The notes under the pieces: model-generated | What the model was told of the DNA's origin: nothing | Database searches by the model: none | Seen by the model: only the letters and a program-made list of their open reading frames with translations | In this document: positions 1 to 32,000 of the stretch, piece by piece | Layout: each line of letters opens with the position of its first letter | How positions within the stretch are numbered: the stretch's first letter is position 1 | Origin: Kineococcus radiotolerans SRS30216 = ATCC BAA-149 | GTDB taxonomy: Bacteria > Actinomycetota > Actinomycetes > Actinomycetales > Kineococcaceae | Assembly (NCBI RefSeq): GCF_000017305.1 | Contig: NC_009664.2 | Span: 1,980,001 to 2,012,000 of the forward strand | Length of the DNA: 32,000 nucleotides | Direction of reading: 5' to 3' | Program-made: the position numbers and the translations under genes

Positions 1-629
1 CCAGCGGGGTGCTCGGGCCGCTGCCGGAGGAGCCGGCGCGGTTGCTGCGCATCGCCGACGAGAACGCCGACCGGCTCGCGGCGCTGGTGAACGACATCCT
101 GGACGTGGAGCGCCTGGACGCCGGGACGATGCCGCTGGAACCGGAGGACGTCGACCTGGCCGACCTGGCGCGCGCCGGGGTGGAGCAGCTGGAGAGCACC
201 GCCGTGGCCGCCGGGGTGGAGCTGGTGCTCGGCGAGGTGGGGCCGGCGCGGGTGCACGCCGACCCGCACCGCATCGCGCAGGCCCTGACGAACCTGGTGG
301 GCAACGCCGTGAAGTTCAGCGAGGCCGGTGGGCGGGTCGAGGTGACCTGCCGGCGCACCGCGCGGGAGGCCCGGCTGGCGGTGCGCGACGAGGGCCGCGG
401 CATCCCCCACGACCAGCTGGAAGCCGTGTTCGACCGCTTCCGGCAGGTGTACGCCAGCGACGCGCAGCGGCAGTCCGGCAGCGGCCTGGGCCTGGCCATC
501 ACCAAGGGGATCGTCGAGCGCAGCGGCGGGCGGGTCGAGCTGCGCAGTCGGCCGAACGAGGGAAGCGAGTTCACCGTGGTGCTGCCCCTGACCGATGCAG
601 AGGAGGACGCACCCCCACCCGAACCCTGA
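1..629 (+). CDS. Sensor histidine kinase, C-terminal part (5' end lies outside window)
   Basis: Reading frame is open to the window edge. It shows the tail of a DHp helix (ENADRLAALVNDILDVERLD) followed by HATPase_c N/G1/G2-type boxes (LTNLVGNAVKFS, RDEGRGIP, GSGLGLAI). TGA at 627-629. Confidence 0.9.
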   Translation, partial: SGVLGPLPEEPARLLRIADENADRLAALVNDILDVERLDAGTMPLEPEDVDLADLARAGVEQLESTAVAAGVELVLGEVGPARVHADPHRIAQALTNLVGNAVKFSEAGGRVEVTCRRTAREARLAVRDEGRGIPHDQLEAVFDRFRQVYASDAQRQSGSGLGLAITKGIVERSGGRVELRSRPNEGSEFTVVLPLTDAEEDAPPPEP

Positions 630-644
630 CCCGAGGAGGCACCC

Positions 645-1025
645 GTGGCGCGCACGGTCCTCGTCGTCGACGACGAGCCGCACCTGCGGGAGCTGGCCGC
701 CCTCAGCCTGGAGCGCGTCGGCGGGTTCGCGGTCCTCACCGCCGGCTCCGCGGAGGAGTGCCTCGCCGCCGTCGCCGAGCACGGCCCCGACCTGGTGCTG
801 CTGGACGCGATGATGCCCGGCACCGACGGGCCGGGGACGCTGGCGCGGTTGCGCGCCGCACCGGCGGGCGCCGCGGTGCCCGTGGTCTTCCTCACCGCCA
901 GCGTGCAGCGCCACCAGGTCGCGCAGCTGGGGGCGCTGGACGTCCTGGGCGTCCTGAGCAAGCCGTTCGACCCGATGGAGCTGTCGGCGCAGGTCTGCGG
1001 GCTGGCGGGCTGGCACGGGCCGTGA
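645..1025 (+). CDS. Stand-alone CheY-like receiver (single-domain response regulator)
   Basis: GTG 645 lies 5 nt after GAGGAGG (633-639). Receiver signature present: VVDDE acidic pair, LLDAMMPG phospho-acceptor Asp, LTAS, SKPF Lys. No output domain. Confidence 0.9.
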   Translation: MARTVLVVDDEPHLRELAALSLERVGGFAVLTAGSAEECLAAVAEHGPDLVLLDAMMPGTDGPGTLARLRAAPAGAAVPVVFLTASVQRHQVAQLGALDVLGVLSKPFDPMELSAQVCGLAGWHGP

Positions 1026-3442
1026 CCTCCGCCGTCGCCGAACCCGCCGCCCTGCTCGCGGCCCCCGGCCGCACGGCCCTCGTCGTCGACGACGACGAGA
1101 TGATCTCCCACCTCGTCTCGGCCGGCCTGCGCGCCGCGGGCATGACCGTCGTGACCGCCTCCGACGGCCGCGAGGCCCTGCAGCGCCTCGCCGAGGCCGT
1201 GCCGGACGTCGTGGTCTCCGACGTCAACATGCCCGGCATGGACGGCTTCGCCCTCGTCAGCCGCCTGCGCGCCGAACCCGCCACCCGCGCGGTGCCGCTG
1301 GTGTTCCTCACCTCCCGCGCCGAGGCCTCCGACGCGCTCGCCGCGCTGCGGCTGGGCGCGGACGACTACGTGCGCAAGCCGTTCGACCTGACCGAGCTGG
1401 TGGCCCGGGTCGTGGCGAAGCTGGACCGCCCACCGGTACCGGTCGACCAGCTCCTGCACGACCCGCGCACCGGGCTGCTCTCGCCGTCCGCGATGGCCGC
1501 CGAGGTGGGCCGGGAGGTCGAACGGGCCGGCGCCGGGGGCCGGCAGGGGGCCCTGGCCGTCCTGGAGGTCGCGGAGCTGTCGCCGCTGCGGGCGCGGTTC
1601 GGCGCGCGCGGCGAGGCGGAGCTCGCGCTGCAGGTCGCGGCCGTGCTGGGGGCGGCGACCACGGCCGTCCCCGGTGCCCGGCTGGGCCGCGCCCAGGACG
1701 GGCGGTTCCTCGCGCTGCTGCCCGACGTCGCCCCCGACCGCGTGCACGAGCTGCTGGCGGAGGCGTCGCAGGAGGTGGTGCGTCGCCGCGTCACCGTCGC
1801 CGGGGAGGCCCTGGACCTGACGCCCGTCACCGGGTGGGTCGCCCTGACCGACGTCGTGGGCGCCGAGCACCCCGTGGACCCCGACGCCGACCCCCGCGGC
1901 GCTGCGGGGACCGGGGAGCGGGCCGTGGCCCTGGCCGCCACCGCGGCCGGGGCCGCCTCGATGCACCTGGACCTGCAGCCGGTGCGCTGGACGACGCAGC
2001 TGGGTGGCGTGCCCGTCCCCGCGCAGGCTCCGGCCGGCCCGTCGCGGTGGCGGCGGTGGCGCTCGGCGGTCCGCACCCCGTTCCAGGTGCTGCTGACGCT
2101 GGTCGTGGGGGTCGTGGTCCCGTTCCTGGTGTACGTCGCCGTCTGGCGGTTCACGGGGATCGACCTGGGCCCGGTGGCGTACCTGGTCGTCGTGGGCGCG
2201 CTGGTGGTGACGGCGGGGTCCATCTGGGTGGAGGGCCTGCTGGCGCTGGACCCGGTGCGCCCGCCCGCCGAGACCGGCGGACCGCACCCGCGCGCCTCGG
2301 CGATCATCGCCGCGTACCTGCCGAACGAGGCCCTGACGATCGTGGAGACCGTCGAGGCGTTCCTGGCCCAGGACTACCCCGGCGAGCTGCAGGTCGTCCT
2401 CGCCTACAACGGACCCGACCGGCTGCCGGTGGAGGACGCGCTGGAGGCGATCGCGGCGCGCGACCCGCGCTTCGTGCCGCTGCGCGTGGAGGGTTCCACC
2501 TCCAAGGCGCAGAACGTCAACGCGGGGCTCGCCGTGGTGAGCGGTGAGTTCGTCGGCGTGTTCGACGCCGACCACCACCCCGAACCCAGCTCCTTCCGGC
2601 GGGCCTGGCGCTGGCTCGGCGGCGGTTACGACGTCGTGCAGGGCCACTGCGTCGTGCGCAACGGCGACGCCAGCTGGGTGGCGCGCACCACCGCGGTCGA
2701 GTTCGAGTCCATCTACGCCGTCAGCCACCCGGGGCGGGCCCGCCTGCACGGCTTCGGCGTCTTCGGCGGCTCCAACGGCTACTGGCGCACCGACCTGCTG
2801 CGCCGCACCCGCATGCACGGGTTCATGCTCACCGAGGACATCGACTCCAGCCTGCGCGTCGTCGAGGCCGGTGGCCGGATCGCCAACGACCCGGCCCTGC
2901 TGTCGCGCGAACTGGCCCCCACGACGCTGAAGGCGGTGTGGAACCAGCGGATGCGCTGGGCGCAGGGCTGGTTCCAGGTCTCGCTCAAGCACCTGCCGAG
3001 GGCGTGGGGTTCCCCGCACCTCGGGCTGCGGCAGAAGCTGGGCATGACGTTCCTGCTGGGCTGGCGCGAGGTGTACCCGTGGATCTCGTTGCAGGCCTAC
3101 CCCGTGGTGGCGTACCTGGCGTGGCGCTCCGGGGGTCTGCAGAACCTGGACTGGGCGGTCCCGCTGTTCGTCCTCACCACCCTGTTCACCACCTCCGTCG
3201 GTCCCGGCCAGACGCTCACCGCGCGGCGGGTGGCCGTCCCCGAGATCCGCCGGCAGCGGTGGTGGTTCCTGCGGTACCTGTTCGTGTCGTCGTTCTTCTA
3301 CACGGAGTTCAAGAACGTCATCGCGCGCGTCGCGCAGATCAAGGAGTTCACCGGTGAGCGGGAGTGGAAGGTGACCCCGCGCAGCGTGGTGGTCGCAGGG
3401 GCACCGCCGGTGCCCGGACCGCGGGACGGGAGCGGGTCGTGA
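1022..3442 (+). CDS. Receiver / degenerate GGDEF-like / transmembrane / family-2 processive glycosyltransferase fusion protein
   Basis: GTG 1022 overlaps the upstream TGA (GTGA, 1022-1025). REC motifs: VVDDDE, VVSDVNMPGMDG, LTSR, VRKPF. The GGDEF-fold region starts at DPRTGLL, with the GGDEF site replaced by AQDGRF (1691-1708). Two hydrophobic helices follow, then GT2 motifs DAD (2564-2572), TED (2831-2839) and QRMRW (2945-2959), then at least 3 more hydrophobic helices. Confidence 0.85.
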   Translation: MTSAVAEPAALLAAPGRTALVVDDDEMISHLVSAGLRAAGMTVVTASDGREALQRLAEAVPDVVVSDVNMPGMDGFALVSRLRAEPATRAVPLVFLTSRAEASDALAALRLGADDYVRKPFDLTELVARVVAKLDRPPVPVDQLLHDPRTGLLSPSAMAAEVGREVERAGAGGRQGALAVLEVAELSPLRARFGARGEAELALQVAAVLGAATTAVPGARLGRAQDGRFLALLPDVAPDRVHELLAEASQEVVRRRVTVAGEALDLTPVTGWVALTDVVGAEHPVDPDADPRGAAGTGERAVALAATAAGAASMHLDLQPVRWTTQLGGVPVPAQAPAGPSRWRRWRSAVRTPFQVLLTLVVGVVVPFLVYVAVWRFTGIDLGPVAYLVVVGALVVTAGSIWVEGLLALDPVRPPAETGGPHPRASAIIAAYLPNEALTIVETVEAFLAQDYPGELQVVLAYNGPDRLPVEDALEAIAARDPRFVPLRVEGSTSKAQNVNAGLAVVSGEFVGVFDADHHPEPSSFRRAWRWLGGGYDVVQGHCVVRNGDASWVARTTAVEFESIYAVSHPGRARLHGFGVFGGSNGYWRTDLLRRTRMHGFMLTEDIDSSLRVVEAGGRIANDPALLSRELAPTTLKAVWNQRMRWAQGWFQVSLKHLPRAWGSPHLGLRQKLGMTFLLGWREVYPWISLQAYPVVAYLAWRSGGLQNLDWAVPLFVLTTLFTTSVGPGQTLTARRVAVPEIRRQRWWFLRYLFVSSFFYTEFKNVIARVAQIKEFTGEREWKVTPRSVVVAGAPPVPGPRDGSGS

Positions 3443-3732
3443 ACGAGACCGAGGCCATGCGGGCGTTGACCGCCGACCTGTGGGAGCAGCTGCGCCCGCT
3501 GGTGCGCGCGCGCCTGGAGCAGCTCGACGAGTGGGTCGCGACCGGCCAGCAGCTCGACGGGCGCGCGGAGGCCGTGCGCACCGCGCACAACCTGTCCGGT
3601 TCGCTGGGCAGCTACGGCCGCCACGAGGGCTCCCTCGCCGCCCGGGCGCTGGAGCACGCCCTGCTCGCCGACGAGAGCCCGGGCCTCGTCGTCGACCTGG
3701 TCGCCGCGCTGCACCGGGCGGTGGACGCGTGA
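3439..3732 (+). CDS. Hpt-like histidine phosphotransfer protein
   Basis: GTG 3439 overlaps the upstream TGA (GTGA); the alternative start is ATG 3457. About 97 aa, predicted helical, with the Hpt-type motif AHNLSGSLGSYG (His codon 3586-3588; compare HxLKGS). G/C-rich third positions. Confidence 0.7.
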   Translation: MNETEAMRALTADLWEQLRPLVRARLEQLDEWVATGQQLDGRAEAVRTAHNLSGSLGSYGRHEGSLAARALEHALLADESPGLVVDLVAALHRAVDA

Positions 3733-4922
3733 GCCGGCACCCGACCGCGGCACCCGGCGGCCCGTCCGCCGGTGGCCGCCTGGCGGGGCTGGAGGGGTAC
3801 CGGGGGATCGCCGCGGTGCTCGTCGTGGTGTTCCACGTCTACCAGGAGCTCCGCGTCGACGGGGAGTACTTCCTGGTGGGCACGTGGGCCCACCCGTGGC
3901 TGTACGCGCTGGACACGACGGTCGACCTGTTCTTCGCCCTCTCGGCGTTCCTGCTGGCGCTGCCCTACCTGCGCAAGGCCGTCGCCGGGGAACGCCCCCT
4001 GGGGGCCGCGGAGTTCCTGCGCCGCCGCGCCGTGCGCATCGTGCCGCTGTACTACCTCGTCATCACCGCGGTGTGGGCCACCCGCAACGGCAGCCTGCCC
4101 GGCGAGTGGCGGGACCTGCTGGAGCACCTGACGTTCACGCAGGTGTTCGACGACCAGCGCATCTTCTACACGGTGGGCCCGGCGTGGTCGCTGGCCGTGG
4201 AGGTGCAGTTCTACGTGCTGCTGGCCGTGCTGGGGGCGGCGGTGTGCGCGGTGTGCCGCCGGGCGCGGCGGCGCGGGTCGCGGATCGCCGTCGCCGCCGC
4301 GTCCGGGCTGCTGCTGGTCGCCGTGGGCGTCGGGTGGAAGCTCGCCGCGCACGCGCTGGGGCGTCCGGAGACGGACTGGAGCACCTGGTTCTCGCTGCCC
4401 GCGAAGCTGGACGTGTTCGGGTTCGGGGTGCTGCTGGCGCTGCTGGTGGCCCTGCGGGGCACCGCCCCCTCGCGGCTGCTGCCGCCGCTGATGGTGGTGT
4501 GCTCCGCCCCGCTGCTCCTGGCGGCGGTGTGGGCGGGCACGCAGCAGGGGCTGGCCGCCGAGCTGCGGCACACCCTCGCCGGCGCGGGCTTCACGCTGCT
4601 GCTGGGCGCCACCGTCCTCAGCGGTCCCCGCTCGGTGGCCGCCCGGGCGCTGGAGGCGCGGCCCGTGGCCTTCCTCGGCCTGATCAGCTACAGCCTGTAC
4701 CTGTGGCACGAGCCGCTGATGCTGTGGATGACGGCACTGCCGGTGTGGCCGACGACGTCCAGCCCGGCGACGCTGGCCCTGGGGACGGCGCTGCTGCTGC
4801 CGGTGGCCGTGCTGGTGGCCTGGGCCAGCTACTGGGTGGTCGAGCACCCCGCGGGCGCCCTGCGCCGGACCCGGACCGCGGACGGCCGTCCGCGCCTCTA
4901 CTACGGCGAGGGCGCCGGCTGA
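3729..4922 (+). CDS. Acyltransferase family 3 membrane protein (polysaccharide O-acyltransferase type)
   Basis: GTG 3729 overlaps the Hpt TGA (GTGA). N-terminal LEGYRGIAAVLVVVFH motif, about 10 hydrophobic segments, and C-terminal LGLISYSLYLWHEP motif typical of the OafA/Acyl_transf_3 family. Confidence 0.85.
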   Translation: MSRHPTAAPGGPSAGGRLAGLEGYRGIAAVLVVVFHVYQELRVDGEYFLVGTWAHPWLYALDTTVDLFFALSAFLLALPYLRKAVAGERPLGAAEFLRRRAVRIVPLYYLVITAVWATRNGSLPGEWRDLLEHLTFTQVFDDQRIFYTVGPAWSLAVEVQFYVLLAVLGAAVCAVCRRARRRGSRIAVAAASGLLLVAVGVGWKLAAHALGRPETDWSTWFSLPAKLDVFGFGVLLALLVALRGTAPSRLLPPLMVVCSAPLLLAAVWAGTQQGLAAELRHTLAGAGFTLLLGATVLSGPRSVAARALEARPVAFLGLISYSLYLWHEPLMLWMTALPVWPTTSSPATLALGTALLLPVAVLVAWASYWVVEHPAGALRRTRTADGRPRLYYGEGAG

Positions 4923-4939
4923 CCGGCCGGTGACCGTGC

Positions 4940-4964
4940 GGGGCCGGCCGTGCGGGCCGGCCCC
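4940..4964. terminator. GC hairpin between the acyltransferase gene and the convergent tRNA
   Basis: GGGGCCGGCC (4940-4949) / loop gtgcg / GGCCGGCCCC (4955-4964): perfect 10-bp stem. No U-tract, which is common in high-GC actinobacteria. Confidence 0.35.
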
Positions 4965-4969
4965 GGGGG

Positions 4970-5062
4970 CGGAGGGCATGGGATTCGAACCCATGAGGAA
5001 GGAGTGGGTACCTCCCTAGCGGTTTTCAAGACCGCCGCCTTCAACCACTCGGCCAGCCCTCC
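4970..5062 (-). tRNA. tRNA-Ser, anticodon UGA
   Basis: The reverse complement reads GGAGGGC...GCCCTCC-G, giving a 7-bp acceptor stem. It has the D-loop GCCGAGTGGTTGAAGGC, the anticodon loop CT-TGA-AA, a long variable arm (class II) and the T-arm GGTTCGAATCC. CCA is not encoded. Confidence 0.9.
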
Positions 5063-5109
5063 CGGCGCCGGGCCAGTCTACGGACCGGCGCGGCGCCCGT
5101 GCGGTCGCC

Positions 5110-5484
5110 TCAGCGCCCGGCGAGCAGCGGGGCGAGGGCGCGCGCCATGTCGCGGGCGCGGGGCAGGTCGCGGGCGGCGGCGGGCCGGCGCACGGCGAGG
5201 ACGCCCTCGCCGGGGGCGGGGTCGGTGACGTCGAGCACGACGGCGCGGCCGTCGACGAGCATCGCGTCGAGGAGGCGCTCGGCGTCGGGGGCGGCGGTAG
5301 CGACCCGCGAGCGCAGCAGGTGCCCGACGGCGGTGGTGCGGGCCAGGCGCAGCAGGAGCTTGTCGTCGTCGAGGTGGTTCAGCTCCGGGCGGCGCACCAG
5401 CAGCCGGGCCAGAGCGGCGATCTCGGCGGCGGTGGCGGGCGGAGGGGGCGCGGGGGCGGTGCGGGGGCGGGAGTGGTGCTGCAC
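5110..5484 (-). CDS. Hypothetical protein (about 124 aa)
   Basis: G/C-rich third positions. GTG 5484 lies 5 nt after GAGGAAG (rc of 5490-5496); the ORF could extend to GTG 5508. No motif I recognise. Confidence 0.55.
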   Translation of the reverse strand: MQHHSRPRTAPAPPPPATAAEIAALARLLVRRPELNHLDDDKLLLRLARTTAVGHLLRSRVATAAPDAERLLDAMLVDGRAVVLDVTDPAPGEGVLAVRRPAAARDLPRARDMARALAPLLAGR

Positions 5485-5571
5485 GGTGGCTTCCTCGGGG
5501 CTGCGCACGGTGTCAGCCCCGGGTGGGCTGTCCGCTCCCCCTGGTTCTCGGCGCCGGGGGGTCGGGCCGTG

Positions 5572-6384
5572 ATGCGCCGTTCGGGGGGTCGTCCTGGGGT
5601 AGCGTCGGGCGACCGTCGTCCCCGATCACCGAGCGAGTCCACGTTGGCCGAAGCCCTGCGCTGCGTCGTCGTCCTGCCCACGTACGACGAGGCCGACAAC
5701 GTCGCCGAGATGCTGGAGCGGGTGCTCGCCTGCCCCGTCGCCCCCGACGTCCTCGTGGTGGACGACTCCTCCCCCGACGGGACGGGCGCGATCGTCGAGC
5801 GCGTCGCCGCGACCCACCCGCCGGGGCGGGTGCGGCTGCTGACCCGCACCACGAAGGACGGCCTGGGCGCGGCCTACCGGGCCGGGTTCGCGCACGCCCT
5901 GGCCACCGGGGACCACGACGTCGTCGTGCAGATGGACGCCGACGGGTCGCACCCGGTGGAGGCGCTGCCCCGGATGCTGGCCGAGCTCGCCGACGGCGCC
6001 GACCTCGTCCTCGGGGCCCGCTACGTGCCCGGCGGGGCCCTCGACGACGCCTGGCCCTGGTACCGCAAGGCCCTCTCGCGCGGGGCGAACGTCTACGCGC
6101 GGCTGCTGCTGCGCGCCCCGGTGGCCGACCTCACCGGCGGCTTCAAGGCCTGGCGCGCGGACCTGCTGCGCTCGCTGGACCTCTCGCAGCTGACCGCCGC
6201 CGGCTACGCGTTCCAGATCCAGACGACGCTGGCGGCGCTGCAGGCGGGCGCGACGGTGCGCGAGGTGCCGATCCTCTTCACCGAGCGCACCCGCGGCACC
6301 TCGAAGATGTCCAAGGAGATCATCGGCGAGGCGATGCTCGCGGTGCTGCGGATGCGCCGGCACGGCCCCACCGGGCGCCGCTGA
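5572..6384 (+). CDS. ppm1: Polyprenol-phosphate mannosyltransferase (Dpm1/Ppm1-type GT2)
   Basis: Carries VVLPTYDEADN, VVDDSSPDGTG, KDGLGAAYRAGF, QMDADGSHP, GARYVPGG, TGGFKAWR and GTSKMS, the classical Dpm1/Ppm1 motif series. Start is uncertain (GTG 5569, ATG 5572 or TTG 5644). Confidence 0.85.
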   Translation: MRRSGGRPGVASGDRRPRSPSESTLAEALRCVVVLPTYDEADNVAEMLERVLACPVAPDVLVVDDSSPDGTGAIVERVAATHPPGRVRLLTRTTKDGLGAAYRAGFAHALATGDHDVVVQMDADGSHPVEALPRMLAELADGADLVLGARYVPGGALDDAWPWYRKALSRGANVYARLLLRAPVADLTGGFKAWRADLLRSLDLSQLTAAGYAFQIQTTLAALQAGATVREVPILFTERTRGTSKMSKEIIGEAMLAVLRMRRHGPTGRR

Positions 6385-6395
6385 GGCCCGCTCCC

Positions 6396-6812
6396 TCAGG
6401 CGGGGAGCGCGGAGACGTTCACCATCCAGTCGACCCCGAAGCGGTCGATGAGGGCGCCGTACTCGTCGCCCCACACCTGGACCTCCAGCGGGGTGGTGAC
6501 CTCCCCGCCCTCCGCGAGACCGGCGAAGCAGGCGCGCAGGTGCGCGGCGTCGTCGCCGGAGAGGCAGAGGGCGACGTTCCCGCCGGTGCTCGCGGCCGCC
6601 CCCGGCATGGCGTCGGAGACCATGAGGGTGAAGCCGTCCGGGGTGTCGAGCTGGCCGTGCATGACGCCGTCGGGGTCGGCGCCCCCGCCGCCCCCGCCGA
6701 ACTCGGCGAAGGTGGAGACGGTGACCTCCCCGCCGAGCACGGAGCGGTAGTGGTCGAGGGCCTCGCGGGCGGTGCCGGCGAGGCAGACGTAGGGGCTCAG
6801 ACGGGGTGCCAC
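6396..6812 (-). CDS. VOC/glyoxalase-fold protein, PhnB/YjdN-like
   Basis: GTG 6812 lies 6 nt after AGGAGG (rc of 6819-6824). LSPYVCL...AREALDHYRSVLGGE...MHGQL...LMVSD...FGVDWMV matches the PhnB-like family pattern. The upstream part of ORF 6396..6875 was discarded. Confidence 0.8.
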   Translation of the reverse strand: MAPRLSPYVCLAGTAREALDHYRSVLGGEVTVSTFAEFGGGGGGADPDGVMHGQLDTPDGFTLMVSDAMPGAAASTGGNVALCLSGDDAAHLRACFAGLAEGGEVTTPLEVQVWGDEYGALIDRFGVDWMVNVSALPA

Positions 6813-7069
6813 GGGGAACCTCCTGGGAACGGGCCGGGGGTCCGGCGCCACCGCCCGGCGGGTCCGGGCGGACACCCTGGGGACCCGGGGCGGCCGCGGG
6901 ACTCATCGGTGCCGCGGCGGCGACCACCCCGTGATTGCGTCACGTTCGGTGATCTGGGATGGTCACCCGGTCAGCAGCGCCGCGAAGCGGTCCACCGTCC
7001 CGCGCGGTGCCTCCTCGGCTCGACCGGGCTGCCCGACACGTCCGGAGCACGCTCGCGGGAGGTCGACAG

Positions 7070-8227
7070 GTGCAGGGCCAGGTACGGGACGACGACGCCG
7101 ACGCCGTCGCCCAGCTGCTGGAGCTGGCCCGCGACATCTTCGGGACCCCGGTGGCCGCCCTCACCCGGGCGACGGGGGCGACGCACCACCACGTCGAGCA
7201 GACCGCGAGCAGCCTCGACCCGCACGCCACGGTCCGGCTGCTGGCCGACACCGACCTGGACACCTGCCGGCTCGTCGTCGACGTCGTCCGTCCCGACGGC
7301 GAACCCGGCGGGCGGATCGTCGGGGTCCACCACGAGCCGGTGGAGACCCTGGGCTCGCGCCAGCAGGAGGCCCTGCACGTCGTCGCGGCCCTGGTCGCCG
7401 GGGTGCTGCACCACCGCGAGCGCCGCCGCGTCGAGCACGACGACCGGGTCGCCTCCCTCGACGCGCTGCTGGCCGGTCACGGCCGCCTCACCGTCGTGCA
7501 GCCCATCGTGGACCTGCGGGCCGGGCAGGTCGTGGGGGCGGAGGCGCTGAGCCGGTTCACCGGTCCCGAGGGGGCCGCCCGGCGTCCCGAGCAGGTGTTC
7601 GGCGACGCCCGGTCCGCCGGGGTGGGGGTCCAGCTGGAGCAGGCGGCCATCGCCTCGGCCCTGCCGCTGCTGCGGGAGGTGCCGGCGGGGGCGTACCTGA
7701 GCGTGAACGCCTCCGCGGAGGCGCTGCTGGACGAGCGCACCCACGAGCTGCTGCTGTCCGGGCACCCGGAGCGCCTCGTCGTGGAGATCACCGAGCACGA
7801 CCCGGTGCCCGACTACGACGCCCTGACCGCGGCGACGGCCGCGCTGCGCGCGCACGGGGTGCGGATCGCCGTCGACGACGCGGGGGCCGGCTTCGCGAGC
7901 CTGCAGCACGTCCTGCACCTGACCCCGGACGTCGTGAAGCTGGACACCGCGTTCGTGCGGGGCATCGACGTCGACCCCGCCCGCCGGGCCGTGGCCCGCG
8001 CGCTGGTGGGCTTCGCCTCGGAGCTGGGCTCGACGATGGTGGCCGAGGGCGTGGAGCGGGCCGGGGAGCTGGCGGTCCTGCGCGACCTGGGGGTGGAGTG
8101 CGGCCAGGGGTACCTGCTGGGCCGGCCCACCGCGAGCCCCGCGTGGGGCGAGCGGGGCAGCGACACGACGACCGTCGTCCTGTCCCGGCACCCGGAGCAC
8201 GAGGAGCCCCCCCACCCGGTCGGGTGA
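7070..8227 (+). CDS. GAF-like N-terminal domain + EAL domain protein (putative c-di-GMP phosphodiesterase)
   Basis: GTG 7070 lies 7 nt after GGGAGG (7057-7062). EAL catalytic set is present: GAEALSRF, SVNAS, EITEH, DDAGAG, KLD, EGVE, QGY. Confidence 0.85.
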   Translation: MQGQVRDDDADAVAQLLELARDIFGTPVAALTRATGATHHHVEQTASSLDPHATVRLLADTDLDTCRLVVDVVRPDGEPGGRIVGVHHEPVETLGSRQQEALHVVAALVAGVLHHRERRRVEHDDRVASLDALLAGHGRLTVVQPIVDLRAGQVVGAEALSRFTGPEGAARRPEQVFGDARSAGVGVQLEQAAIASALPLLREVPAGAYLSVNASAEALLDERTHELLLSGHPERLVVEITEHDPVPDYDALTAATAALRAHGVRIAVDDAGAGFASLQHVLHLTPDVVKLDTAFVRGIDVDPARRAVARALVGFASELGSTMVAEGVERAGELAVLRDLGVECGQGYLLGRPTASPAWGERGSDTTTVVLSRHPEHEEPPHPVG

Positions 8228-8252
8228 GGGGGCTCTTCGGGCGTGCGGTGGT

Positions 8253-9149
8253 TCAGAAGGTGACGATGCTCAGCGCGCCCTTGCCGTAGCGGGTCACCTC
8301 GACCGTGAGGTCGAGACGGCTGCCGGTGCGGGTCGCCCAGTCGGCCACGTCGGGGCGCAGGGCCTCGCCGGGCGCGTAGCTGGCGTACAGCTTCAGGTGC
8401 GCGGCACCCTCCACGTTGAACAGCGACGCCATGATGTTGAGCACCTCCTTGGCGTTGACCGTGAGGTTCTCCGGCAGCTCCCGGTCCTCGATGGCGGCTT
8501 CGCTGGCCCCGGGGGGCAGCAGGCCGATCGAGGCGCCGGCGTGGGCGGCCAGCGCGAAGTCGAAGACCACGACGGCCTTGGACTTCAGGTGGTCGTCCAC
8601 GTACAGCCCGACCAGCGACCCGGGCTTGCCGCCGACCGGCACGGGCCGGCCGTCGGCGAGCTCGACGTCGCGGTTGAGCAGGTCGGAGAGCAGGTTGCGG
8701 ATGGCGAGGTTGGAGGGCAGCGGGTTGACCTCGAACTTCACCTCCCCCTGCGCGACGGCCGTCGTGGCGGTGGCCGGGCCGGCGTCGCCGCCGAGGACCG
8801 GGGCCAGCGCCGCGGCGAACTGCTCGGGGGTGAAGGGCTTGGCGATGAGGAAGAGGGCGCCGGCGGCGGCGGCCTTCTCCCGCATCTCCTCCGAACCCTC
8901 CGACGTCACGAAGCCGAACGGCACGTCGAGCCCGGAACCGCGCAGGTTCTGCAGCATCTCGTAGCCGCTGGCCTCGGGCATGTTCCAGTCCGAGAGGACG
9001 ATGTCGGGGTTCTCCTTGCGGACCGCGTCGAACCCCTCCTTGCCGTTCTCGGCCTGGACGACGTCGACCCAGTCGAACCCCGCCTGGCGCAGCGTGCGGA
9101 TGACGATCTGCCGCATGACGCGGCTGTCGTCGACCACCAGGGCCTTCAC
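8253..9149 (-). CDS. CheY-like receiver fused to a CheX/CheC-like C-terminal domain
   Basis: GTG 9149 follows GGAGGGG. REC motifs: VVDDSR, LSDWNMP, KPF. The C-terminal half aligns by eye with the neighbouring CheX (VVVFDF/IVTVSV, NAKEVLNIMAS/DSLGEVANIVGG) and keeps E-x2-N, but not the D/S at -4. Confidence 0.75.
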   Translation of the reverse strand: MKALVVDDSRVMRQIVIRTLRQAGFDWVDVVQAENGKEGFDAVRKENPDIVLSDWNMPEASGYEMLQNLRGSGLDVPFGFVTSEGSEEMREKAAAAGALFLIAKPFTPEQFAAALAPVLGGDAGPATATTAVAQGEVKFEVNPLPSNLAIRNLLSDLLNRDVELADGRPVPVGGKPGSLVGLYVDDHLKSKAVVVFDFALAAHAGASIGLLPPGASEAAIEDRELPENLTVNAKEVLNIMASLFNVEGAAHLKLYASYAPGEALRPDVADWATRTGSRLDLTVEVTRYGKGALSIVTF

Positions 9150-9153
9150 GGGA

Positions 9154-9657
9154 TCACCCCTCCTGCGTCTGGTCGCCGGCGGCGGCCAGCCACACCTCGA
9201 ACGTCAGCCAGTGACCCTGCCAGCTCCCGTCCAGGCGCGCCGCGAGGCGGCCGGAGGAACCGTGCAGGGGCTTGGCCGTCGAGACGACGGGCAGGCCGAG
9301 CGGGCCGGCGTCGGGGACGAGCGCCTTGATGTTGCCGCCGACGATGTTGGCGACCTCGCCGAGGGAGTCGTAGACGTCCTCGTCGGTCAGGTCGCCGTCC
9401 TCCTGCAGCAGCGCCGCCGACAGCGGCACGGCCGCCGCCTTCTCGACGCTGACCGTGACGATGCCCGGGCGGCCGCCGGAGATCGTCACCGAGGCGCAGA
9501 GGATGTCGCCCTCGATGTCGTGCGGGTCGAAGGAGGGGGCGAGGTAGTCGGTGTGGGCGAAGTACGACGCCCACATCTGGTCGACGATCTGCTCCAGGGC
9601 TTCGTCCTCGACGTAGTCCATGGCGACGTCGTGGCCGTTCTCGATGGTGTCGGTCAC
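9154..9657 (-). CDS. cheX: CheX-type chemotaxis CheY-P phosphatase
   Basis: GTG 9657 overlaps the cheY TGA (GTGA). The D-x3-E-x2-N core DSLGEVAN (9346-9369) of the CheC/CheX/FliY family is present. About 167 aa. The alternative start is ATG 9621. Confidence 0.8.
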   Translation of the reverse strand: MTDTIENGHDVAMDYVEDEALEQIVDQMWASYFAHTDYLAPSFDPHDIEGDILCASVTISGGRPGIVTVSVEKAAAVPLSAALLQEDGDLTDEDVYDSLGEVANIVGGNIKALVPDAGPLGLPVVSTAKPLHGSSGRLAARLDGSWQGHWLTFEVWLAAAGDQTQEG

Positions 9658-10037
9658 GCCTGGCTCACCTCCGGCAGCAGCCCGAGCAGGGACAGCTTCT
9701 CCTCCAGCGCGTCCACGGTGAACGGCTTGATGAGGTACTCGTGCGCACCGGCGGCCAGGGCGCGGACGATCTGCCCGTGCTCGGCCTCGGTGGTGACCAT
9801 CATCAGCGTCAGCGCGCGGTACTCGCGGTTCGCCCGGACCTGCGTGACGAACGTGAGACCGTCCATCACCGGCATGTTCCAGTCGACCGTGGCGAGGTCG
9901 GGCAGCGGGCCCGCCTCGAGGACCTTCAGCGCCTCGGCGCCGTCGGCCGCTTCGACCGTCTCGTACCCGAGCTTCCGCAGTGCACCAGCGATGATCTTCC
10001 GCATGGCGCGGGAGTCGTCGACGACAAGAGCCCTCAT
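9654..10037 (-). CDS. cheY: Chemotaxis response regulator CheY
   Basis: 127-aa single receiver: VVDDSRAMR, VDWNMPVMDG, VTTE, IKPF. ATG 10037 overlaps the cheR TGA (ATGA). Confidence 0.9.
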   Translation of the reverse strand: MRALVVDDSRAMRKIIAGALRKLGYETVEAADGAEALKVLEAGPLPDLATVDWNMPVMDGLTFVTQVRANREYRALTLMMVTTEAEHGQIVRALAAGAHEYLIKPFTVDALEEKLSLLGLLPEVSQA

Positions 10038-10864
10038 GCCTGACCTCCGTTCTTGGGACGGTGGACCGAAACCCTTCCGATGAGTTCGCGGTCCCAGTTC
10101 TCATCGACGCCGAGCGTCGTTTCTGCACCCCCGAGGAACATGTATCCCCCGGGCTTGATGACCTTGCGGACCCGGGACAGGATGTCCCGCTTGGTCTCCA
10201 GGTCGAAGTAGATGAGCACGTTCCGCAGGAACACCACGTCGAACTGCCCGAGGGCGGCGTAGGAGCTCGTGAGGTTCAGCTGCTGGAAGCGCACCATCTT
10301 CTTGAGGTTGTCGTTCACCTGCCACTGGGTGCCGACCCGCGTGAAGTGGCGCACCAGCAGGGGCGCCGGCAGTCCGCGGTTCATCTCCAGCTGCGAGTAA
10401 CGACCCGCCTTGGCCTTCTCCAGCACCTCGGTGGAGAGGTCGGTGCCGATGATCTCGGCGCGCCACCCCTCCGCGACGACGCTGTCCTGCAGCCCCATGG
10501 CCAGGCTGTAGGCCTCCTGGCCGGTGGAGGAGGCCGCGGACCAGACGCGCAGGGAGCGCGTCGTGGCCCGGGCCTGCTTGAGGGCGGGGACCACGGCGGT
10601 CGAGAACGCCTGGAACGGGGCGCCGTCGCGGAACCACGACGTCTCGTTCGTCGTCAGCGCCTCGACGATGGCGGTCTGCGCGCGGCGGTCGGGGCGCAAC
10701 CGGATGCCGTCGACGTAGGCGGAGACGTCGGCCGCGCCCGCGGCGCGTGCCAGGGGCACGAGCCGGGACTCGACGAGGTACTCCTTGCCCTTCTCGAGGA
10801 CGATCGCACTCTCCTTGCGCACGAGCGTGCAGACCCAGTCGAAGGCCGTGGGCGTGAGGGCCAT
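10034..10864 (-). CDS. cheR: Chemotaxis protein methyltransferase CheR
   Basis: ATG 10864. CheR N-domain (FDWVCTLVRKESAIVL), TNETSWFRD, and the SAM motif VWSAASSTGQEAYSLAM; also VFLRNVLIYFD. The upstream P/R-rich part of ORF 10034..11116 was discarded. Confidence 0.93.
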   Translation of the reverse strand: MALTPTAFDWVCTLVRKESAIVLEKGKEYLVESRLVPLARAAGAADVSAYVDGIRLRPDRRAQTAIVEALTTNETSWFRDGAPFQAFSTAVVPALKQARATTRSLRVWSAASSTGQEAYSLAMGLQDSVVAEGWRAEIIGTDLSTEVLEKAKAGRYSQLEMNRGLPAPLLVRHFTRVGTQWQVNDNLKKMVRFQQLNLTSSYAALGQFDVVFLRNVLIYFDLETKRDILSRVRKVIKPGGYMFLGGAETTLGVDENWDRELIGRVSVHRPKNGGQA

Positions 10865-10865
10865 G

Positions 10866-12125
10866 TCACCACCTGCCTTGGGAGGGACGGGCCGCGGGAG
10901 CGGCGGGGCGGGACGCCGGCGGACGCGCCGGCGGGGTGCTGCGGGTGGGGCTGGTCGAGACGGTGGGGCGGGTGCTGCCGGCCGCCGGGGGGCGCGCGGC
11001 CGGGGGGTGCGGGGCCGACGCGGTCCGGGCGCCCGGCCCGAGCCGGCGCTGGATCGCGTCGGCGATGGCCGACAGGGGCAGGACCTCGTCCGCGATGCCC
11101 TCGCGGGTGACGGCACCGGGCATCCCCCAGACCACCGAGGTGGCCTCGTCCTGGGCCAGGACCTGGCCGCCGGCGGCCGCGATGTCCTTGCAGCCGAGCT
11201 TGCCGTCCGACCCCATGCCGGTGAGGATCACCGCGAGGAGCTCCCCGCCGAAGGCGGCGACCGCCGAGCGGAGCATGACGTCCACCGCCGGTCTGCAGAA
11301 GTTCTCGGCAGGTCCCTGGTGCAACTTGATCACCATCTGCGGACCGCGCCGGGCGACCTCCATGTGGAAGTCGCCGGGGGCCACGTAGACCGTCCCGGCC
11401 ACGACGGGTTCGCCGTCGGTGGCCTCGACGACGCGCAGGGCGCTGCTCTTGTCCAGCCGCTGGGCGTAGAGGCGGGTGAAGACGGGGGGCATGTGCTGGG
11501 TGACCAGCACGGGCACGCCGAGGGTGGCGGGCAGCTTCGCCAGGACCGCCGAGAGGGCCTCCGGGCCCCCGGTGGAGGAGCCGATGACGAGCGCGCGGGG
11601 GGTCTTGGCCGCACCGGTGGGGGTGCGGGTGGTCACCGGCGTCGCCGGGCGGGCCGGGGTCGCGGCGGGTGCGCTGGGCGCGGGCGCCGCGGGGGGCGCC
11701 GCGAGGTGGCCCAGGTGCGGCACGAGGGCCTTGATCTTGGGGATCAGCTGCTGGCGCACCGACTCCATCGACTCCGCGACGCTGCCCACGTTGGCGGGCT
11801 TGGTGACGTAGTCGGAGGCGCCGGAGGACAGCGCCTCGAGGGTGGCGGTGGCGCCGCGCTCGGTGAGGGTGGAGAACATGATGACCGGCAGCCGCCGGTC
11901 GATCTTGCGGATCTCCTTGATCGCCTCGAGCCCGTCCATGACGGGCATCTCGATGTCGAGGGTCACGACGTCGGGCTTGAGCTGGAGGATCTTCTCCAGG
12001 GCGAGCTTGCCGTTGGCGGCCGTGCCGACGACCTCGATGGCCGGGTCGGAGGCGAGCACGTCGGTGACCAGCCGCCGGACGACGACGGAGTCGTCGACGG
12101 TGAGCACCTTGATGCGTTGACTCAC
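10866..12125 (-). CDS. cheB: Chemotaxis methylesterase/deamidase CheB (REC + CheB_methylest) with a Pro/Ala-rich C-terminal tail
   Basis: GTG 12125 (VSQRIKVLTVDD). REC shown by DIEMPVMDG. Esterase motifs: IGSSTGGP, TQHMP, LTGMGSDG, WGMP. A 57-aa low-complexity tail runs to the stop codon 10866-10868, 1 nt before the cheR ATG. Confidence 0.93.
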   Translation of the reverse strand: MSQRIKVLTVDDSVVVRRLVTDVLASDPAIEVVGTAANGKLALEKILQLKPDVVTLDIEMPVMDGLEAIKEIRKIDRRLPVIMFSTLTERGATATLEALSSGASDYVTKPANVGSVAESMESVRQQLIPKIKALVPHLGHLAAPPAAPAPSAPAATPARPATPVTTRTPTGAAKTPRALVIGSSTGGPEALSAVLAKLPATLGVPVLVTQHMPPVFTRLYAQRLDKSSALRVVEATDGEPVVAGTVYVAPGDFHMEVARRGPQMVIKLHQGPAENFCRPAVDVMLRSAVAAFGGELLAVILTGMGSDGKLGCKDIAAAGGQVLAQDEATSVVWGMPGAVTREGIADEVLPLSAIADAIQRRLGPGARTASAPHPPAARPPAAGSTRPTVSTSPTRSTPPARPPASRPAAPAARPSQGRW

Positions 12126-12202
12126 GCCGCACCTGACCTTCCCTGGCGACGGCGCAGGGGTCGGCGCCGTGGAACGCCGCCCGGGCCTGGGCGGCTCCTC
12201 TT

Positions 12203-12229
12203 CCATCGGCCGCCGGTGGCCAACCCTGA
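12203..12229 (-). promoter_or_regulatory. Putative sigma-28 (FliA/WhiG)-type promoter of the cheB operon
   Basis: Minus strand reads TCAG-N15-GCCGATGG about 77 nt upstream of the cheB GTG. The -10 matches GCCGATAA in 6/8 positions. The same bipartite motif occurs at 19284-19310 and 24165-24191. Confidence 0.4.
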
Positions 12230-12322
12230 AGCCCGCGTCCCGCTCCTCGTCGCTGCGCGCACACAGCTACTGTGCGTCGCCAAGCGGTCACGCGTCGACC
12301 GGTGCCGCGTCGCCCCCGTCCC

Positions 12323-12362
12323 CCGGCGGGGATCCCGCGCAGTGCTGCGGGATCCCCGCCGG
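12323..12362 (-). terminator. Hairpin downstream of ycnI
   Basis: CCGGCGGGGATCCCGC (12323-12338) pairs with GCGGGATCCCCGCCGG (12347-12362): 16-bp perfect stem, 32 nt after the ycnI stop. No U-tract. Confidence 0.45.
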
Positions 12363-12393
12363 AGGTGCGGCCGGCGCTGCGCGCCGGGGGGGG

Positions 12394-13149
12394 TCAGGCG
12401 CGGCGGCGGCGCAGCAGGACGACGACGAGGGCCGCGAGGCCGAGGGCCAGGCCCGCACCCGCGAGGCCGCGGGCCACCGGGTCCGCCCCCGGCGCCGCCG
12501 TGGTCGAGGCCGCCGGGGTGGTCGCCGGGGTGGCGGCCGCCTCGGCGTGCGACCCGCCGTGGTGGTCCTCGCCCGCCGCGGTGGTGGTGAACTCCGGCGC
12601 GGGCTTGTCCGGCTCCCCGGCCCCCTCCGCGGCGACCTCGCTCCAGTCCGCGACCTCGCCGTCGGCGTAGGTCTGGACGGTGGGCAGGACCACGCGGGTC
12701 CCGGCCCCGGGCAGGGGGCCGACGTTGGCCTCGAACTCCTCGAACTGGCCGACGGCGATCCCCGCCGACCCCGGGTCCGCGGTCCAGGTGACGCTCAGCG
12801 GCGCCTTCGTCAGGGTCGTGCCGCCGACCTCGACGGGCGCCGGCAGCGCGCCCTCGGTGACGACGGCGCTCCAGCCCGCCACGGGCCGGACCGCGACGTA
12901 GGAGAAGGGGTGCTCGGTCGGCAGGGAGACCCGCACCGACGTCGTCGCGGCGGTGTCGGACTCGTTGGGCACCCGGAACGTCACGACGCTGTAGCCGTCG
13001 GCGGCCGTCGTGTCGGGGGTGGCGTGGACGTGCGCCGCGGCGGGCACGGCGGCCAGCAGGAGCGCACCGCCCGCGGTGGCGGCGACCGCCAGGGCGCGGC
13101 TGGTCCGGGCGCGCGCGGGCAGGGTGGAGCGCAGGGTGGAGCGGTTCAC
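12394..13149 (-). CDS. ycnI: YcnI-family (DUF1775) copper-binding protein with signal peptide and C-terminal membrane anchor
   Basis: GTG 13149 lies 5 nt after GAGGAAG. A signal peptide ends AAAHVHATP, giving a mature N-terminal His. FRVPNES motif is present. C-terminal hydrophobic helix plus RRRRA. Confidence 0.85.
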   Translation of the reverse strand: MNRSTLRSTLPARARTSRALAVAATAGGALLLAAVPAAAHVHATPDTTAADGYSVVTFRVPNESDTAATTSVRVSLPTEHPFSYVAVRPVAGWSAVVTEGALPAPVEVGGTTLTKAPLSVTWTADPGSAGIAVGQFEEFEANVGPLPGAGTRVVLPTVQTYADGEVADWSEVAAEGAGEPDKPAPEFTTTAAGEDHHGGSHAEAAATPATTPAASTTAAPGADPVARGLAGAGLALGLAALVVVLLRRRRA

Positions 13150-13170
13150 GGTGTCTTCCTCAGGGGTGGG

Positions 13171-13803
13171 TCAGGACGTGGGGACGGGGGCGGAGCCCAC
13201 CGGCGGACCACGTCGCCTGACCCGGCGCGCGACCACGGACCGCGGTCGCGCGGGGGGCGTCGCGGGGAAGGGCGCGGGGCGGGCGGCGACGAAGCGCAGC
13301 AGGTCCCGCAGGACCCGGGCCAGGGGCCGCAGCCACGCCCACAGCGACCACAGCAGCCGCTCCCCGTGCAGCAGCAGGAGCAGGGCGGCGACGGTCGCCG
13401 CGACGTGGGCCAGGGTCATCGCCGCCGAACCGGACCCGGCGGACCCGGCGGCGCCGTCGACGGCGCCGGTCAGCGGGGTCCACTCCAGGTGGTGGCCGTG
13501 GGCGACGACCGCGACGGCCTGCGCGGGGCAGGCGTCGAACAGCTCGTGCAGCGTGACCTGACCGCCGCCGAGGAGCCCCGCCAGCCCGGACCGGCTGAAG
13601 CGGCGGCCGGCGAGCAGCAGGCTGAGCGCCCCCACCACGACGGCCACGGCGAGCAGCAGCGGGATCCCGGGCGCCCGCCCGCCCGCGGCGAGGTGTGCCC
13701 CGGCGGCCAGGCCGACGACCGTGGTGGCCACCGCTCCCGCCCGGGCGCAGCGCAGCGCCCCGCGCACCGGCGAGGTGCCGGCGGTCGCGGGGCGGTTCGG
13801 CAC
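13171..13803 (-). CDS. Hypothetical integral membrane protein with a His cluster
   Basis: 3-4 hydrophobic segments and VVAHGHHLEW. G/C-rich third positions. Same strand as ycnI and 21 nt upstream of it. Confidence 0.6.
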   Translation of the reverse strand: MPNRPATAGTSPVRGALRCARAGAVATTVVGLAAGAHLAAGGRAPGIPLLLAVAVVVGALSLLLAGRRFSRSGLAGLLGGGQVTLHELFDACPAQAVAVVAHGHHLEWTPLTGAVDGAAGSAGSGSAAMTLAHVAATVAALLLLLHGERLLWSLWAWLRPLARVLRDLLRFVAARPAPFPATPPARPRSVVARRVRRRGPPVGSAPVPTS

Positions 13804-13833
13804 CCCCCCACGCTACCGGGAGGGCGGCGGGGC

Positions 13834-14763
13834 TCAGGCGGGGCCGAAGGCCGCTTCCCACGGGCGCAGGAGGACGGCGCGGGCGTCGGAGGACAGCAGG
13901 TCGGCGACGACCTCGGCGTGCACGACCCCGCTGACGACGTTCCACAGGCCCTCGGCCCCGTCGGCGGCGTCGAGGCCCCCGGCGCGGAAGGCGCGGACGG
14001 CGAGCAGCTGGGCGACGGCGGCGGTGCGCACGCGGTCGGACAGGTGAACCGCCCAGGACGCGTCGTGCACCGCACCCGCCCACTCCCCCGCACCGGGGCG
14101 GCTGGCGGCAGCCACGGCGCGCAGGCAGGCGCGGTCGGTGCCGTCGAGGCGGCGCAGGCGGTCCAGGACCCGCTCGACCCCGGCCTGGGCCTCCCCGAGC
14201 CCGGTCGGGCGCTCGGGCAGCGGGGCGAGGTCGCGGCAGGCCTGCAGGTAGGGGTGGGCCAGGACCCGGCGGGCGTGGTCGGGCAGCCGGTCGCCGAGGT
14301 AGGCGGAGACGGCGGCGTCGGCGAGGACGTCGGCGGCGCGCCCGGCGTCCTCGGTGCGCAGCCGGGGCCCGCCCTCCAGCGGCGCGGACCAGGTCCAGTC
14401 GAAGACGTCGTGGTGCACGAGGCGGACCAGCGCGTCGGCGTCGGCGATGGTGCTGGTCTGCAGGACCCGCACGACCCCCCGCTCGACCCGGGCCCCGGAG
14501 ACCTCGTCGGCGAAGTCGTCGCGGGCGAGGCCGTTGGCCACCTGGTGCAGGACGTCGGTCAGCTGGGGGACGCCGTCGCAGGCGGTGCGCACCGCGTCCC
14601 AGGCGGCCGTGCGGGTGGCCGGGTCGTGGCGGGCGGCGAGGACGTCGATCTCGCGCGGGCCGCAGTCCAGGGCCCGGAGCAGGACCTCCGCGGCGGAGTC
14701 GCCCGCGGGCAGCCGCACGAGGTCGAAACCCAGCACGGGGGAGCTCACCAGGGAGTAGTGCAT
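13834..14763 (-). CDS. Hypothetical protein (309 aa)
   Basis: ATG 14763 lies 9 nt after GGAGG. Balanced amino-acid composition and G/C-rich third positions. The N-terminal 46 codons of ORF 13834..14901 were discarded. Confidence 0.6.
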   Translation of the reverse strand: MHYSLVSSPVLGFDLVRLPAGDSAAEVLLRALDCGPREIDVLAARHDPATRTAAWDAVRTACDGVPQLTDVLHQVANGLARDDFADEVSGARVERGVVRVLQTSTIADADALVRLVHHDVFDWTWSAPLEGGPRLRTEDAGRAADVLADAAVSAYLGDRLPDHARRVLAHPYLQACRDLAPLPERPTGLGEAQAGVERVLDRLRRLDGTDRACLRAVAAASRPGAGEWAGAVHDASWAVHLSDRVRTAAVAQLLAVRAFRAGGLDAADGAEGLWNVVSGVVHAEVVADLLSSDARAVLLRPWEAAFGPA

Positions 14764-14963
14764 GGTCGTCCGCCTCCAGGCCGGTCGTGCGCCGTCCGGT
14801 CGGTCGGCGTGGTTCCACCCTGACACTGCGTGACCCGCCCGGCGAGGCGTCGTCAGCCGTCCGGCGGCACGTCGGCGTGTCGGACCCCCCGCGCAGCTCA
14901 CCGGCCGCGACCGCGCTGCTCCGTCCGGGGGACGCGCGCGCCGGTGCGCCGTAACGTCGGGTC

Positions 14964-15881
14964 GTGGACCAGCAGCCCGACGACGAGCCGCACCGCCCCC
15001 CGACCGAGCCCGCCGGGACCGGGCCCGCCGGAGCCGGGGCGGGCCAGCGGGTGGGCCAGCGGGTGGGTGCGGCGCCGGACCCGGGCGGCTGGGCCTCCTG
15101 GCTGCTGGTGGCCGTCGCCGCGGCCCCGGTGCTGGTGCTGGGCGAGGTGGCCCGCCGCCACCTCGGCGGCGGCCTGGACGCGCGCTACTTCGGGGCCACC
15201 GCCGGCTCCGGCGAGGACGCCGTCGGCCTCGGCCTCGGCTGGTCGACCCGGTTCAGCCTGCTGTGGACGGCGGTGCCGGTGCCGGAGGTGCTGCTGGCGG
15301 CGCTGGCGGGTCTGCTCGTGCTGTGCGCGCTCGTCGTGGCCGGGCGTCCCGCCTGGCTGGTCCCCGGCCGGTGGGGCCGCCGCGCCGCCGCCGGTGTCGC
15401 CGCGCTGGCCGCGGCGGAGAGCCTGATCGCGCTGCTCACCCTGGCCGGGCGGGCCGACGACTCCGAGCGGGAGGGGTTCGGGGGGCTGTCGATCACCTAC
15501 TACGTCCCCCCCACCGGGCGGTTCCCCGAGATCGCCCCCGTCCTCGCGCTGCTCGCGGTGACGACGGTCCTTCCGGCGCTCGCGGCCCTCGTGCTGTGGC
15601 GGGACGGCGACGGCGCCCCGGCGGGACGCGGGGACGACGACGACGTCGATGAGGTCGATGAGGTCGATGAGGTCGATGAGGTCGATGAGGCCCCCGGCGC
15701 CGACGGGGACGACGCCGGGGACCTCGGTGCCACCCCGGCCGTGACGACGCCCACCGCCGCTGCCCCCGGGACGCCCGCCGCCCCGCCCGCGGTGGCGGGG
15801 CGCGGACCGGGCCCGGGCCCCGGGATCCCCACCGTCCCGGCCCACGAGCTCGACGCCTACCGCCGCCCCCGGGTGCCGTGA
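14964..15881 (+). CDS. Hypothetical membrane protein with acidic (VDE)5 repeat tail
   Basis: About 4 hydrophobic helices, then an acidic/Pro-rich tail. The competing minus-strand ORFs are R/G/P-rich frame artefacts. Confidence 0.65.
   Translation: MDQQPDDEPHRPPTEPAGTGPAGAGAGQRVGQRVGAAPDPGGWASWLLVAVAAAPVLVLGEVARRHLGGGLDARYFGATAGSGEDAVGLGLGWSTRFSLLWTAVPVPEVLLAALAGLLVLCALVVAGRPAWLVPGRWGRRAAAGVAALAAAESLIALLTLAGRADDSEREGFGGLSITYYVPPTGRFPEIAPVLALLAVTTVLPALAALVLWRDGDGAPAGRGDDDDVDEVDEVDEVDEVDEAPGADGDDAGDLGATPAVTTPTAAAPGTPAAPPAVAGRGPGPGPGIPTVPAHELDAYRRPRVP
15645..15689 (+). repeat. Perfect 9-bp tandem repeat GTCGATGAG x5 (in-frame VDE x5)
   Basis: Five identical head-to-tail copies, read directly from the sequence. 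Confidence 0.95.
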
Positions 15882-15894
15882 GCCCCGGGACGTC

Positions 15895-16239
15895 GTGCGG
15901 CGCGGGGCTCCCCCGCGCCGCCCCGGGTACGGTGCGGGCGTGACGCAGCGCGGGGGCAGCGGGGACTACGTCGAGGGTGAACGGGTCTTCGCCCCGCCGC
16001 GGGGCAGCTTCGACCCCGACTGGGTCGCGGGCCTGGTGCTGGACCGCTCGGCGGCTGCGCCGGCGGTGTCCCGCAGCGCCCTCGCCGGCGCGGCCCACGC
16101 CGACTGGACCCGGCGGACCGGGGGCGCGACGGCGCCGGAGCGGGTGCGCGCGCTGGAGGAGGACGGGTTCCCCCCGGCCACCGCCCGCGACGTGGTGGGG
16201 GCCGTGGACGACTTCACCGCCGCCTACGGGGTCGGGTGA
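15895..16239 (+). CDS. Hypothetical small protein
   Basis: Nearly every third codon position is G/C in this frame. Start is uncertain (GTG 15895 or GTG 15940) and there is no clear SD. Confidence 0.55.
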   Translation: MRRGAPPRRPGYGAGVTQRGGSGDYVEGERVFAPPRGSFDPDWVAGLVLDRSAAAPAVSRSALAGAAHADWTRRTGGATAPERVRALEEDGFPPATARDVVGAVDDFTAAYGVG

Positions 16240-16261
16240 ACCGCCTGCGGCGGAACGCAGG

Positions 16262-16292
16262 ACGGGGTGGGACCCAGGAGGTCCCACCCCGT
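16262..16292. terminator. Bidirectional hairpin between convergent genes (small hypothetical and cheW)
   Basis: ACGGGGTGGGACC / loop CAGGA / GGTCCCACCCCGT: 13-bp perfect stem, 12 nt after the cheW stop and 23 nt after the + strand stop. Confidence 0.6.
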
Positions 16293-16303
16293 GCGCGCGG
16301 TGC

Positions 16304-16744
16304 TCAGGCCGCGGTGACCGCGCCCTCGATCTCGAGCGCCTTGTCGACGTCGAGGACGAGCAGCAGCGCGTCGTCGAGCTTGTAGGCGCCGCGGATCAGT
16401 TCGCGGATCGGCCCGGACAGCGTGTCCGGCGGCGGCTCGAAGGTGGAGTCGGTGACCTCGATGACGCCCCCGATGGAGTCGACGAGCAGGCTCCACACCT
16501 CCTCGGCGGCGCGGACGACGACGTTCATCGCGACCTTGCCGTCCTCGCGGTCGGGCATGTTCAGCCGGCGGCGCAGGTCCAGCGCGGTGACGACCTGACC
16601 GCGCAGGTTGATCAGGCCGGCGACGGCCCGCGGGGCCAGCGGCGCGGGGGTCCGCGGCTGCTCGGTGAGCACTTCCTGGACCCGCCGGACCTCGACACCG
16701 AAGAGGTGCCCGGCCAGGTGGAACGTGGCGTACTGCGTGGACAC
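16304..16744 (-). CDS. cheW: Chemotaxis coupling protein CheW
   Basis: 146 aa. FHLAGHLFGVEVRRVQEV...GLINLRGQVV...LVDSIGGV...LLLVLDVDK is the typical CheW domain. GTG 16744 lies 1 nt after the cheA TGA. Confidence 0.93.
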   Translation of the reverse strand: MSTQYATFHLAGHLFGVEVRRVQEVLTEQPRTPAPLAPRAVAGLINLRGQVVTALDLRRRLNMPDREDGKVAMNVVVRAAEEVWSLLVDSIGGVIEVTDSTFEPPPDTLSGPIRELIRGAYKLDDALLLVLDVDKALEIEGAVTAA

Positions 16745-16745
16745 G

Positions 16746-19214
16746 TCAGACCCCCAGTCGCATCGAAGCTGCAGCGAGCTCGTTCTGAGCCTGCTCGGAG
16801 AAGAAGTTCGGGTCGGCGGCGAGGATCGCGGACCGGACGTCGAGGAGCTCGGTCACCCGGTCGCGGATGACCGCGGAGCCGACCAGACCGGCGTCGTCGA
16901 TGTCGCTGTGCGCGTCCTGGCCGGAGACGATGTCGACGATCTCGTCGACGACGATCGCGACGGAGCGGCCGCGGGCGGAGTACACGACACCCGGCAGGGA
17001 CGTGACCTCCTCGCCGCCGTAGGACGAGCGCGAGCCGCCACCGAGGTGGTTGGCCAGCCGGACCAGCGGCAGGATCTCGCCGCGGTAGCGGACGACCTCG
17101 CGGCGCCCGACCCGCTCGATGGAGTCGGTCTTGAACTCCTCCAGGCGGGTGACGACGTCCAGCGGGATCGCGACCCGGCGGTTCCCGCCGAGCCCGACGA
17201 CCAGCAGGCGCTGCCCGTCGCCGCTGGCGGCCTGGGCCTCGGCGGCGTCGTCGTTCACGTGCTCCAGGCCGTCGGAGCGCATGGTGCGGCGGGCCAGGGA
17301 CTGCACGTCGAGGATGAGCGAGACCCGCCCGTCGCCGAGGATCGTGGCGCCGGCGTAGGCGCCGATCGCCTTCAGCGCCCCGGAGAGCGGCTTGACGACG
17401 ATCTCCTCGGTGTCCAGGACGCGGTCGACGAGCAGGCCGAAGCGGCGCCCGTCGCACTCCAGGACGGCGATGACGAGGTTGGTGGGGAGCTCCACGTCGG
17501 CGGGGCGCTTGAGCTCCAGCGCCTCCTCGAGGCGGATCAGCGGCAGCAGCGCACCGCGCAGGCGGTACACCTTGGCGCCGCCGACGTCCTCGATGGCCTT
17601 GCTCATGCGCTCGGTGTCGAGGCTGACCAGTTCCAGCAGGTTGACCTGCGGCATGGCGTAGCGCTGGCCGGCGCACTCGACGGTCAGGGCCGGGACGATC
17701 GCCAGGGTCAGCGGGATCCGCAGCCGCCACACGGTGCCCTGGCCGACGACGGACTCGACGTCGACGGAGCCGCCGATGCGCTCGATGTTCGTCTTGACGA
17801 CGTCCATGCCGACGCCGCGGCCGGAGACGTTGGTGACCTTGGCCGCGGTGGAGAAGCCGGGCAGGAACAGGAACTGCAGGATGTCGTTGGGGGTCAGCGA
17901 CTCGAGCTTGGCCGCGGAGACCAGGCCCTTCTCGACGGCCTTGGCGCCGATGATGGTCGGGTCGATGCCCTTGCCGTCGTCGCGGATCTCGACGACGACC
18001 TGGCCGCCCTCGTGGGCCGCGCGCAGCTTCAGGGTGCCGACCTCGTTCTTGCCGGCGGCGGTGCGGACCTCGGGGGACTCGATGCCGTGGTCGACCGCGT
18101 TGCGGACGATGTGGGTCAACGGGTCCTTGACCGCCTCGAGGAGGGTGCGGTCGAGCTCGGTGTCGCCGCCCTCCATCTCGAGCTTGATCTTGCGGTTCAG
18201 CATGTTGCCGAGGTCGCGGACGACGCGGGGCAGCTTGGACCACAGGTGGTCGATGGCCTGCATGCGGGTGCGCATGACCGATTCCTGCATCTCGCTCGCG
18301 ACGAGGTTCAGGCGGTGGCAGGCGCGGGTGAGGTCCTCGTCGCGCAGGGCGCCGGCGCGCTGCAGGATCTGGTTGCGGGCGAGGACGAGCTCACCGGCCT
18401 GGCGGACCAGGGACTCCAGCAGCTCCACGTCCACGCGGATCGTCGACTCGGCCGCGGAGGCCTTCTCGGCGGGAGCACCGGGGGCGGGAGCGCCGGGGGC
18501 GGGGGCGGCGTGCGCGGCGGGCGCGGGGACGGCGACGGGCTCGGGGGCGACCTCGACGACCGGGGCGACCTCGACCGGCGCGGCGGCCTCGACGGGGGCG
18601 GGCGCGGCGACGGGCTCGGGGGCGACCTCGACGACCGGGGCGACCTCGACCGGCGCGGGGGCGGCCTCGACGACGGGCTCGGGAACGACCTCGGCGACCG
18701 GCGCGGGAGCGACCTCGACGGGCGCGGGGGCGGTCTCGGCGACCGGCGCGGGCGCCGGCGCGGCGGCCGGGGCGGGCTCGGAGACGACCTCGACGCCGGC
18801 CCCGTCGGACGCCGGCAGGACCGGCACCTCGCCGTCGAGCACGGCGCGGATGGCCGCGACGACCGCGGCGACCTCGACACCGTCCTCGGTGTGCGACTCC
18901 TCGATCTTCGTCAGCAGCAGGCGGATGGTGTCGACCATGCGCAGCAGGACGTCGGTGGTGACCGGCGTCATGACGAGCTGGCCGTCGCGCAGCCGGGCCA
19001 GCAGGTTCTCACCGACGTGGGCCACGGCCTCGAGGCGGGAGAACGCCAGGAAGCCGGAGGTGCCCTTGATCGTGTGGATGGTGCGGAACACGCTCGCGAG
19101 CAGCTCGCGGGAGCCGGGCTGCTGCTCCAGCGCGACGAGGTCGGAGTCCAGCTGGTCCAGGTTCTCGTAGCTCTCGACGAGGAACTCCTGGACGATCTCG
19201 TCCATGTCGTCCAC
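16746..19214 (-). CDS. cheA: Chemotaxis histidine kinase CheA (P1 / repeat linker / P3 / P4 / P5 / extra CheW-like domain)
   Basis: P1 Hpt motif FRTIHTIKGTSGF. P3 is STIRVDVELLESLV. P4 is HIVRNAVDHGIE, DDGKGI, GRGVGMDVV. Two consecutive CheW-like regions follow. Start is GTG 19214 (5 nt after GGGAG), ATG 19205 or GTG 19226. Confidence 0.93.
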   Translation of the reverse strand: MDDMDEIVQEFLVESYENLDQLDSDLVALEQQPGSRELLASVFRTIHTIKGTSGFLAFSRLEAVAHVGENLLARLRDGQLVMTPVTTDVLLRMVDTIRLLLTKIEESHTEDGVEVAAVVAAIRAVLDGEVPVLPASDGAGVEVVSEPAPAAAPAPAPVAETAPAPVEVAPAPVAEVVPEPVVEAAPAPVEVAPVVEVAPEPVAAPAPVEAAAPVEVAPVVEVAPEPVAVPAPAAHAAPAPGAPAPGAPAEKASAAESTIRVDVELLESLVRQAGELVLARNQILQRAGALRDEDLTRACHRLNLVASEMQESVMRTRMQAIDHLWSKLPRVVRDLGNMLNRKIKLEMEGGDTELDRTLLEAVKDPLTHIVRNAVDHGIESPEVRTAAGKNEVGTLKLRAAHEGGQVVVEIRDDGKGIDPTIIGAKAVEKGLVSAAKLESLTPNDILQFLFLPGFSTAAKVTNVSGRGVGMDVVKTNIERIGGSVDVESVVGQGTVWRLRIPLTLAIVPALTVECAGQRYAMPQVNLLELVSLDTERMSKAIEDVGGAKVYRLRGALLPLIRLEEALELKRPADVELPTNLVIAVLECDGRRFGLLVDRVLDTEEIVVKPLSGALKAIGAYAGATILGDGRVSLILDVQSLARRTMRSDGLEHVNDDAAEAQAASGDGQRLLVVGLGGNRRVAIPLDVVTRLEEFKTDSIERVGRREVVRYRGEILPLVRLANHLGGGSRSSYGGEEVTSLPGVVYSARGRSVAIVVDEIVDIVSGQDAHSDIDDAGLVGSAVIRDRVTELLDVRSAILAADPNFFSEQAQNELAAASMRLGV
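18531..18680 (-). repeat. 75-bp tandem duplication inside the CheA P1-P3 linker
   Basis: A 53-bp string (ggcgacgggctcgggggcgacctcgacgaccggggcgacctcgaccggcgcgg) occurs identically at 18531 and 18606. It encodes PVEVAPVVEVAPEPVA twice, with a 25-aa period. Confidence 0.8.
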
Positions 19215-19283
19215 GTGGACTCCCACTTCTCGCGTCGGGGGCGGCCCCGGGCGGGACCACTGTGCGTCTCTTGCTCTCCGTGC

Positions 19284-19310
19284 TCATCGGCACCGGGGCG
19301 GCAAAGCTGA
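19284..19310 (-). promoter_or_regulatory. Putative sigma-28 (FliA/WhiG)-type promoter of cheA-cheW
   Basis: Minus strand reads TTTCAG-N15-GCCGATGA (-10 matches GCCGATAA in 7/8 positions), about 70 nt upstream of the cheA start and downstream of the cvnD hairpin. Confidence 0.4.
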
Positions 19311-19342
19311 AACGCCCGGGCCGGCGGGCCGCGGGCCGGACG

Positions 19343-19384
19343 CGCGAGAGGCCGGCCCCCCGGGTGGGGGACCGGCCTCTCGCG
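19343..19384 (-). terminator. Long hairpin immediately after cvnD
   Basis: CGCGAGAGGCCGG (19343-19355) pairs with CCGGCCTCTCGCG (19372-19384). An inner CCCCC/GGGGG stem lies between them. It starts 13 nt after the cvnD stop. Confidence 0.55.
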
Positions 19385-19396
19385 GGTCGGGCGGCG

Positions 19397-20029
19397 TCAG
19401 ACGCCGGTGTTGAGGCGGGCGAGCGCCGTCTGCACGAGCGTGATGAGGCTGTGCTTGGTCGCGGCCTTGCTGCGCGCGTCGGTGTAGACGAGCGGGACGT
19501 TGTCGGGGACGCCGAGGGCCTCGCGCACGGAGTCGAGGTCGTGCTGGGCGACGCCGTCGAAGCAGTTGACCGCGACGACGAACGGGATCCCGCGGGACTC
19601 GAAGTAGTCGACGGCCGGGAAGCACTGGTCGAGGCGGTCGGTGTCGACGAGGACGACGGCACCGATGGCGCCCTTGACCAGGTCGTCCCACATGAAGAGG
19701 AAGCGGTCCTGGCCGGGGGTGCCGAAGAGGTACAGCCACAGGTTGCCCGGCAGGGCGATGCGGCCGAAGTCCATGGCGACGGTGGTCGAGGTCTTGCGGT
19801 CGGAGTTCAGGCCCGCGTCGTCGACCCCGACCGAGTGCTCGGTCATGGCGGCTTCGGTGCGCAGCGGCTCGATGTCGGAGATCGAGCCGATGAAGGTCGT
19901 CTTGCCGACGGCGAACCCGCCGGCGACGACGATCTTGACGACGGTGGGCGGTGCCTGAGGAGCCGTTCCGGCGGGCGCTCCGGCTCCGGCGGGGCTGACG
20001 TCAGAGCGAGGAAATGCCATTGAGAACAC
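19397..20029 (-). CDS. cvnD: Conservon small GTPase (CvnD-type, MglA/Ras-like ATP/GTP-binding protein)
   Basis: P-loop GGFAVGKTT, TTVAMDFGRI, LFGTPGQDRF, VLVDTDRL and VAVNCFDG match the CvnD family pattern. Start is GTG 20029 or ATG 20020; it overlaps the cvnC 3' end. Confidence 0.85.
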   Translation of the reverse strand: MFSMAFPRSDVSPAGAGAPAGTAPQAPPTVVKIVVAGGFAVGKTTFIGSISDIEPLRTEAAMTEHSVGVDDAGLNSDRKTSTTVAMDFGRIALPGNLWLYLFGTPGQDRFLFMWDDLVKGAIGAVVLVDTDRLDQCFPAVDYFESRGIPFVVAVNCFDGVAQHDLDSVREALGVPDNVPLVYTDARSKAATKHSLITLVQTALARLNTGV

Positions 20030-20396
20030 TCTCCAGGACGCTGATGGTGGTCGCGGGTTGGGGGGCGGAGGTCATCGTGAGGCCGTGGACGCGGACCTTC
20101 CCCGAGGAGGAGAGGTCGCTCACCACGACACGCACGACTCCGACCGGCAGGTGGACGTGCGCGGACAGTTCCGCGATCGACAGGTAGGACTTCTTGGTGA
20201 GTTCGAGGATCTTGCGCCGTTCCGGGGTCATCCCGACGTCCGGTTCGGCCAGGGCCTCCACGAGCGCCTCGACCGGGAGCTCGACCCCGCTGGCGCGGGT
20301 CCGGCCACCGGTGACGGTGTACGGGCGGACGGTGAACTCCTCGACGTCCTGGTCGTCGTCGTCGGACCAGAGGTCCGCGCTACCAGGTGCTGTCAC
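20001..20396 (-). CDS. cvnC: Conservon DUF742 protein (CvnC-type)
   Basis: VRPYTVTGGRTR...LPVEALV...TPERRKILEL...LSIAELSAHVHLPVGVVRVVVSDL is the typical DUF742 signature. Confidence 0.85.
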   Translation of the reverse strand: MTAPGSADLWSDDDDQDVEEFTVRPYTVTGGRTRASGVELPVEALVEALAEPDVGMTPERRKILELTKKSYLSIAELSAHVHLPVGVVRVVVSDLSSSGKVRVHGLTMTSAPQPATTISVLESVLNGISSL

Positions 20397-20402
20397 GTCG
20401 CG

Positions 20403-20849
20403 TCACCACCGGGAGGCGACCGGCGCGGAGGTGGGCAGGTTCGCCCGCATCTCCGACACCAGCTGCGGGGTCAGGACGGTCTCGGCGCGCTGGACCAGCA
20501 TCGCCATCTCGTAGCCGATGAGCCCGACGTCGCAGCCGGCCTCGGCGGAGACGGCCAGGACCGACCCGTCGGAGATGTTGACCAGGAAGAAGAACGAGTC
20601 GTCCATCTCGATGATGGCCTGGCGCACCTCCCCGGAGTCCAGCTGGCGGGCGGCGCCGCGGGCCAGGCTCGAGACGCCCGAGACGATCGCGGCGAGCTGG
20701 TCGCCGGACTCCCGGTCGAGCTTGTCGGACATGGCCATCAGGAGACCGTCGGCGGAGACGACGACGGTGTGGGTGACGCCGGGGACGCTCTTGACGAAGT
20801 TGTCGAGGAGCCAGCTGAAGTCGGCGGCCTCGGAGCTGAGCACGGTCAC
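20403..20849 (-). CDS. cvnB: Conservon Roadblock/LC7 (MglB-like) protein (CvnB-type)
   Basis: FSWLLDNFVKSVPGVTHTVVVSADGLLMA...DQLAAIVSGVSSLARGAA...VRQAIIEMDD...VLAVSAEAGCDVGLIGYEMAMLV is the typical Roadblock/LC7 pattern. Confidence 0.88.
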   Translation of the reverse strand: MTVLSSEAADFSWLLDNFVKSVPGVTHTVVVSADGLLMAMSDKLDRESGDQLAAIVSGVSSLARGAARQLDSGEVRQAIIEMDDSFFFLVNISDGSVLAVSAEAGCDVGLIGYEMAMLVQRAETVLTPQLVSEMRANLPTSAPVASRW

Positions 20850-20936
20850 AGTGGTGTTCCTCTTCCATGGCGGGGCGGTCGGGTCGGCTGTTGGTCGGGG
20901 TGGGGCGGGACCCGGAGGAGGTTCCGGGGGTTCGGG

Positions 20937-23900
20937 TCAGGCGTCGCCATCAGCACCGCTCCCGGTGGGGGCGTCGCCCTCGGTGCGGCCGCGGGACACG
21001 CCGGCCTGGAAGCCGGACAGCATCGAGCGGACGTCGGCGGGGGCGCGGCGCTGGCGGTTGGCCGCGGTCGAGCGGACCGGGGCGGGCTTGGCCGCGGCCG
21101 CCGTGGCACCCGCCTGGCGGCGGATCAGCGGCGCGGACCCGGTGCCCCGGGCGGGGGTGAAGTTCTGGCCCTCGGTGAGGGCGCTGAGGGCGTCCGCGGC
21201 CAGCGCGCTGCGCTGGCGCAGGGCCTCCCCGACAGTGCGGGTCTGGGCGGGCACCTCGACGACCGGGGCCGGGGCCTCGGGGGCGGGGGCCGGGACCTCC
21301 GCGGCCGGGGCCGGAGCCGCGGCGACGGGCGCCTCGACGACCGGGACCTCGACCGCGGGGACCTCGACGACCGGGACCTGCGGGGCCCGGGCGACCGGGG
21401 CCTGGACCACGGGGACCTCGACGACCGGGACCACGGGGGTCTCGGCCACCGGGACCTCGGCCACGGGGGCCTCGGCCGCGGGGACCTCGGCGACCGGGCC
21501 CTGCCGGCCGGCGCGGCCGGCCTCGAGCGCGTCCAGCGCCGAGCCCTCGACGGTCGCCGGCTCCTCCCGCTTGCTGCGGGAGGTCCAGAACGCCTCGGCG
21601 GCGGTCTTGGGCGGGGACACCGTGTCGCGGACCTGGCGGGGCTTCTTGCCGGCGCGCGGCAGGATGTCCTGCGCCGCGGCCAGGGCCGTGGGGGCCTCGA
21701 CCTTGCGCTCGCGCTTGGGCATCGCCGAGGTGGCGGTGGCCGGCGCGGTCACCGGCTTCCAGTCCTCCTCGGCCGCGGGAGCCGCGGCCGGGGCCGGAGC
21801 CGGCGCCGGGGCGGAGGCGTCGACCTTGGCCTGCGCCTGAGCGGTGCGGCGACGGGTCGGCAACTGCCGGCCCTCCACCTTCGCCGTGGGCGAGGAGGCG
21901 TTGACCTCCGAGCTCGCCGCCGCCTGGGCCGCGGACTCCTGCAGCGTCGCCGACAGCGCGTCGCCCAGGCCCGCGGCCGCCAGCGGGTTGCTGACGATCG
22001 TGCTGGCCCCGGGGGCCGGGGTGCGGGTGGGCAGGGCGGCGGGGGCCTGCGGCGCGGCGGACGGGGCGGCGTCCTCGGGCAGGGCCGAGACGGGGCCGTC
22101 CAGGGCGGGCAGACCGCTGTCGAGGGCCGCGAGCTCCGGCTCACCGGCCTTGACCGAACCCGGGGTGAACAGCGCCGCGGGCAGGACGAGGGTGACGGTG
22201 GTGCCGACGCCCTCGGCGGTGTCGAAGTGGACGTCGACGTCGAGGCGGCCGGCGAGGCGGCCGACGACGTAGAACCCGAGGCGCTGGGCGCCGACGAACT
22301 CCGAGGCGCGGCCGCCGGAGATGCGCTGGTGGGCCGCCTCGACCTCCTCGGCGTTCATGCCGAGGCCGGTGTCGCGGATCGTGACCTCGACGCCGCGGTC
22401 GGTCTCGGCGGTGCCGACGACGACGCGGGTGCCGGGGTCGGAGAAGTTCGTCGCGTTCTCGAGGAGCTCGGCGATCATGTGCGAGGCCGACAGGGCGAGG
22501 TGGCCCACGACGGGCGGGTCGGCCTGGAGGGCGAGGTCCACGCGGTCGTAGTGCTCGATCTCCCCGGCCGCGGTGCGGACGACGTCCGACAGCGGCAGCG
22601 GGCGGCGCAGGCGGCGGCCGGTGTTGATGCCGGCCAGGACGAGCAGGGACTCGGCGTTGCGCCGCATCCGGGTCGCGAGGTGGTCGAGGGTGAAGAGGTC
22701 CTCGAGGGTGTCGGGGTTCTCCTCGGTGCGCTCCAGCTGGTCCAGGAAGGCCAGCTGGCGGGCCAGCAGGGTCTGGTCGCGGCGGGCGACGTTGACGAAC
22801 ATCTCGGCGATCGAGGCGCGCAGGGCGGCCTGCTCGCCGGCGATGCGGAAGGTCGTCTCGTTGAGGTCGTTGATGACGTGGGCGACCTCACCGATCTCGT
22901 CGGTGCTCGTGACCTCCAGGGGGCTGAACTCCACCCCGGGGCCCTCGCCGGGGGTCTGCATGCGCTCGACCATGCGGGGCAGCTCGTCGCGGACCGCGGT
23001 GGCGGCGTCGGCGAGGGCGCGCAGGCGGCGGCCGATGTCGCGGGCCACGCGCAGGCCGAAGAGGGTGACGGCGGCGAAGAGGACGAGGGTCCCGACCAGC
23101 AGGGCCAGCGTGCCGGCGAGGGCGCGGGTCGAGGCGGCGTCGGCGCGCTCGGCCACGGTCCCGGCGATCTCGTTGGCGGCGTCCCGGTAGACGGCGATGA
23201 CCTCGTCGGTGGTCTCCTCCCAGCCCTCCTCGGGCAGGGTGGGGACACCGGTGGCGGCGGCGAAGATGTTGCGGTCCTGGGTGAGGAACGCCAGCGACTG
23301 GGTGGCCTGGGAGGCGTTGAGCGCACCGTCGAGGAGCGCGGTGGCGTCGTCGTGGAGGCGGTGGCGGGCCTGCTGCTCGAAGTAGTTCCCCTGCTCGATG
23401 GCGTTGCCGCGCAGGTCGCTCACCGCGGTGTTGCCGTCGCCCTGGACGATGAGGTCGCCGGCGGCCTGCTCGATCGAGAGGGCGTCGACGCGCTTGAGCA
23501 GGTACCCGAAGGCGGCGACGTCGTCGGCCAGCTCGCGGTCGTCGGCCTGCTCGGCGACGGTCACAGTGAGGTCGGTGGCGGCGGAGGACACGGCGCTGTA
23601 GCTGTTCAGCGCCGCGAGCGGGGAGGTGGTGCCGTTGTCGACGGCGGTGCGCGTCTGCGGGAGGGTCTGCCCGAGGGCCCGCTGCACGCTCGCGTAGACG
23701 GAGGCGCTGGAGCCCTCGCTCAGGTCGAGGCCGCTGTCGGCGATGGCCCCGGTCACCGCGGCGATCGCCGCGTCGGTGGCGGCGCGGTCGGCGACGACCT
23801 CCGCCTTCCCCTCCTCGCTCGGGGCGGGCAGGTACTCCAGGGTGCTGCGACGCTCGGTCTGCAGGGCCGTGAAGAAGTCGTTGATCGTCTGCGCGGACTT

Positions 23901-24041
23901 CGCGTAGGCGGCCAGGTGGCGGCGCTCCGTGGTGGACGCCACGTTCTGCGCCGCCGTCGCGATGACGGCGACGAGCAGCAGCACGAGGGGTACCACCAGG
24001 AGGACCGCGAGCTTCGCTCGGATGCTCAGGTTCCGCAGCAT
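20937..24041 (-). CDS. cvnA: Conservon sensor-kinase-like membrane protein (CvnA-type: TM / NIT-like / TM / HAMP / HATPase_c / long disordered tail)
   Basis: ATG 24041 lies 5 nt after GGAAGG. N-terminal helix LRNLSIRAKLAVLLVVPLVLLLV, a periplasmic NIT-like region, a second TM and HAMP. ATPase boxes AELLENATNFS, RDTGLGM, GFYVV. The tail is a 409-aa Ala/Pro/Val/Glu-rich region. The upstream 452 codons of ORF 20937..25397 were discarded. Confidence 0.85.
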   Translation of the reverse strand: MLRNLSIRAKLAVLLVVPLVLLLVAVIATAAQNVASTTERRHLAAYAKSAQTINDFFTALQTERRSTLEYLPAPSEEGKAEVVADRAATDAAIAAVTGAIADSGLDLSEGSSASVYASVQRALGQTLPQTRTAVDNGTTSPLAALNSYSAVSSAATDLTVTVAEQADDRELADDVAAFGYLLKRVDALSIEQAAGDLIVQGDGNTAVSDLRGNAIEQGNYFEQQARHRLHDDATALLDGALNASQATQSLAFLTQDRNIFAAATGVPTLPEEGWEETTDEVIAVYRDAANEIAGTVAERADAASTRALAGTLALLVGTLVLFAAVTLFGLRVARDIGRRLRALADAATAVRDELPRMVERMQTPGEGPGVEFSPLEVTSTDEIGEVAHVINDLNETTFRIAGEQAALRASIAEMFVNVARRDQTLLARQLAFLDQLERTEENPDTLEDLFTLDHLATRMRRNAESLLVLAGINTGRRLRRPLPLSDVVRTAAGEIEHYDRVDLALQADPPVVGHLALSASHMIAELLENATNFSDPGTRVVVGTAETDRGVEVTIRDTGLGMNAEEVEAAHQRISGGRASEFVGAQRLGFYVVGRLAGRLDVDVHFDTAEGVGTTVTLVLPAALFTPGSVKAGEPELAALDSGLPALDGPVSALPEDAAPSAAPQAPAALPTRTPAPGASTIVSNPLAAAGLGDALSATLQESAAQAAASSEVNASSPTAKVEGRQLPTRRRTAQAQAKVDASAPAPAPAPAAAPAAEEDWKPVTAPATATSAMPKRERKVEAPTALAAAQDILPRAGKKPRQVRDTVSPPKTAAEAFWTSRSKREEPATVEGSALDALEAGRAGRQGPVAEVPAAEAPVAEVPVAETPVVPVVEVPVVQAPVARAPQVPVVEVPAVEVPVVEAPVAAAPAPAAEVPAPAPEAPAPVVEVPAQTRTVGEALRQRSALAADALSALTEGQNFTPARGTGSAPLIRRQAGATAAAAKPAPVRSTAANRQRRAPADVRSMLSGFQAGVSRGRTEGDAPTGSGADGDA

Positions 24042-24164
24042 GTCAACCTTCCGTACGCGATGGTGGGCGGGCGAGTACCGCCCACCGGGGTCGAGCAGAC
24101 TCAGAGGTGATCGGGACGCGGACCGGCGGGGTGAACCCCCGGGGGCCGACAACCCTCGTTCGGC

Positions 24165-24191
24165 CCATCGGCAGCCCGGCGCGTCGCCTGA
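24165..24191 (-). promoter_or_regulatory. Putative sigma-28 (FliA/WhiG)-type promoter of the conservon
   Basis: Minus strand reads TCAG-N15-GCCGATGG about 120 nt upstream of the cvnA ATG. Core and spacing are identical to the cheB and cheA sites. Confidence 0.4.
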
Positions 24192-24225
24192 CCCTCCGGG
24201 GGGTTCGTGTGATCGGGAGCAGGGG

Positions 24226-24864
24226 GTGGAGCGCGTGGAGGACGTCGCCGAGGTGGCCGTCGTGGTGCTCGCGGGCGGCGGGAGCACCCGCTGGGCCGCG
24301 CAGACCGCCCGCGAGGGGCGGGGCGGCGCGGACAAGCTGGCCGCCCCCCTGGGCGGGGTCACCGTCCTGGAGCACCTGCTGCGCGGGCTGACCGGGCGCG
24401 AGGTGGTCCTCGTCGGCCCCGGCGGGATCCGCGAGGACCCGCCCGGCGGCGGTCCCCTCGCCGGGTTCGCCGCCGGGCTGGGGGCGAGCACCGCGGGCGT
24501 GCTCGTCCTGCTGGGGGGCGACCAGCCGTTCGCGGCGAGCGCCGTCCCCCGGCTGCTGGCCGCGCTCGCGCGGGACCCCGCGCTGGACGCCGTCGTCGGG
24601 GTCGACGCGGACGGGCGCCGGCAGCCCCTGCTGTCCGCGCACCGGCGCGAGCGCGCCCGCCGGGTCCTGGACGGGCTGCCGGCCGTGGCGGGCCTGCCGC
24701 TGCGCGAGCTGTTCCGCGGGCGGGTCGGGGAGGTCGCGGTGAGCGCGCGCGAGGCGCTGGACGTGGACGTCCCGCAGGACCTGGCCCGGGCCCGGGCGCT
24801 GCTGCCCGGGCCGCCCGCCGCGCGCGGCGGGGACCCGGAGGCGTCGGGCCCGGGCCCGACGTAG
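24226..24864 (+). CDS. MobA-like nucleotidyltransferase (molybdenum cofactor guanylyltransferase family)
   Basis: VVLAGGGSTRW...DK...G, DPPGGGPLAGF and LLGGDQPF resemble the NTP_transf_3/MobA motifs. GTG 24226 follows GGGAG; the alternative start is GTG 24235. Confidence 0.65.
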   Translation: MERVEDVAEVAVVVLAGGGSTRWAAQTAREGRGGADKLAAPLGGVTVLEHLLRGLTGREVVLVGPGGIREDPPGGGPLAGFAAGLGASTAGVLVLLGGDQPFAASAVPRLLAALARDPALDAVVGVDADGRRQPLLSAHRRERARRVLDGLPAVAGLPLRELFRGRVGEVAVSAREALDVDVPQDLARARALLPGPPAARGGDPEASGPGPT

Positions 24865-24873
24865 TGTCGCGGC

Positions 24874-25863
24874 GTGCGCGCTGTGATCGTCGACCGCCCC
24901 GGGGGCCCCGAGGTCCTCGTCCCCACCGACCTGCCCGACCCGGTGGCCGGGCCCGGTGAGGTGGTGGTCCGGGTCGCGGCCGCCGGGGTGAACCGGGCCG
25001 ACGTGGCGCAGCGGCTGGGGAAGTACCCTTCCCCGCCGGGAGCGCCGCAGAACCCCGGGCTGGAGGTGTCGGGCTGGGTCGAGTCGGCCGGTCCCGGCGT
25101 CGCCCGCGCCGTGGGCGAGGAGGTCTGCGCCCTGCTCGGGGGCGGGGGGTACGCCGAGCGCGTCGTGGTGCCCGCGGGGCAGCTCCTGCCGGTGCCGCAG
25201 GGGGTCGGGCTGGTGGAGGCGGCCGCCCTGCCCGAGGTCGCCTGCACGGTGTGGTCGAACGTGTTCACCCTGGCCGGGTTGCGCCCGGGGGAACTCCTCC
25301 TGGTGCACGGGGGGTCCAGCGGCATCGGCACGATGGCGATCCAGCTCGCCCGCCAGATCGGGGCGCGGGTCGCGGTCACGGCGGGGTCGGCGGACAAGCT
25401 GGAGCGGTGCGCCGAGCTCGGGGCGCAGGTGCTGGTGAACTACCGCGACGACGACTTCGTCGAGCGGGTCCGCGCGTTCGAGCCGGCCGGCGCCGACGTC
25501 GTGCTCGACCTCGTCGGCGCGCCCTACCTGGCCCGCAACCTCGACGTCCTGGCCACCGGGGGGCGGCTGGTGGTGATCGCCACCCAGGGCGGGACCCACG
25601 CCGAGCTCGACCTCGGGCTGCTGATGCGCAAGCGGATCTCGCTGCACGCCACCGGGTTGCGCTACCGCCCGGCCGAGGAGAAGGCGGGGATCGTGGCCAG
25701 CGTCCGCGACCACGTGTGGCCGCTGGTCGCCGACGGCGCGGTGCGCCCGGTCGTGCACGCGACGTTCCCGCTGGCCGAGGCCGCCCGGGCCCACGAGGTG
25801 ATGGAGGGTTCCTCCCACGTGGGCAAGCTGCTGCTGGTCACCGGGGCGACGGCGCCTGCGTGA
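24874..25863 (+). CDS. NADPH:quinone oxidoreductase (zeta-crystallin/MDR family)
   Basis: GEVVVRVAAAGVNRADV, PGLEVSGWV, VHGGSSGIGT, GKLLL: the typical Qor-type medium-chain reductase pattern. Confidence 0.88.
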   Translation: MRAVIVDRPGGPEVLVPTDLPDPVAGPGEVVVRVAAAGVNRADVAQRLGKYPSPPGAPQNPGLEVSGWVESAGPGVARAVGEEVCALLGGGGYAERVVVPAGQLLPVPQGVGLVEAAALPEVACTVWSNVFTLAGLRPGELLLVHGGSSGIGTMAIQLARQIGARVAVTAGSADKLERCAELGAQVLVNYRDDDFVERVRAFEPAGADVVLDLVGAPYLARNLDVLATGGRLVVIATQGGTHAELDLGLLMRKRISLHATGLRYRPAEEKAGIVASVRDHVWPLVADGAVRPVVHATFPLAEAARAHEVMEGSSHVGKLLLVTGATAPA

Positions 25864-27611
25864 GGGCCGCGGACCTCGCGGCGAGGTTCCCGCCGCACGT
25901 CCTGCGCGACTACGCGCTCATCGCCGACGGCGCGCGCGGGGCGGTCGTGGGCCCGCGCGGGGACATCGGCTGGATGTGCGCCCCGCGCTGGCACGACGAC
26001 GCGGTGTTCGCGAACCTGCTGGGCGGGCGCGGCATGTTCGCGGTGACCCCGTCGCACCCGTACACCTGGGGCGGGCACTACGAGCCGTCGACGCTGGTGT
26101 TCCGCCACCACTGGACCTCCCGCGGCGACGGCACCATCGACTGCCGCGACGCGATGGCCATGCCCAGCGACCCCGAGTGCGCCGTGCTGCTGCGCGAGAT
26201 CAGCGCGGTGGAGGGCGACGGCGAGGTCGACGTCCTCCTCGACCTGCGCGCCGCGTTCGGCACGAAGGCGCTGCGCGGCCTGCACCGCGACGACGACGGC
26301 CGCTGGAGCGCGCGCACCGGCGACCTGCACGTGCGCCTCACCGGGCTGGGCGGGGCGCGCGCGGAGGCGGGGGTCCTGAGCGCGCACCTGCGGGTGCCCG
26401 CCGGGGAGTCGCACCACCTGGTGCTGGAGGTCGGGACCCGGTTGCCGGACGCGCCGCCGGACCCGGCGCACGCGTGGGCGTCGACGGTGCACACGTGGCG
26501 CTCGGCGGTGCCGGAGGTGTCGAACAGCGTGGCCCCCTCGGAGGCGCAGCACTCCTTCGCCGTCATCCGCGGGCTCACCTCCGACGACGGCGGGATGGTG
26601 GCGGCGGCGACGATGTCGCTGCCCGAGCACGCCGACCACGGGCGCAGCTACGACTACCGCTACGCCTGGATCCGCGACCAGTGCTACGCGGGGCTGGCGC
26701 TGGCCGAGTGCGGCGGCCCGCACCCCCTCTACGAGACGTTGGTGGGTTTCGTCGTGCGCCGCGTCCTGCAGGACGGCCCGGGTCTCGTCCCGGCCTACAC
26801 GGTGCTCGGGGACCCGGTGCCGGAGGAGCGTTCCACCGGCCTGCCCGGCTACCCCGGCGGCTGGGACATCGCCGGGAACCACGTGCGGGGGCAGTTCCAG
26901 CTCGACGCGTTCGGGGTGGTCCTGCAGCTGCTGGCCTCGGCGGCGGCGCTCGACGTCCTCGACGCCGACGGCTGGCGCGCGGTGGAGGTGGCCGTCTCCG
27001 CCATCGAGCGGCGGTGGGAGACCCCGGACGCGGGGATCTGGGAGATCGAGGACGACTGGTGGGCGCACTCGCGCCTGGAGTGCGTGGCGGGGCTGAAGTG
27101 CATCGCCCAGGTGTCCTCCCCCGCCGACGCCGCGCGGTGCGCGGCGCTCGCGGACACGATCCTGGCCCGCACCTCGCGGGAGTGCCTGCACCCCCTGGAG
27201 GGGCGGTGGCAGCGCAGCCCGGGGCAGCCCGGGGTGGACGCGGCGCTGCTGCGGCCGGCGCTGCACGGGGCGGTGGCGATCGAGGACCCGCGCACGCGGG
27301 CCACCCTGGCCGCGGTGCGCCGGGACCTGGTGGAGGACCACTACGTCTACCGCTACTCCCCCGACTCGATGCCGCTGGGCACGACGGAGGGCGCGTTCCT
27401 GCTGTGCGGGTTCGTGCTGGCCGAGGCGCTGCACGCCGACGGCCAGGAGGTCGAGGCGTTCCGGTTCTTCGAGCGCAACCGCGCCGCGTGCGGGCCGGCG
27501 GCGCTGCTGAGCGAGGAGTGGGACGTGCAGGAGCGGCAGCTGCGGGGGAACCTCCCGCAGGCGTTCGTGCACGCCGCCCTGCTGTCGAGCTCGATCCGGC
27601 TGGCCCGCTGA
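25860..27611 (+). CDS. Glycoside hydrolase family 15 (glucoamylase/trehalase-like)
   Basis: GTG 25860 overlaps the qor TGA (GTGA). LRDYALIADG...GSIDW-like GDIGWMCAPRWD, YDYRYAWIRD, GIWE and LSEEWD match the actinobacterial GH15 pattern. Confidence 0.85.
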   Translation: MRAADLAARFPPHVLRDYALIADGARGAVVGPRGDIGWMCAPRWHDDAVFANLLGGRGMFAVTPSHPYTWGGHYEPSTLVFRHHWTSRGDGTIDCRDAMAMPSDPECAVLLREISAVEGDGEVDVLLDLRAAFGTKALRGLHRDDDGRWSARTGDLHVRLTGLGGARAEAGVLSAHLRVPAGESHHLVLEVGTRLPDAPPDPAHAWASTVHTWRSAVPEVSNSVAPSEAQHSFAVIRGLTSDDGGMVAAATMSLPEHADHGRSYDYRYAWIRDQCYAGLALAECGGPHPLYETLVGFVVRRVLQDGPGLVPAYTVLGDPVPEERSTGLPGYPGGWDIAGNHVRGQFQLDAFGVVLQLLASAAALDVLDADGWRAVEVAVSAIERRWETPDAGIWEIEDDWWAHSRLECVAGLKCIAQVSSPADAARCAALADTILARTSRECLHPLEGRWQRSPGQPGVDAALLRPALHGAVAIEDPRTRATLAAVRRDLVEDHYVYRYSPDSMPLGTTEGAFLLCGFVLAEALHADGQEVEAFRFFERNRAACGPAALLSEEWDVQERQLRGNLPQAFVHAALLSSSIRLAR

Positions 27612-27638
27612 GGCGGCGCCCCAGCGGGCCGTCCGGGA

Positions 27639-28055
27639 TCAGGCGGTGGCGATCTCGATCCGGGTCGGCTGGGCGGTGGTGTGCGCCCCGGCGACGCGGA
27701 CGGTCAGGACACCGGCGTCGTAGCTCGCGCTGACGGCGTCCGCGGTGACGGACTTCGGCAGGGTGAAGCTGCGGCGGAAGGTGCCGTAGCGGATCTCGGT
27801 GCGACCGCGCGCGGACTCCTCGCGGGGGTCCTTGCGCTCGCCGCGCACGACGAGGCGGCCGCTCTCGACCTCGACGGTGACGTCGTCGAGGGCGACGCCG
27901 GGCAGTTCCAGCTTCACGAGGGCGTCGTCGCCGTCACGGCCGACCTCGGCGGCGGGCGCGAAACCCGTGGCGGGGCTGAGGCTGTGGCGGACGAGGGCGT
28001 CGAACTGGGCCTGGGTCTCGAAGGGGCTGCGGCGCCACACGGACAGGGTGTTCAC
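27639..28055 (-). CDS. Hsp20/alpha-crystallin small heat-shock protein
   Basis: GTG 28055 lies 6 nt after AGGAGGA. Alpha-crystallin domain shown by LELPGVALDDVTVEVESGRLVVRGER...YGTFRRSFTLP...ASYDAGVLTVRV. Confidence 0.92.
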   Translation of the reverse strand: MNTLSVWRRSPFETQAQFDALVRHSLSPATGFAPAAEVGRDGDDALVKLELPGVALDDVTVEVESGRLVVRGERKDPREESARGRTEIRYGTFRRSFTLPKSVTADAVSASYDAGVLTVRVAGAHTTAQPTRIEIATA

Positions 28056-28111
28056 GGTTGTCCTCCTCGGACGGTGGTGGCGCCCGGGGTGGGCGCCGTC
28101 GAGGGTTCCAA

Positions 28112-28132
28112 CCTGAGCGGGGTCGACTCAAT
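28112..28132. promoter_or_regulatory. HAIR-like inverted repeat (candidate HspR operator) upstream of hsp20
   Basis: CCTGAGC-N7-ACTCAAT against the HAIR consensus CTTGAGT-N7-ACTCAAG (11/14 positions, correct 7-nt spacer), 57-77 nt upstream of the hsp20 start. Confidence 0.35.
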
Positions 28133-28202
28133 GCCGGTGTTCGCCGCCGGCGGACGAGGGTCCGGACGCGCACGCCGCCGGGAGTCGGGAAAGGATCCGG
28201 GC

Positions 28203-29171
28203 ATGGACTACGTGAAGCTCGGCCGCACCGGCCTCGAAGTGTCCCGTCTCGTCCTCGGCTGCATGAGCTACGGCGACCCCGCGCGCGGGGGGCACCCCTG
28301 GACCCTGCCCGAGGAGGACAGCGCCCCCTTCCTGCACCGGGCCCTGGACGCGGGGGTGAACTTCTTCGACACCGCCAACGTCTACTCCGACGGCTCCAGC
28401 GAGGAGATCCTCGGCCGGGTCCTGCTGAAGGCCGTCCGCCGCGAGGACGTCGTCATCGCCACCAAGGTCTACAACCGGATGCGCCCGGGGCCCAACGGGG
28501 CGGGGCTGTCGCGGCAGGCGATCCTCACCGAGATCGACGCCTCCCTGCGCCGGCTGGGCACCGACCACGTCGACCTCTACCAGATCCACCGCTTCGACCC
28601 CACGACCCCGCTGGAGGAGACGCTGGAGGCGCTGCACGACGTGGTGCGCGCCGGCAAGGTCCGCTACCTGGGGGCGAGCTCGATGTGGGCGTGGCAGTTC
28701 GCCAAGGCCCTGCACCTGCAGGAGCTGCACGGCTGGACCCGCTTCGTGACGATGCAGGACCACTACAACCTCCTCTACCGCGAGGAGGAGCGCGAGATGC
28801 TGCCGCTGTGCGCCGACGAGGGCATCGGGGTCATCCCGTGGAGCCCGCTGGCGCGCGGCAAGCTGACCCGCGACTGGGACGCGACGACGAACCGCTCGGA
28901 GACCGACGAGTTCGGCAAGACCCTCTACCGCGACTCCGACGCCGAGGTCGTCGCCGCGGTCGGGCGGGTCGCCGAGCGCCGCGGGGTGTCCCGGGCGCAG
29001 GTCGCGCTGGCCTGGGTGGCCCGCAACCCCGTCGTGGTGGCCCCGATCGTGGGCGCGACCAAGCCCCACCACCTCGAGGACGCCCTCGCCGGCATCGAGC
29101 TGGAGCTCACCGCCGACGAGGTCGCCGAGCTCGAGGCGCCCTACGAGCCCCACGAGGTCGCCGGGTTCTGA
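28203..29171 (+). CDS. Aldo/keto reductase
   Basis: ATG 28203. LGCMSYG, FFDTANVYSDGSSEEILG, HVDLYQIHRFD, VRYLGASS, IPWSPLARG. Confidence 0.92.
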   Translation: MDYVKLGRTGLEVSRLVLGCMSYGDPARGGHPWTLPEEDSAPFLHRALDAGVNFFDTANVYSDGSSEEILGRVLLKAVRREDVVIATKVYNRMRPGPNGAGLSRQAILTEIDASLRRLGTDHVDLYQIHRFDPTTPLEETLEALHDVVRAGKVRYLGASSMWAWQFAKALHLQELHGWTRFVTMQDHYNLLYREEEREMLPLCADEGIGVIPWSPLARGKLTRDWDATTNRSETDEFGKTLYRDSDAEVVAAVGRVAERRGVSRAQVALAWVARNPVVVAPIVGATKPHHLEDALAGIELELTADEVAELEAPYEPHEVAGF

Positions 29172-29173
29172 CC

Positions 29174-29203
29174 CCGGCGGTGGCCCGGCGGGAGCACCGC
29201 CGG
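29174..29203. terminator. Hairpin between the convergent AKR and sorC-type genes
   Basis: CCGGCGGTG (29174-29182) pairs with CACCGCCGG (29195-29203): 9-bp stem, 12-nt loop. Confidence 0.3.
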
Positions 29204-29223
29204 GTCACCGGCCCCGGCGCGGG

Positions 29224-30198
29224 TCAGCCGGGCTGGGCGAGGACCGCGCGGGCCAGCGAGGAGTGGGTCACCAGGGTGGAGACGATCCCGCTGCGCAGGG
29301 CGGTCGCCGTGGCCGCGGCGCGCAGGTCCCCGCAGGCCATCGCCACGACGTCGGGGGTGGCGCGCAGCTGGGCGCCGGTGACGCCGATGACGCGGTCGCT
29401 CAGGGCGTCGACCTCCCGGCCGTCGGCGCCGAGGAGGACGCCGGTGATCTCGGCGACGACCCCGGCGCTCGAGAGCGCCTCCCGGTCGGCCTCTCCGAGG
29501 GAGTCCAGGGCGGTGGACTCCCCCGGGTGCCACGCCCCCACCGACACCACGGCCTTGGTGAGGCGGTCCAGCTCGGCCAGCGCCTCGCTGATCCCCGACT
29601 GCGAGCGCAGGCCGTCGGCGGTCGCGGCGTCGGGGACGGCCAGCGGGGCGTAGAAGGTCGTGGCCGAGGAGCCGGTGGCCTCGGCCATCCGGCGGACCAG
29701 CTCGACCGCGCTCTCCTCCACGTCCGGGCGCGGCAGGGCGCCCGACAGCTGCACGAACCGGCAGCCGATGCTCGCCCCGATCGACGCGGCGAGCTGGGAG
29801 ATCGTCCGCCCCCAGGCCAGGCCGACGACGTCCTCGGCGGTGACGCTCTCCTCCAGCAGCCCCGCGGTGAACCCGGCGACGGCCCGGCGCTGCCCGGCGA
29901 CGGTGTCCTCCTCGGGCTTGACGACGTAGACCGCGCGCACCCCGAACCGCTCGCGCAGGGCGTCGGCGAGCTCGCCGTCCAGCGAGCTGGGCACGACGAC
30001 GTGGATCTGCACGAGACCGGCCTCCTGGGCGTCCGCCAGCAGCCGGGCGACCTTGAAGCGGCTGACCCCGAGCTGGCGGGCGATCTCGACCTTGGTGAGG
30101 CCCTCGACGTAGAAGCGCCGGGCCGCGGCCGCCGCGAGCGCGAGGGCGCTCGTGGACAGTCGTCGCGACACCGCACCACGGGCTGGCGTCCTCGCCAT
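29224..30198 (-). CDS. SorC/DeoR-type sugar-binding transcriptional regulator
   Basis: ATG 30198 follows AGGAGG. N-terminal HTH (AARRFYVEGLTKVEIARQLGVSRFKVARLL) plus a SorC sugar-binding domain (GLAWGRT, VQLSG, VVSVG, GDL...). Confidence 0.88.
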   Translation of the reverse strand: MARTPARGAVSRRLSTSALALAAAAARRFYVEGLTKVEIARQLGVSRFKVARLLADAQEAGLVQIHVVVPSSLDGELADALRERFGVRAVYVVKPEEDTVAGQRRAVAGFTAGLLEESVTAEDVVGLAWGRTISQLAASIGASIGCRFVQLSGALPRPDVEESAVELVRRMAEATGSSATTFYAPLAVPDAATADGLRSQSGISEALAELDRLTKAVVSVGAWHPGESTALDSLGEADREALSSAGVVAEITGVLLGADGREVDALSDRVIGVTGAQLRATPDVVAMACGDLRAAATATALRSGIVSTLVTHSSLARAVLAQPG

Positions 30199-30299
30199 GG
30201 CACCTCCTGGACTGGCGGCCCGACCGGGCGGACCTGGGACCGACGAACGAGTTGACAGCCGCCTGCTACGGCGTCACGATCGGCACAGCTGAGAGTAGC

Positions 30300-30315
30300 C
30301 CGCTCAAATGAGCGG
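30300..30315. promoter_or_regulatory. AT-centred palindrome in the sorC/ABC divergent intergenic region (candidate operator)
   Basis: CCGCTCA-aa-TGAGCGG: perfect 7-bp arms. It is the only AT-centred palindrome I see in this 200-bp GC-rich spacer. Confidence 0.3.
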
Positions 30316-30400
30316 TTGCAACGGCCGGACCACGGCGCCGCGGACGGCGCCCGGCCCGGTCCGGCGCGCACCTCGTCGACGAAGACACTGGAGGGGAACG

Positions 30401-31837
30401 ATGGCTGAACGTCAGGGCCCGCGGACCGGCACGACCACGCACGGCACCTTCGCCTCGCCGCTGAGCCGGCGGGCGGCCCTGGGCGGGGCGGCCGGCGTCG
30501 GCGCCACCGCCGCGCTCAGCGCCTGCGCCGGCGCCGGTGGTGGCGGCGGCACCGGCAGCGGCGGCGGCGAGGGCGGCGGGGACGACAAGACGCTCAACGT
30601 CATCATGGTGAACAACCCGCAGATGGTGGACCTGCAGAAGCTCACCGCGGACAACTTCACCAAGGACACCGGCATCACCGTGAAGTACACGGTCCTGCCC
30701 GAGAACGACGTCCGCGACAAGATCAGCCAGGAGTTCTCCAGCCAGGCCGGTCAGTACGACGTCGCGTCGATCTCGAACTACGAGGTCCCGTTCTACTCGA
30801 AGAACGGCTGGCTCGCGCCGCTGGACGAGTTCATCTCCGCCGACTCCGCCTTCGGCCAGGACGACATCCTCAAGCCGCTGGCCACCGCGCTGACCGGCGA
30901 GGACGGCAAGGTCTACGCCGAGCCGTTCTACGGCGAGTCCTCCTTCCTCATGTACCGCAAGGACGTGTTCGAGGCCAAGGGCCTGACCATGCCCGAGAAG
31001 CCGACGTGGCAGGAGGTCGCGGACTTCGCCGCCCAGCTCGACGGCGCCCAGCCCGGCATGAAGGGCATCGCCCTGCGCGGCCAGCCCGGCTGGGGGCAGG
31101 TCTTCGCCCCCCTCACCACCGTCGTCAACACCTTCGGCGGCACCTGGTTCGACGAGGACTGGACCGCGCAGGTCAACGCGCCGGAGTTCGTCGCGGCGAC
31201 GAAGTTCTACGTCGACCTCGTCCGGGCCCACGGCGAGAACGGCGCCCCGCAGGCCGGGTTCACCGAGTGCCTCAACGGCATGACCCAGTCGCAGGTCGCC
31301 ATGTGGTACGACGCGACCTCGGCCGCCGGTTCGCTGGACGCCGCGGACTCCCCCGTCGCCGGGAAGATCGGCTACGTCGCCGCCCCCGTCGACCAGACCG
31401 AGTCCTCCGGCTGGCTCTACACCTGGGCGTGGGGCGTGCAGAAGGCCTCCAAGCGCCAGGAGAACGCCTGGAAGTTCATCTCCTGGGCCTCCAGCAAGGA
31501 GTACGAGGAGCTCGTCGGGGCGCAGGTTGGCTGGGCCAGCGTCCCCGCCGGCAAGCGCAACTCCACCTACGAGAACGCCGACTACCAGGCCTCGGCCGGC
31601 CCGTTCTACAAGGCCACCCAGGACGCCATCAACGCCGCGAACCCGGCCGACCCCGGCGTCCAGCCGCGCCCCGCGCCCGGCATCCAGTTCGTCGCGATCC
31701 CCGAGTTCGCCGACCTCGGCACCCAGGTCTCGCAGTTCGTCTCCTCGGCCATCGCCGGTCAGATGAGCGTCGAGGACGCCCTGGACCAGGGTCAGGACCT
31801 CGCGACGAAGCTGGTCAGCGACAAGTACAAGAAGTGA
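30401..31837 (+). CDS. ABC transporter extracellular solute-binding lipoprotein (sugar/polyol type)
   Basis: ATG 30401 follows GGAGGGG. Tat-like SRRAALGG motif and lipobox LSAC. Family-1 SBP features (YDVASISNYE, FYGESSFLMYRKD, GIALRG). Confidence 0.9.
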   Translation: MAERQGPRTGTTTHGTFASPLSRRAALGGAAGVGATAALSACAGAGGGGGTGSGGGEGGGDDKTLNVIMVNNPQMVDLQKLTADNFTKDTGITVKYTVLPENDVRDKISQEFSSQAGQYDVASISNYEVPFYSKNGWLAPLDEFISADSAFGQDDILKPLATALTGEDGKVYAEPFYGESSFLMYRKDVFEAKGLTMPEKPTWQEVADFAAQLDGAQPGMKGIALRGQPGWGQVFAPLTTVVNTFGGTWFDEDWTAQVNAPEFVAATKFYVDLVRAHGENGAPQAGFTECLNGMTQSQVAMWYDATSAAGSLDAADSPVAGKIGYVAAPVDQTESSGWLYTWAWGVQKASKRQENAWKFISWASSKEYEELVGAQVGWASVPAGKRNSTYENADYQASAGPFYKATQDAINAANPADPGVQPRPAPGIQFVAIPEFADLGTQVSQFVSSAIAGQMSVEDALDQGQDLATKLVSDKYKK

Positions 31838-31843
31838 CACCCG

Positions 31844-31878
31844 CCGCGGCTGCCCACCGGACCGGTGGGCGGCCGCGG
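31844..31878 (+). terminator. Intercistronic stem-loop after the binding-protein gene (attenuator/stabiliser type)
   Basis: CCGCGGCTGCCCACCGG / a / CCGGTGGGCGGCCGCGG: 17-nt arms with one G.U pair, followed by TCTT. It begins 7 nt after the stop. Confidence 0.4.
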
Positions 31879-31950
31879 TCTTCCCGGGTGACCGGGTAGT
31901 TCACCCAGAGCACGCCGGACCCACCGTCAGTCCTCGGAGGACGTCCTTCC

Positions 31951-32000
31951 ATGAGCACACCGAGCAGCACCGCTGCCAATCACACCAAGGTGGGGCCCGA
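31951..32000 (+). CDS. Start of next gene, probably the ABC permease (3' end outside window)
   Basis: ATG 31951 lies 9 nt after GGAGGA, and the frame is open to the window end. The product assignment rests on operon context only. Confidence 0.4.
   Translation, partial: MSTPSSTAANHTKVGP

Follow-up and report, generated by a model that had tools for sequence, protein, structure and literature searches.

To our knowledge, the well-studied synthase-dependent exopolysaccharide systems (cellulose, alginate, Pel, and the PNAG of E. coli) are all switched post-translationally by c-di-GMP. BcsA, a processive membrane GT2 synthase with D, DxD, TED, and QxxRW motifs, is a single polypeptide that includes its cytoplasmic regulatory domain, and response regulators such as PleD, WspR, and DgcR join a receiver (REC) with an intact phospho-acceptor pocket to a GGDEF domain. 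His-Asp-His-Asp phosphorelays, including Spo0F/Spo0B/Spo0A, Sln1-Ypd1-Ssk1, ShkA-ShpA-TacA, and RcsC-RcsD-RcsB, are built from histidine kinase (HK), receiver, histidine phosphotransfer (Hpt), and receiver modules. A REC-GGDEF tandem can also regulate a synthase, as in BcsE of E. coli-type Bcs systems (PMC8892547). In archaea, one or two receivers fused to a BcsA-like PF13641 glycosyltransferase (Methanothermobacter MTH_548 type) have been reported in Methanobacteriaceae only, where they are catalogued but not characterised (PMC5847659); these fusions, whose published description mentions neither a GGDEF-fold spacer nor an Hpt relay, are likened to the synthase discussed below by that description only. 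A preliminary description of the present locus, made from the sequence alone, knew of no characterised phosphorelay that ends on a polysaccharide synthase, and our search of the full-text literature likewise found none; it turned up no study of the bacterial REC-GGDEF-GT2 family, the archaeal census note being the only related entry.

The locus lies at the beginning of a 32,000-nucleotide stretch of Kineococcus radiotolerans DNA, which was analysed as a whole and is referred to here as the window. It probably encodes a fully split His-Asp-His-Asp phosphorelay whose last receiver forms one polypeptide with a processive membrane GT2 polysaccharide synthase. The preliminary description had placed five genes on the forward strand, joined by one spacer and several overlaps, and direct reading of the sequence bore out every coordinate: gene 1 ends with a TGA stop codon (627-629), a 15-nt intergenic spacer (630..644) carries a GAGGAGG ribosome-binding site (633-639) before the GTG at 645, and the remaining junctions are GTGA start/stop overlaps (1022-1025, 3439-3442, and 3729-3732). 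The starts of genes 2-5 are those of the public contig gene calls (126, 806, 97, and 397 aa), and those of genes 3 and 4 additionally agree with NCBI proteins P0001 and P0121. At the operon end lies a convergent tRNA-Ser(TGA) gene (4968-5062), the only element found when a c-di-GMP riboswitch or other RNA element was sought in the window and in contig L001; a consensus scan for an operon promoter or terminator gave nothing informative. The product identities proposed earlier (HATPase_c kinase tail, receiver, REC-GT2 protein, Hpt protein, and Acyl_transf_3 protein) are all supported by Pfam matches above the gathering cut-offs, and Pfam and alignments together recover each module type of the claimed HK-REC-Hpt-REC set along with its phosphorylation residues. 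Judged by the curated cut-offs passed and by recurrence in other phyla, the five-gene arrangement exceeds chance, and the operon layout is conserved yet unstudied. Around the operon lie an EAL gene (window positions 6959-8227) as well as GGDEF-EAL and GGDEF genes.

Unlike the relays named above, with which it shares the four module types and, putatively, the His-Asp-His-Asp logic, the Kineococcus locus has its modules on four separate polypeptides with no hybrid kinase, and its terminal output is a membrane-embedded enzyme, not a transcription factor. Of the sensor histidine kinase gene, the window holds only the 3′ portion (3..629, forward strand; end of HisKA plus HATPase_c), with Pfam scores of 27.3 for HisKA (cut-off 26.9) and 102.8 for HATPase_c (cut-off 26.4). 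This gene starts upstream of the window; in full (contig L001, 7588-9066), it encodes a cytoplasmic protein of 492 aa with a 2xPAS-HisKA-HATPase_c architecture and the H-box SHELRTPL. The stand-alone receiver, REC1 (126 aa; 645..1025, forward strand), scores 82.2 against a Response_reg cut-off of 30.2 and carries D9/D10, the phospho-acceptor D54 (codon 804-806), and T84. D10 and D54 occur in all 28 neighbouring orthologues, D9 and T84 in 27.

The fourth gene (3439..3732, forward strand) encodes a 97-aa protein with AHNLSGSLGSYG, in which the phospho-acceptor His50 is specified by CAC (3586-3588). Its earlier reading as an Hpt-type protein stands: the Pfam Hpt score is 29.8 (cut-off 24.6), 34/34 Hpt sequences encoded beside a synthase gene have H50 and G54, and the profile and fold matches are to Hpt domains. 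Of 23 Hpt proteins encoded next to synthase genes in other genomes, 21 match the same Pfam family. A profile, for which Hpt sequences were gathered from the fetched loci by iterated HMM searches, matched the solved structures of CheA P1, BarA, ArcB, and Ypd1 Hpt with the phospho-His aligned (E down to 1e-7); the single sequence searched against PDB sequences gave noise only (haemoglobin, V-ATPase), and a word-indexed protein search returned only three Kineococcus proteins. In the AF2 model (pLDDT 94), the protein is a four-helix bundle with H50 within helix 39-58, and its top Foldseek matches, at weak E-values (>=0.08), are RcsD, AHP, CheA-P1, and BarA Hpt. By sequence and model, it is a true four-helix-bundle Hpt like Ypd1, ShpA, and RcsD.

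The third gene (1022..3442, forward strand) encodes an 806-aa response-regulator synthase in which Pfam, alignment A1, AF2, and Foldseek delineate a receiver, a degenerate GGDEF domain, two transmembrane (TM) helices, a GT2 domain, and C-terminal TM helices. The receiver, REC2 (1076..1414, forward strand; Response_reg 101.1), has its phospho-acceptor at D67 (codon 1220-1222), which is kept in 69/81 relatives; D24 and K119 are also present and (near-)invariant in A1, and T97 is present, the position being occupied by T in 75/81 relatives. REC2 is followed by a GGDEF-fold domain (1454..1981, forward strand), which scores below the Pfam GGDEF threshold here (15.5 vs 23.8), a match present in most homologues. 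The preliminary description suspected a GGDEF domain, listing it for an HMM scan, and left the middle domain uncalled; the domain is there in degenerate form. By Foldseek, the N-terminal half of the synthase matches PleD, WspR, and DgcR at E~1e-16, sharing their REC and GGDEF folds and linker. However, the signature position reads QDGRF (1694-1708), the family signature being xxGRF in place of GG(D/E)EF: GGDEF or GGEEF occurs in none of the 12 A1 sequences, the fourth residue of the motif is Glu in only 2/81 relatives, and the metal- and guanine-binding positions are replaced. In the window synthase, Glu takes the place of the first metal-binding Asp and Ala that of the second, with R192 at the Asn position. 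A conserved RxxD I-site was sought in residues 1-345 of the 81 relatives, and no R...D (i, i+3) column pair exceeded 50%. Since the GGDEF active site is replaced and the RxxD I-site is absent, the synthase cannot make c-di-GMP. The module therefore differs from PleD, WspR, and DgcR in its motif and I-site, and also in being fused in cis to a membrane synthase, with no diffusible messenger; it likewise differs from BcsE, a protein acting in trans whose I-sites work and whose receiver is degenerate. With the active site and I-site both fixedly lost and the receiver intact, the module is a clear example of a signalling enzyme turned into a transducer domain. In relatives of ~1100 aa, the possibility of an active N-terminal cyclase was rejected, as these sequences show two degenerate REC-GGDEF modules, a tandem that recalls the REC-REC' pseudo-dimer of PleD. 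The middle domain also gives a weak match to NCBIfam LapD.

The earlier claim that the terminal receiver sits on a membrane GT2 synthase is likewise sustained. The catalytic domain (2288..2971, forward strand; Pfam Glyco_tranf_2_3 91.9 vs cut-off 27) is flanked by TM helices predicted at ~2045-2242 and ~2990-3349 and contains the processive-GT2 motifs AAYLPNE, FDADH (DxD 2564-2572), TEDIDS (TED 2831-2839), and QRMRWAQGW (QRMRW 2945-2959), of which D515, D517, E605, D606, Q642, R645, and W646 are conserved in 81/81 relatives. AF2 places two long helices before GT2 and three or four after it, the C-terminal ones at pLDDT ~50-70. By Foldseek, the C-terminal half of the synthase matches BcsA, hyaluronan synthase, and PcManGT, the last with the best TM-score (TMt 0.72). 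Like BcsA, the protein pairs a processive-type GT2 domain with a cytoplasmic regulatory domain on one polypeptide; unlike BcsA, it lacks PilZ, and the sequence similarity is weak (E 1e-7). The nearest named GT2 family is PgaC/IcaA of the PgaABCD/IcaADBC systems. Assignment as a PgaC/IcaA PNAG synthase was nevertheless rejected, because the NCBIfam equivalog (TIGR03937) is far from being reached (78.1 bits vs cut-off 422.3) and the deacetylase is absent from the recurring neighbour families; neither a PgaB/IcaB-type deacetylase nor a PgaD/IcaD partner is found among them.

The synthase family was found in at least 556 species-level genomes from six or more phyla. Co-conservation of the signalling genes had been anticipated, and an HK, REC, and Hpt trio does occur on the same strand within 5 kb of the REC-synthase gene in 26/81 loci (23/43 in Actinobacteria), with an order that varies by lineage. 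At least four gene orders are seen among these trio loci; the HK-REC pair is adjacent in all, and the synthase gene lies on either side of the signalling genes or between REC1 and Hpt. In one locus (L061), REC and Hpt are fused. A complete trio is missing from the other 55 of the 81 loci, and the four-step relay is accordingly one option within the synthase family. Presence of Hpt covaries with the receiver: an adjacent Hpt is found with none of the 12 synthases whose phospho-acceptor Asp is lost, and the Asp is kept in 31/31 with one (Fisher p = 0.0025, uncorrected for phylogeny; the losses probably go back to about 4-6 independent events).

Neighbouring genes bear on the product. Beside the synthase gene, as in PgaABCD systems, a TPR and PgaA-barrel porin is encoded in 9/9 proteobacterial, Gemmatimonadota, and Acidobacteriota loci, and 18 of the 81 loci examined contain a GH30 gene. 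The locus GH30 is closest to BT3312, an endo-β-1,6-glucanase (PMC5481569), and is not a PNAG hydrolase, a difference from the PgaABCD/IcaADBC systems. Together, the GH30 and TPR/PgaA-type porin neighbours mark, by gene content, a synthase-dependent secretion system in other genomes. Both were sought in the Kineococcus window and neither is present, so the product is carried over from orthologues; from these neighbours, a β-1,6-linked glycan is our best guess, whether a glucan or a PNAG-like polymer.

In the proposed mechanism, the soluble double-PAS kinase would sense an intracellular cue, autophosphorylate, and pass the phosphoryl group to D54 of REC1, from which it would travel via His50 of Hpt to D67 of the synthase receiver. 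REC2 and the catalytically dead GGDEF-fold domain would act as a PleD/WspR-like module that, by analogy with those proteins, dimerises or is repositioned on phosphorylation and thereby gates the cytoplasmic GT2 active site, opening or closing it, taking the role of the c-di-GMP-binding PilZ domain of BcsA. The synthase itself would make and translocate the polymer, which the co-transcribed acyltransferase-3 (AT3) protein would then O-acylate. The order of these transfers is suggested by gene linkage and the REC-Hpt fusion; their direction and the response of the synthase are inferred, and the signal may be either activating or inhibiting. In the AF2 model of the synthase (pTM 0.47), inter-domain geometry is unreliable, so that conformational gating is put forward by analogy only.

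An unlikely alternative to this linear relay is a branched topology, in which the kinase phosphorylates the synthase receiver directly, while REC1 and Hpt form a phosphate sink, a back-transfer route, or an entry for other kinases, and signal duration is tuned. Reverse phosphotransfer is within reach of the same four modules, with ArcB and CheY-sink systems as precedents, and in several loci a kinase adjoins the synthase without a detectable Hpt, with HK only in L009 and L025 and HK plus REC only in L041 and L052. A permissive HMM search of the loci with a kinase but no Hpt found no missed Hpt; its sole new weak match was to the Hpt-like tail of a hybrid kinase (L062). Direct transfer from HK to REC-synthase is therefore plausible in the synthase family, and in loci without the trio, such as these four, the receiver may be fed directly by the kinase. 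What argues for the linear relay instead is that HK and REC1 are neighbours in all arrangements whereas the synthase gene changes place, that the REC1-Hpt fusion of L061 resembles the REC-Hpt part of forward-relaying unorthodox kinases, and that Hpt presence tracks retention of the synthase Asp.

Two further readings concern the synthase itself. Degenerate GGDEF domains that bind nucleotides are known from BcsE, PelD, PssE, and FimX, and the middle domain, with its GGDEF fold and weak LapD match, could be the real control point, binding c-di-GMP, GTP, or another nucleotide; the synthase would then be gated by a nucleotide, as other synthase-dependent systems are, with phosphorylation only modulating that control. 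Other synthases are indeed regulated by degenerate GGDEF receptors, e.g., the REC*-GGDEF* of BcsE (PMC8892547), and EAL, GGDEF-EAL, and GGDEF genes flank the Kineococcus operon. We nonetheless regard this reading as quite improbable, given that RxxD is conserved nowhere in the REC-GGDEF region of the 81 relatives, that the xxGRF signature comes with replaced metal- and guanine-binding positions and R192 at the Asn position, and that the phospho-acceptor pocket of the receiver is full, unlike that of the degenerate BcsE REC*. Very improbable, in our view, is a non-processive membrane glycosyltransferase of the PcManGT, DPMS, or GtrB type, which would load sugar onto polyprenyl phosphate or lipid and place envelope glycolipid or glycoconjugate modification under relay control. 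PcManGT, a Pyrobaculum mannosyltransferase, is the best C-terminal fold match, and the PgaC/IcaA score is far under its cut-off (78 vs 422); against this, BcsA and hyaluronan synthases are likewise strong fold matches, TED and Q(R)xRW, which typify processive synthases, are invariant, and the family's loci include the PgaA-type exporter (9/9) and the secreted GH30 glycanase-like gene (18 loci) described above.

Beyond Kineococcus, we tentatively suggest that this locus is the founding member of a widespread class of synthase-dependent exopolysaccharide systems whose synthase would be gated directly by a His-Asp(-His-Asp) phosphorelay, with members in Actinomycetota, Chloroflexota, Deinococcota, Alphaproteobacteria, Gemmatimonadota, Acidobacteriota, and Dormiibacterota. 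Such a class could have arisen when a PleD-like diguanylate cyclase was joined with the synthase that it targeted and its cyclase activity was later lost, phosphorylation replacing c-di-GMP; the product might be a pustulan-like bacterial β-1,6-glucan or a β-1,6 glycan related to it, O-acylated by AT3. The layout suggests that some bacteria switch the synthesis of slime or envelope polysaccharide by phosphorylation, not c-di-GMP. If this is true, the receiver carried by the synthase would solve the same problem in a second way, by phosphorylation, and polymer output would be a direct biochemical read-out of a phosphorelay. The surrounding GH30 and PgaA-type porin genes hint at a β-1,6-linked bacterial glycan that may be new, and the family's genera include the desiccation- and radiation-tolerant Kineococcus, Deinococcus, Geodermatophilus, and Blastococcus, in which protective matrices matter.

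The last gene of the operon (3729..4922, forward strand) encodes the AT3 integral membrane protein (397 aa; Pfam Acyl_transf_3 98 vs 31, residues 19-365), presumed to be a polysaccharide O-acyl (acetyl or succinyl) transferase. Its presence recalls ica operons, in which IcaC is an AT3 membrane acyltransferase. The acyltransferase named in the preliminary description is thus encoded in the operon, but it is not a constant companion of the relay: an AT3 gene adjoins the synthase in 31/81 loci and accompanies Hpt in only 12 of the 29 Hpt-containing loci, which makes it an accessory part outside the signalling core. The Kineococcus AT3 protein also gives a weak match to NCBIfam SucT.

Five same-strand genes, all on the + strand and together spanning 3-4922, form the operon, as the preliminary description had read it. 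The kinase gene ends with a stop at 629 and is followed by a 15-nt gap carrying GAGGAGG (633-639) before the GTG start at 645, while the remaining junctions are the three reported GTGA overlaps (1022-1025, 3439-3442, and 3729-3732); a convergent tRNA-Ser(TGA) gene (4968-5062) bounds the operon. The product identities first proposed (kinase, receiver, receiver-GT2, Hpt, and acyltransferase) were borne out by Pfam matches for all five genes: HisKA and HATPase_c (27.3 and 102.8 bits) in gene 1 (HK), Response_reg (82 bits) in gene 2 (the stand-alone receiver, REC1), Response_reg (101 bits) and Glyco_tranf_2_3/Glycos_transf_2 (92 bits) and, between the two, a GGDEF match below threshold in gene 3 (the synthase), Hpt (29.8 bits, cut-off 24.6) in gene 4, and Acyl_transf_3 (98 bits) in gene 5 (AT3). 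The 806-aa synthase is identical to an NCBI entry named "response regulator", and the 97-aa Hpt protein to one named "Hpt domain-containing protein". According to contigs with the same genes, the complete kinase comprises 492 aa, with two PAS domains and a SHELRTPL H-box, and is devoid of a membrane segment. Divergently upstream of the kinase gene, a 125-aa ORF without a Pfam match was called on the public contig carrying this operon (L001 7119-7496, -).

In a scan of species-representative genomes, the synthase had at least 556 relatives, distributed among Actinomycetota, Chloroflexota, Deinococcota, Alphaproteobacteria, Gemmatimonadota, Acidobacteriota, and Dormiibacterota. When neighborhoods were mapped for 81 loci using a purpose-made ORF and HMM pipeline, the genes proved to be co-conserved elsewhere, with HK, a stand-alone receiver, and Hpt all co-directional with the synthase gene and no more than 5 kb from it in 26/81 loci; among actinobacterial loci, this trio lies by the synthase in 23 of 43. 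The order HK-REC-synthase-Hpt-AT3 is found in Kineococcus and Motilibacteraceae, and without AT3 in Kocuria; synthase-HK-REC-Hpt(-AT3) occurs in Cellulomonas, Actinotalea, Cryobacterium, Demequina, and Mycolicibacterium, HK-REC-Hpt-synthase in Leptolinea, and HK-REC-Hpt-porin-synthase in Sphingomonadales, where the place of the porin is deduced from a 1.6-kb gap and cluster membership. HK and receiver genes are adjacent in all orders, and Hpt comes next except where the synthase gene intervenes. The phospho-Asp of REC1 is kept in 28/28 sequences. A Nitriliruptoraceae MAG encodes a receiver-Hpt fusion as one polypeptide of 230 aa directly downstream of the synthase (L061 5878-6570, +), and no kinase was detected on the remainder of this 10-kb contig.

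The proposed phosphotransfer histidine, encoded by CAC at 3586-3588, is His50 of the 97-aa protein. Among proteins from other genomes whose genes adjoin that of the synthase, 21/23 matched Pfam Hpt, and both His50 and Gly54 (HxxxG) are invariant in all 34 Hpt sequences, so that the Hpt assignment and the conservation of its histidine in orthologues both stood. A PDB search with the single Hpt sequence gave no match of value; a profile of the synthase-adjacent Hpts matched the Hpt structures of CheA P1, BarA, ArcB, and Ypd1, with the phospho-His aligned. In the AF2 model (pLDDT 94, pTM 0.83), the protein folds as a four-helix bundle and His50 lies on helix 2. Hpt proteins rank highest in the fold comparison, namely RcsD/YojN (TM 0.69), plant AHPs, CheA P1, and BarA; the Foldseek E-values are weak, which is commonly the case for small bundles of helices.

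The synthase was aligned with 12 relatives and then with 81. Its receiver pocket is complete (D24, D67, T97, and K119), and its middle domain aligns to GGDEF domains, with xxGRF at the signature position (QDGRF in Kineococcus); a GGDEF or GGEEF signature is present in none of the 12 aligned relatives, and the fourth position of the motif (Glu) is Glu in only 2/81. In the AF2 model (mean pLDDT 69, domains mostly 75-90, pTM 0.47), the N-terminal half matches PleD, WspR, and DgcR (E~1e-16) and the C-terminal half PcManGT, BcsA, and hyaluronan synthases (E 1e-13 to 1e-10). By sequence, the closest solved GT2 is BcsA, at an E-value of only 1e-7, and the closest named family is PgaC/IcaA (78 bits versus a 422-bit cut-off). 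From these motifs and matches, the protein is predicted to join two parts, a response regulator of the PleD/WspR type whose cyclase domain is inactivated and a divergent membrane polysaccharide synthase. The GT2 part could instead be a non-processive lipid-linked transferase, a reading that we disfavor; it contains all hallmarks of processive family-2 synthases (AAYLPNE, SKAQNVN, FDADH, TEDIDS, and QRMRWAQGW), and its catalytic residues are kept in 81/81 relatives. Sensing of a nucleotide by the dead GGDEF domain is likewise disfavored. The closest functional analogue of the REC-GGDEF module is BcsE, whose REC*-GGDEF* tandem binds c-di-GMP in regulating E. coli cellulose secretion (PMC8892547). 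However, BcsE has a dead receiver and a live I-site, whereas the Kineococcus synthase shows the reverse, an intact receiver and no I-site; a conserved RxxD pair was sought across synthase residues 1-345 in the alignment of relatives, and none was found.

The best-supported mechanism is a linear relay gating the GT2 through the REC-GGDEF module: phosphoryl groups would pass from the kinase to REC1 (D54), then to Hpt (H50), and finally to the synthase receiver (D67), whose phosphorylation would reposition or dimerize the REC-GGDEF-fold module and thereby open or close the active site of the GT2. Sequence analysis shows which domains and residues the relay has and how its genes are linked, and to the limit of such analysis the initial interpretation of a phosphorelay ending on a synthase is supported; the order of transfer, whether the signal activates or inhibits, and the conformational change are what we infer from the precedents of PleD/WspR and BcsA-PilZ. 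A sink or branched topology in place of the linear relay is disfavored. In 12 synthases, the phospho-acceptor Asp is replaced by A, S, or T, often together with loss of K119 and D24, and these receivers are pseudo-receivers; they come from Deinococcus (loci L068, L070, and L080), Actinomycetota (L043, L054, L055, L056, L064, L066, and L078), and Chloroflexota (L063 and L075). None of the 12 has an adjacent Hpt, and the Asp is kept in all 31 synthases that do (Fisher p = 0.0025, the kinship of sequences being ignored). Loss of the Asp only where no Hpt is adjacent is what one would expect of a relay that feeds the synthase receiver Asp.

Relatives of ~1100 aa have two tandem, mutually similar REC-degenerate-GGDEF modules ahead of the synthase, which may amount to a covalently linked pseudo-dimer of this regulatory unit and fit a model with a module dimer as the working unit. 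Such tandem modules were seen in the protein relatives P0029, P0058 (L050 7965-11330), P0098, P0025, and P0038, as well as at loci L057, L063, and L077; the GGDEF signatures of both modules are degenerate, and the two modules of P0029 are so alike that an internal duplication seems to have produced them.

Recurrent partners were found by clustering the ORFs neighboring the synthase. An outer-membrane protein that combines TPRs with a PgaA-type β-barrel (PgaA_barrel, 31.7 versus 27, Pfam) is encoded in 9/9 loci from Proteobacteria, Gemmatimonadota, and Acidobacteriota (L079 4901-6640, +; also L025, L049, L057, L069, L072, L073, L077, and L082) and marks a synthase-dependent secretion system. 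PgaC, the nearest GT2 family, forms a β-1,6 linkage. A GH30 enzyme is encoded in 18 loci (e.g., at L067 12749-14332, -, and in L068 upstream of the synthase gene), and among solved structures by far the nearest to it is 5NGK (E 2e-51), the Bacteroides endo-β-1,6-glucanase BT3312 of subfamily GH30_3 (PMC5481569). Neither GH30 nor a PgaA-type porin is present in the Kineococcus window. Together, the PgaC relationship and the GH30 and porin partners, which come from orthologous loci, suggest a β-1,6-linked glycan as the putative product, a lead rather than a result. AT3 is found with the synthase in 31 loci but with Hpt in only 12; AT3 is a predicted acyltransferase acting as a modification accessory, presumably comparable to IcaC, OpgC, or SucT-type acyltransferases, and it shows a weak match to SucT. 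Most of the 12 pseudo-receiver loci carry AT3, often along with GH30.

A full-text literature search directed at this system turned up no study of the bacterial REC-GGDEF-GT2 synthase family; for Methanobacteriaceae, an archaeal two-component census lists REC-GT2 (PF13641) fusions but gives no functional data (PMC5847659). We rate the phosphorelay and the synthase-dependent EPS system as known kinds, and their combination here as widespread and uncharacterized.

Genes related to c-di-GMP flank the operon: an EAL-domain protein is encoded 2 kb downstream (6959-8227, +), and a GGDEF-EAL protein (L001 232-2559, +) and a 519-aa GGDEF protein (L001 5469-7028, -) upstream of the kinase. Just past the tRNA-Ser gene, a second, small soluble-type GT2 (5365-6384, +; Glycos_transf_2, 95 bits; 246 aa as called on the public contig) resembles a polyprenyl-phosphate sugar synthase. 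A 298-aa response regulator (8253-9149, -), with an N-terminal receiver and ~170 C-terminal aa without a Pfam match, heads a chemotaxis cluster of CheX, CheY, CheR (10034-11116), CheB (10866-12206), and CheA (16746-19283). Within 12169-14955, long ORFs without Pfam matches overlap on opposite strands (12169-14823, +, 884 aa; 13160-14818, -, 552 aa), adjoined by a DUF1775 protein gene (12394-13149, -); the ORF at 14955-15881 (+) also has no Pfam match. Finally, a very long ORF (20937-25397, -) with NIT (nitrate/nitrite-sensing) and HATPase_c domains probably encodes a large sensor kinase-like protein.

Follow-up and report, generated by a model that had tools for sequence, protein, structure and literature searches.

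A single gene in a 32,000-nucleotide stretch of the Kineococcus radiotolerans genome (the window) places signalling domains and a membrane glycosyltransferase on one polypeptide, which raises the question of what signal such a synthase obeys and what it makes. Its product is 100% identical to a K. radiotolerans protein named 'response regulator' (P0001), and the AlphaFold model of the full-length protein reached a pLDDT of 91.4 and a pTM of 0.85. The GC contents at the three codon positions of the reading frame were 0.76, 0.52 and 0.97 in a genome of 75% GC, which is typical of real coding sequence. Pfam matches were obtained for Response_reg (aa 20-130, E 5e-29), Glyco_tranf_2_3 (aa 423-649, E 8e-26) and, as a second glycosyltransferase model, Glyco_trans_2_3 (aa 513-709, E 7e-19). 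The domain order described in an earlier note on this DNA, namely a receiver (REC), a degenerate GGDEF domain, transmembrane helices, a GT2 domain with the D,D,D,QxxRW signature and further helices, was confirmed at the coordinates it had given; AQDGRF, DAD, TED and QRMRW lay exactly where it had placed them, while DPRTGLL, assigned to 1463, was found to start one codon earlier, at 1460 (Table 1).

Table 1. Positions in the window of the synthase gene, its domains and motifs, and the genes of its operon.
Feature	Position (nt)	Position (aa)	Strand	Evidence or remark
Histidine kinase, C-terminal part (HisKA + HATPase_c)	9..629		+	HATPase_c 1.9e-29, HisKA 4e-6; cut by window edge
Stand-alone REC protein, 126 aa	645..1025		+	Response_reg 3.7e-23
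Synthase gene, 806 aa	1022..3442		+	REC, dead GGDEF, 2 TM helices, GT2, C-terminal helices
REC domain	1079..1411	20-130	+	Pfam E 5.3e-29; intact phospho-acceptor pocket D24/D25, D67, T97, K119
Degenerate GGDEF domain	1454..1981	145-320	+	family profile vs PDB 5.7e-23; 3ign superposition
DPRTGLL	1460-1480	147-153	+	
AQDGRF	1691-1708	224-229	+	QDGRF (1694-1708) in place of GG(D/E)EF
HLDLQPV	1964-1984		+	conserved motif closing the GGDEF domain
Two TM helices	2042..2245	341-408	+	AlphaFold, Kyte-Doolittle; lead from cytosolic sensor half to cytosolic GT domain
GT2 catalytic domain	2288..2926	423-635	+	PF13641 8e-26, PF13632 7e-19, Foldseek
LPNEA in GT2	2318-2332		+	
DAD in GT2	2564-2572	515-517	+	
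FGGSNGYWR in GT2	2762-2788		+	
TED in GT2	2831-2839	604-606	+	
Interface and TM helices after GT	2927..3352	636-777	+	AlphaFold
QRMRW	2945-2959	642-646	+	on first post-GT helix
C-terminal WKVTPR	3365-3382	782-787	+	W-x-[VI]-T-x-R in 120/120 homologs
Hpt protein, 97 aa	3439..3732		+	Pfam Hpt 3e-6; histidine in AHNLSGS
Integral-membrane O-acyltransferase Acyl_transf_3	3729..4922		+	Pfam 1.4e-27

The receiver domain scored 101 bits on PF00072 against a cutoff of 30.2, and its phospho-acceptor pocket is conserved among 112 homologs, with D67 invariant and D24, T97 and K119 each kept in at least 90%. The middle domain is less obvious from the single sequence, for which the Pfam GGDEF match (PF00990) stayed below threshold (E 0.016; 15.5 bits, with the cutoff at 23.8). 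A profile built from 30 family members matched 53 PDB sequences, nearly all of them GGDEF domains (best 7e6g, E 5.7e-23), and when the AlphaFold model of aa 136-330 (pLDDT 94.2) was submitted to Foldseek the top 50 matches were all GGDEF domains, with 3ign superposing at a TMq of 0.75 and a TMt of 0.87. The identity of this domain is thus secure by both fold and homology. In the model, AQDGRF lies in the turn that joins strand 220-223 to strand 229-234. The motif census found GG[DE]EF in 0 of 120 homologs, and the two catalytic acidic positions read Gly-Arg in most family members. The regulatory module is a REC-GGDEF pair of the PleD/WspR type with an inactivated cyclase. It shares with PleD, WspR and DgcR the REC-linker-GGDEF architecture and the fold (Foldseek E 2e-15 to 2e-13 over 312-342 columns), whereas those proteins carry GG(D/E)EF, and wild-type PleD and WspR also RxxD, neither of which is found in the Kineococcus family; the latter, in addition, runs on into a membrane synthase.

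The operon offers a candidate source for the phosphoryl group. Its order is histidine kinase, REC, synthase, Hpt and Acyl_transf_3, and it is translationally coupled, its genes being joined by one ribosome-binding site (GAGGAGG, ahead of the GTG at 645) and three GTGA overlaps, at 1022-1025, where the GTG start of the synthase overlaps the TGA of the REC gene, at 3439-3442 between synthase and Hpt, and at 3729-3732 between Hpt and Acyl_transf_3. All the parts of a His-Asp-His-Asp phosphorelay, that is, a kinase, a REC protein, an Hpt protein with its histidine and a terminal receiver, are found in this one operon, and we predict from the gene content that the kinase acts first, the stand-alone REC second and the Hpt third. 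The best NCBIfam match of the acyltransferase was the succinyltransferase SucT (1.8e-9), and the enzyme is predicted to modify the polymer. Elsewhere in the window, a further GT2 gene was found at 5320-6384 and an EAL gene at 6959-8227, 3.5 kb downstream; no GH30 gene was found in the window.

The earlier note had regarded the protein as unusual, a description that did not survive the architecture search, in which over 1000 protein clusters and at least 540 species genomes, from Actinomycetota, Chloroflexota, Deinococcus, Alphaproteobacteria and other phyla, were found to share the full-length architecture, and we found no experimental study of the REC-GGDEF-GT2 family in the literature. Neighbours were counted in 83 loci, on the same strand and within 3.5 kb of the synthase. 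A two-component gene was present in 39 of the 83 loci (a kinase in 35, a REC gene in 35), and an Hpt gene in at least 22. Kinase, REC and Hpt genes also surround the synthase in Geodermatophilus, where the kinase orthologue in the same position is a 634-aa GAF-PAS-HisKA-HATPase protein, and in Cellulomonas, where they occur together with the acyltransferase in a permuted order; the Hpt gene directly follows the synthase in Geodermatophilus and Nocardioides. Twenty-two of the 83 loci, mostly from Chloroflexota and Dormibacterota, had none of the neighbour genes that were counted, whether relay genes or those described next, suggesting that the relay is not always adjacent or that the profiles miss relay genes. 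An Acyl_transf_3 gene adjoins the synthase in 30/83 loci, often 16-180 bp downstream, and a GH30 gene in 19/83, whose product carries a lipoprotein-type signal sequence and has endo-1,6-β-glucanase as its best model (256 bits in comparison to 40 for the next model). In 9/83 loci a PgaA-like protein that combines TPR repeats with a β-barrel (30.2 bits on PF21197 for the latter, cutoff 27) is encoded directly upstream of the synthase, and all nine belong to Alphaproteobacteria, Acidobacteriota and Gemmatimonadota, groups with an outer membrane.

Based on these observations, we consider it fairly probable that the protein is the catalytic and translocating subunit of a synthase-dependent exopolysaccharide system of the Pga/Ica/Bcs type and that a His-Asp-His-Asp phosphorelay ends on it. 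The earlier note had proposed that the enzyme integrates phosphorylation and possibly a nucleotide messenger. Phosphorylation as an input is strongly supported by context, that is, by the intact receiver pocket, the kinase, REC and Hpt genes of the operon and their recurrence in other genera, while no support was found for the nucleotide part.

That nucleotide part corresponds to an alternative in which the degenerate GGDEF domain is a receptor for c-di-GMP, GTP or another nucleotide and gates the synthase together with, or instead of, phosphorylation. There is precedent for this, since the degenerate GGDEF protein PssE of Listeria binds c-di-GMP with a Kd of 0.8 µM on behalf of a polysaccharide synthase (PMC4125290), and PelD and PopA have been reviewed as receptors of the same sort (PMC10333796); the fold is also fully preserved in the Kineococcus protein, a family-specific hairpin containing an arginine, GRDxxGRF, is conserved, and the EAL gene lies downstream. 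The precedents, however, bind through an RxxD I-site, which we looked for at the expected spacing, five residues ahead of the GGDEF position. By this spacing the equivalent residues are VPGA (216-219), and not RLGR (220-223) as the earlier note had it, and RxxD is missing on either count; the family reads x-P-L-[DE] here, and only 2 of 120 homologs carry RxxD. In the family profile alignment the positions corresponding to the guanine-binding Asn/Asp of active cyclases are replaced and variable, and conservation within the synthase is lowest in the GGDEF domain, at 39% identity in comparison to 78% for the GT domain. The EAL gene was not a neighbour of the synthase in the four other genomes with called genes that were inspected, and its proximity is weak evidence because more than 80 c-di-GMP genes have been reported in K. 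radiotolerans (PMC4443731). With RxxD so rare and GG[DE]EF absent, c-di-GMP or GTP sensing is not supported, and we regard a PelD-type receptor, which the earlier note had brought up, as unlikely. PelD and PssE do resemble the present domain as inactive GGDEF domains dedicated to the control of an exopolysaccharide synthase (PMC4125290, PMC10333796), but they are separate proteins with an RxxD I-site, while here the domain is fused, has no RxxD and stands behind a receiver. Our preferred input remains phosphorylation, with the dead GGDEF domain probably acting as a signal adaptor.

The second half of the protein has the features of a processive synthase. Its motifs comprise a UDP-binding D/E, DxD, TED and Q(Q/R)xRW, with PF13641 and PF13632 both above their cutoffs; E436 (in NE), D515, D517 and T604-E605-D606 are invariant among 112 homologs, and QRxRW is found in 120/120, with Q642, R643, R645 and W646 invariant and residue 644 variable. 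Transmembrane helices flank the GT domain on both sides. The basic stretch RWRRWR is followed by two AlphaFold helices (341-378 and 383-408), which Kyte-Doolittle analysis placed at about aa 348-409 as strongly hydrophobic, with peaks of 2.8 and 2.2, and five more come after the domain (636-663, 669-690, 692-702, 714-737 and 746-777), and together the helices may form a channel. The C-terminal WKVTPR resembles what we take to be the gating-loop motif of processive synthases, FxVTxK in BcsA. Foldseek matched the synthase model to solved synthases, namely BcsA (3e-14), hyaluronan synthase (6e-13) and chitin synthase (2e-8), and the best NCBIfam model for the GT was PgaC_IcaA (6e-22), in agreement with the placement of the GT2 domain among processive membrane synthases by the earlier note. 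The scores nevertheless fall short of the curated cutoffs, at 78.1 bits for the PgaC_IcaA equivalog of PNAG synthases (TIGR03937, cutoff 422.3) and 45.1 bits for CelA/BcsA (TIGR03030, cutoff 699).

A non-processive membrane enzyme, handing a single sugar to an acceptor or lipid carrier in the manner of PcManGT, DPM, GtrB and ArnC without polymerising or translocating a glycan, is in our view improbable. When structural matches were ranked by target coverage, PcManGT (6yv7), presumably not a polymer synthase, did come first (TMt 0.74, 408 columns), weak sequence matches to ArnC and PglI-type enzymes were obtained (E 0.009-0.018), and the second GT2 gene of the window could be taken in the same sense. 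Against this, TED and QRxRW are invariant and the C-terminal W-x-[VI]-T-x-R is universal, the top sequence models are PgaC_IcaA, CelA and NodC, and the matches to BcsA, hyaluronan and chitin synthases range from E 1e-14 to 1e-8. The PgaA-like polymer porin directly upstream in all nine diderm loci and the secreted endo-glycanase in 19 loci, moreover, would be expected only where a polymer is exported. These neighbours lend indirect support to the synthesis and translocation of a polymer. As for an active diguanylate cyclase producing c-di-GMP locally for the synthase fused to it, the superposition of the N-terminal half on PleD, WspR and DgcR over about 320 columns and the database name 'response regulator receiver modulated diguanylate cyclase' of some homologs count for little, since the Pfam GGDEF score of the Kineococcus protein is below cutoff and the sequence, with 0/120 GG[DE]EF and Gly-Arg at the catalytic acidic pair in most members, effectively refutes it.

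In comparison to known systems, the synthase resembles PgaC/IcaA, the best-scoring named family, with which it shares NE, DxD, TED, QxxRW and a GT domain flanked by transmembrane helices; the PgaA-like gene upstream of nine synthases adds a likeness to the Pga system, and the Acyl_transf_3 partner, in our reading, recalls IcaC. It is not an orthologue, its 78 bits lying far below the cutoff of 422, and PgaC/IcaA has no counterpart of the REC-GGDEF module, about 335 aa long, at the N-terminus of the Kineococcus family. The associated hydrolase is of the GH30 and not of the PgaB or dispersin type, and neither a PgaB/IcaB-type deacetylase nor a PgaD/IcaD partner appeared among the recurrent neighbour clusters that were looked through. 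The control also differs, since E. coli PgaCD binds c-di-GMP directly (PMC10333796), whereas a phosphorelay is predicted for the Kineococcus family. BcsA, which among solved structures is nearest in sequence (E 2e-7) and is a top fold match, likewise combines a processive GT2 and its channel with a signalling domain in one polypeptide; that domain, however, is a C-terminal, c-di-GMP-binding PilZ, for which no Pfam match was found in the synthase, in contrast to the N-terminal REC and dead GGDEF seen here, and the Kineococcus system has no BcsB. Related fusions are the REC-BcsA-like GT proteins of Methanobacteriaceae (MTH_548), described from genome analysis only (PMC5847659), in which REC is joined directly to a PF13641 glycosyltransferase; they have no GGDEF domain in between, are restricted to archaea, and are as uncharacterised as the Kineococcus family.

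Taken together, the synthase appears to be controlled by a dedicated phosphorelay and not by c-di-GMP. In the mechanism we propose, the cytoplasmic GAF/PAS histidine kinase would autophosphorylate, and the phosphoryl group would pass through the stand-alone REC and the Hpt protein to Asp67 of the synthase receiver. Phosphorylation would then rearrange the REC-GGDEF pair, with dimerisation of the kind known from PleD, WspR and DgcR as the likeliest means, and the dead GGDEF domain, with its short linker to TM1, would pass this on to the active site of GT2 or to the WKVTPR loop, by which polymerisation and secretion would be switched on. The co-transcribed Acyl_transf_3 protein would O-acylate the polymer, the secreted GH30 hydrolase encoded beside the synthase in related genomes would presumably trim it, and in diderms the PgaA-like porin would presumably export it. 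As to the linkage, β-1,6 is the likeliest (in a glucan or a GlcNAc-type polymer), and the product may be both β-1,6-linked and O-acylated.

The wider reading, that a synthase family spanning phyla is itself the terminal relay acceptor, switched at an aspartate and not by c-di-GMP, with an exapted GGDEF domain as the coupler and an O-acylated β-1,6-glucan as the product, is put forward tentatively. To our knowledge, the characterised synthase-dependent polysaccharide systems of bacteria (cellulose, PNAG, Pel, alginate, Listeria Pss and mixed-linkage glucan) are activated post-translationally by c-di-GMP, and β-1,6-glucan is regarded as rare in bacteria. If the reading is true, this would be a widespread system in which c-di-GMP control has been replaced by direct phosphorylation of the synthase and a fossil of the c-di-GMP machinery has been kept as a structural part, and the dead GGDEF domain would be a clean model for a signalling enzyme domain re-used as an adaptor. 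The GH30 and acyltransferase partners provide experimental handles on the identity of the polymer. In general, the family suggests that soil Actinomycetota, Chloroflexota, Deinococcus and further groups produce an unstudied polymer, for a matrix or a capsule, with the desiccation- and radiation-resistant Kineococcus among its carriers.

The open reading frame of the synthase lies in a window of about 75% GC and shows GC fractions of 0.76/0.52/0.97 by codon position, which is the pattern of a real gene, and its 806-aa product is 100% identical to the NCBI entry 'response regulator [Kineococcus radiotolerans]'. The motifs listed in the earlier note were all found where it had placed them (DPRTGLL within one codon, at 1460 instead of 1463), and both the observation and its description proved sound. 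The architecture it gave, i.e., a receiver (REC), a degenerate GGDEF domain, transmembrane (TM) helices and a GT2 domain, was recovered by Pfam, the family profile, the structure models and Foldseek taken together.

Motifs of the synthase (upper rows) and genes of the window
Feature	aa	Position (nt)	Strand	Remark
DPRTGLL	147-153	1460-1480	+	
AQDGRF	224-229	1691-1708	+	
DAD	515-517	2564-2572	+	
TED	604-606	2831-2839	+	
QRMRW	642-646	2945-2959	+	
Histidine kinase		...629	+	truncated by window edge; then GAGGAGG RBS and GTG at 645
REC		645-1025	+	next junction: GTGA overlap 1022-1025
Synthase		1022-3442	+	next junction: GTGA overlap 3439-3442
Hpt		3439-3732	+	next junction: GTGA overlap 3729-3732
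Acyl_transf_3		3729-4922	+	last of the five genes
EAL protein	178-390 (EAL)	6959-8227	+	Pfam 5.7e-53; N-terminal ~170 aa without domain assignment
Chemotaxis-like signalling cluster		8253-19226	-	12.2-16.7 kb outside annotation
REC protein		8253-9149	-	C-terminal half without domain assignment
CheX-domain protein		9154-10128	-	
CheB		10866-12206	-	
CheA		16746-19226	-	Hpt, dimerisation, HATPase and CheW domains
ATP_bind_1 GTPase-like protein		19397-20029	-	
Two small ORFs		20403-20868, 20001-20402	-	no Pfam match
Large NIT + HATPase sensor		20937-25397	-	

The synthase gene is the third in a run of five genes, the identities of which were assigned by Pfam and which, judged from their sequence, form one translationally coupled unit. 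Its GTG start shares the four bases GTGA with the TGA of the preceding gene, and this same 4-base start/stop overlap was found at three successive junctions (REC/synthase, synthase/Hpt and Hpt/acyltransferase), which implies tight translational coupling and would provide equimolar expression of relay and synthase. The kinase, the REC protein, the Hpt protein and the REC-bearing effector make up a predicted His-Asp-His-Asp phosphorelay gene set. The earlier note was thus right in proposing a phosphorylation input: the synthase joins an intact receiver to a GGDEF domain that is dead and to a synthase-type GT2 domain, and a dedicated kinase/REC/Hpt relay is co-transcribed with it.

Downstream of the acyltransferase, and followed by a glyoxalase-family gene (6396-6875, reverse strand), is a second GT2 gene (5320-6384, forward strand; PF00535, 6.6e-27) without predicted operon link, the true start of which is probably well downstream of 5320. 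The EAL gene, 3.5 kb downstream of the synthase gene, was weighed as a sign of c-di-GMP control and dismissed, as it is absent from all four of the other loci with called genes that were inspected; its proximity is further discounted by the more than 80 c-di-GMP-type genes reported for the K. radiotolerans genome (PMC4443731), and it is probably unrelated to the synthase operon. The remainder of the window is occupied in part by the chemotaxis-like cluster on the reverse strand. The gene order at 19397-25397 on that strand resembles that of an actinobacterial 'conservon'.

While the receiver was identified by Pfam with an E value of 5e-29 (Response_reg, aa 20-130), the GGDEF domain fell below threshold on the single sequence (E 0.016, 15.5 bits vs. 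a cutoff of 23.8), and a single-sequence phmmer search of this region against PDB gave a weak match (E 0.11). Since these single-sequence scores were weak, the identity of the domain was settled by the family profile and the domain model. The profile of the middle region (A2), built from 30 homologs and run against PDB sequences, matched 53 of them, nearly all GGDEF, with SiaD (7e6g) at the top (E 5.7e-23). When modelled alone by AlphaFold2, the middle region gave a pLDDT of 94.2, the best 50 Foldseek matches of this model were GGDEF domains in 50 of 50 cases, and the superposition on 3ign had a TMq of 0.75, a TMt of 0.87 and an rmsd of 2.4 Å; the claim of a GGDEF fold, for which modelling of this region had been set beforehand as the test, therefore holds. 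In the full-length AlphaFold model (pLDDT 91.4; the pTM of 0.85 suggests a defined inter-domain arrangement), AQDGRF is the turn linking strands 220-223 and 229-234, the place of GG(D/E)EF in cyclases, and the N-terminal half superposes on PleD, WspR and DgcR (Foldseek, E 2e-15 to 2e-13 over 312-342 columns).

QDGRF aligns opposite the GGEEF of active cyclases, and the five motif positions read x-x-G-R-F in 112 aligned homologs, where the first two vary, the third is G in 108, the fourth is R in 76, and the fifth is F in 86 and L in 24. GG[DE]EF, sought as a sign of a recently active cyclase, occurred nowhere in 120 homologs. By spacing, the equivalent of the I-site RxxD is VPGA in the synthase and x-P-L-[DE] in the family; the 'RLGR' assigned to this site in the earlier note is four residues off, but the absence of RxxD stands. 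The positions opposite Asn in the 'LxNRR' and Asp in the 'ND' of 3ign, presumably guanine-binding as in PleD structures, are variable in the family-profile alignment. With a mean identity to the query of 39%, the GGDEF domain is less conserved than any other part of the protein (GT domain, 78%; C-terminal helices, 67%; REC, 61%), and it is predicted to be dead throughout the family. The motif losses and the low conservation argue against both cyclase activity and an I-site receptor of the PelD/PssE type, though a ligand might bind at an unconventional site. PssE and PelD are degenerate GGDEF receptors for polysaccharide synthases which act via RxxD (PMC4125290, PMC10333796), whereas RxxD at I-site spacing is present in only 2 of the 120 homologs. 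With the I-site missing and the domain poorly conserved, the idea of nucleotide sensing is unsupported, and a nucleotide or c-di-GMP receptor appears unlikely. In the Kineococcus clade, aa 216-229 (window 1667-1708) are more degenerate than in the rest of the family: a two-residue PG insertion lies ahead of the family-specific Arg-containing hairpin, GRDxxGRF, and the otherwise common Asp of GRD is lost, and because of these two changes the Pfam GGDEF model passes most homologs but not the Kineococcus synthase.

For the C-terminal half, three overlapping Pfam GT2 models span aa 423-709 (E 8e-26 to 5e-14). P434-N435-E436, D515, D517, F581-G582-G583-S584, T604-E605-D606, Q642, R643, R645 and W646 are invariant in the 112 homologs, and 120 of 120 homologs have W-x-[VI]-T-x-R (WKVTPR, aa 782-787), a motif which appears similar to the gating loop of BcsA, FxVTxK, and to WGTR-type motifs in synthases of chitin and hyaluronan. 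Between the sensor half and the GT domain are two helices of high hydrophobicity (aa 348-409), an even number topologically consistent with both being cytosolic, and five further helices follow in the AlphaFold model. The best NCBIfam model was PgaC_IcaA (E 6e-22, 78 bits), then EpsU, CelA and NodC, with every score far under its curated cutoff, which places the synthase in the processive-synthase superfamily and in no named NCBIfam synthase family. Foldseek matched this half to BcsA (3e-14), hyaluronan synthases (~1e-12) and chitin synthase (2e-8), and also to archaeal PcManGT (TMt 0.74). The last match is the sole suggestion of a non-processive lipid-directed GT, which is at odds with the invariant TED/QRxRW/WxVTxR motifs and with the porin and glycanase partners of the family, and is thus quite improbable.

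The rarity claimed in the earlier note proved wrong, as homologs occur in at least 540 species-representative genomes, those listed including Actinomycetota, Chloroflexota, Deinococcus, Dormibacterota, Acidobacteriota, Gemmatimonadota and Alphaproteobacteria. Full-length homologs (47-81% identity) form more than 1000 protein clusters at E < 1e-5, and for each of the top 120 the coverage of the query is 94% or more. A further receiver domain is inserted in the N-terminal half of variants of ~1100 aa, found mostly in Chloroflexota (L006/L048 8001-11366; P0025, P0029, P0031, P0036, P0038, P0058 and P0098); by Pfam, P0058 reads REC, faint GGDEF, second REC and GT2.

The gene order is GAF-PAS kinase/REC/synthase/Hpt with overlapping genes and then GH30 in Geodermatophilus, synthase/kinase/REC/Hpt/Acyl_transf_3 in Cellulomonas, synthase/Hpt in Nocardioides, and synthase/GAF-HisKA/REC in an Anaerolineae genome. 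A census of 83 non-duplicate loci, with profiles from the window's proteins and unbiased clustering of flanking ORFs, showed within 3.5 kb a same-strand two-component gene in 39 loci, Hpt in 22 (a lower bound), Acyl_transf_3 in 30 (frequently 16-180 bp downstream of the synthase gene), GH30 in 19, a TPR + PgaA-like β-barrel protein in 9, and none of these in 22, mostly Chloroflexota and Dormibacterota. The PgaA-like protein (PF21197, 30.2 bits, over its cutoff) is upstream of the synthase in 9 of 9 loci, abutting in 7 and ~950 bp off in 2, and these are all the examples from Alphaproteobacteria, Acidobacteriota and Gemmatimonadota, i.e., outer-membrane groups. GH30, of which the window has no gene, adjoins the synthase in Actinomycetota, Deinococcus and Gemmatimonadota, far more commonly than chance for so rare a family. 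The one GH30 protein examined, from locus L054, has a lipoprotein-type signal and a Pfam GH30 match of 4e-39, and among the NCBIfam models endo-1,6-β-glucanase scores best (256 bits; the next model, 40 bits). Two GH30 matches lie beside the synthase in loci L023, L024, L028, L052, L063 and L067; those of L063 overlap and are possibly a single gene. PgaA-type porins, secreted endo-glycanases and membrane O-acyltransferases are usual accessories of synthase-dependent exopolysaccharide systems, and such neighbours argue that the polymer is exported; combined with the affinity to PgaC/IcaA, they hint at a β-1,6 linkage.

On the reading of a relay-controlled synthase, phosphoryl groups would flow from the kinase through REC and Hpt to D67, the phospho-acceptor Asp of the synthase's own receiver. 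In PleD, WspR and DgcR dimerisation is driven by phosphorylation, and by analogy phosphorylation may re-arrange the REC-GGDEF module; the GGDEF domain would then pass the signal to the WKVTPR loop or the catalytic cleft, in a role similar to the one PilZ has in BcsA. The invariant HLDLxPV ends the GGDEF domain ~20 residues ahead of TM1. An active cyclase is effectively refuted by the sequence, its likelihood being negligible.

The architecture is thus common, but no paper on a REC-GGDEF-GT2 synthase was found in the full-text literature searched, which covers few subscription journals so that absence is not proof. [quoted passage not shown] In general, the protein is best described as a predicted Pga-like synthase of an exopolysaccharide which would be gated by a phosphorelay, have an exapted GGDEF domain and make a polymer possibly β-1,6-linked and O-acylated, and the analysis suggests that the control of synthase-dependent polysaccharide secretion by c-di-GMP has a widespread alternative.

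What the first reader, a model, noticed from the sequence alone, without database searches (positions are those of the whole stretch)
12203..24191. Identical bipartite motif TCAG-N15-GCCGATG(G/A) upstream of cheB, cheA and the conservon: a shared sigma-28/FliA/WhiG-like promoter
Seen, reading the minus strand:
- cheB site (12229-12203): gcTTCAG-GGTTGGCCACCGGCG-GCCGATGG.
- cheA site (19310-19284): gtTTCAG-CTTTGCCGCCCCGGT-GCCGATGA.
- cvnA site (24191-24165): ggGTCAG-GCGACGCGCCGGGCT-GCCGATGG.
- All three lie in intergenic DNA in the correct orientation, about 70-120 nt upstream of the first start codon of a minus-strand operon. The spacer is exactly 15 nt each time.
- In my non-exhaustive visual scan, other GCCGATG occurrences (inside coding regions, e.g. 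near 6323 and 25325) lack TCAG at that spacing.

Established: flagellar/chemotaxis sigma factors (FliA, SigD, WhiG) recognise TAAA-N15-GCCGATAA.

Inference: the two che operons and the conservon form one regulon driven by a motility-type sigma factor with a divergent -35 element.
Basis: partly seen in the sequence, partly recalled or inferred. Interest (0 to 1): 0.8.

Follow-up and report, generated by a model that had tools for sequence, protein, structure and literature searches.

The report
Motility-sigma promoters before chemotaxis and conservon operons
Three intergenic sites in this Kineococcus radiotolerans window look like promoters for the flagellar sigma factor (sigma-28/FliA/WhiG) in the form already described for motile actinobacteria; two precede ordinary chemotaxis operons, and the third precedes a G-protein-like "conservon" signalling operon, a target I found in no paper.

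Summary
TCAG-N15-GCCGATG occurs exactly three times in the window (0.02 expected). All three sites are intergenic, on the minus strand, and lie 77, 69 and 123 nt before the start codons of cheB, cheA and cvnA.

The -35 element is not a new divergent form. Read as nTCA-N16-GCCGAT, the motif fits the published actinobacterial FliA/WhiG1 consensus CTCA-N16-17-GCCGAACT with one mismatch.

- **Organism.** The window is K. radiotolerans SRS30216, which has a fliA gene (Krad1625) beside its flagellin gene.
- **Conservation.** Both boxes are kept in other Kineococcus species (cheA in four, cvnA in five, cheB in one) while the spacers and flanks diverge.
- **Same motif elsewhere.** It precedes cheA and cheB in other actinobacterial families, and fliC, flgK, cheA and an mcp gene in one uncultured actinobacterium. 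Relaxed versions precede two further K. radiotolerans chemoreceptor genes.
- **Conservon.** Metagenomic cvnA homologues of only 34-41% identity also carry CTCA-N17-GCCGA(T/A) upstream.

This is a new member of a known kind. The modest novelty is a NIT-sensor conservon as a conserved member of the sigma-28 regulon. There are no transcription start-site or sigma-deletion data, and the Kineococcus flagellar island could not be fetched.

The parts
12203..12230 (-). Predicted sigma-28-type promoter of the cheB-cheR-cheY-cheX-response-regulator operon: -35 TTCA (12230-12227), 16-nt spacer, -10 GCCGATGG (12210-12203).
   Evidence: Exact match and sequence. K. aurantiacus keeps TTCAAGGTTG-N10-GCCGATGGA. 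Blastococcus cheB genes carry CTCAAGG-N13-GCCGAT about 120 nt upstream.
19284..19311 (-). Predicted sigma-28-type promoter of the cheA-cheW operon: -35 TTCA (19311-19308), 16-nt spacer, -10 GCCGATGA (19291-19284).
   Evidence: TTTCAG-N15-GCCGATG is conserved in 5 Kineococcus species (GCCGATGAGCA in four, GCCGATGC in K. xinjiangensis) with unrelated spacers and flanks. It is kept in strain L001 despite a gene inserted between cvnD and cheA. CTCAG-N15-GCCGAT(G/C)A precedes cheA in A. solisilvae, L018 and L024.
24165..24192 (-). Predicted sigma-28-type promoter of the conservon cvnABCD: -35 GTCA (24192-24189), 16-nt spacer, -10 GCCGATGG (24172-24165).
   Evidence: The -10 box GCCGATG(G/A) is kept in 6 further Kineococcus-type loci (L001, L002, L088-L091, L094). 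GTCA(A/G) sits 16 nt upstream of it in L001, L002, L089, L090 and L094, and 17 nt upstream in L088; the -35 is degraded to CTCC in L091. K. xinjiangensis has TTCAG-N15-GCCGAACG at the same place. Metagenomic cvnA homologues of 34-41% identity have CTCA-N17-GCCGA(T/A) at -76 to -104.
24157..24164 (-). A second -10-like box, GCCGAACG, directly after the first. It has no TCA at the right distance in this genome. It is part of the conserved block (G/T)CCGAACGAGGGTT.
   Evidence: Alignment. In K. xinjiangensis this box, not GCCGATGG, sits 16 nt after TCA, which fits an 8-nt duplication or deletion that preserved promoter geometry.
24108..24135 (-). Candidate second, weaker sigma-28-like site upstream of cvnA: TTCA-N16-CCCGATCA, 66 nt before the ATG.
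   Evidence: It is kept as TTCA-N16-CCCGA(T/A) in L088, L090 and L094, and as CTCA-N17-(A/C)CCGA in K. xinjiangensis and SYSU DK005. K. aurantiacus has lost the -35 (TACA). The whole 5' UTR is conserved in the closer species, so this is unresolved.
8253..12125 (-). Operon cheB (10866-12125), cheR (10034-10864), cheY (9654-10037), cheX (9154-9657) and a response regulator (8253-9149). The genes overlap or abut.
   Evidence: Pfam. Gene calls and Pfam families in L001, mapped onto the window.
16304..19214 (-). Operon cheA (16746-19214) and cheW (16304-16744).
   Evidence: Pfam (Hpt, H-kinase_dim, HATPase_c, CheW). The CheW protein is identical to ABS01805.1 of K. radiotolerans SRS30216.
19397..24041 (-). 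Conservon: cvnA (20937-24041; NIT + HATPase_c), cvnB (20403-20849; Roadblock/LC7), cvnC (20001-20396; DUF742) and cvnD (19397-20020; small GTPase, ATP_bind_1).
   Evidence: Pfam. The same gene order occurs in all Kineococcus loci.
19343..19384 (-). Strong GC-rich hairpin after the cvnD stop codon, just upstream of the cheA promoter. It is terminator-like but has no U-tract.
   Evidence: ViennaRNA fold of 19396-19330, -59.8 kcal/mol. The simple terminator scan, which needs a T-run, does not list it.
12320..12365 (-). Strong hairpin after the DUF1775 gene stop codon, just upstream of the cheB promoter.
   Evidence: ViennaRNA fold of 12393-12310, -69.5 kcal/mol.

Best explanation
The three sites are promoters read by RNA polymerase carrying the flagellar-type sigma factor of Kineococcus radiotolerans. 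This is FliA, a member of the sigma-28/SigD/WhiG family; because its gene sits in the flagellar island, it is probably of the WhiG1 clade.

Proposed mechanism:
- Sigma region 4 contacts nTCA at -35.
- Sigma region 2 contacts GCCGATG(G/A) at -10, 16 nt downstream of the TCA.
- Transcription would start about 6-9 nt after the -10 box, giving 5' UTRs of roughly 60-115 nt.

When FliA is active, presumably as the cells turn into motile zoospores, three units are switched on together: cheB-cheR-cheY-cheX-RR, cheA-cheW, and the NIT-sensor conservon cvnABCD.

Shown here: the motif, its statistics, its position, its conservation, its match to the published consensus, and its presence before flagellar and chemotaxis genes in other actinobacteria. 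Inferred: which sigma factor binds, where transcription starts, co-expression, and any role of the conservon in motile cells.
For: 1. **Statistics.** There are three exact matches against 0.02 expected. The shorter core TCA-N16-GCCGAT occurs 12 times in 171 kb of Kineococcus DNA against 0.89 expected. All 12 hits are intergenic and point at the gene downstream; 10 of them are the cvnA, cheA and cheB sites.
2. **Published consensus.** WhiG1/FliA of Actinoplanes missouriensis is reported as CTCA-N16-17-GCCGAACT and WhiG2 as T(A/C)AA-N16-GCCGATAA, both with an invariant CGA (Denis et al. 2026, PMC12871210). The window sites are (T/G)TCA-N16-GCCGATG(G/A).
3. **Footprint.** The cheA site is conserved in K. 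xinjiangensis, Kineococcus sp. GCM10028916, K. aurantiacus and K. rhizosphaerae while the spacers differ completely. The cvnA and cheB sites behave the same way.
4. **Insertions.** Genes inserted between cvnD and cheA (L001, L088) leave the cheA site directly upstream of cheA.
5. **Other taxa.** In L018 the motif CTCAG-N15-GCCGAT(G/A)(A/G) precedes fliC, flgK, cheA and an mcp gene, next to a fliA gene. It also precedes cheA in Modestobacter, A. solisilvae, L024, L040, L048 and L062, and cheB in three Blastococcus genomes.
6. **Chemoreceptors in the same species.** Two further K. radiotolerans mcp genes carry TTCAG-N15-CCCGATGA and CTCA-N17-GCCGATGG upstream.
7. **Sigma factor.** K. radiotolerans has fliA (Krad1625) beside fliC (Bagwell et al. 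2008, PMC2587704).
8. **Insulation.** Strong hairpins separate the cheA and cheB units from the genes upstream, so each unit needs its own promoter.
9. **Distant conservons.** cvnA homologues of 34-41% identity in soil metagenomes carry CTCA-N17-GCCGA(T/A) 76-104 nt upstream.
Against: - No transcription start-site, expression or sigma-deletion data exist for Kineococcus.
- I could not fetch the flagellar island of K. radiotolerans, so the key test, the same motif before fliC or flg genes in this genome, was not done.
- None of the three sites has the exact published -35 CTCA.
- The orthologous sites are not independent observations. The closer Kineococcus species conserve the whole cvnA UTR, so only K. 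xinjiangensis, SYSU DK005 and the metagenomic contigs are informative for that site.
- The two mcp sites fit only a relaxed motif. The literature-style relaxed pattern (one mismatch allowed in either box, CGA fixed, spacer 15-17) hits 30 times in the 32-kb window, so such matches are weak evidence on their own.
- The motif cannot tell WhiG1 from WhiG2 paralogues.
Confidence: 0.78

Rival explanations
1. The bipartite motif is the operator of a transcription factor, such as a response regulator that activates motility genes. Under this reading it is not a promoter, and its likeness to the sigma-28 -10 box is a coincidence.
For: Two short conserved boxes with a fixed spacing could also be half-sites for a dimer. 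The cvnA region keeps extra conserved sequence (CCGAACGAGGGTT) right after the box, and a similar GAACGAGGG follows the mcp site in L088. That could be a regulator site.
Against: The two boxes are neither direct nor inverted repeats of each other (TCA versus GCCGATG). Their sequence, spacing (16-17 nt) and distance from the genes are those of sigma-28 promoters in three independent literature consensus definitions. The orientation is strictly tied to the gene downstream in all 12 core hits. No sigma-70-type promoter was detected that such a factor could regulate, although that scan uses the E. coli consensus and is weak in 75% GC DNA.
Confidence: 0.07
2. The promoters are real but are read by a different alternative sigma factor: either a second WhiG2-type paralogue controlled by c-di-GMP and RsiG, or an unrelated group 3 or ECF sigma factor. 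The flagellar-island FliA would not be involved.
For: Denis et al. could not separate WhiG1 from WhiG2 targets by motif. Several Kineococcus cvnA sites read GTCAAG, which contains the WhiG2 -35 TCAA one base downstream. K. radiotolerans has an exceptionally large c-di-GMP gene set.
Against: ECF promoters (AAC at -35, CGT at -10) do not fit the sequence. I have no evidence that Kineococcus has a second WhiG paralogue; the held papers name only Krad1625.
Confidence: 0.1
3. The che sites are real sigma-28 promoters, but the cvnA site is a look-alike kept for another reason, such as a UTR or operator element. The conservon would then not belong to the motility regulon.
For: The whole 200-nt region between the mobA-like gene and cvnA is well conserved in the closer Kineococcus species. 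The -35 is GTCA here and is degraded to CTCC in SYSU DK005. One group of metagenomic homologues (L095, L096, L103) has GCCGAACG-like boxes without a clear -35.
Against: K. xinjiangensis differs by an 8-nt indel yet still has TTCAG-N15-GCCGAACG. Five distinct metagenomic loci of 34-41% CvnA identity (L097-L100 and L104; L101 is nearly identical to L100), with otherwise unalignable upstream DNA, carry CTCA-N17-GCCGA(T/A) at a similar distance. The cvn-cheA linkage is conserved across the genus.
Confidence: 0.15
4. The ATG inside GCCGATG is a start codon, giving an N-terminally longer CheB or a small leader ORF. The conserved motif would then reflect translation signals.
For: At the cheB site the ATG at 12206 is in frame with cheB, and the ORF listing reports a 446-aa ORF starting there.
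Against: At cheA the ATG is out of frame with the gene; the TGA inside GCCGATGA is a stop codon in the cheA frame. Between K. radiotolerans and K. aurantiacus the 81-nt stretch has separate 1-nt and 2-nt indels, so the would-be peptide is not conserved. The gene call in strain L001 starts at the GTG with a GGAAGG ribosome-binding site, and the receiver domain begins a few residues later.
Confidence: 0.02

Closest known systems
FliA/WhiG1-dependent promoters of Actinoplanes missouriensis (Hashiguchi et al. 2020, as summarised by Denis et al. 2026, PMC12871210): CTCA-N16-17-GCCGAACT
   Same: Same architecture: TCA at -35, a 16-nt spacer and GCCGA with a CGA core at -10. Same kind of targets (flagellar, chemotaxis and pilus genes of zoospores). 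Same setting: a zoospore-forming actinobacterium whose fliA sits in the flagellar cluster and which has no FlgM.
   Different: The first -35 base is T or G rather than C at all three window sites. The -10 tail is ATG(G/A) rather than AACT. A conservon is not a reported target in the text I could read. The exact-CTCA or T(A/C)AA rule of the Denis et al. screen would not have picked up these sites, and Kineococcus is not mentioned in that paper.
Classical sigma-28/SigD/WhiG promoters: TAAA-N15-GCCGATAA (Helmann 1991, as cited in PMC8325347 and PMC12871210)
   Same: The -10 box matches 6-7 of 8 bases (GCCGATGG, GCCGATGA). The spacing is equivalent, and chemotaxis operons are classic late flagellar regulon members.
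   Different: The -35 TAAA is replaced by nTCA. The genome is 75% GC and the last two -10 bases are G/A rather than AA.
WhiG2 promoters of Streptomyces venezuelae and Rubrobacter radiotolerans: T(A/C)AA-N16-GCCGATAA, controlled by RsiG and c-di-GMP (PMC8325347)
   Same: Same sigma family and -10 core. The -35 forms overlap: CTCAAG contains TCAA.
   Different: The targets there are sporulation or type IV pilus genes and c-di-GMP enzymes. I did not test whether Kineococcus has RsiG.
Conservons of Streptomyces (cvn1, cvn8, cvn9) and the mycobacterial mfp conservon (PMC4316618, PMC8510531, PMC13343842)
   Same: Same four-gene unit: a histidine-kinase-like CvnA with a NIT domain, a Roadblock/MglB-like CvnB, a DUF742 CvnC and a Ras/MglA-like GTPase CvnD.
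   Different: The known roles are aerial mycelium formation, specialised metabolism and fluoroquinolone resistance in non-motile organisms. This one sits beside cheA in a flagellated genus behind a sigma-28-type promoter. No held paper links conservons to FliA/WhiG or to flagellar motility.
MglA/MglB polarity module of Myxococcus xanthus
   Same: CvnD and CvnB are homologues of MglA and MglB, a GTPase and partner pair that steers motility.
   Different: MglAB controls gliding and pilus polarity, and is not encoded with a kinase or with che genes. A motility role for this conservon is only a hypothesis.

Membership tests
sigma-28 (FliA/SigD/WhiG)-dependent promoter | -10 element resembling GCCGATAA with an invariant central CGA | tested here: met
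   The boxes are GCCGATGG, GCCGATGA and GCCGATGG, matching 6-7 of 8 bases with CGA present. Criterion taken.
sigma-28 (FliA/SigD/WhiG)-dependent promoter | -35 element: classical TAAA, or the actinobacterial forms CTCA (WhiG1) or T(A/C)AA (WhiG2) | tested here: inconclusive
   TAAA is absent. The sites read TTCA, TTCA and GTCA, which is 3 of 4 against CTCA. TCA is invariant in all Kineococcus orthologues except SYSU DK005 (CTCC). An exact CTCA occurs at one K. radiotolerans mcp gene and in the metagenomic cvnA homologues.
sigma-28 (FliA/SigD/WhiG)-dependent promoter | Fixed spacer of 15-17 nt between the two elements | tested here: met
   The spacing is TCA-N16-GCCGA at all three sites and at all but one orthologous site; the cvnA site of L088 has N17. 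It is kept in K. xinjiangensis despite an 8-nt indel.
sigma-28 (FliA/SigD/WhiG)-dependent promoter | Intergenic, co-oriented with a start codon and within about 200 nt of it | tested here: met
   The 8-mers end 77, 69 and 123 nt before the cheB, cheA and cvnA start codons.
sigma-28 (FliA/SigD/WhiG)-dependent promoter | A cognate sigma-28-family gene in the same genome | tested here: met
   This rests on the literature only. Krad1625 is a FliA homologue beside fliC Krad1626 (PMC2587704). The window is K. radiotolerans SRS30216 (CheW = ABS01805.1). The gene itself could not be fetched.
sigma-28 (FliA/SigD/WhiG)-dependent promoter | Same motif upstream of flagellar and other chemotaxis genes of the same organism | tested here: inconclusive
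   Two of two further K. radiotolerans mcp genes have relaxed matches. The flagellar island was unreachable. In another actinobacterium (L018) the motif precedes fliC, flgK, cheA and mcp.
sigma-28 (FliA/SigD/WhiG)-dependent promoter | Boxes conserved while the spacer and flanks diverge in related species | tested here: met
   Alignments of the cheA, cvnA and cheB upstream regions from 5, 6 and 2 Kineococcus species. The same holds in more distant taxa.
sigma-28 (FliA/SigD/WhiG)-dependent promoter | Transcription starts 6-9 nt downstream of the -10 box and depends on the sigma factor | not testable with these tools
   No start-site or mutant data for Kineococcus appear in the held literature.
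Conservon (cvnABCD) | Four genes in order: histidine-kinase-like CvnA, Roadblock/LC7 CvnB, DUF742 CvnC and small GTPase CvnD | tested here: met
   Pfam finds NIT + HATPase_c, Robl_LC7, DUF742 and ATP_bind_1 in that order. The definition comes from PMC4316618 and PMC13343842.
ECF sigma promoter | AAC-containing -35 box and CGT-containing -10 box, 16-17 nt apart (from my own knowledge) | tested here: not met
   The sequences have neither element at the conserved boxes.
Repeated mobile or REP-like element | Similarity extending beyond the two short boxes | tested here: not met
   An alignment of the three sites with 60-nt flanks shows no similarity outside the boxes.

The most novel reading that the evidence does not exclude
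A particular NIT-sensor conservon, a bacterial G-protein-like module with an MglA-like GTPase and an MglB-like partner, may be an ancient and conserved member of the flagellar sigma-28 regulon in motile actinobacteria. The lineages seen here are Kineococcus and an uncultured lineage whose CvnA is closest to a Motilibacteraceae sequence. In Kineococcus the conservon sits next to cheA. On this reading it works in the motile zoospore, for example by coupling nitrate or nitrite sensing to flagellar behaviour or zoospore development. That would be the first physiological setting for a conservon outside Streptomyces and Mycobacterium.
Probability: 0.3. Interest if true: 0.6.

Novelty: new member of a known kind. 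Interest (0 to 1): 0.4.

Why it matters
[quoted passage not shown] They also show that the genus uses nTCA rather than a strict CTCA at -35. Screens that demand an exact CTCA or T(A/C)AA would therefore miss these promoters.

The more interesting point concerns the conservon. Conservon function is still poorly understood, and here one lies behind the same promoter type, beside cheA, in every Kineococcus genome examined. More distant homologues carry the same promoter type as well. This gives a specific hypothesis for a G-protein-like signalling module: it is expressed with, and perhaps acts in, the motility programme. A fliA deletion and a cvn deletion would test it.

Tried and rejected
- **Fetching the Kineococcus fliA gene and flagellar island.**
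  - I took E. coli FliA and used tblastn to find fliA in two MAG loci.
  - A profile search with those two sequences listed no Kineococcus protein among its top 120 hits.
  - Look-ups of four SRS30216 MCP proteins found no record; that genome seems to be withheld from the look-up.
  - Accession arithmetic suggests, on an assumed accession-to-locus-tag offset, that the MCPs I could reach lie about 300 genes from the island.
  - The last look-up (K. auxinigenes CvnA) also returned nothing.
- **Literature-style relaxed pattern in the window.** CTCA-N15-17-GCCGA with one mismatch gave 30 hits, mostly inside genes. It is too loose in 75% GC DNA to reveal further sites.
- **Sigma-70 and terminator consensus scan.** It was uninformative in this GC-rich DNA: no promoters, and one coding-region terminator hit.
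- **Rfam search of the window and of the cvnA UTR.** There is no known RNA element in the three leaders.
- **Repeat-element reading.** Rejected, because there is no similarity beyond the boxes.
- **Start-codon reading of the ATG in GCCGATG.** Rejected.
- **Papers not held.** Jang 2016, Buttner 2017 and Kimura 2019 could not be read. The supplementary tables of Denis et al. are not held either, so I could not check whether a conservon kinase appears among their 131 target clusters.
- **Coding false positive.** GTCATGAAGAC...GCAGCCGATCG inside cheA of other actinobacteria matches the core pattern because of protein conservation. I discounted it.

Full report
**1. Observation**

The pattern TCAG-N15-GCCGATG has exactly three matches in the 32-kb window. 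All are on the minus strand, at 12229-12204, 19310-19285 and 24191-24166. Dinucleotide shuffles expect 0.02 matches, and none of 100 shuffles reaches three. GCCGATG alone occurs 15 times, and only these three copies have TCAG at that spacing. This test is partly circular, because the pattern was read off the same sites. The weight therefore rests on the independent tests in sections 4 to 7.

**2. Organism and genes**

The window is 75% GC. Its CheW protein is identical to ABS01805.1 of Kineococcus radiotolerans SRS30216. Its CvnA is 98% identical to that of a second K. radiotolerans strain.

Pfam and gene calls in the near-identical strain locus L001 give three transcription units on the minus strand:
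- cheB (10866-12125), cheR, cheY, cheX and a response regulator, running down to 8253.
- cheA (16746-19214) and cheW (16304-16744).
- A complete conservon: cvnA (20937-24041; NIT + HATPase_c), cvnB (Roadblock/LC7), cvnC (DUF742) and cvnD (small GTPase; 19397-20020).

The 8-mer boxes end 77, 69 and 123 nt before the cheB, cheA and cvnA start codons. The cvnA site lies in the roughly 200-nt gap between cvnA and a divergent MobA-like gene. The cheA and cheB sites lie just downstream of very stable hairpins (-59.8 and -69.5 kcal/mol) that follow the stop codons of cvnD and a DUF1775 gene. Each unit is therefore likely to need its own promoter.

**3. What the motif really is**

Including the base before TCA, the sites read:
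- TTCA-N16-GCCGATGG (cheB)
- TTCA-N16-GCCGATGA (cheA)
- GTCA-N16-GCCGATGG (cvnA)

Denis et al. (bioRxiv 2026, PMC12871210) summarise the experimentally derived actinobacterial consensus sequences. WhiG1/FliA of Actinoplanes missouriensis is CTCA-N16-17-GCCGAACT. WhiG2 of Streptomyces and Rubrobacter is T(A/C)AA-N16-GCCGATAA. Both have an invariant CGA in the -10 box.

The window sites fit the WhiG1 form with one mismatch, at the first -35 base. They also match 6-7 of 8 bases of the classical -10 GCCGATAA. The G of "TCAG" is not a conserved position: it is A at the cvnA and cheB sites of other Kineococcus species.

**4. Conservation within the genus**

I fetched orthologous loci from a second K. 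radiotolerans strain (L001), K. xinjiangensis (L007), Kineococcus sp. GCM10028916 (L088), K. aurantiacus (L089), K. rhizosphaerae (L090) and Kineococcus sp. SYSU DK005 (L091). The gene order is the same throughout: MobA-like gene, then the divergent cvnABCD, then cheAW, then the DUF1775 gene, then cheBR.

*cheA site.* Five species share TTTCAG-N15-GCCGATG (GCCGATGAGCA in four, GCCGATGC in K. xinjiangensis). Their 15-nt spacers are unrelated (CTTTGCCGCCCCGGT, GTGAGGGCCCGGCGT, CTCCGGCACTCGAAT, CTTCGGGACGCGGCT, CTCCCGGCCTCCGCT), and the DNA further upstream cannot be aligned. That is the footprint expected of a promoter.

*Insertions.* In L001 a 581-aa gene on the opposite strand sits between cvnD and cheA. 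In L088 an mcp gene sits there. In both, the site stays immediately upstream of cheA.

*cheB site.* It is kept in K. aurantiacus as TTCAAGGTTG-N10-GCCGATGGA.

*cvnA site.*
- The -10 box GCCGATG(G/A) is kept in all the Kineococcus-type loci.
- GTCA(A/G) lies 16 nt upstream of it in most and 17 nt upstream in L088. The -35 is degraded to CTCC in SYSU DK005.
- In these genomes the box is followed directly by a second -10-like box, (G/T)CCGAACG.
- K. xinjiangensis differs by an 8-nt indel and has TTCAG-N15-GCCGAACG. The -35/-10 geometry has therefore been preserved through a length change.

*Core pattern across the genus.* TCA-N16-GCCGAT occurs 12 times in 171 kb of Kineococcus DNA against 0.89 expected. 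All 12 hits are intergenic and co-oriented with the next gene, and 10 of them are the cvnA, cheA and cheB sites.

**5. The same motif on motility genes elsewhere**

- **L018.** This contig from an uncultured actinobacterium carries fliA, fliC, fliD, fliS, flgK and flgL next to cheA. CTCAG-N15-GCCGAT(G/A)(A/G) lies in front of fliC, flgK, cheA and an mcp gene.
- **cheA in other families.** CTCA(A/G)-N15-GCCGA(T/A) also precedes cheA in Modestobacter, Actinoplanes solisilvae, a Nocardioidaceae MAG, a Nocardioides MAG, Planomonospora and Planosporangium.
- **cheB.** The motif lies about 120 nt before cheB in three Blastococcus genomes.
- **K. radiotolerans chemoreceptors.** Both further mcp loci I could reach have relaxed versions. 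One is TTCAG-N15-CCCGATGA, about 90 nt upstream. The other is CTCA-N17-GCCGATGG, ending 6 nt before the GTG, which would give a leaderless mRNA. Relaxed matches are weak evidence in this GC-rich DNA; the literature-style relaxed pattern hits 30 times in the window.

**6. The sigma factor**

Bagwell et al. (2008, PMC2587704) report a FliA homologue, Krad1625, beside flagellin Krad1626 in the motility island Krad1621-1673. They found no FlgM and stated that regulation of the island could not be discerned. I could not fetch that island (see section 10). So the presence of the sigma factor rests on the literature, and the test "same motif before fliC in this genome" remains undone.

**7. The conservon as a target**

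This is the part that is not routine.

A scan of metagenome contigs with CvnA returned one Kineococcus-like contig, L094. It carries the same two sites upstream of cvnA.

The scan also returned five distinct contigs (L097-L100 and L104; L101 nearly duplicates L100).
- Their CvnA is only 34-41% identical to the query.
- Its closest named relatives are an unclassified actinobacterial MAG protein and, more distantly, a Motilibacteraceae MAG protein.
- Their upstream DNA is otherwise unalignable, yet all carry CTCA-N17-GCCGATGG or CTCA-N17-GCCGAAGC at -76 to -104 from the cvnA start.

A third group (L095, L096, L103) has GCCGAACG-like boxes without a clear -35 element.

No held paper links conservons to WhiG/FliA or to flagellar motility. 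The Denis et al. text mentions neither Kineococcus nor conservons. Their search rule requires an exact CTCA or T(A/C)AA at fixed spacing, which would not retrieve the K. radiotolerans sites. Their supplementary tables are not held, so I cannot exclude that a conservon kinase sits among their 131 target clusters.

**8. Mechanism proposed**

FliA-RNA polymerase recognises nTCA at -35 and GCCGATG(G/A) at -10, and starts transcription about 6-9 nt downstream. This co-expresses both che operons and the NIT-sensor conservon when the motility programme is on.

- Shown: sequence, position, statistics, conservation, match to the consensus, and association with motility genes in relatives.
- Inferred: the identity of the sigma factor, the start sites, co-expression, and any function of the conservon in motile cells.

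**9. Rivals**

- **Transcription-factor operator.** Unlikely: the two boxes are not repeats of each other, and they match sigma-28 geometry.
This cannot be excluded, but it keeps the sigma-28 interpretation.
- **The cvnA site as a look-alike.** This is the most serious rival. The indel-compensated K. xinjiangensis site and the distant metagenomic sites argue against it.
- **The ATG in GCCGATG as a start codon.** Rejected. It is out of frame at cheA, and the putative peptide at cheB is broken by separate indels between species.
- **A repeated mobile element.** Rejected.
- **A known RNA element in the leaders.** No Rfam family matches them.

**10. Limits**

- No experimental data exist for Kineococcus transcription.
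- The Kineococcus flagellar island and fliA gene could not be retrieved.
- Orthologous sites are not independent counts.

**11. Verdict**

These are sigma-28-family (FliA/WhiG1-type) promoters of the kind already described for motile actinobacteria, so the che part is ordinary. The conserved placement of a NIT-sensor conservon behind such a promoter, next to cheA, is a modest but real new lead. Novelty: new member of a known kind. Interest: about 0.4.

Noticed in passing
window 24108-24135 (minus strand): A second sigma-28-like site lies 66 nt before the cvnA ATG: TTCA-N16-CCCGATCA. It is kept as (T/C)TCA-N16-17-(C/A)CCGA in most Kineococcus-type loci, including the divergent K. xinjiangensis and SYSU DK005; K. 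aurantiacus has lost the -35 (TACA). It could be a tandem second promoter or part of a conserved leader.
   Followed up: partly
window 24150-24164 (minus strand); L088 about 14850-14865: The block (G/T)CCGAACGAGGGTT directly follows the cvnA -10 box in several species. A similar GGGAACGAGGGGT follows the CTCA-N18-GCCGATGG site in front of the mcp gene inserted between cvnD and cheA in Kineococcus sp. GCM10028916. The leaders of cheA (GCACGGAGAGCAAGAGA) and cheB (GGAAGAGGAGCC) are also purine-rich and contain GGA. This could be an initial-transcribed element, a regulator site or CsrA-type sites; csrA lies in the K. radiotolerans motility island.
   Followed up: no
L001 5560-7305; L088 14908-16500: The cvnD-cheA gap is a hotspot for insertions. 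One K. radiotolerans strain has a 581-aa SLFN/AlbA_2 + HATPase_c_4 gene there on the opposite strand. Kineococcus sp. GCM10028916 has an mcp gene there. The window has neither.
   Followed up: partly
L093 9966-10003 (K. radiotolerans strain GCA_014191015.1): An mcp gene has CTCA-N17-GCCGATGG ending 6 nt before its GTG start. A sigma-28 transcript from this site would be leaderless.
   Followed up: no
L089 1596-1624 and L090 630-658 (minus strands): Upstream of an aldo/keto reductase gene in K. aurantiacus and K. rhizosphaerae lies GGTCAAG(A/G)TCG(A/T)TCGATC...CCGATCGA. This GATC-rich repeat matches the loose core pattern but looks more like a separate operator. The window's orthologous region (about 28100-28230, plus strand) lacks it.
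   Followed up: partly
L093 2095-2122: TTCA-N16-GCCGATCA sits about 40 nt upstream of an NT5C (5'-nucleotidase) gene in K. radiotolerans. It may be another sigma-28-type target or a chance hit.
   Followed up: no
window 4970-5062 (minus strand): A 93-nt tRNA gene (Rfam RF00005, 57.9 bits). It lies between an acyltransferase gene and a glycosyltransferase gene.
   Followed up: no
window 1-8227: The cheB operon is flanked by further signalling and envelope genes: a histidine-kinase C-terminus (3-629), a receiver protein (630-1025), a fusion of a receiver domain to a family-2 glycosyltransferase (ORF 758-3442, gene start not determined), and an EAL-domain c-di-GMP phosphodiesterase (6953-8227, plus strand) convergent with the end of the cheB operon. 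Denis et al. report c-di-GMP enzymes as frequent WhiG targets, but I saw no motif upstream of this EAL gene.
   Followed up: partly
L008, L010, L011, L019, L086, L016, L018, L046 (inside cheA): GTCATGAAGAC(G/C)CG(C/G)ATGCAGCCGATCG inside the cheA coding sequence of many actinobacteria matches TCA-N16-GCCGAT purely through protein conservation. It is a caution for genome-wide scans that do not mask coding DNA.
   Followed up: yes

Follow-up and report, generated by a model that had tools for sequence, protein, structure and literature searches.

The cvnABCD genes of Kineococcus radiotolerans are a canonical conservon, also termed an actinobacterial G-protein system (AGPS), located directly upstream of cheA-cheW in the window (the whole 32,000-nucleotide stretch of DNA analysed here). 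We favour, with a probability of roughly two in three, a reading in which this conservon is transcribed separately, has a sigma-28/WhiG1(FliA)-type promoter motif, and lies beside the chemotaxis genes through a genus-specific juxtaposition.

A canonical conservon next to the main chemotaxis cluster

GC3 frame analysis placed all focal genes on the minus strand, in the order cvnA, cvnB, cvnC, cvnD, followed by a 170-bp spacer (cvnD stop to cheA start) and cheA-cheW. Pfam matches and coordinates agree with the initial annotation on this arrangement. The features are as follows (all on the minus strand).

24165..24192 (pattern 24191-24167), minus: sigma-28/WhiG(FliA)-like motif upstream of cvnA, GTCA-N16-GCCGATGG
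20937..24041, minus: cvnA, sensor histidine-kinase-like membrane protein, 1034 aa
20403..20849, minus: cvnB, Roadblock/LC7 (MglB-type) protein; Pfam Robl_LC7 6e-24
20001..20396, minus: cvnC; Pfam DUF742 1.4e-28
19397..20020, minus: cvnD, small Ras-like GTPase (MglA group 2), 207 aa; Pfam ATP_bind_1 2.5e-27
19343..19384, minus: GC-rich stem-loop directly 3' of cvnD, 19-bp stem
19284..19311 (pattern 19310-19286), minus: sigma-28/WhiG(FliA)-like motif upstream of cheA, TTCA-N16-GCCGATGA
16746..19226, minus: cheA; Pfam Hpt, H-kinase_dim, HATPase_c and two CheW domains
16304..16744, minus: cheW; Pfam CheW 7.6e-32
13834..14763, minus: 309-aa protein of unknown function, conserved in che clusters; outside the reported interval, same che gene set
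12203..12230 (pattern 12229-12205), minus: sigma-28/WhiG(FliA)-like motif upstream of cheB, TTCA-N16-GCCGATGG
8253..12125, minus: cheB-to-REC gene run (this and its five genes from Pfam and start codons)
12125..10866, minus: cheB
10864..10034, minus: cheR
10037..9654, minus: cheY
9657..9154, minus: cheX
9149..8253, minus: REC protein with unknown C-terminal domain

CvnA consists of a TM segment, NIT (Pfam 1.2e-22), a second TM segment, HAMP (weak match), HATPase_c (5e-14) and a tail rich in Ala and Pro in which LPxR motifs occur at residues 670 and 727. Its ATG, at 24041, has a GGAAGG ribosome-binding site ahead of it; position 24191, the upper limit of the reported interval, marks the 5' end of the promoter-like motif and not the cvnA start. 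NIT/HAMP is no special feature of this sensor and belongs to the standard CvnA architecture (PMC13343842). CvnB is presumed to be the GAP for CvnD and CvnC (DUF742) the GEF, the activities of their respective homologues (PMC13343842); the best solved relatives of CvnB are Mycobacterium tuberculosis Rv3364c/MfpD (1.2e-34) and Streptomyces coelicolor CvnB5 (entry 3leq). CvnD (ATG at 20020, P-loop GGFAVGKT) is 98-100% identical to Kineococcus 207-aa proteins, and the start of its gene overlaps cvnC by 20 nt, as in relatives. The CheA of the window is 100% identical to K. radiotolerans CheA, and the 309-aa protein, which many motile actinobacteria encode between cheW and cheB, gave a confident all-alpha model for which the PDB held no match.

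No gene in the window matched Pfam MCPsignal, and tblastn of the window with a Kineococcus MCP and the Tsr signalling domain returned nothing better than E = 0.06, confirming that the window has no MCP gene. The related suggestion that the conservon sensor acts instead of MCPs is contradicted by the MCP genes Krad1606 and Krad1613 elsewhere in the K. radiotolerans genome (PMC2587704) and by the MCP gene between cvnD and cheA in sister species.

A flagellar-type promoter motif upstream of the conservon

TCA-N16-GCCGAT occurs three times in the window against 0.19 expected, each time on the minus strand, in intergenic DNA, and upstream of cvnA (about 124 nt before the ATG), cheA (58 nt before the start codon) or cheB. 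A weight matrix built only from the cheA and cheB sites of other Kineococcus species, leaving the window out of training, ranked these same sites first to third in the window (cheA 27.2 bits, cheB 22.6, cvnA 21.4). The next-best site reached 16.8 bits, shuffled sequences gave 0.38 matches at 15 bits or more, and across the 64 kb of strand scanned the cvnA site was the sole non-che site above 17 bits. Every Kineococcus locus has TTCAG-N15-GCCGATG upstream of both cheA and cheB, and Thalassiella has it upstream of flagellin and flgN-flgK, so that the matching sigma-28-like motifs of the initial annotation are borne out. The version upstream of cvnA was recovered within 250 nt of the gene in 8/9 orthologous lineages, both with and without neighbouring che genes, in spacers that are otherwise unalignable (background rate 0.0165 per 250 nt), and upstream of cvnA in 0/5 distant conservons. 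The Kineococcus motif fits the published actinobacterial consensus sequences of WhiG1, CTCA-N16-17-GCCGAACT, and WhiG2, T(A/C)AA-N16-GCCGATAA (PMC12871210), and K. radiotolerans encodes FliA (Krad1625; PMC2587704). Judging from these sequence matches, the conservon probably belongs to a sigma-28/WhiG (FliA) regulon.

Several features count against the promoter reading: the -35 element of cvnA is GTCA rather than TTCA, the K. gynurae site is imperfect (CTCG-N16-GCCGATAG), and in K. xinjiangensis, Angustibacter and MAG L089 the -10 element at cvnA is GCCGAA rather than GCCGAT, a type that scores low with the Kineococcus che matrix. Pure coincidence, in which a neutral rearrangement brought the genes together, the cvnA motif has no sigma-28-type promoter function and co-regulation is absent altogether, would accommodate the first two of these deviations, as well as spacing that varies by 1 nt among close relatives, the many chance matches to a relaxed consensus in this GC-rich DNA, and an adjacency limited to one genus. 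We nevertheless consider it unlikely, given how the cvnA site stands out from all other non-che sites and recurs across orthologous lineages far above background.

Adjacency of cvn and che genes is restricted to Kineococcus

The cvnD-cheA adjacency was found in 7/7 Kineococcus loci examined and persists genus-wide down to 81% CvnD identity, which leaves room for selection on the linkage. Three of the seven have an MCP gene at this point, between cvnD and cheA, and in one clade the promoter region of the inserted MCP gene resembles that of cvnA. A synteny survey, as proposed by the initial annotation, thus upheld the association within the genus and failed to extend it to any other lineage examined: the adjacency was not found in about 20 other motile actinobacteria with an orthologous che cluster, and among 80 loci with the closest CheA relatives, cvn genes lay upstream only in Kineococcus xinjiangensis. 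Neither Jatrophihabitans nor Thalassiella has a conservon adjoining cheA; in the latter, a member of the same family, cheA comes after fliA-fliC-fliD-fliS, with the conservon located on a different contig. Conversely, no che genes were found downstream of the orthologous conservon in Angustibacter, Thalassiella and two MAG/metagenome contigs, nor in any of 48 metagenomic conservon loci whose downstream sequence extended for 1 kb or more.

Each block is conserved independently of the other. The conservon locus is kept across the family, with mobA-like and adh genes divergent from cvn, and the adh/mobA-cvnABCD block occurs without che genes in Angustibacter, Thalassiella and MAG L089, L093, L096 and L172, while the cheA-cheW-x-cheB-cheR-cheY block occurs without a conservon in Geodermatophilaceae, Micromonosporaceae and others. 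The gene downstream of the conservon varies by genus (cheA, an MCP gene, cysK-like, Usp, PIN). The cvn-cheA adjacency is therefore best read as two blocks, each conserved in its own right, that have come to adjoin in this one genus, and does not amount to evidence for a shared pathway.

These data bear on the earlier idea that the conservon feeds chemotaxis or motility, of which the shared flagellar-type motif survives. By analogy with MglA/MglB of Myxococcus, the conservon could be a chemotaxis input or modulator, with CvnA binding a ligand such as nitrate/nitrite and CvnD-GTP, or CvnB/CvnC, acting on CheA, CheW, CheY or the motor. The constant adjacency within Kineococcus, the matching promoter motifs at cvnA and the che genes, the inserted MCP gene of one clade, the mycobacterial precedent of MfpA, a conservon effector encoded directly downstream, and the genetic link of the Frz chemosensory system to MglA in Myxococcus (PMC4316618 for both) would be consistent with such a role. 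However, cvn and che adjoin only in Kineococcus and lie apart even in Thalassiella, where both modules are present, which leaves direct wiring into chemotaxis without support; moreover, Angustibacter, listed as non-motile (PMC7472656), keeps an orthologous conservon at the same adh/mobA locus, a conserved hairpin splits cvn from the che unit, MCP genes are present elsewhere in the genome, and NIT/HAMP is generic for CvnA proteins. We regard such a role as improbable, and direct conservon input into CheA as speculative.

The conservon and cheA-cheW look like separate transcription units

The strong hairpin reported in the spacer was located exactly. The 81-nt stretch containing it folds at -63.6 kcal/mol (z = -6.3), 0/200 shuffles fold as well, and the stem-loop is kept in four Kineococcus sequences with compensatory changes at 5 pairs. 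It lacks a T-tail/U-tract, so read-through into cheA is possible; in high-GC actinobacteria, U-tail-less hairpins are commonly proposed as terminators, and the stem-loop is likely a terminator or 3'-end stabiliser. Between the hairpin and cheA lies the cheA promoter motif, conserved at this position in every Kineococcus species. With a conserved stem-loop at the end of cvn and a separate promoter motif in front of cheA, the conservon and cheA-cheW appear to form two adjacent units, as already proposed, rather than one transcript.

A single cvnABCD-cheA-cheW operon, with the hairpin as an RNA-stabilising or processing element and the Cvn proteins and CheA/CheW made from one transcript, would agree with six genes on one strand, with the missing U-tract, and with K. 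gynurae, where the spacer is only 96 bp and has no comparable hairpin. It appears decidedly improbable in view of the promoter motif ahead of cheA, the insertion between cvnD and cheA of an MCP gene with its own promoter, and the frequency with which such hairpins are proposed as terminators.

A model for the conservon in the motile phase

Under the preferred reading of a separately transcribed conservon, the sigma-28/WhiG1(FliA)-type motifs at cvnA, cheA and cheB lead us to infer sigma-factor dependence and co-expression: the conservon would most likely be activated in the motile (zoospore) phase, at the same time as the genes for chemotaxis and flagella. By analogy with studied conservons, the NIT domain of CvnA may sense an extracytoplasmic ligand, CvnA would set the GTP/GDP state of CvnD via CvnB (GAP) and CvnC (GEF), and CvnD would act on an effector. 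The main Kineococcus che cluster, directly downstream, would be transcribed from its own promoter.

It is very unlikely that the conservon instead works with the MobA-like nucleotidyltransferase and zinc alcohol dehydrogenase, for example in nitrate/molybdoenzyme physiology rather than motility. In its favour, adh, mostly with mobA, is the only neighbour shared by Kineococcus, Angustibacter and MAG L089 (in L093, L096 and L172, only adh), and CvnA bears a nitrate/nitrite-sensing NIT domain. Against it, both genes are transcribed divergently from cvn, mobA is missing in L093, L096 and L172, NIT is generic in CvnA proteins, and a stage-specific regulon is what the sigma-28-type motif suggests.

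Comparison with known systems

Among FliA/WhiG (sigma-28 family) regulons of Actinomycetota, the Kineococcus motif TTCA/GTCA-N16-17-GCCGAT/A matches both the WhiG1 and the WhiG2 consensus. For seven actinobacterial families, WhiG is predicted to target chemotaxis genes (PMC12871210); the text of that study lists no conservon as a predicted target and mentions neither Kineococcus nor Kineosporiaceae.

MglA/MglB of Myxococcus xanthus likewise pair a Ras-like GTPase with a Roadblock GAP, and act genetically downstream of a Che-like pathway (Frz) controlling motility. However, the two GTPases fall into different groups, MglA into group 1 and CvnD into group 2 (PMC4316618); in Myxococcus, mgl lies apart from frz, and what Mgl governs is gliding and type IV pilus polarity rather than chemotaxis by flagella.

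The S. coelicolor conservons (Cvn1-13, including Cvn9 and Cvn8; now AGPS) have an identical set of four genes, likewise ordered: CvnA with TM, NIT, HAMP, HATPase_c and a C-terminal LPxR motif, Roadblock CvnB, DUF742 CvnC and the small GTPase CvnD, with no response regulator. In contrast, the Kineococcus host is unicellular and zoospore-forming, its conservon has no CvnE or CvnF accessory gene, and its operon has a sigma-28/WhiG-type motif ahead and cheA-cheW behind; the Streptomyces systems are tied to aerial mycelium formation and specialised metabolism, unlike the Kineococcus setting.

Finally, the mycobacterial Mfp conservon (MfpE-D-C-B plus MfpA) includes the closest solved relative of CvnB; its Roadblock protein is a GAP, its DUF742 protein a GEF, and the gene for its effector directly follows that for the GTPase. 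The corresponding downstream gene in K. radiotolerans is cheA, rather than one for a pentapeptide-repeat protein, and is set off from cvnD by a hairpin and its own promoter.

Conservon and che genes of the window

The G+C content of the window is ~75%, because of which raw ORF lists were swamped by spurious frames and were rejected for gene calling. Genes were assigned from GC at codon positions (GC3 frame analysis) and then checked with Pfam; ORF 9146..9574, for instance, was discarded as a spurious, Arg/Pro-rich wrong frame, the real gene being cheX. CheA matches that of Kineococcus radiotolerans at 100% identity, and CvnD matches Kineococcus proteins at 98-100%, which places the window in K. 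radiotolerans, a zoospore former with FliA encoded by Krad1625 and the MCPs Krad1606 and Krad1613 near its flagellar island (PMC2587704). All genes of the conservon and cheA-cheW lie on the minus strand.

Features of the conservon and che region (window positions)
24229-25863, plus: mobA-like nucleotidyltransferase and zinc alcohol dehydrogenase (adh) genes, divergent from cvnA
24041..20937, minus: cvnA, 1034 aa; NIT, weak HAMP, HATPase_c, long Ala/Pro-rich tail (Pfam)
20849..20403, minus: cvnB; Roadblock/LC7 (Pfam)
20396..20001, minus: cvnC; DUF742 (Pfam)
20020..19397, minus: cvnD; ATP_bind_1 small GTPase, P-loop GGFAVGKT (Pfam and motif)
170 bp: cvnD-cheA spacer
19226..16746, minus: cheA; Hpt, dimerisation domain, HATPase_c, two CheW-like domains (Pfam)
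16744..16304, minus: cheW (Pfam)
12394-16239, minus: interruption of the che cluster beyond cheW; YcnI/DUF1775 protein and 210-aa membrane protein
12394-16239, plus: same interruption; 305-aa membrane protein (DEV tandem repeat near the C-terminus) and 114-aa ORF
13834..14763, minus: conserved 309-aa protein, 3' of cheW on the same strand
further along, minus: cheB, cheR, cheY, cheX, REC-domain protein (Pfam)
9154-9657, minus: cheX (PF13690, 1.3e-10), between cheY and the REC gene
8253-9149, minus: REC-domain gene, last of the che cluster; ~170-aa C-terminal region without Pfam match

The cvn genes are in the syntenic order cvnA-cvnB-cvnC-cvnD on one strand, with gaps of 87 nt and 6 nt and a 20-nt overlap of cvnC and cvnD. 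In CvnA, Pfam recognised NIT (residues 57-296) and HATPase_c (519-622), and a weak HAMP at 332-392 (19.7 bits versus a cutoff of 25); LPTR at residues 670 and 727 corresponds to the C-terminal LPxR motif typical of conservon kinases (Wuichet and Sogaard-Andersen, PMC4316618). CvnB matches Robl_LC7 (6e-24), its best solved relatives in a PDB sequence search being M. tuberculosis Rv3364c/MfpD (1.2e-34) and S. coelicolor CvnB5. CvnC matches DUF742 (PF05331, 1.4e-28) and CvnD PF03029 (2.5e-27), with GGFAVGKT at residues 37-44; the PDB sequence search gave no match for either, and NCBIfam named none of CvnA-D specifically. All the sequence-level criteria identify the locus as a conservon. The NIT/HAMP sensor had been proposed as an additional input into chemotaxis; this pair of domains is the usual arrangement in CvnA proteins (PMC13343842), and the sensor domain is therefore no specific pointer to chemotaxis.

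The CheA C-terminus carries two CheW-like domains (residues 513-647 and about 674-798, Pfam), an extension common to related actinobacterial, acidobacterial and planctomycete CheA, with alignments reaching residue ~810. In K. gynurae the che order is uninterrupted (cheA-cheW-x-cheB-cheR-cheY-cheX-REC); the interruption at 12394-16239 is found in K. radiotolerans and close relatives. The fusion of REC with the C-terminal region is kept in Actinoplanes and Geodermatophilaceae, and corresponds to two separate genes in K. gynurae and Jatrophihabitans (loci L086 and L091).

The 309-aa protein has no Pfam or NCBIfam match and stands between cheW and cheB in Kineococcus, Geodermatophilaceae, Actinoplanes, Planosporangium and Jatrophihabitans. 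The order is kept in motile actinobacteria. Homologues at E<1e-5 number 409; the named organisms among the listed matches are all actinobacterial (e.g. Actinoplanes, Geodermatophilus, Motilibacter), with the sole exception of a MAG record labelled Janthinobacterium lividum. Its AlphaFold2 model is confident (pLDDT 93.5, pTM 0.91), is all-alpha with 16 helices and had no fold match in the PDB (best E 0.58, TM below 0.2). The protein is a candidate undescribed actinobacterial chemotaxis accessory protein. The plus strand of the left part (9-8227) carries a signalling/exopolysaccharide-like set that may be a c-di-GMP/matrix module beside motility genes. It encodes a histidine kinase truncated at the window edge, a REC protein, two family-2 glycosyltransferases (GT2), one of them fused to REC, an Hpt protein, an acyltransferase_3 and, convergent with the che cluster, an EAL phosphodiesterase. 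A tRNA-Ser (anticodon TGA, 4968-5062, minus) was the sole Rfam/ARAGORN match in the window.

Transcription units and the cvnD-cheA junction

The motif TCA-N16-GCCGAT occurs three times in the window versus 0.19 expected, each time on the minus strand and intergenic, before cvnA, cheA and cheB. These putative promoters fit the family -35/-10 consensus, with 16-17 nt spacing, and are <200 bp from the start codon. A two-block weight matrix trained only on sites of other species scored them at 27.2 (cheA), 22.6 (cheB) and 21.4 bits (cvnA), the next site reaching 16.8; shuffled sequence gave 0.38 matches at at least 15 bits. That sub-threshold site (10099-10128, minus; GTGCAGA-N12-GTCGATGAGA, 16.8 bits) lies within the 3' end of cheR, ~60 nt before cheY, and may represent an internal promoter or have arisen by chance. 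A relaxed consensus scan allowing one mismatch gave many chance matches and was discarded as evidence. The initial annotation had read a shared sigma-28-like motif in the cvnD-cheA spacer as a sign that cvn and che belong to one regulon; the motif is there, and its recurrence before cvnA, cheA and cheB favours common regulation. Position 24191, given as the edge of the region, proved to be the 5' edge of the cvnA motif and not the gene start, which is the ATG at 24041; the rest of that description holds.

Predicted promoter motifs (in the window, with distance to the start codon; in relatives, upstream of cvnA)
cvnA, window (K. radiotolerans): GTCA-N16-GCCGATGG, 124 nt
cheA, window: TTCA-N16-GCCGATGA, 58 nt
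cheB, window: TTCA-N16-GCCGATGG, 78 nt
cvnA, NBC_00420 clade: GTCA-N17-GCCGATGA
cvnA, K. xinjiangensis: TTCA-N16-GCCGAACG
cvnA, Angustibacter: GTCA-N17-GCCGAAGG
cvnA, MAG L089: GTCA-N17-GCCGAAGA
cvnA, compared locus L093: TAA-N17-GCCGATGC
cvnA, compared locus L096: TAA-N17-GCCGATGA
cvnA, compared locus L172: CTCA-N17-GCCGATTC
cvnA, K. gynurae (near-match only): CTCG-N16-GCCGATAG

The strong hairpin noticed after cvnD was also recovered, as a stem-loop at exactly 19384..19343; the folding energy of the 81-nt stretch is -63.6 kcal/mol (z = -6.3 versus shuffles). It is kept in four Kineococcus sequences, with compensatory changes in five base pairs, and the cheA promoter motif stands 3' of it. 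At this very junction, between hairpin and cheA promoter, the NBC_00420 clade has an MCP gene fitted in with its own promoter region, which resembles that of cvnA (CTGCCGATGR...GAACGAGGG in common). Hairpin, cheA motif and MCP insertion together support two or three independent units, in agreement with the earlier reading of two adjacent units as opposed to one transcript. The hairpin has no U-tract, and some read-through from cvn into cheA may therefore occur. A scan for sigma-70 promoters and U-tailed terminators returned nothing relevant in the focal region, and Rfam no RNA family in the spacers.

The inserted gene (10789-12381 in L081, 10782-12374 in L082 and 10789-12381 in L083, the loci of Kineococcus sp. 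NBC_00420, GCM10028916 and R86509) lies exactly between cvnD and cheA and encodes a 530-aa MCP with 4HB_MCP/TarH, HAMP and MCPsignal domains; CvnD of the host species is 98% identical to that of the window. The insertion is absent from K. radiotolerans, K. rubinsiae, K. gynurae and K. xinjiangensis. In the window itself, Pfam and tblastn searches using a Kineococcus MCP and the signalling domain of Tsr as queries for the latter agreed with the initial annotation in finding no MCP gene, and a remnant in the cvnD-cheA spacer is excluded by its 170-bp length and the tblastn result. The suggestion that the conservon serves instead of MCPs is contradicted by the MCP genes elsewhere in the genome (PMC2587704) and at the junction in sister species.

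Adjacency of cvn and che genes across genomes

We scanned GTDB genomes with CheA and then, by tblastn with all window proteins, compared the best 80 loci among the matches listed. Only Kineococcus xinjiangensis, the one Kineococcus genome among these matches, had cvnB, cvnC and cvnD upstream of cheA; other Kineococcus loci were retrieved by exact-protein look-up, which gave no record for K. aurantiacus CvnD and revealed the cvnD-cheA adjacency in Kineococcus sp. NBC_00420, GCM10028916 and R86509, K. rubinsiae, K. gynurae and one metagenome contig. In about 20 further loci, from other actinobacteria and with 7-10 kb of sequence upstream (including Geodermatophilus, Modestobacter, Blastococcus, Klenkia, Actinoplanes, Krasilnikovia, Planosporangium, Planomonospora and Nocardioidaceae), the cluster reads cheA-cheW-(309-aa protein)-cheB-cheR-cheY-...-REC, with no conservon upstream of cheA. 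The same holds from the conservon side. The orthologous conservons of Angustibacter, Thalassiella, one MAG and three metagenome contigs, all outside Kineococcus (CvnD 78-85% identical), have the same divergent adh gene and usually mobA too, and are followed by non-che genes. In Thalassiella, of the same family, cheA-cheW comes after fliA-fliC-fliD-fliS on a contig other than that of its conservon; cheA of Jatrophihabitans has no adjoining conservon; and a metagenome CvnD scan found cheA/cheW in none of the 48 loci with at least 1 kb downstream, among 80 listed.

The neighbours kept with the conservon orthologue are adh and the MobA-like gene, not che genes (window and the compared loci L081, L086, L087, L089, L093, L096 and L172, with mobA missing in the last three). 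Thus, the synteny survey that the initial annotation had proposed yields no cvn-che adjacency beyond Kineococcus in these che loci, Thalassiella or the metagenomic loci. Across lineages having both modules, co-localisation was found in Kineococcus only among the loci examined, and cvn and che appear as independently conserved blocks that abut only in that genus among the loci listed. Nor does the conservon seem confined to flagellate or chemotactic organisms: Angustibacter, listed as non-motile (PMC7472656; the listing may not apply to the strain compared), keeps the orthologous conservon, with 81% identical CvnD and the same adh/mobA flank.

A flagellar-type promoter motif accompanies the conservon

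TTCAG-N15-GCCGATG precedes both cheA and cheB in every Kineococcus locus. In Thalassiella, the weight matrix finds sites directly before flgN-flgK and flagellin, which identifies the motif as a late-flagellar promoter type. The Kineococcus motif fits the actinobacterial WhiG1/FliA consensus CTCA-N16-17-GCCGAACT and the WhiG2 consensus T(A/C)AA-N16-GCCGATAA, as these are given in the text of Denis et al. (PMC12871210), as well as the classical TAAA/GCCGATAA (PMC8325347). The conservon is not named among the predicted WhiG targets in the main text of that regulon survey (PMC12871210).

Upstream of cvnA, an exact T[CA]A-N16-17-GCCGA[AT] lies within 250 nt in eight of nine orthologous lineages (background 0.0165 per 250 nt) and in none of five more distant conservons. 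A multiple alignment of these stretches was informative for the closest pair only, and a motif-based comparison was used instead; since the spacers around the motif cannot be aligned, the motif is conserved where the remaining sequence is not. A promoter of this type therefore seems to belong to the conservon orthologue wherever that is found, with or without adjoining che genes.

Discussion

AGPS (actinobacterial G-protein systems, the other name of conservons) are widespread in Actinomycetota. In K. radiotolerans, a complete canonical conservon is separated by a hairpin from cheA-cheW, an adjacency specific to Kineococcus, and cvnA, cheA and cheB bear one flagellar-type promoter motif. Judging from this motif, a sigma-28-family factor (FliA/WhiG1, possibly WhiG2 in non-flagellate relatives) would transcribe the conservon, so that motility genes and conservon would be expressed jointly in the dispersal stage. 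The literature searched appears to contain no description of the che adjacency in Kineococcus, of the conserved sigma-28/WhiG-type promoter of the conservon orthologue or of the variable MCP insertion.

A further step, in which the Kineococcus conservon would be a zoospore-stage module with a GTPase output directed at the chemotaxis or flagellar apparatus, has in our estimate a probability of about one in ten. The target of CvnD-GTP might, for example, be CheA/CheW arrays or the motor, and the MCP inserted in some species might follow the same promoter logic as the conservon. If true, such an output would define a cellular effector pathway for a conservon for the first time outside the mycobacterial Mfp system, and would be the first input of a G-protein into flagellar chemotaxis. 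A direct effect of the conservon on CheA is just as doubtful; it draws on the Kineococcus-level linkage and, by analogy, on MfpA, the precedent for an effector gene downstream of a conservon (PMC4316618). This chemotaxis hypothesis is weak: that the conservon feeds chemotaxis rests on a Kineococcus-specific juxtaposition, and adjacency by itself is no ground for propagating the idea. The conserved motif in Kineosporiaceae and relatives offers a concrete, cheap-to-test link of G-protein-like signalling to the dispersal or motile stage. For work on AGPS, this regulatory lead is modest but open to testing.

As for the module itself, by analogy with the work on Mfp and Cvn8/Cvn9, CvnD may be expected to bind and hydrolyse GTP and CvnA to autophosphorylate: the CvnA sensor would modulate CvnB as GAP and CvnC as GEF, and these two would set the GTP state of CvnD (PMC13343842).
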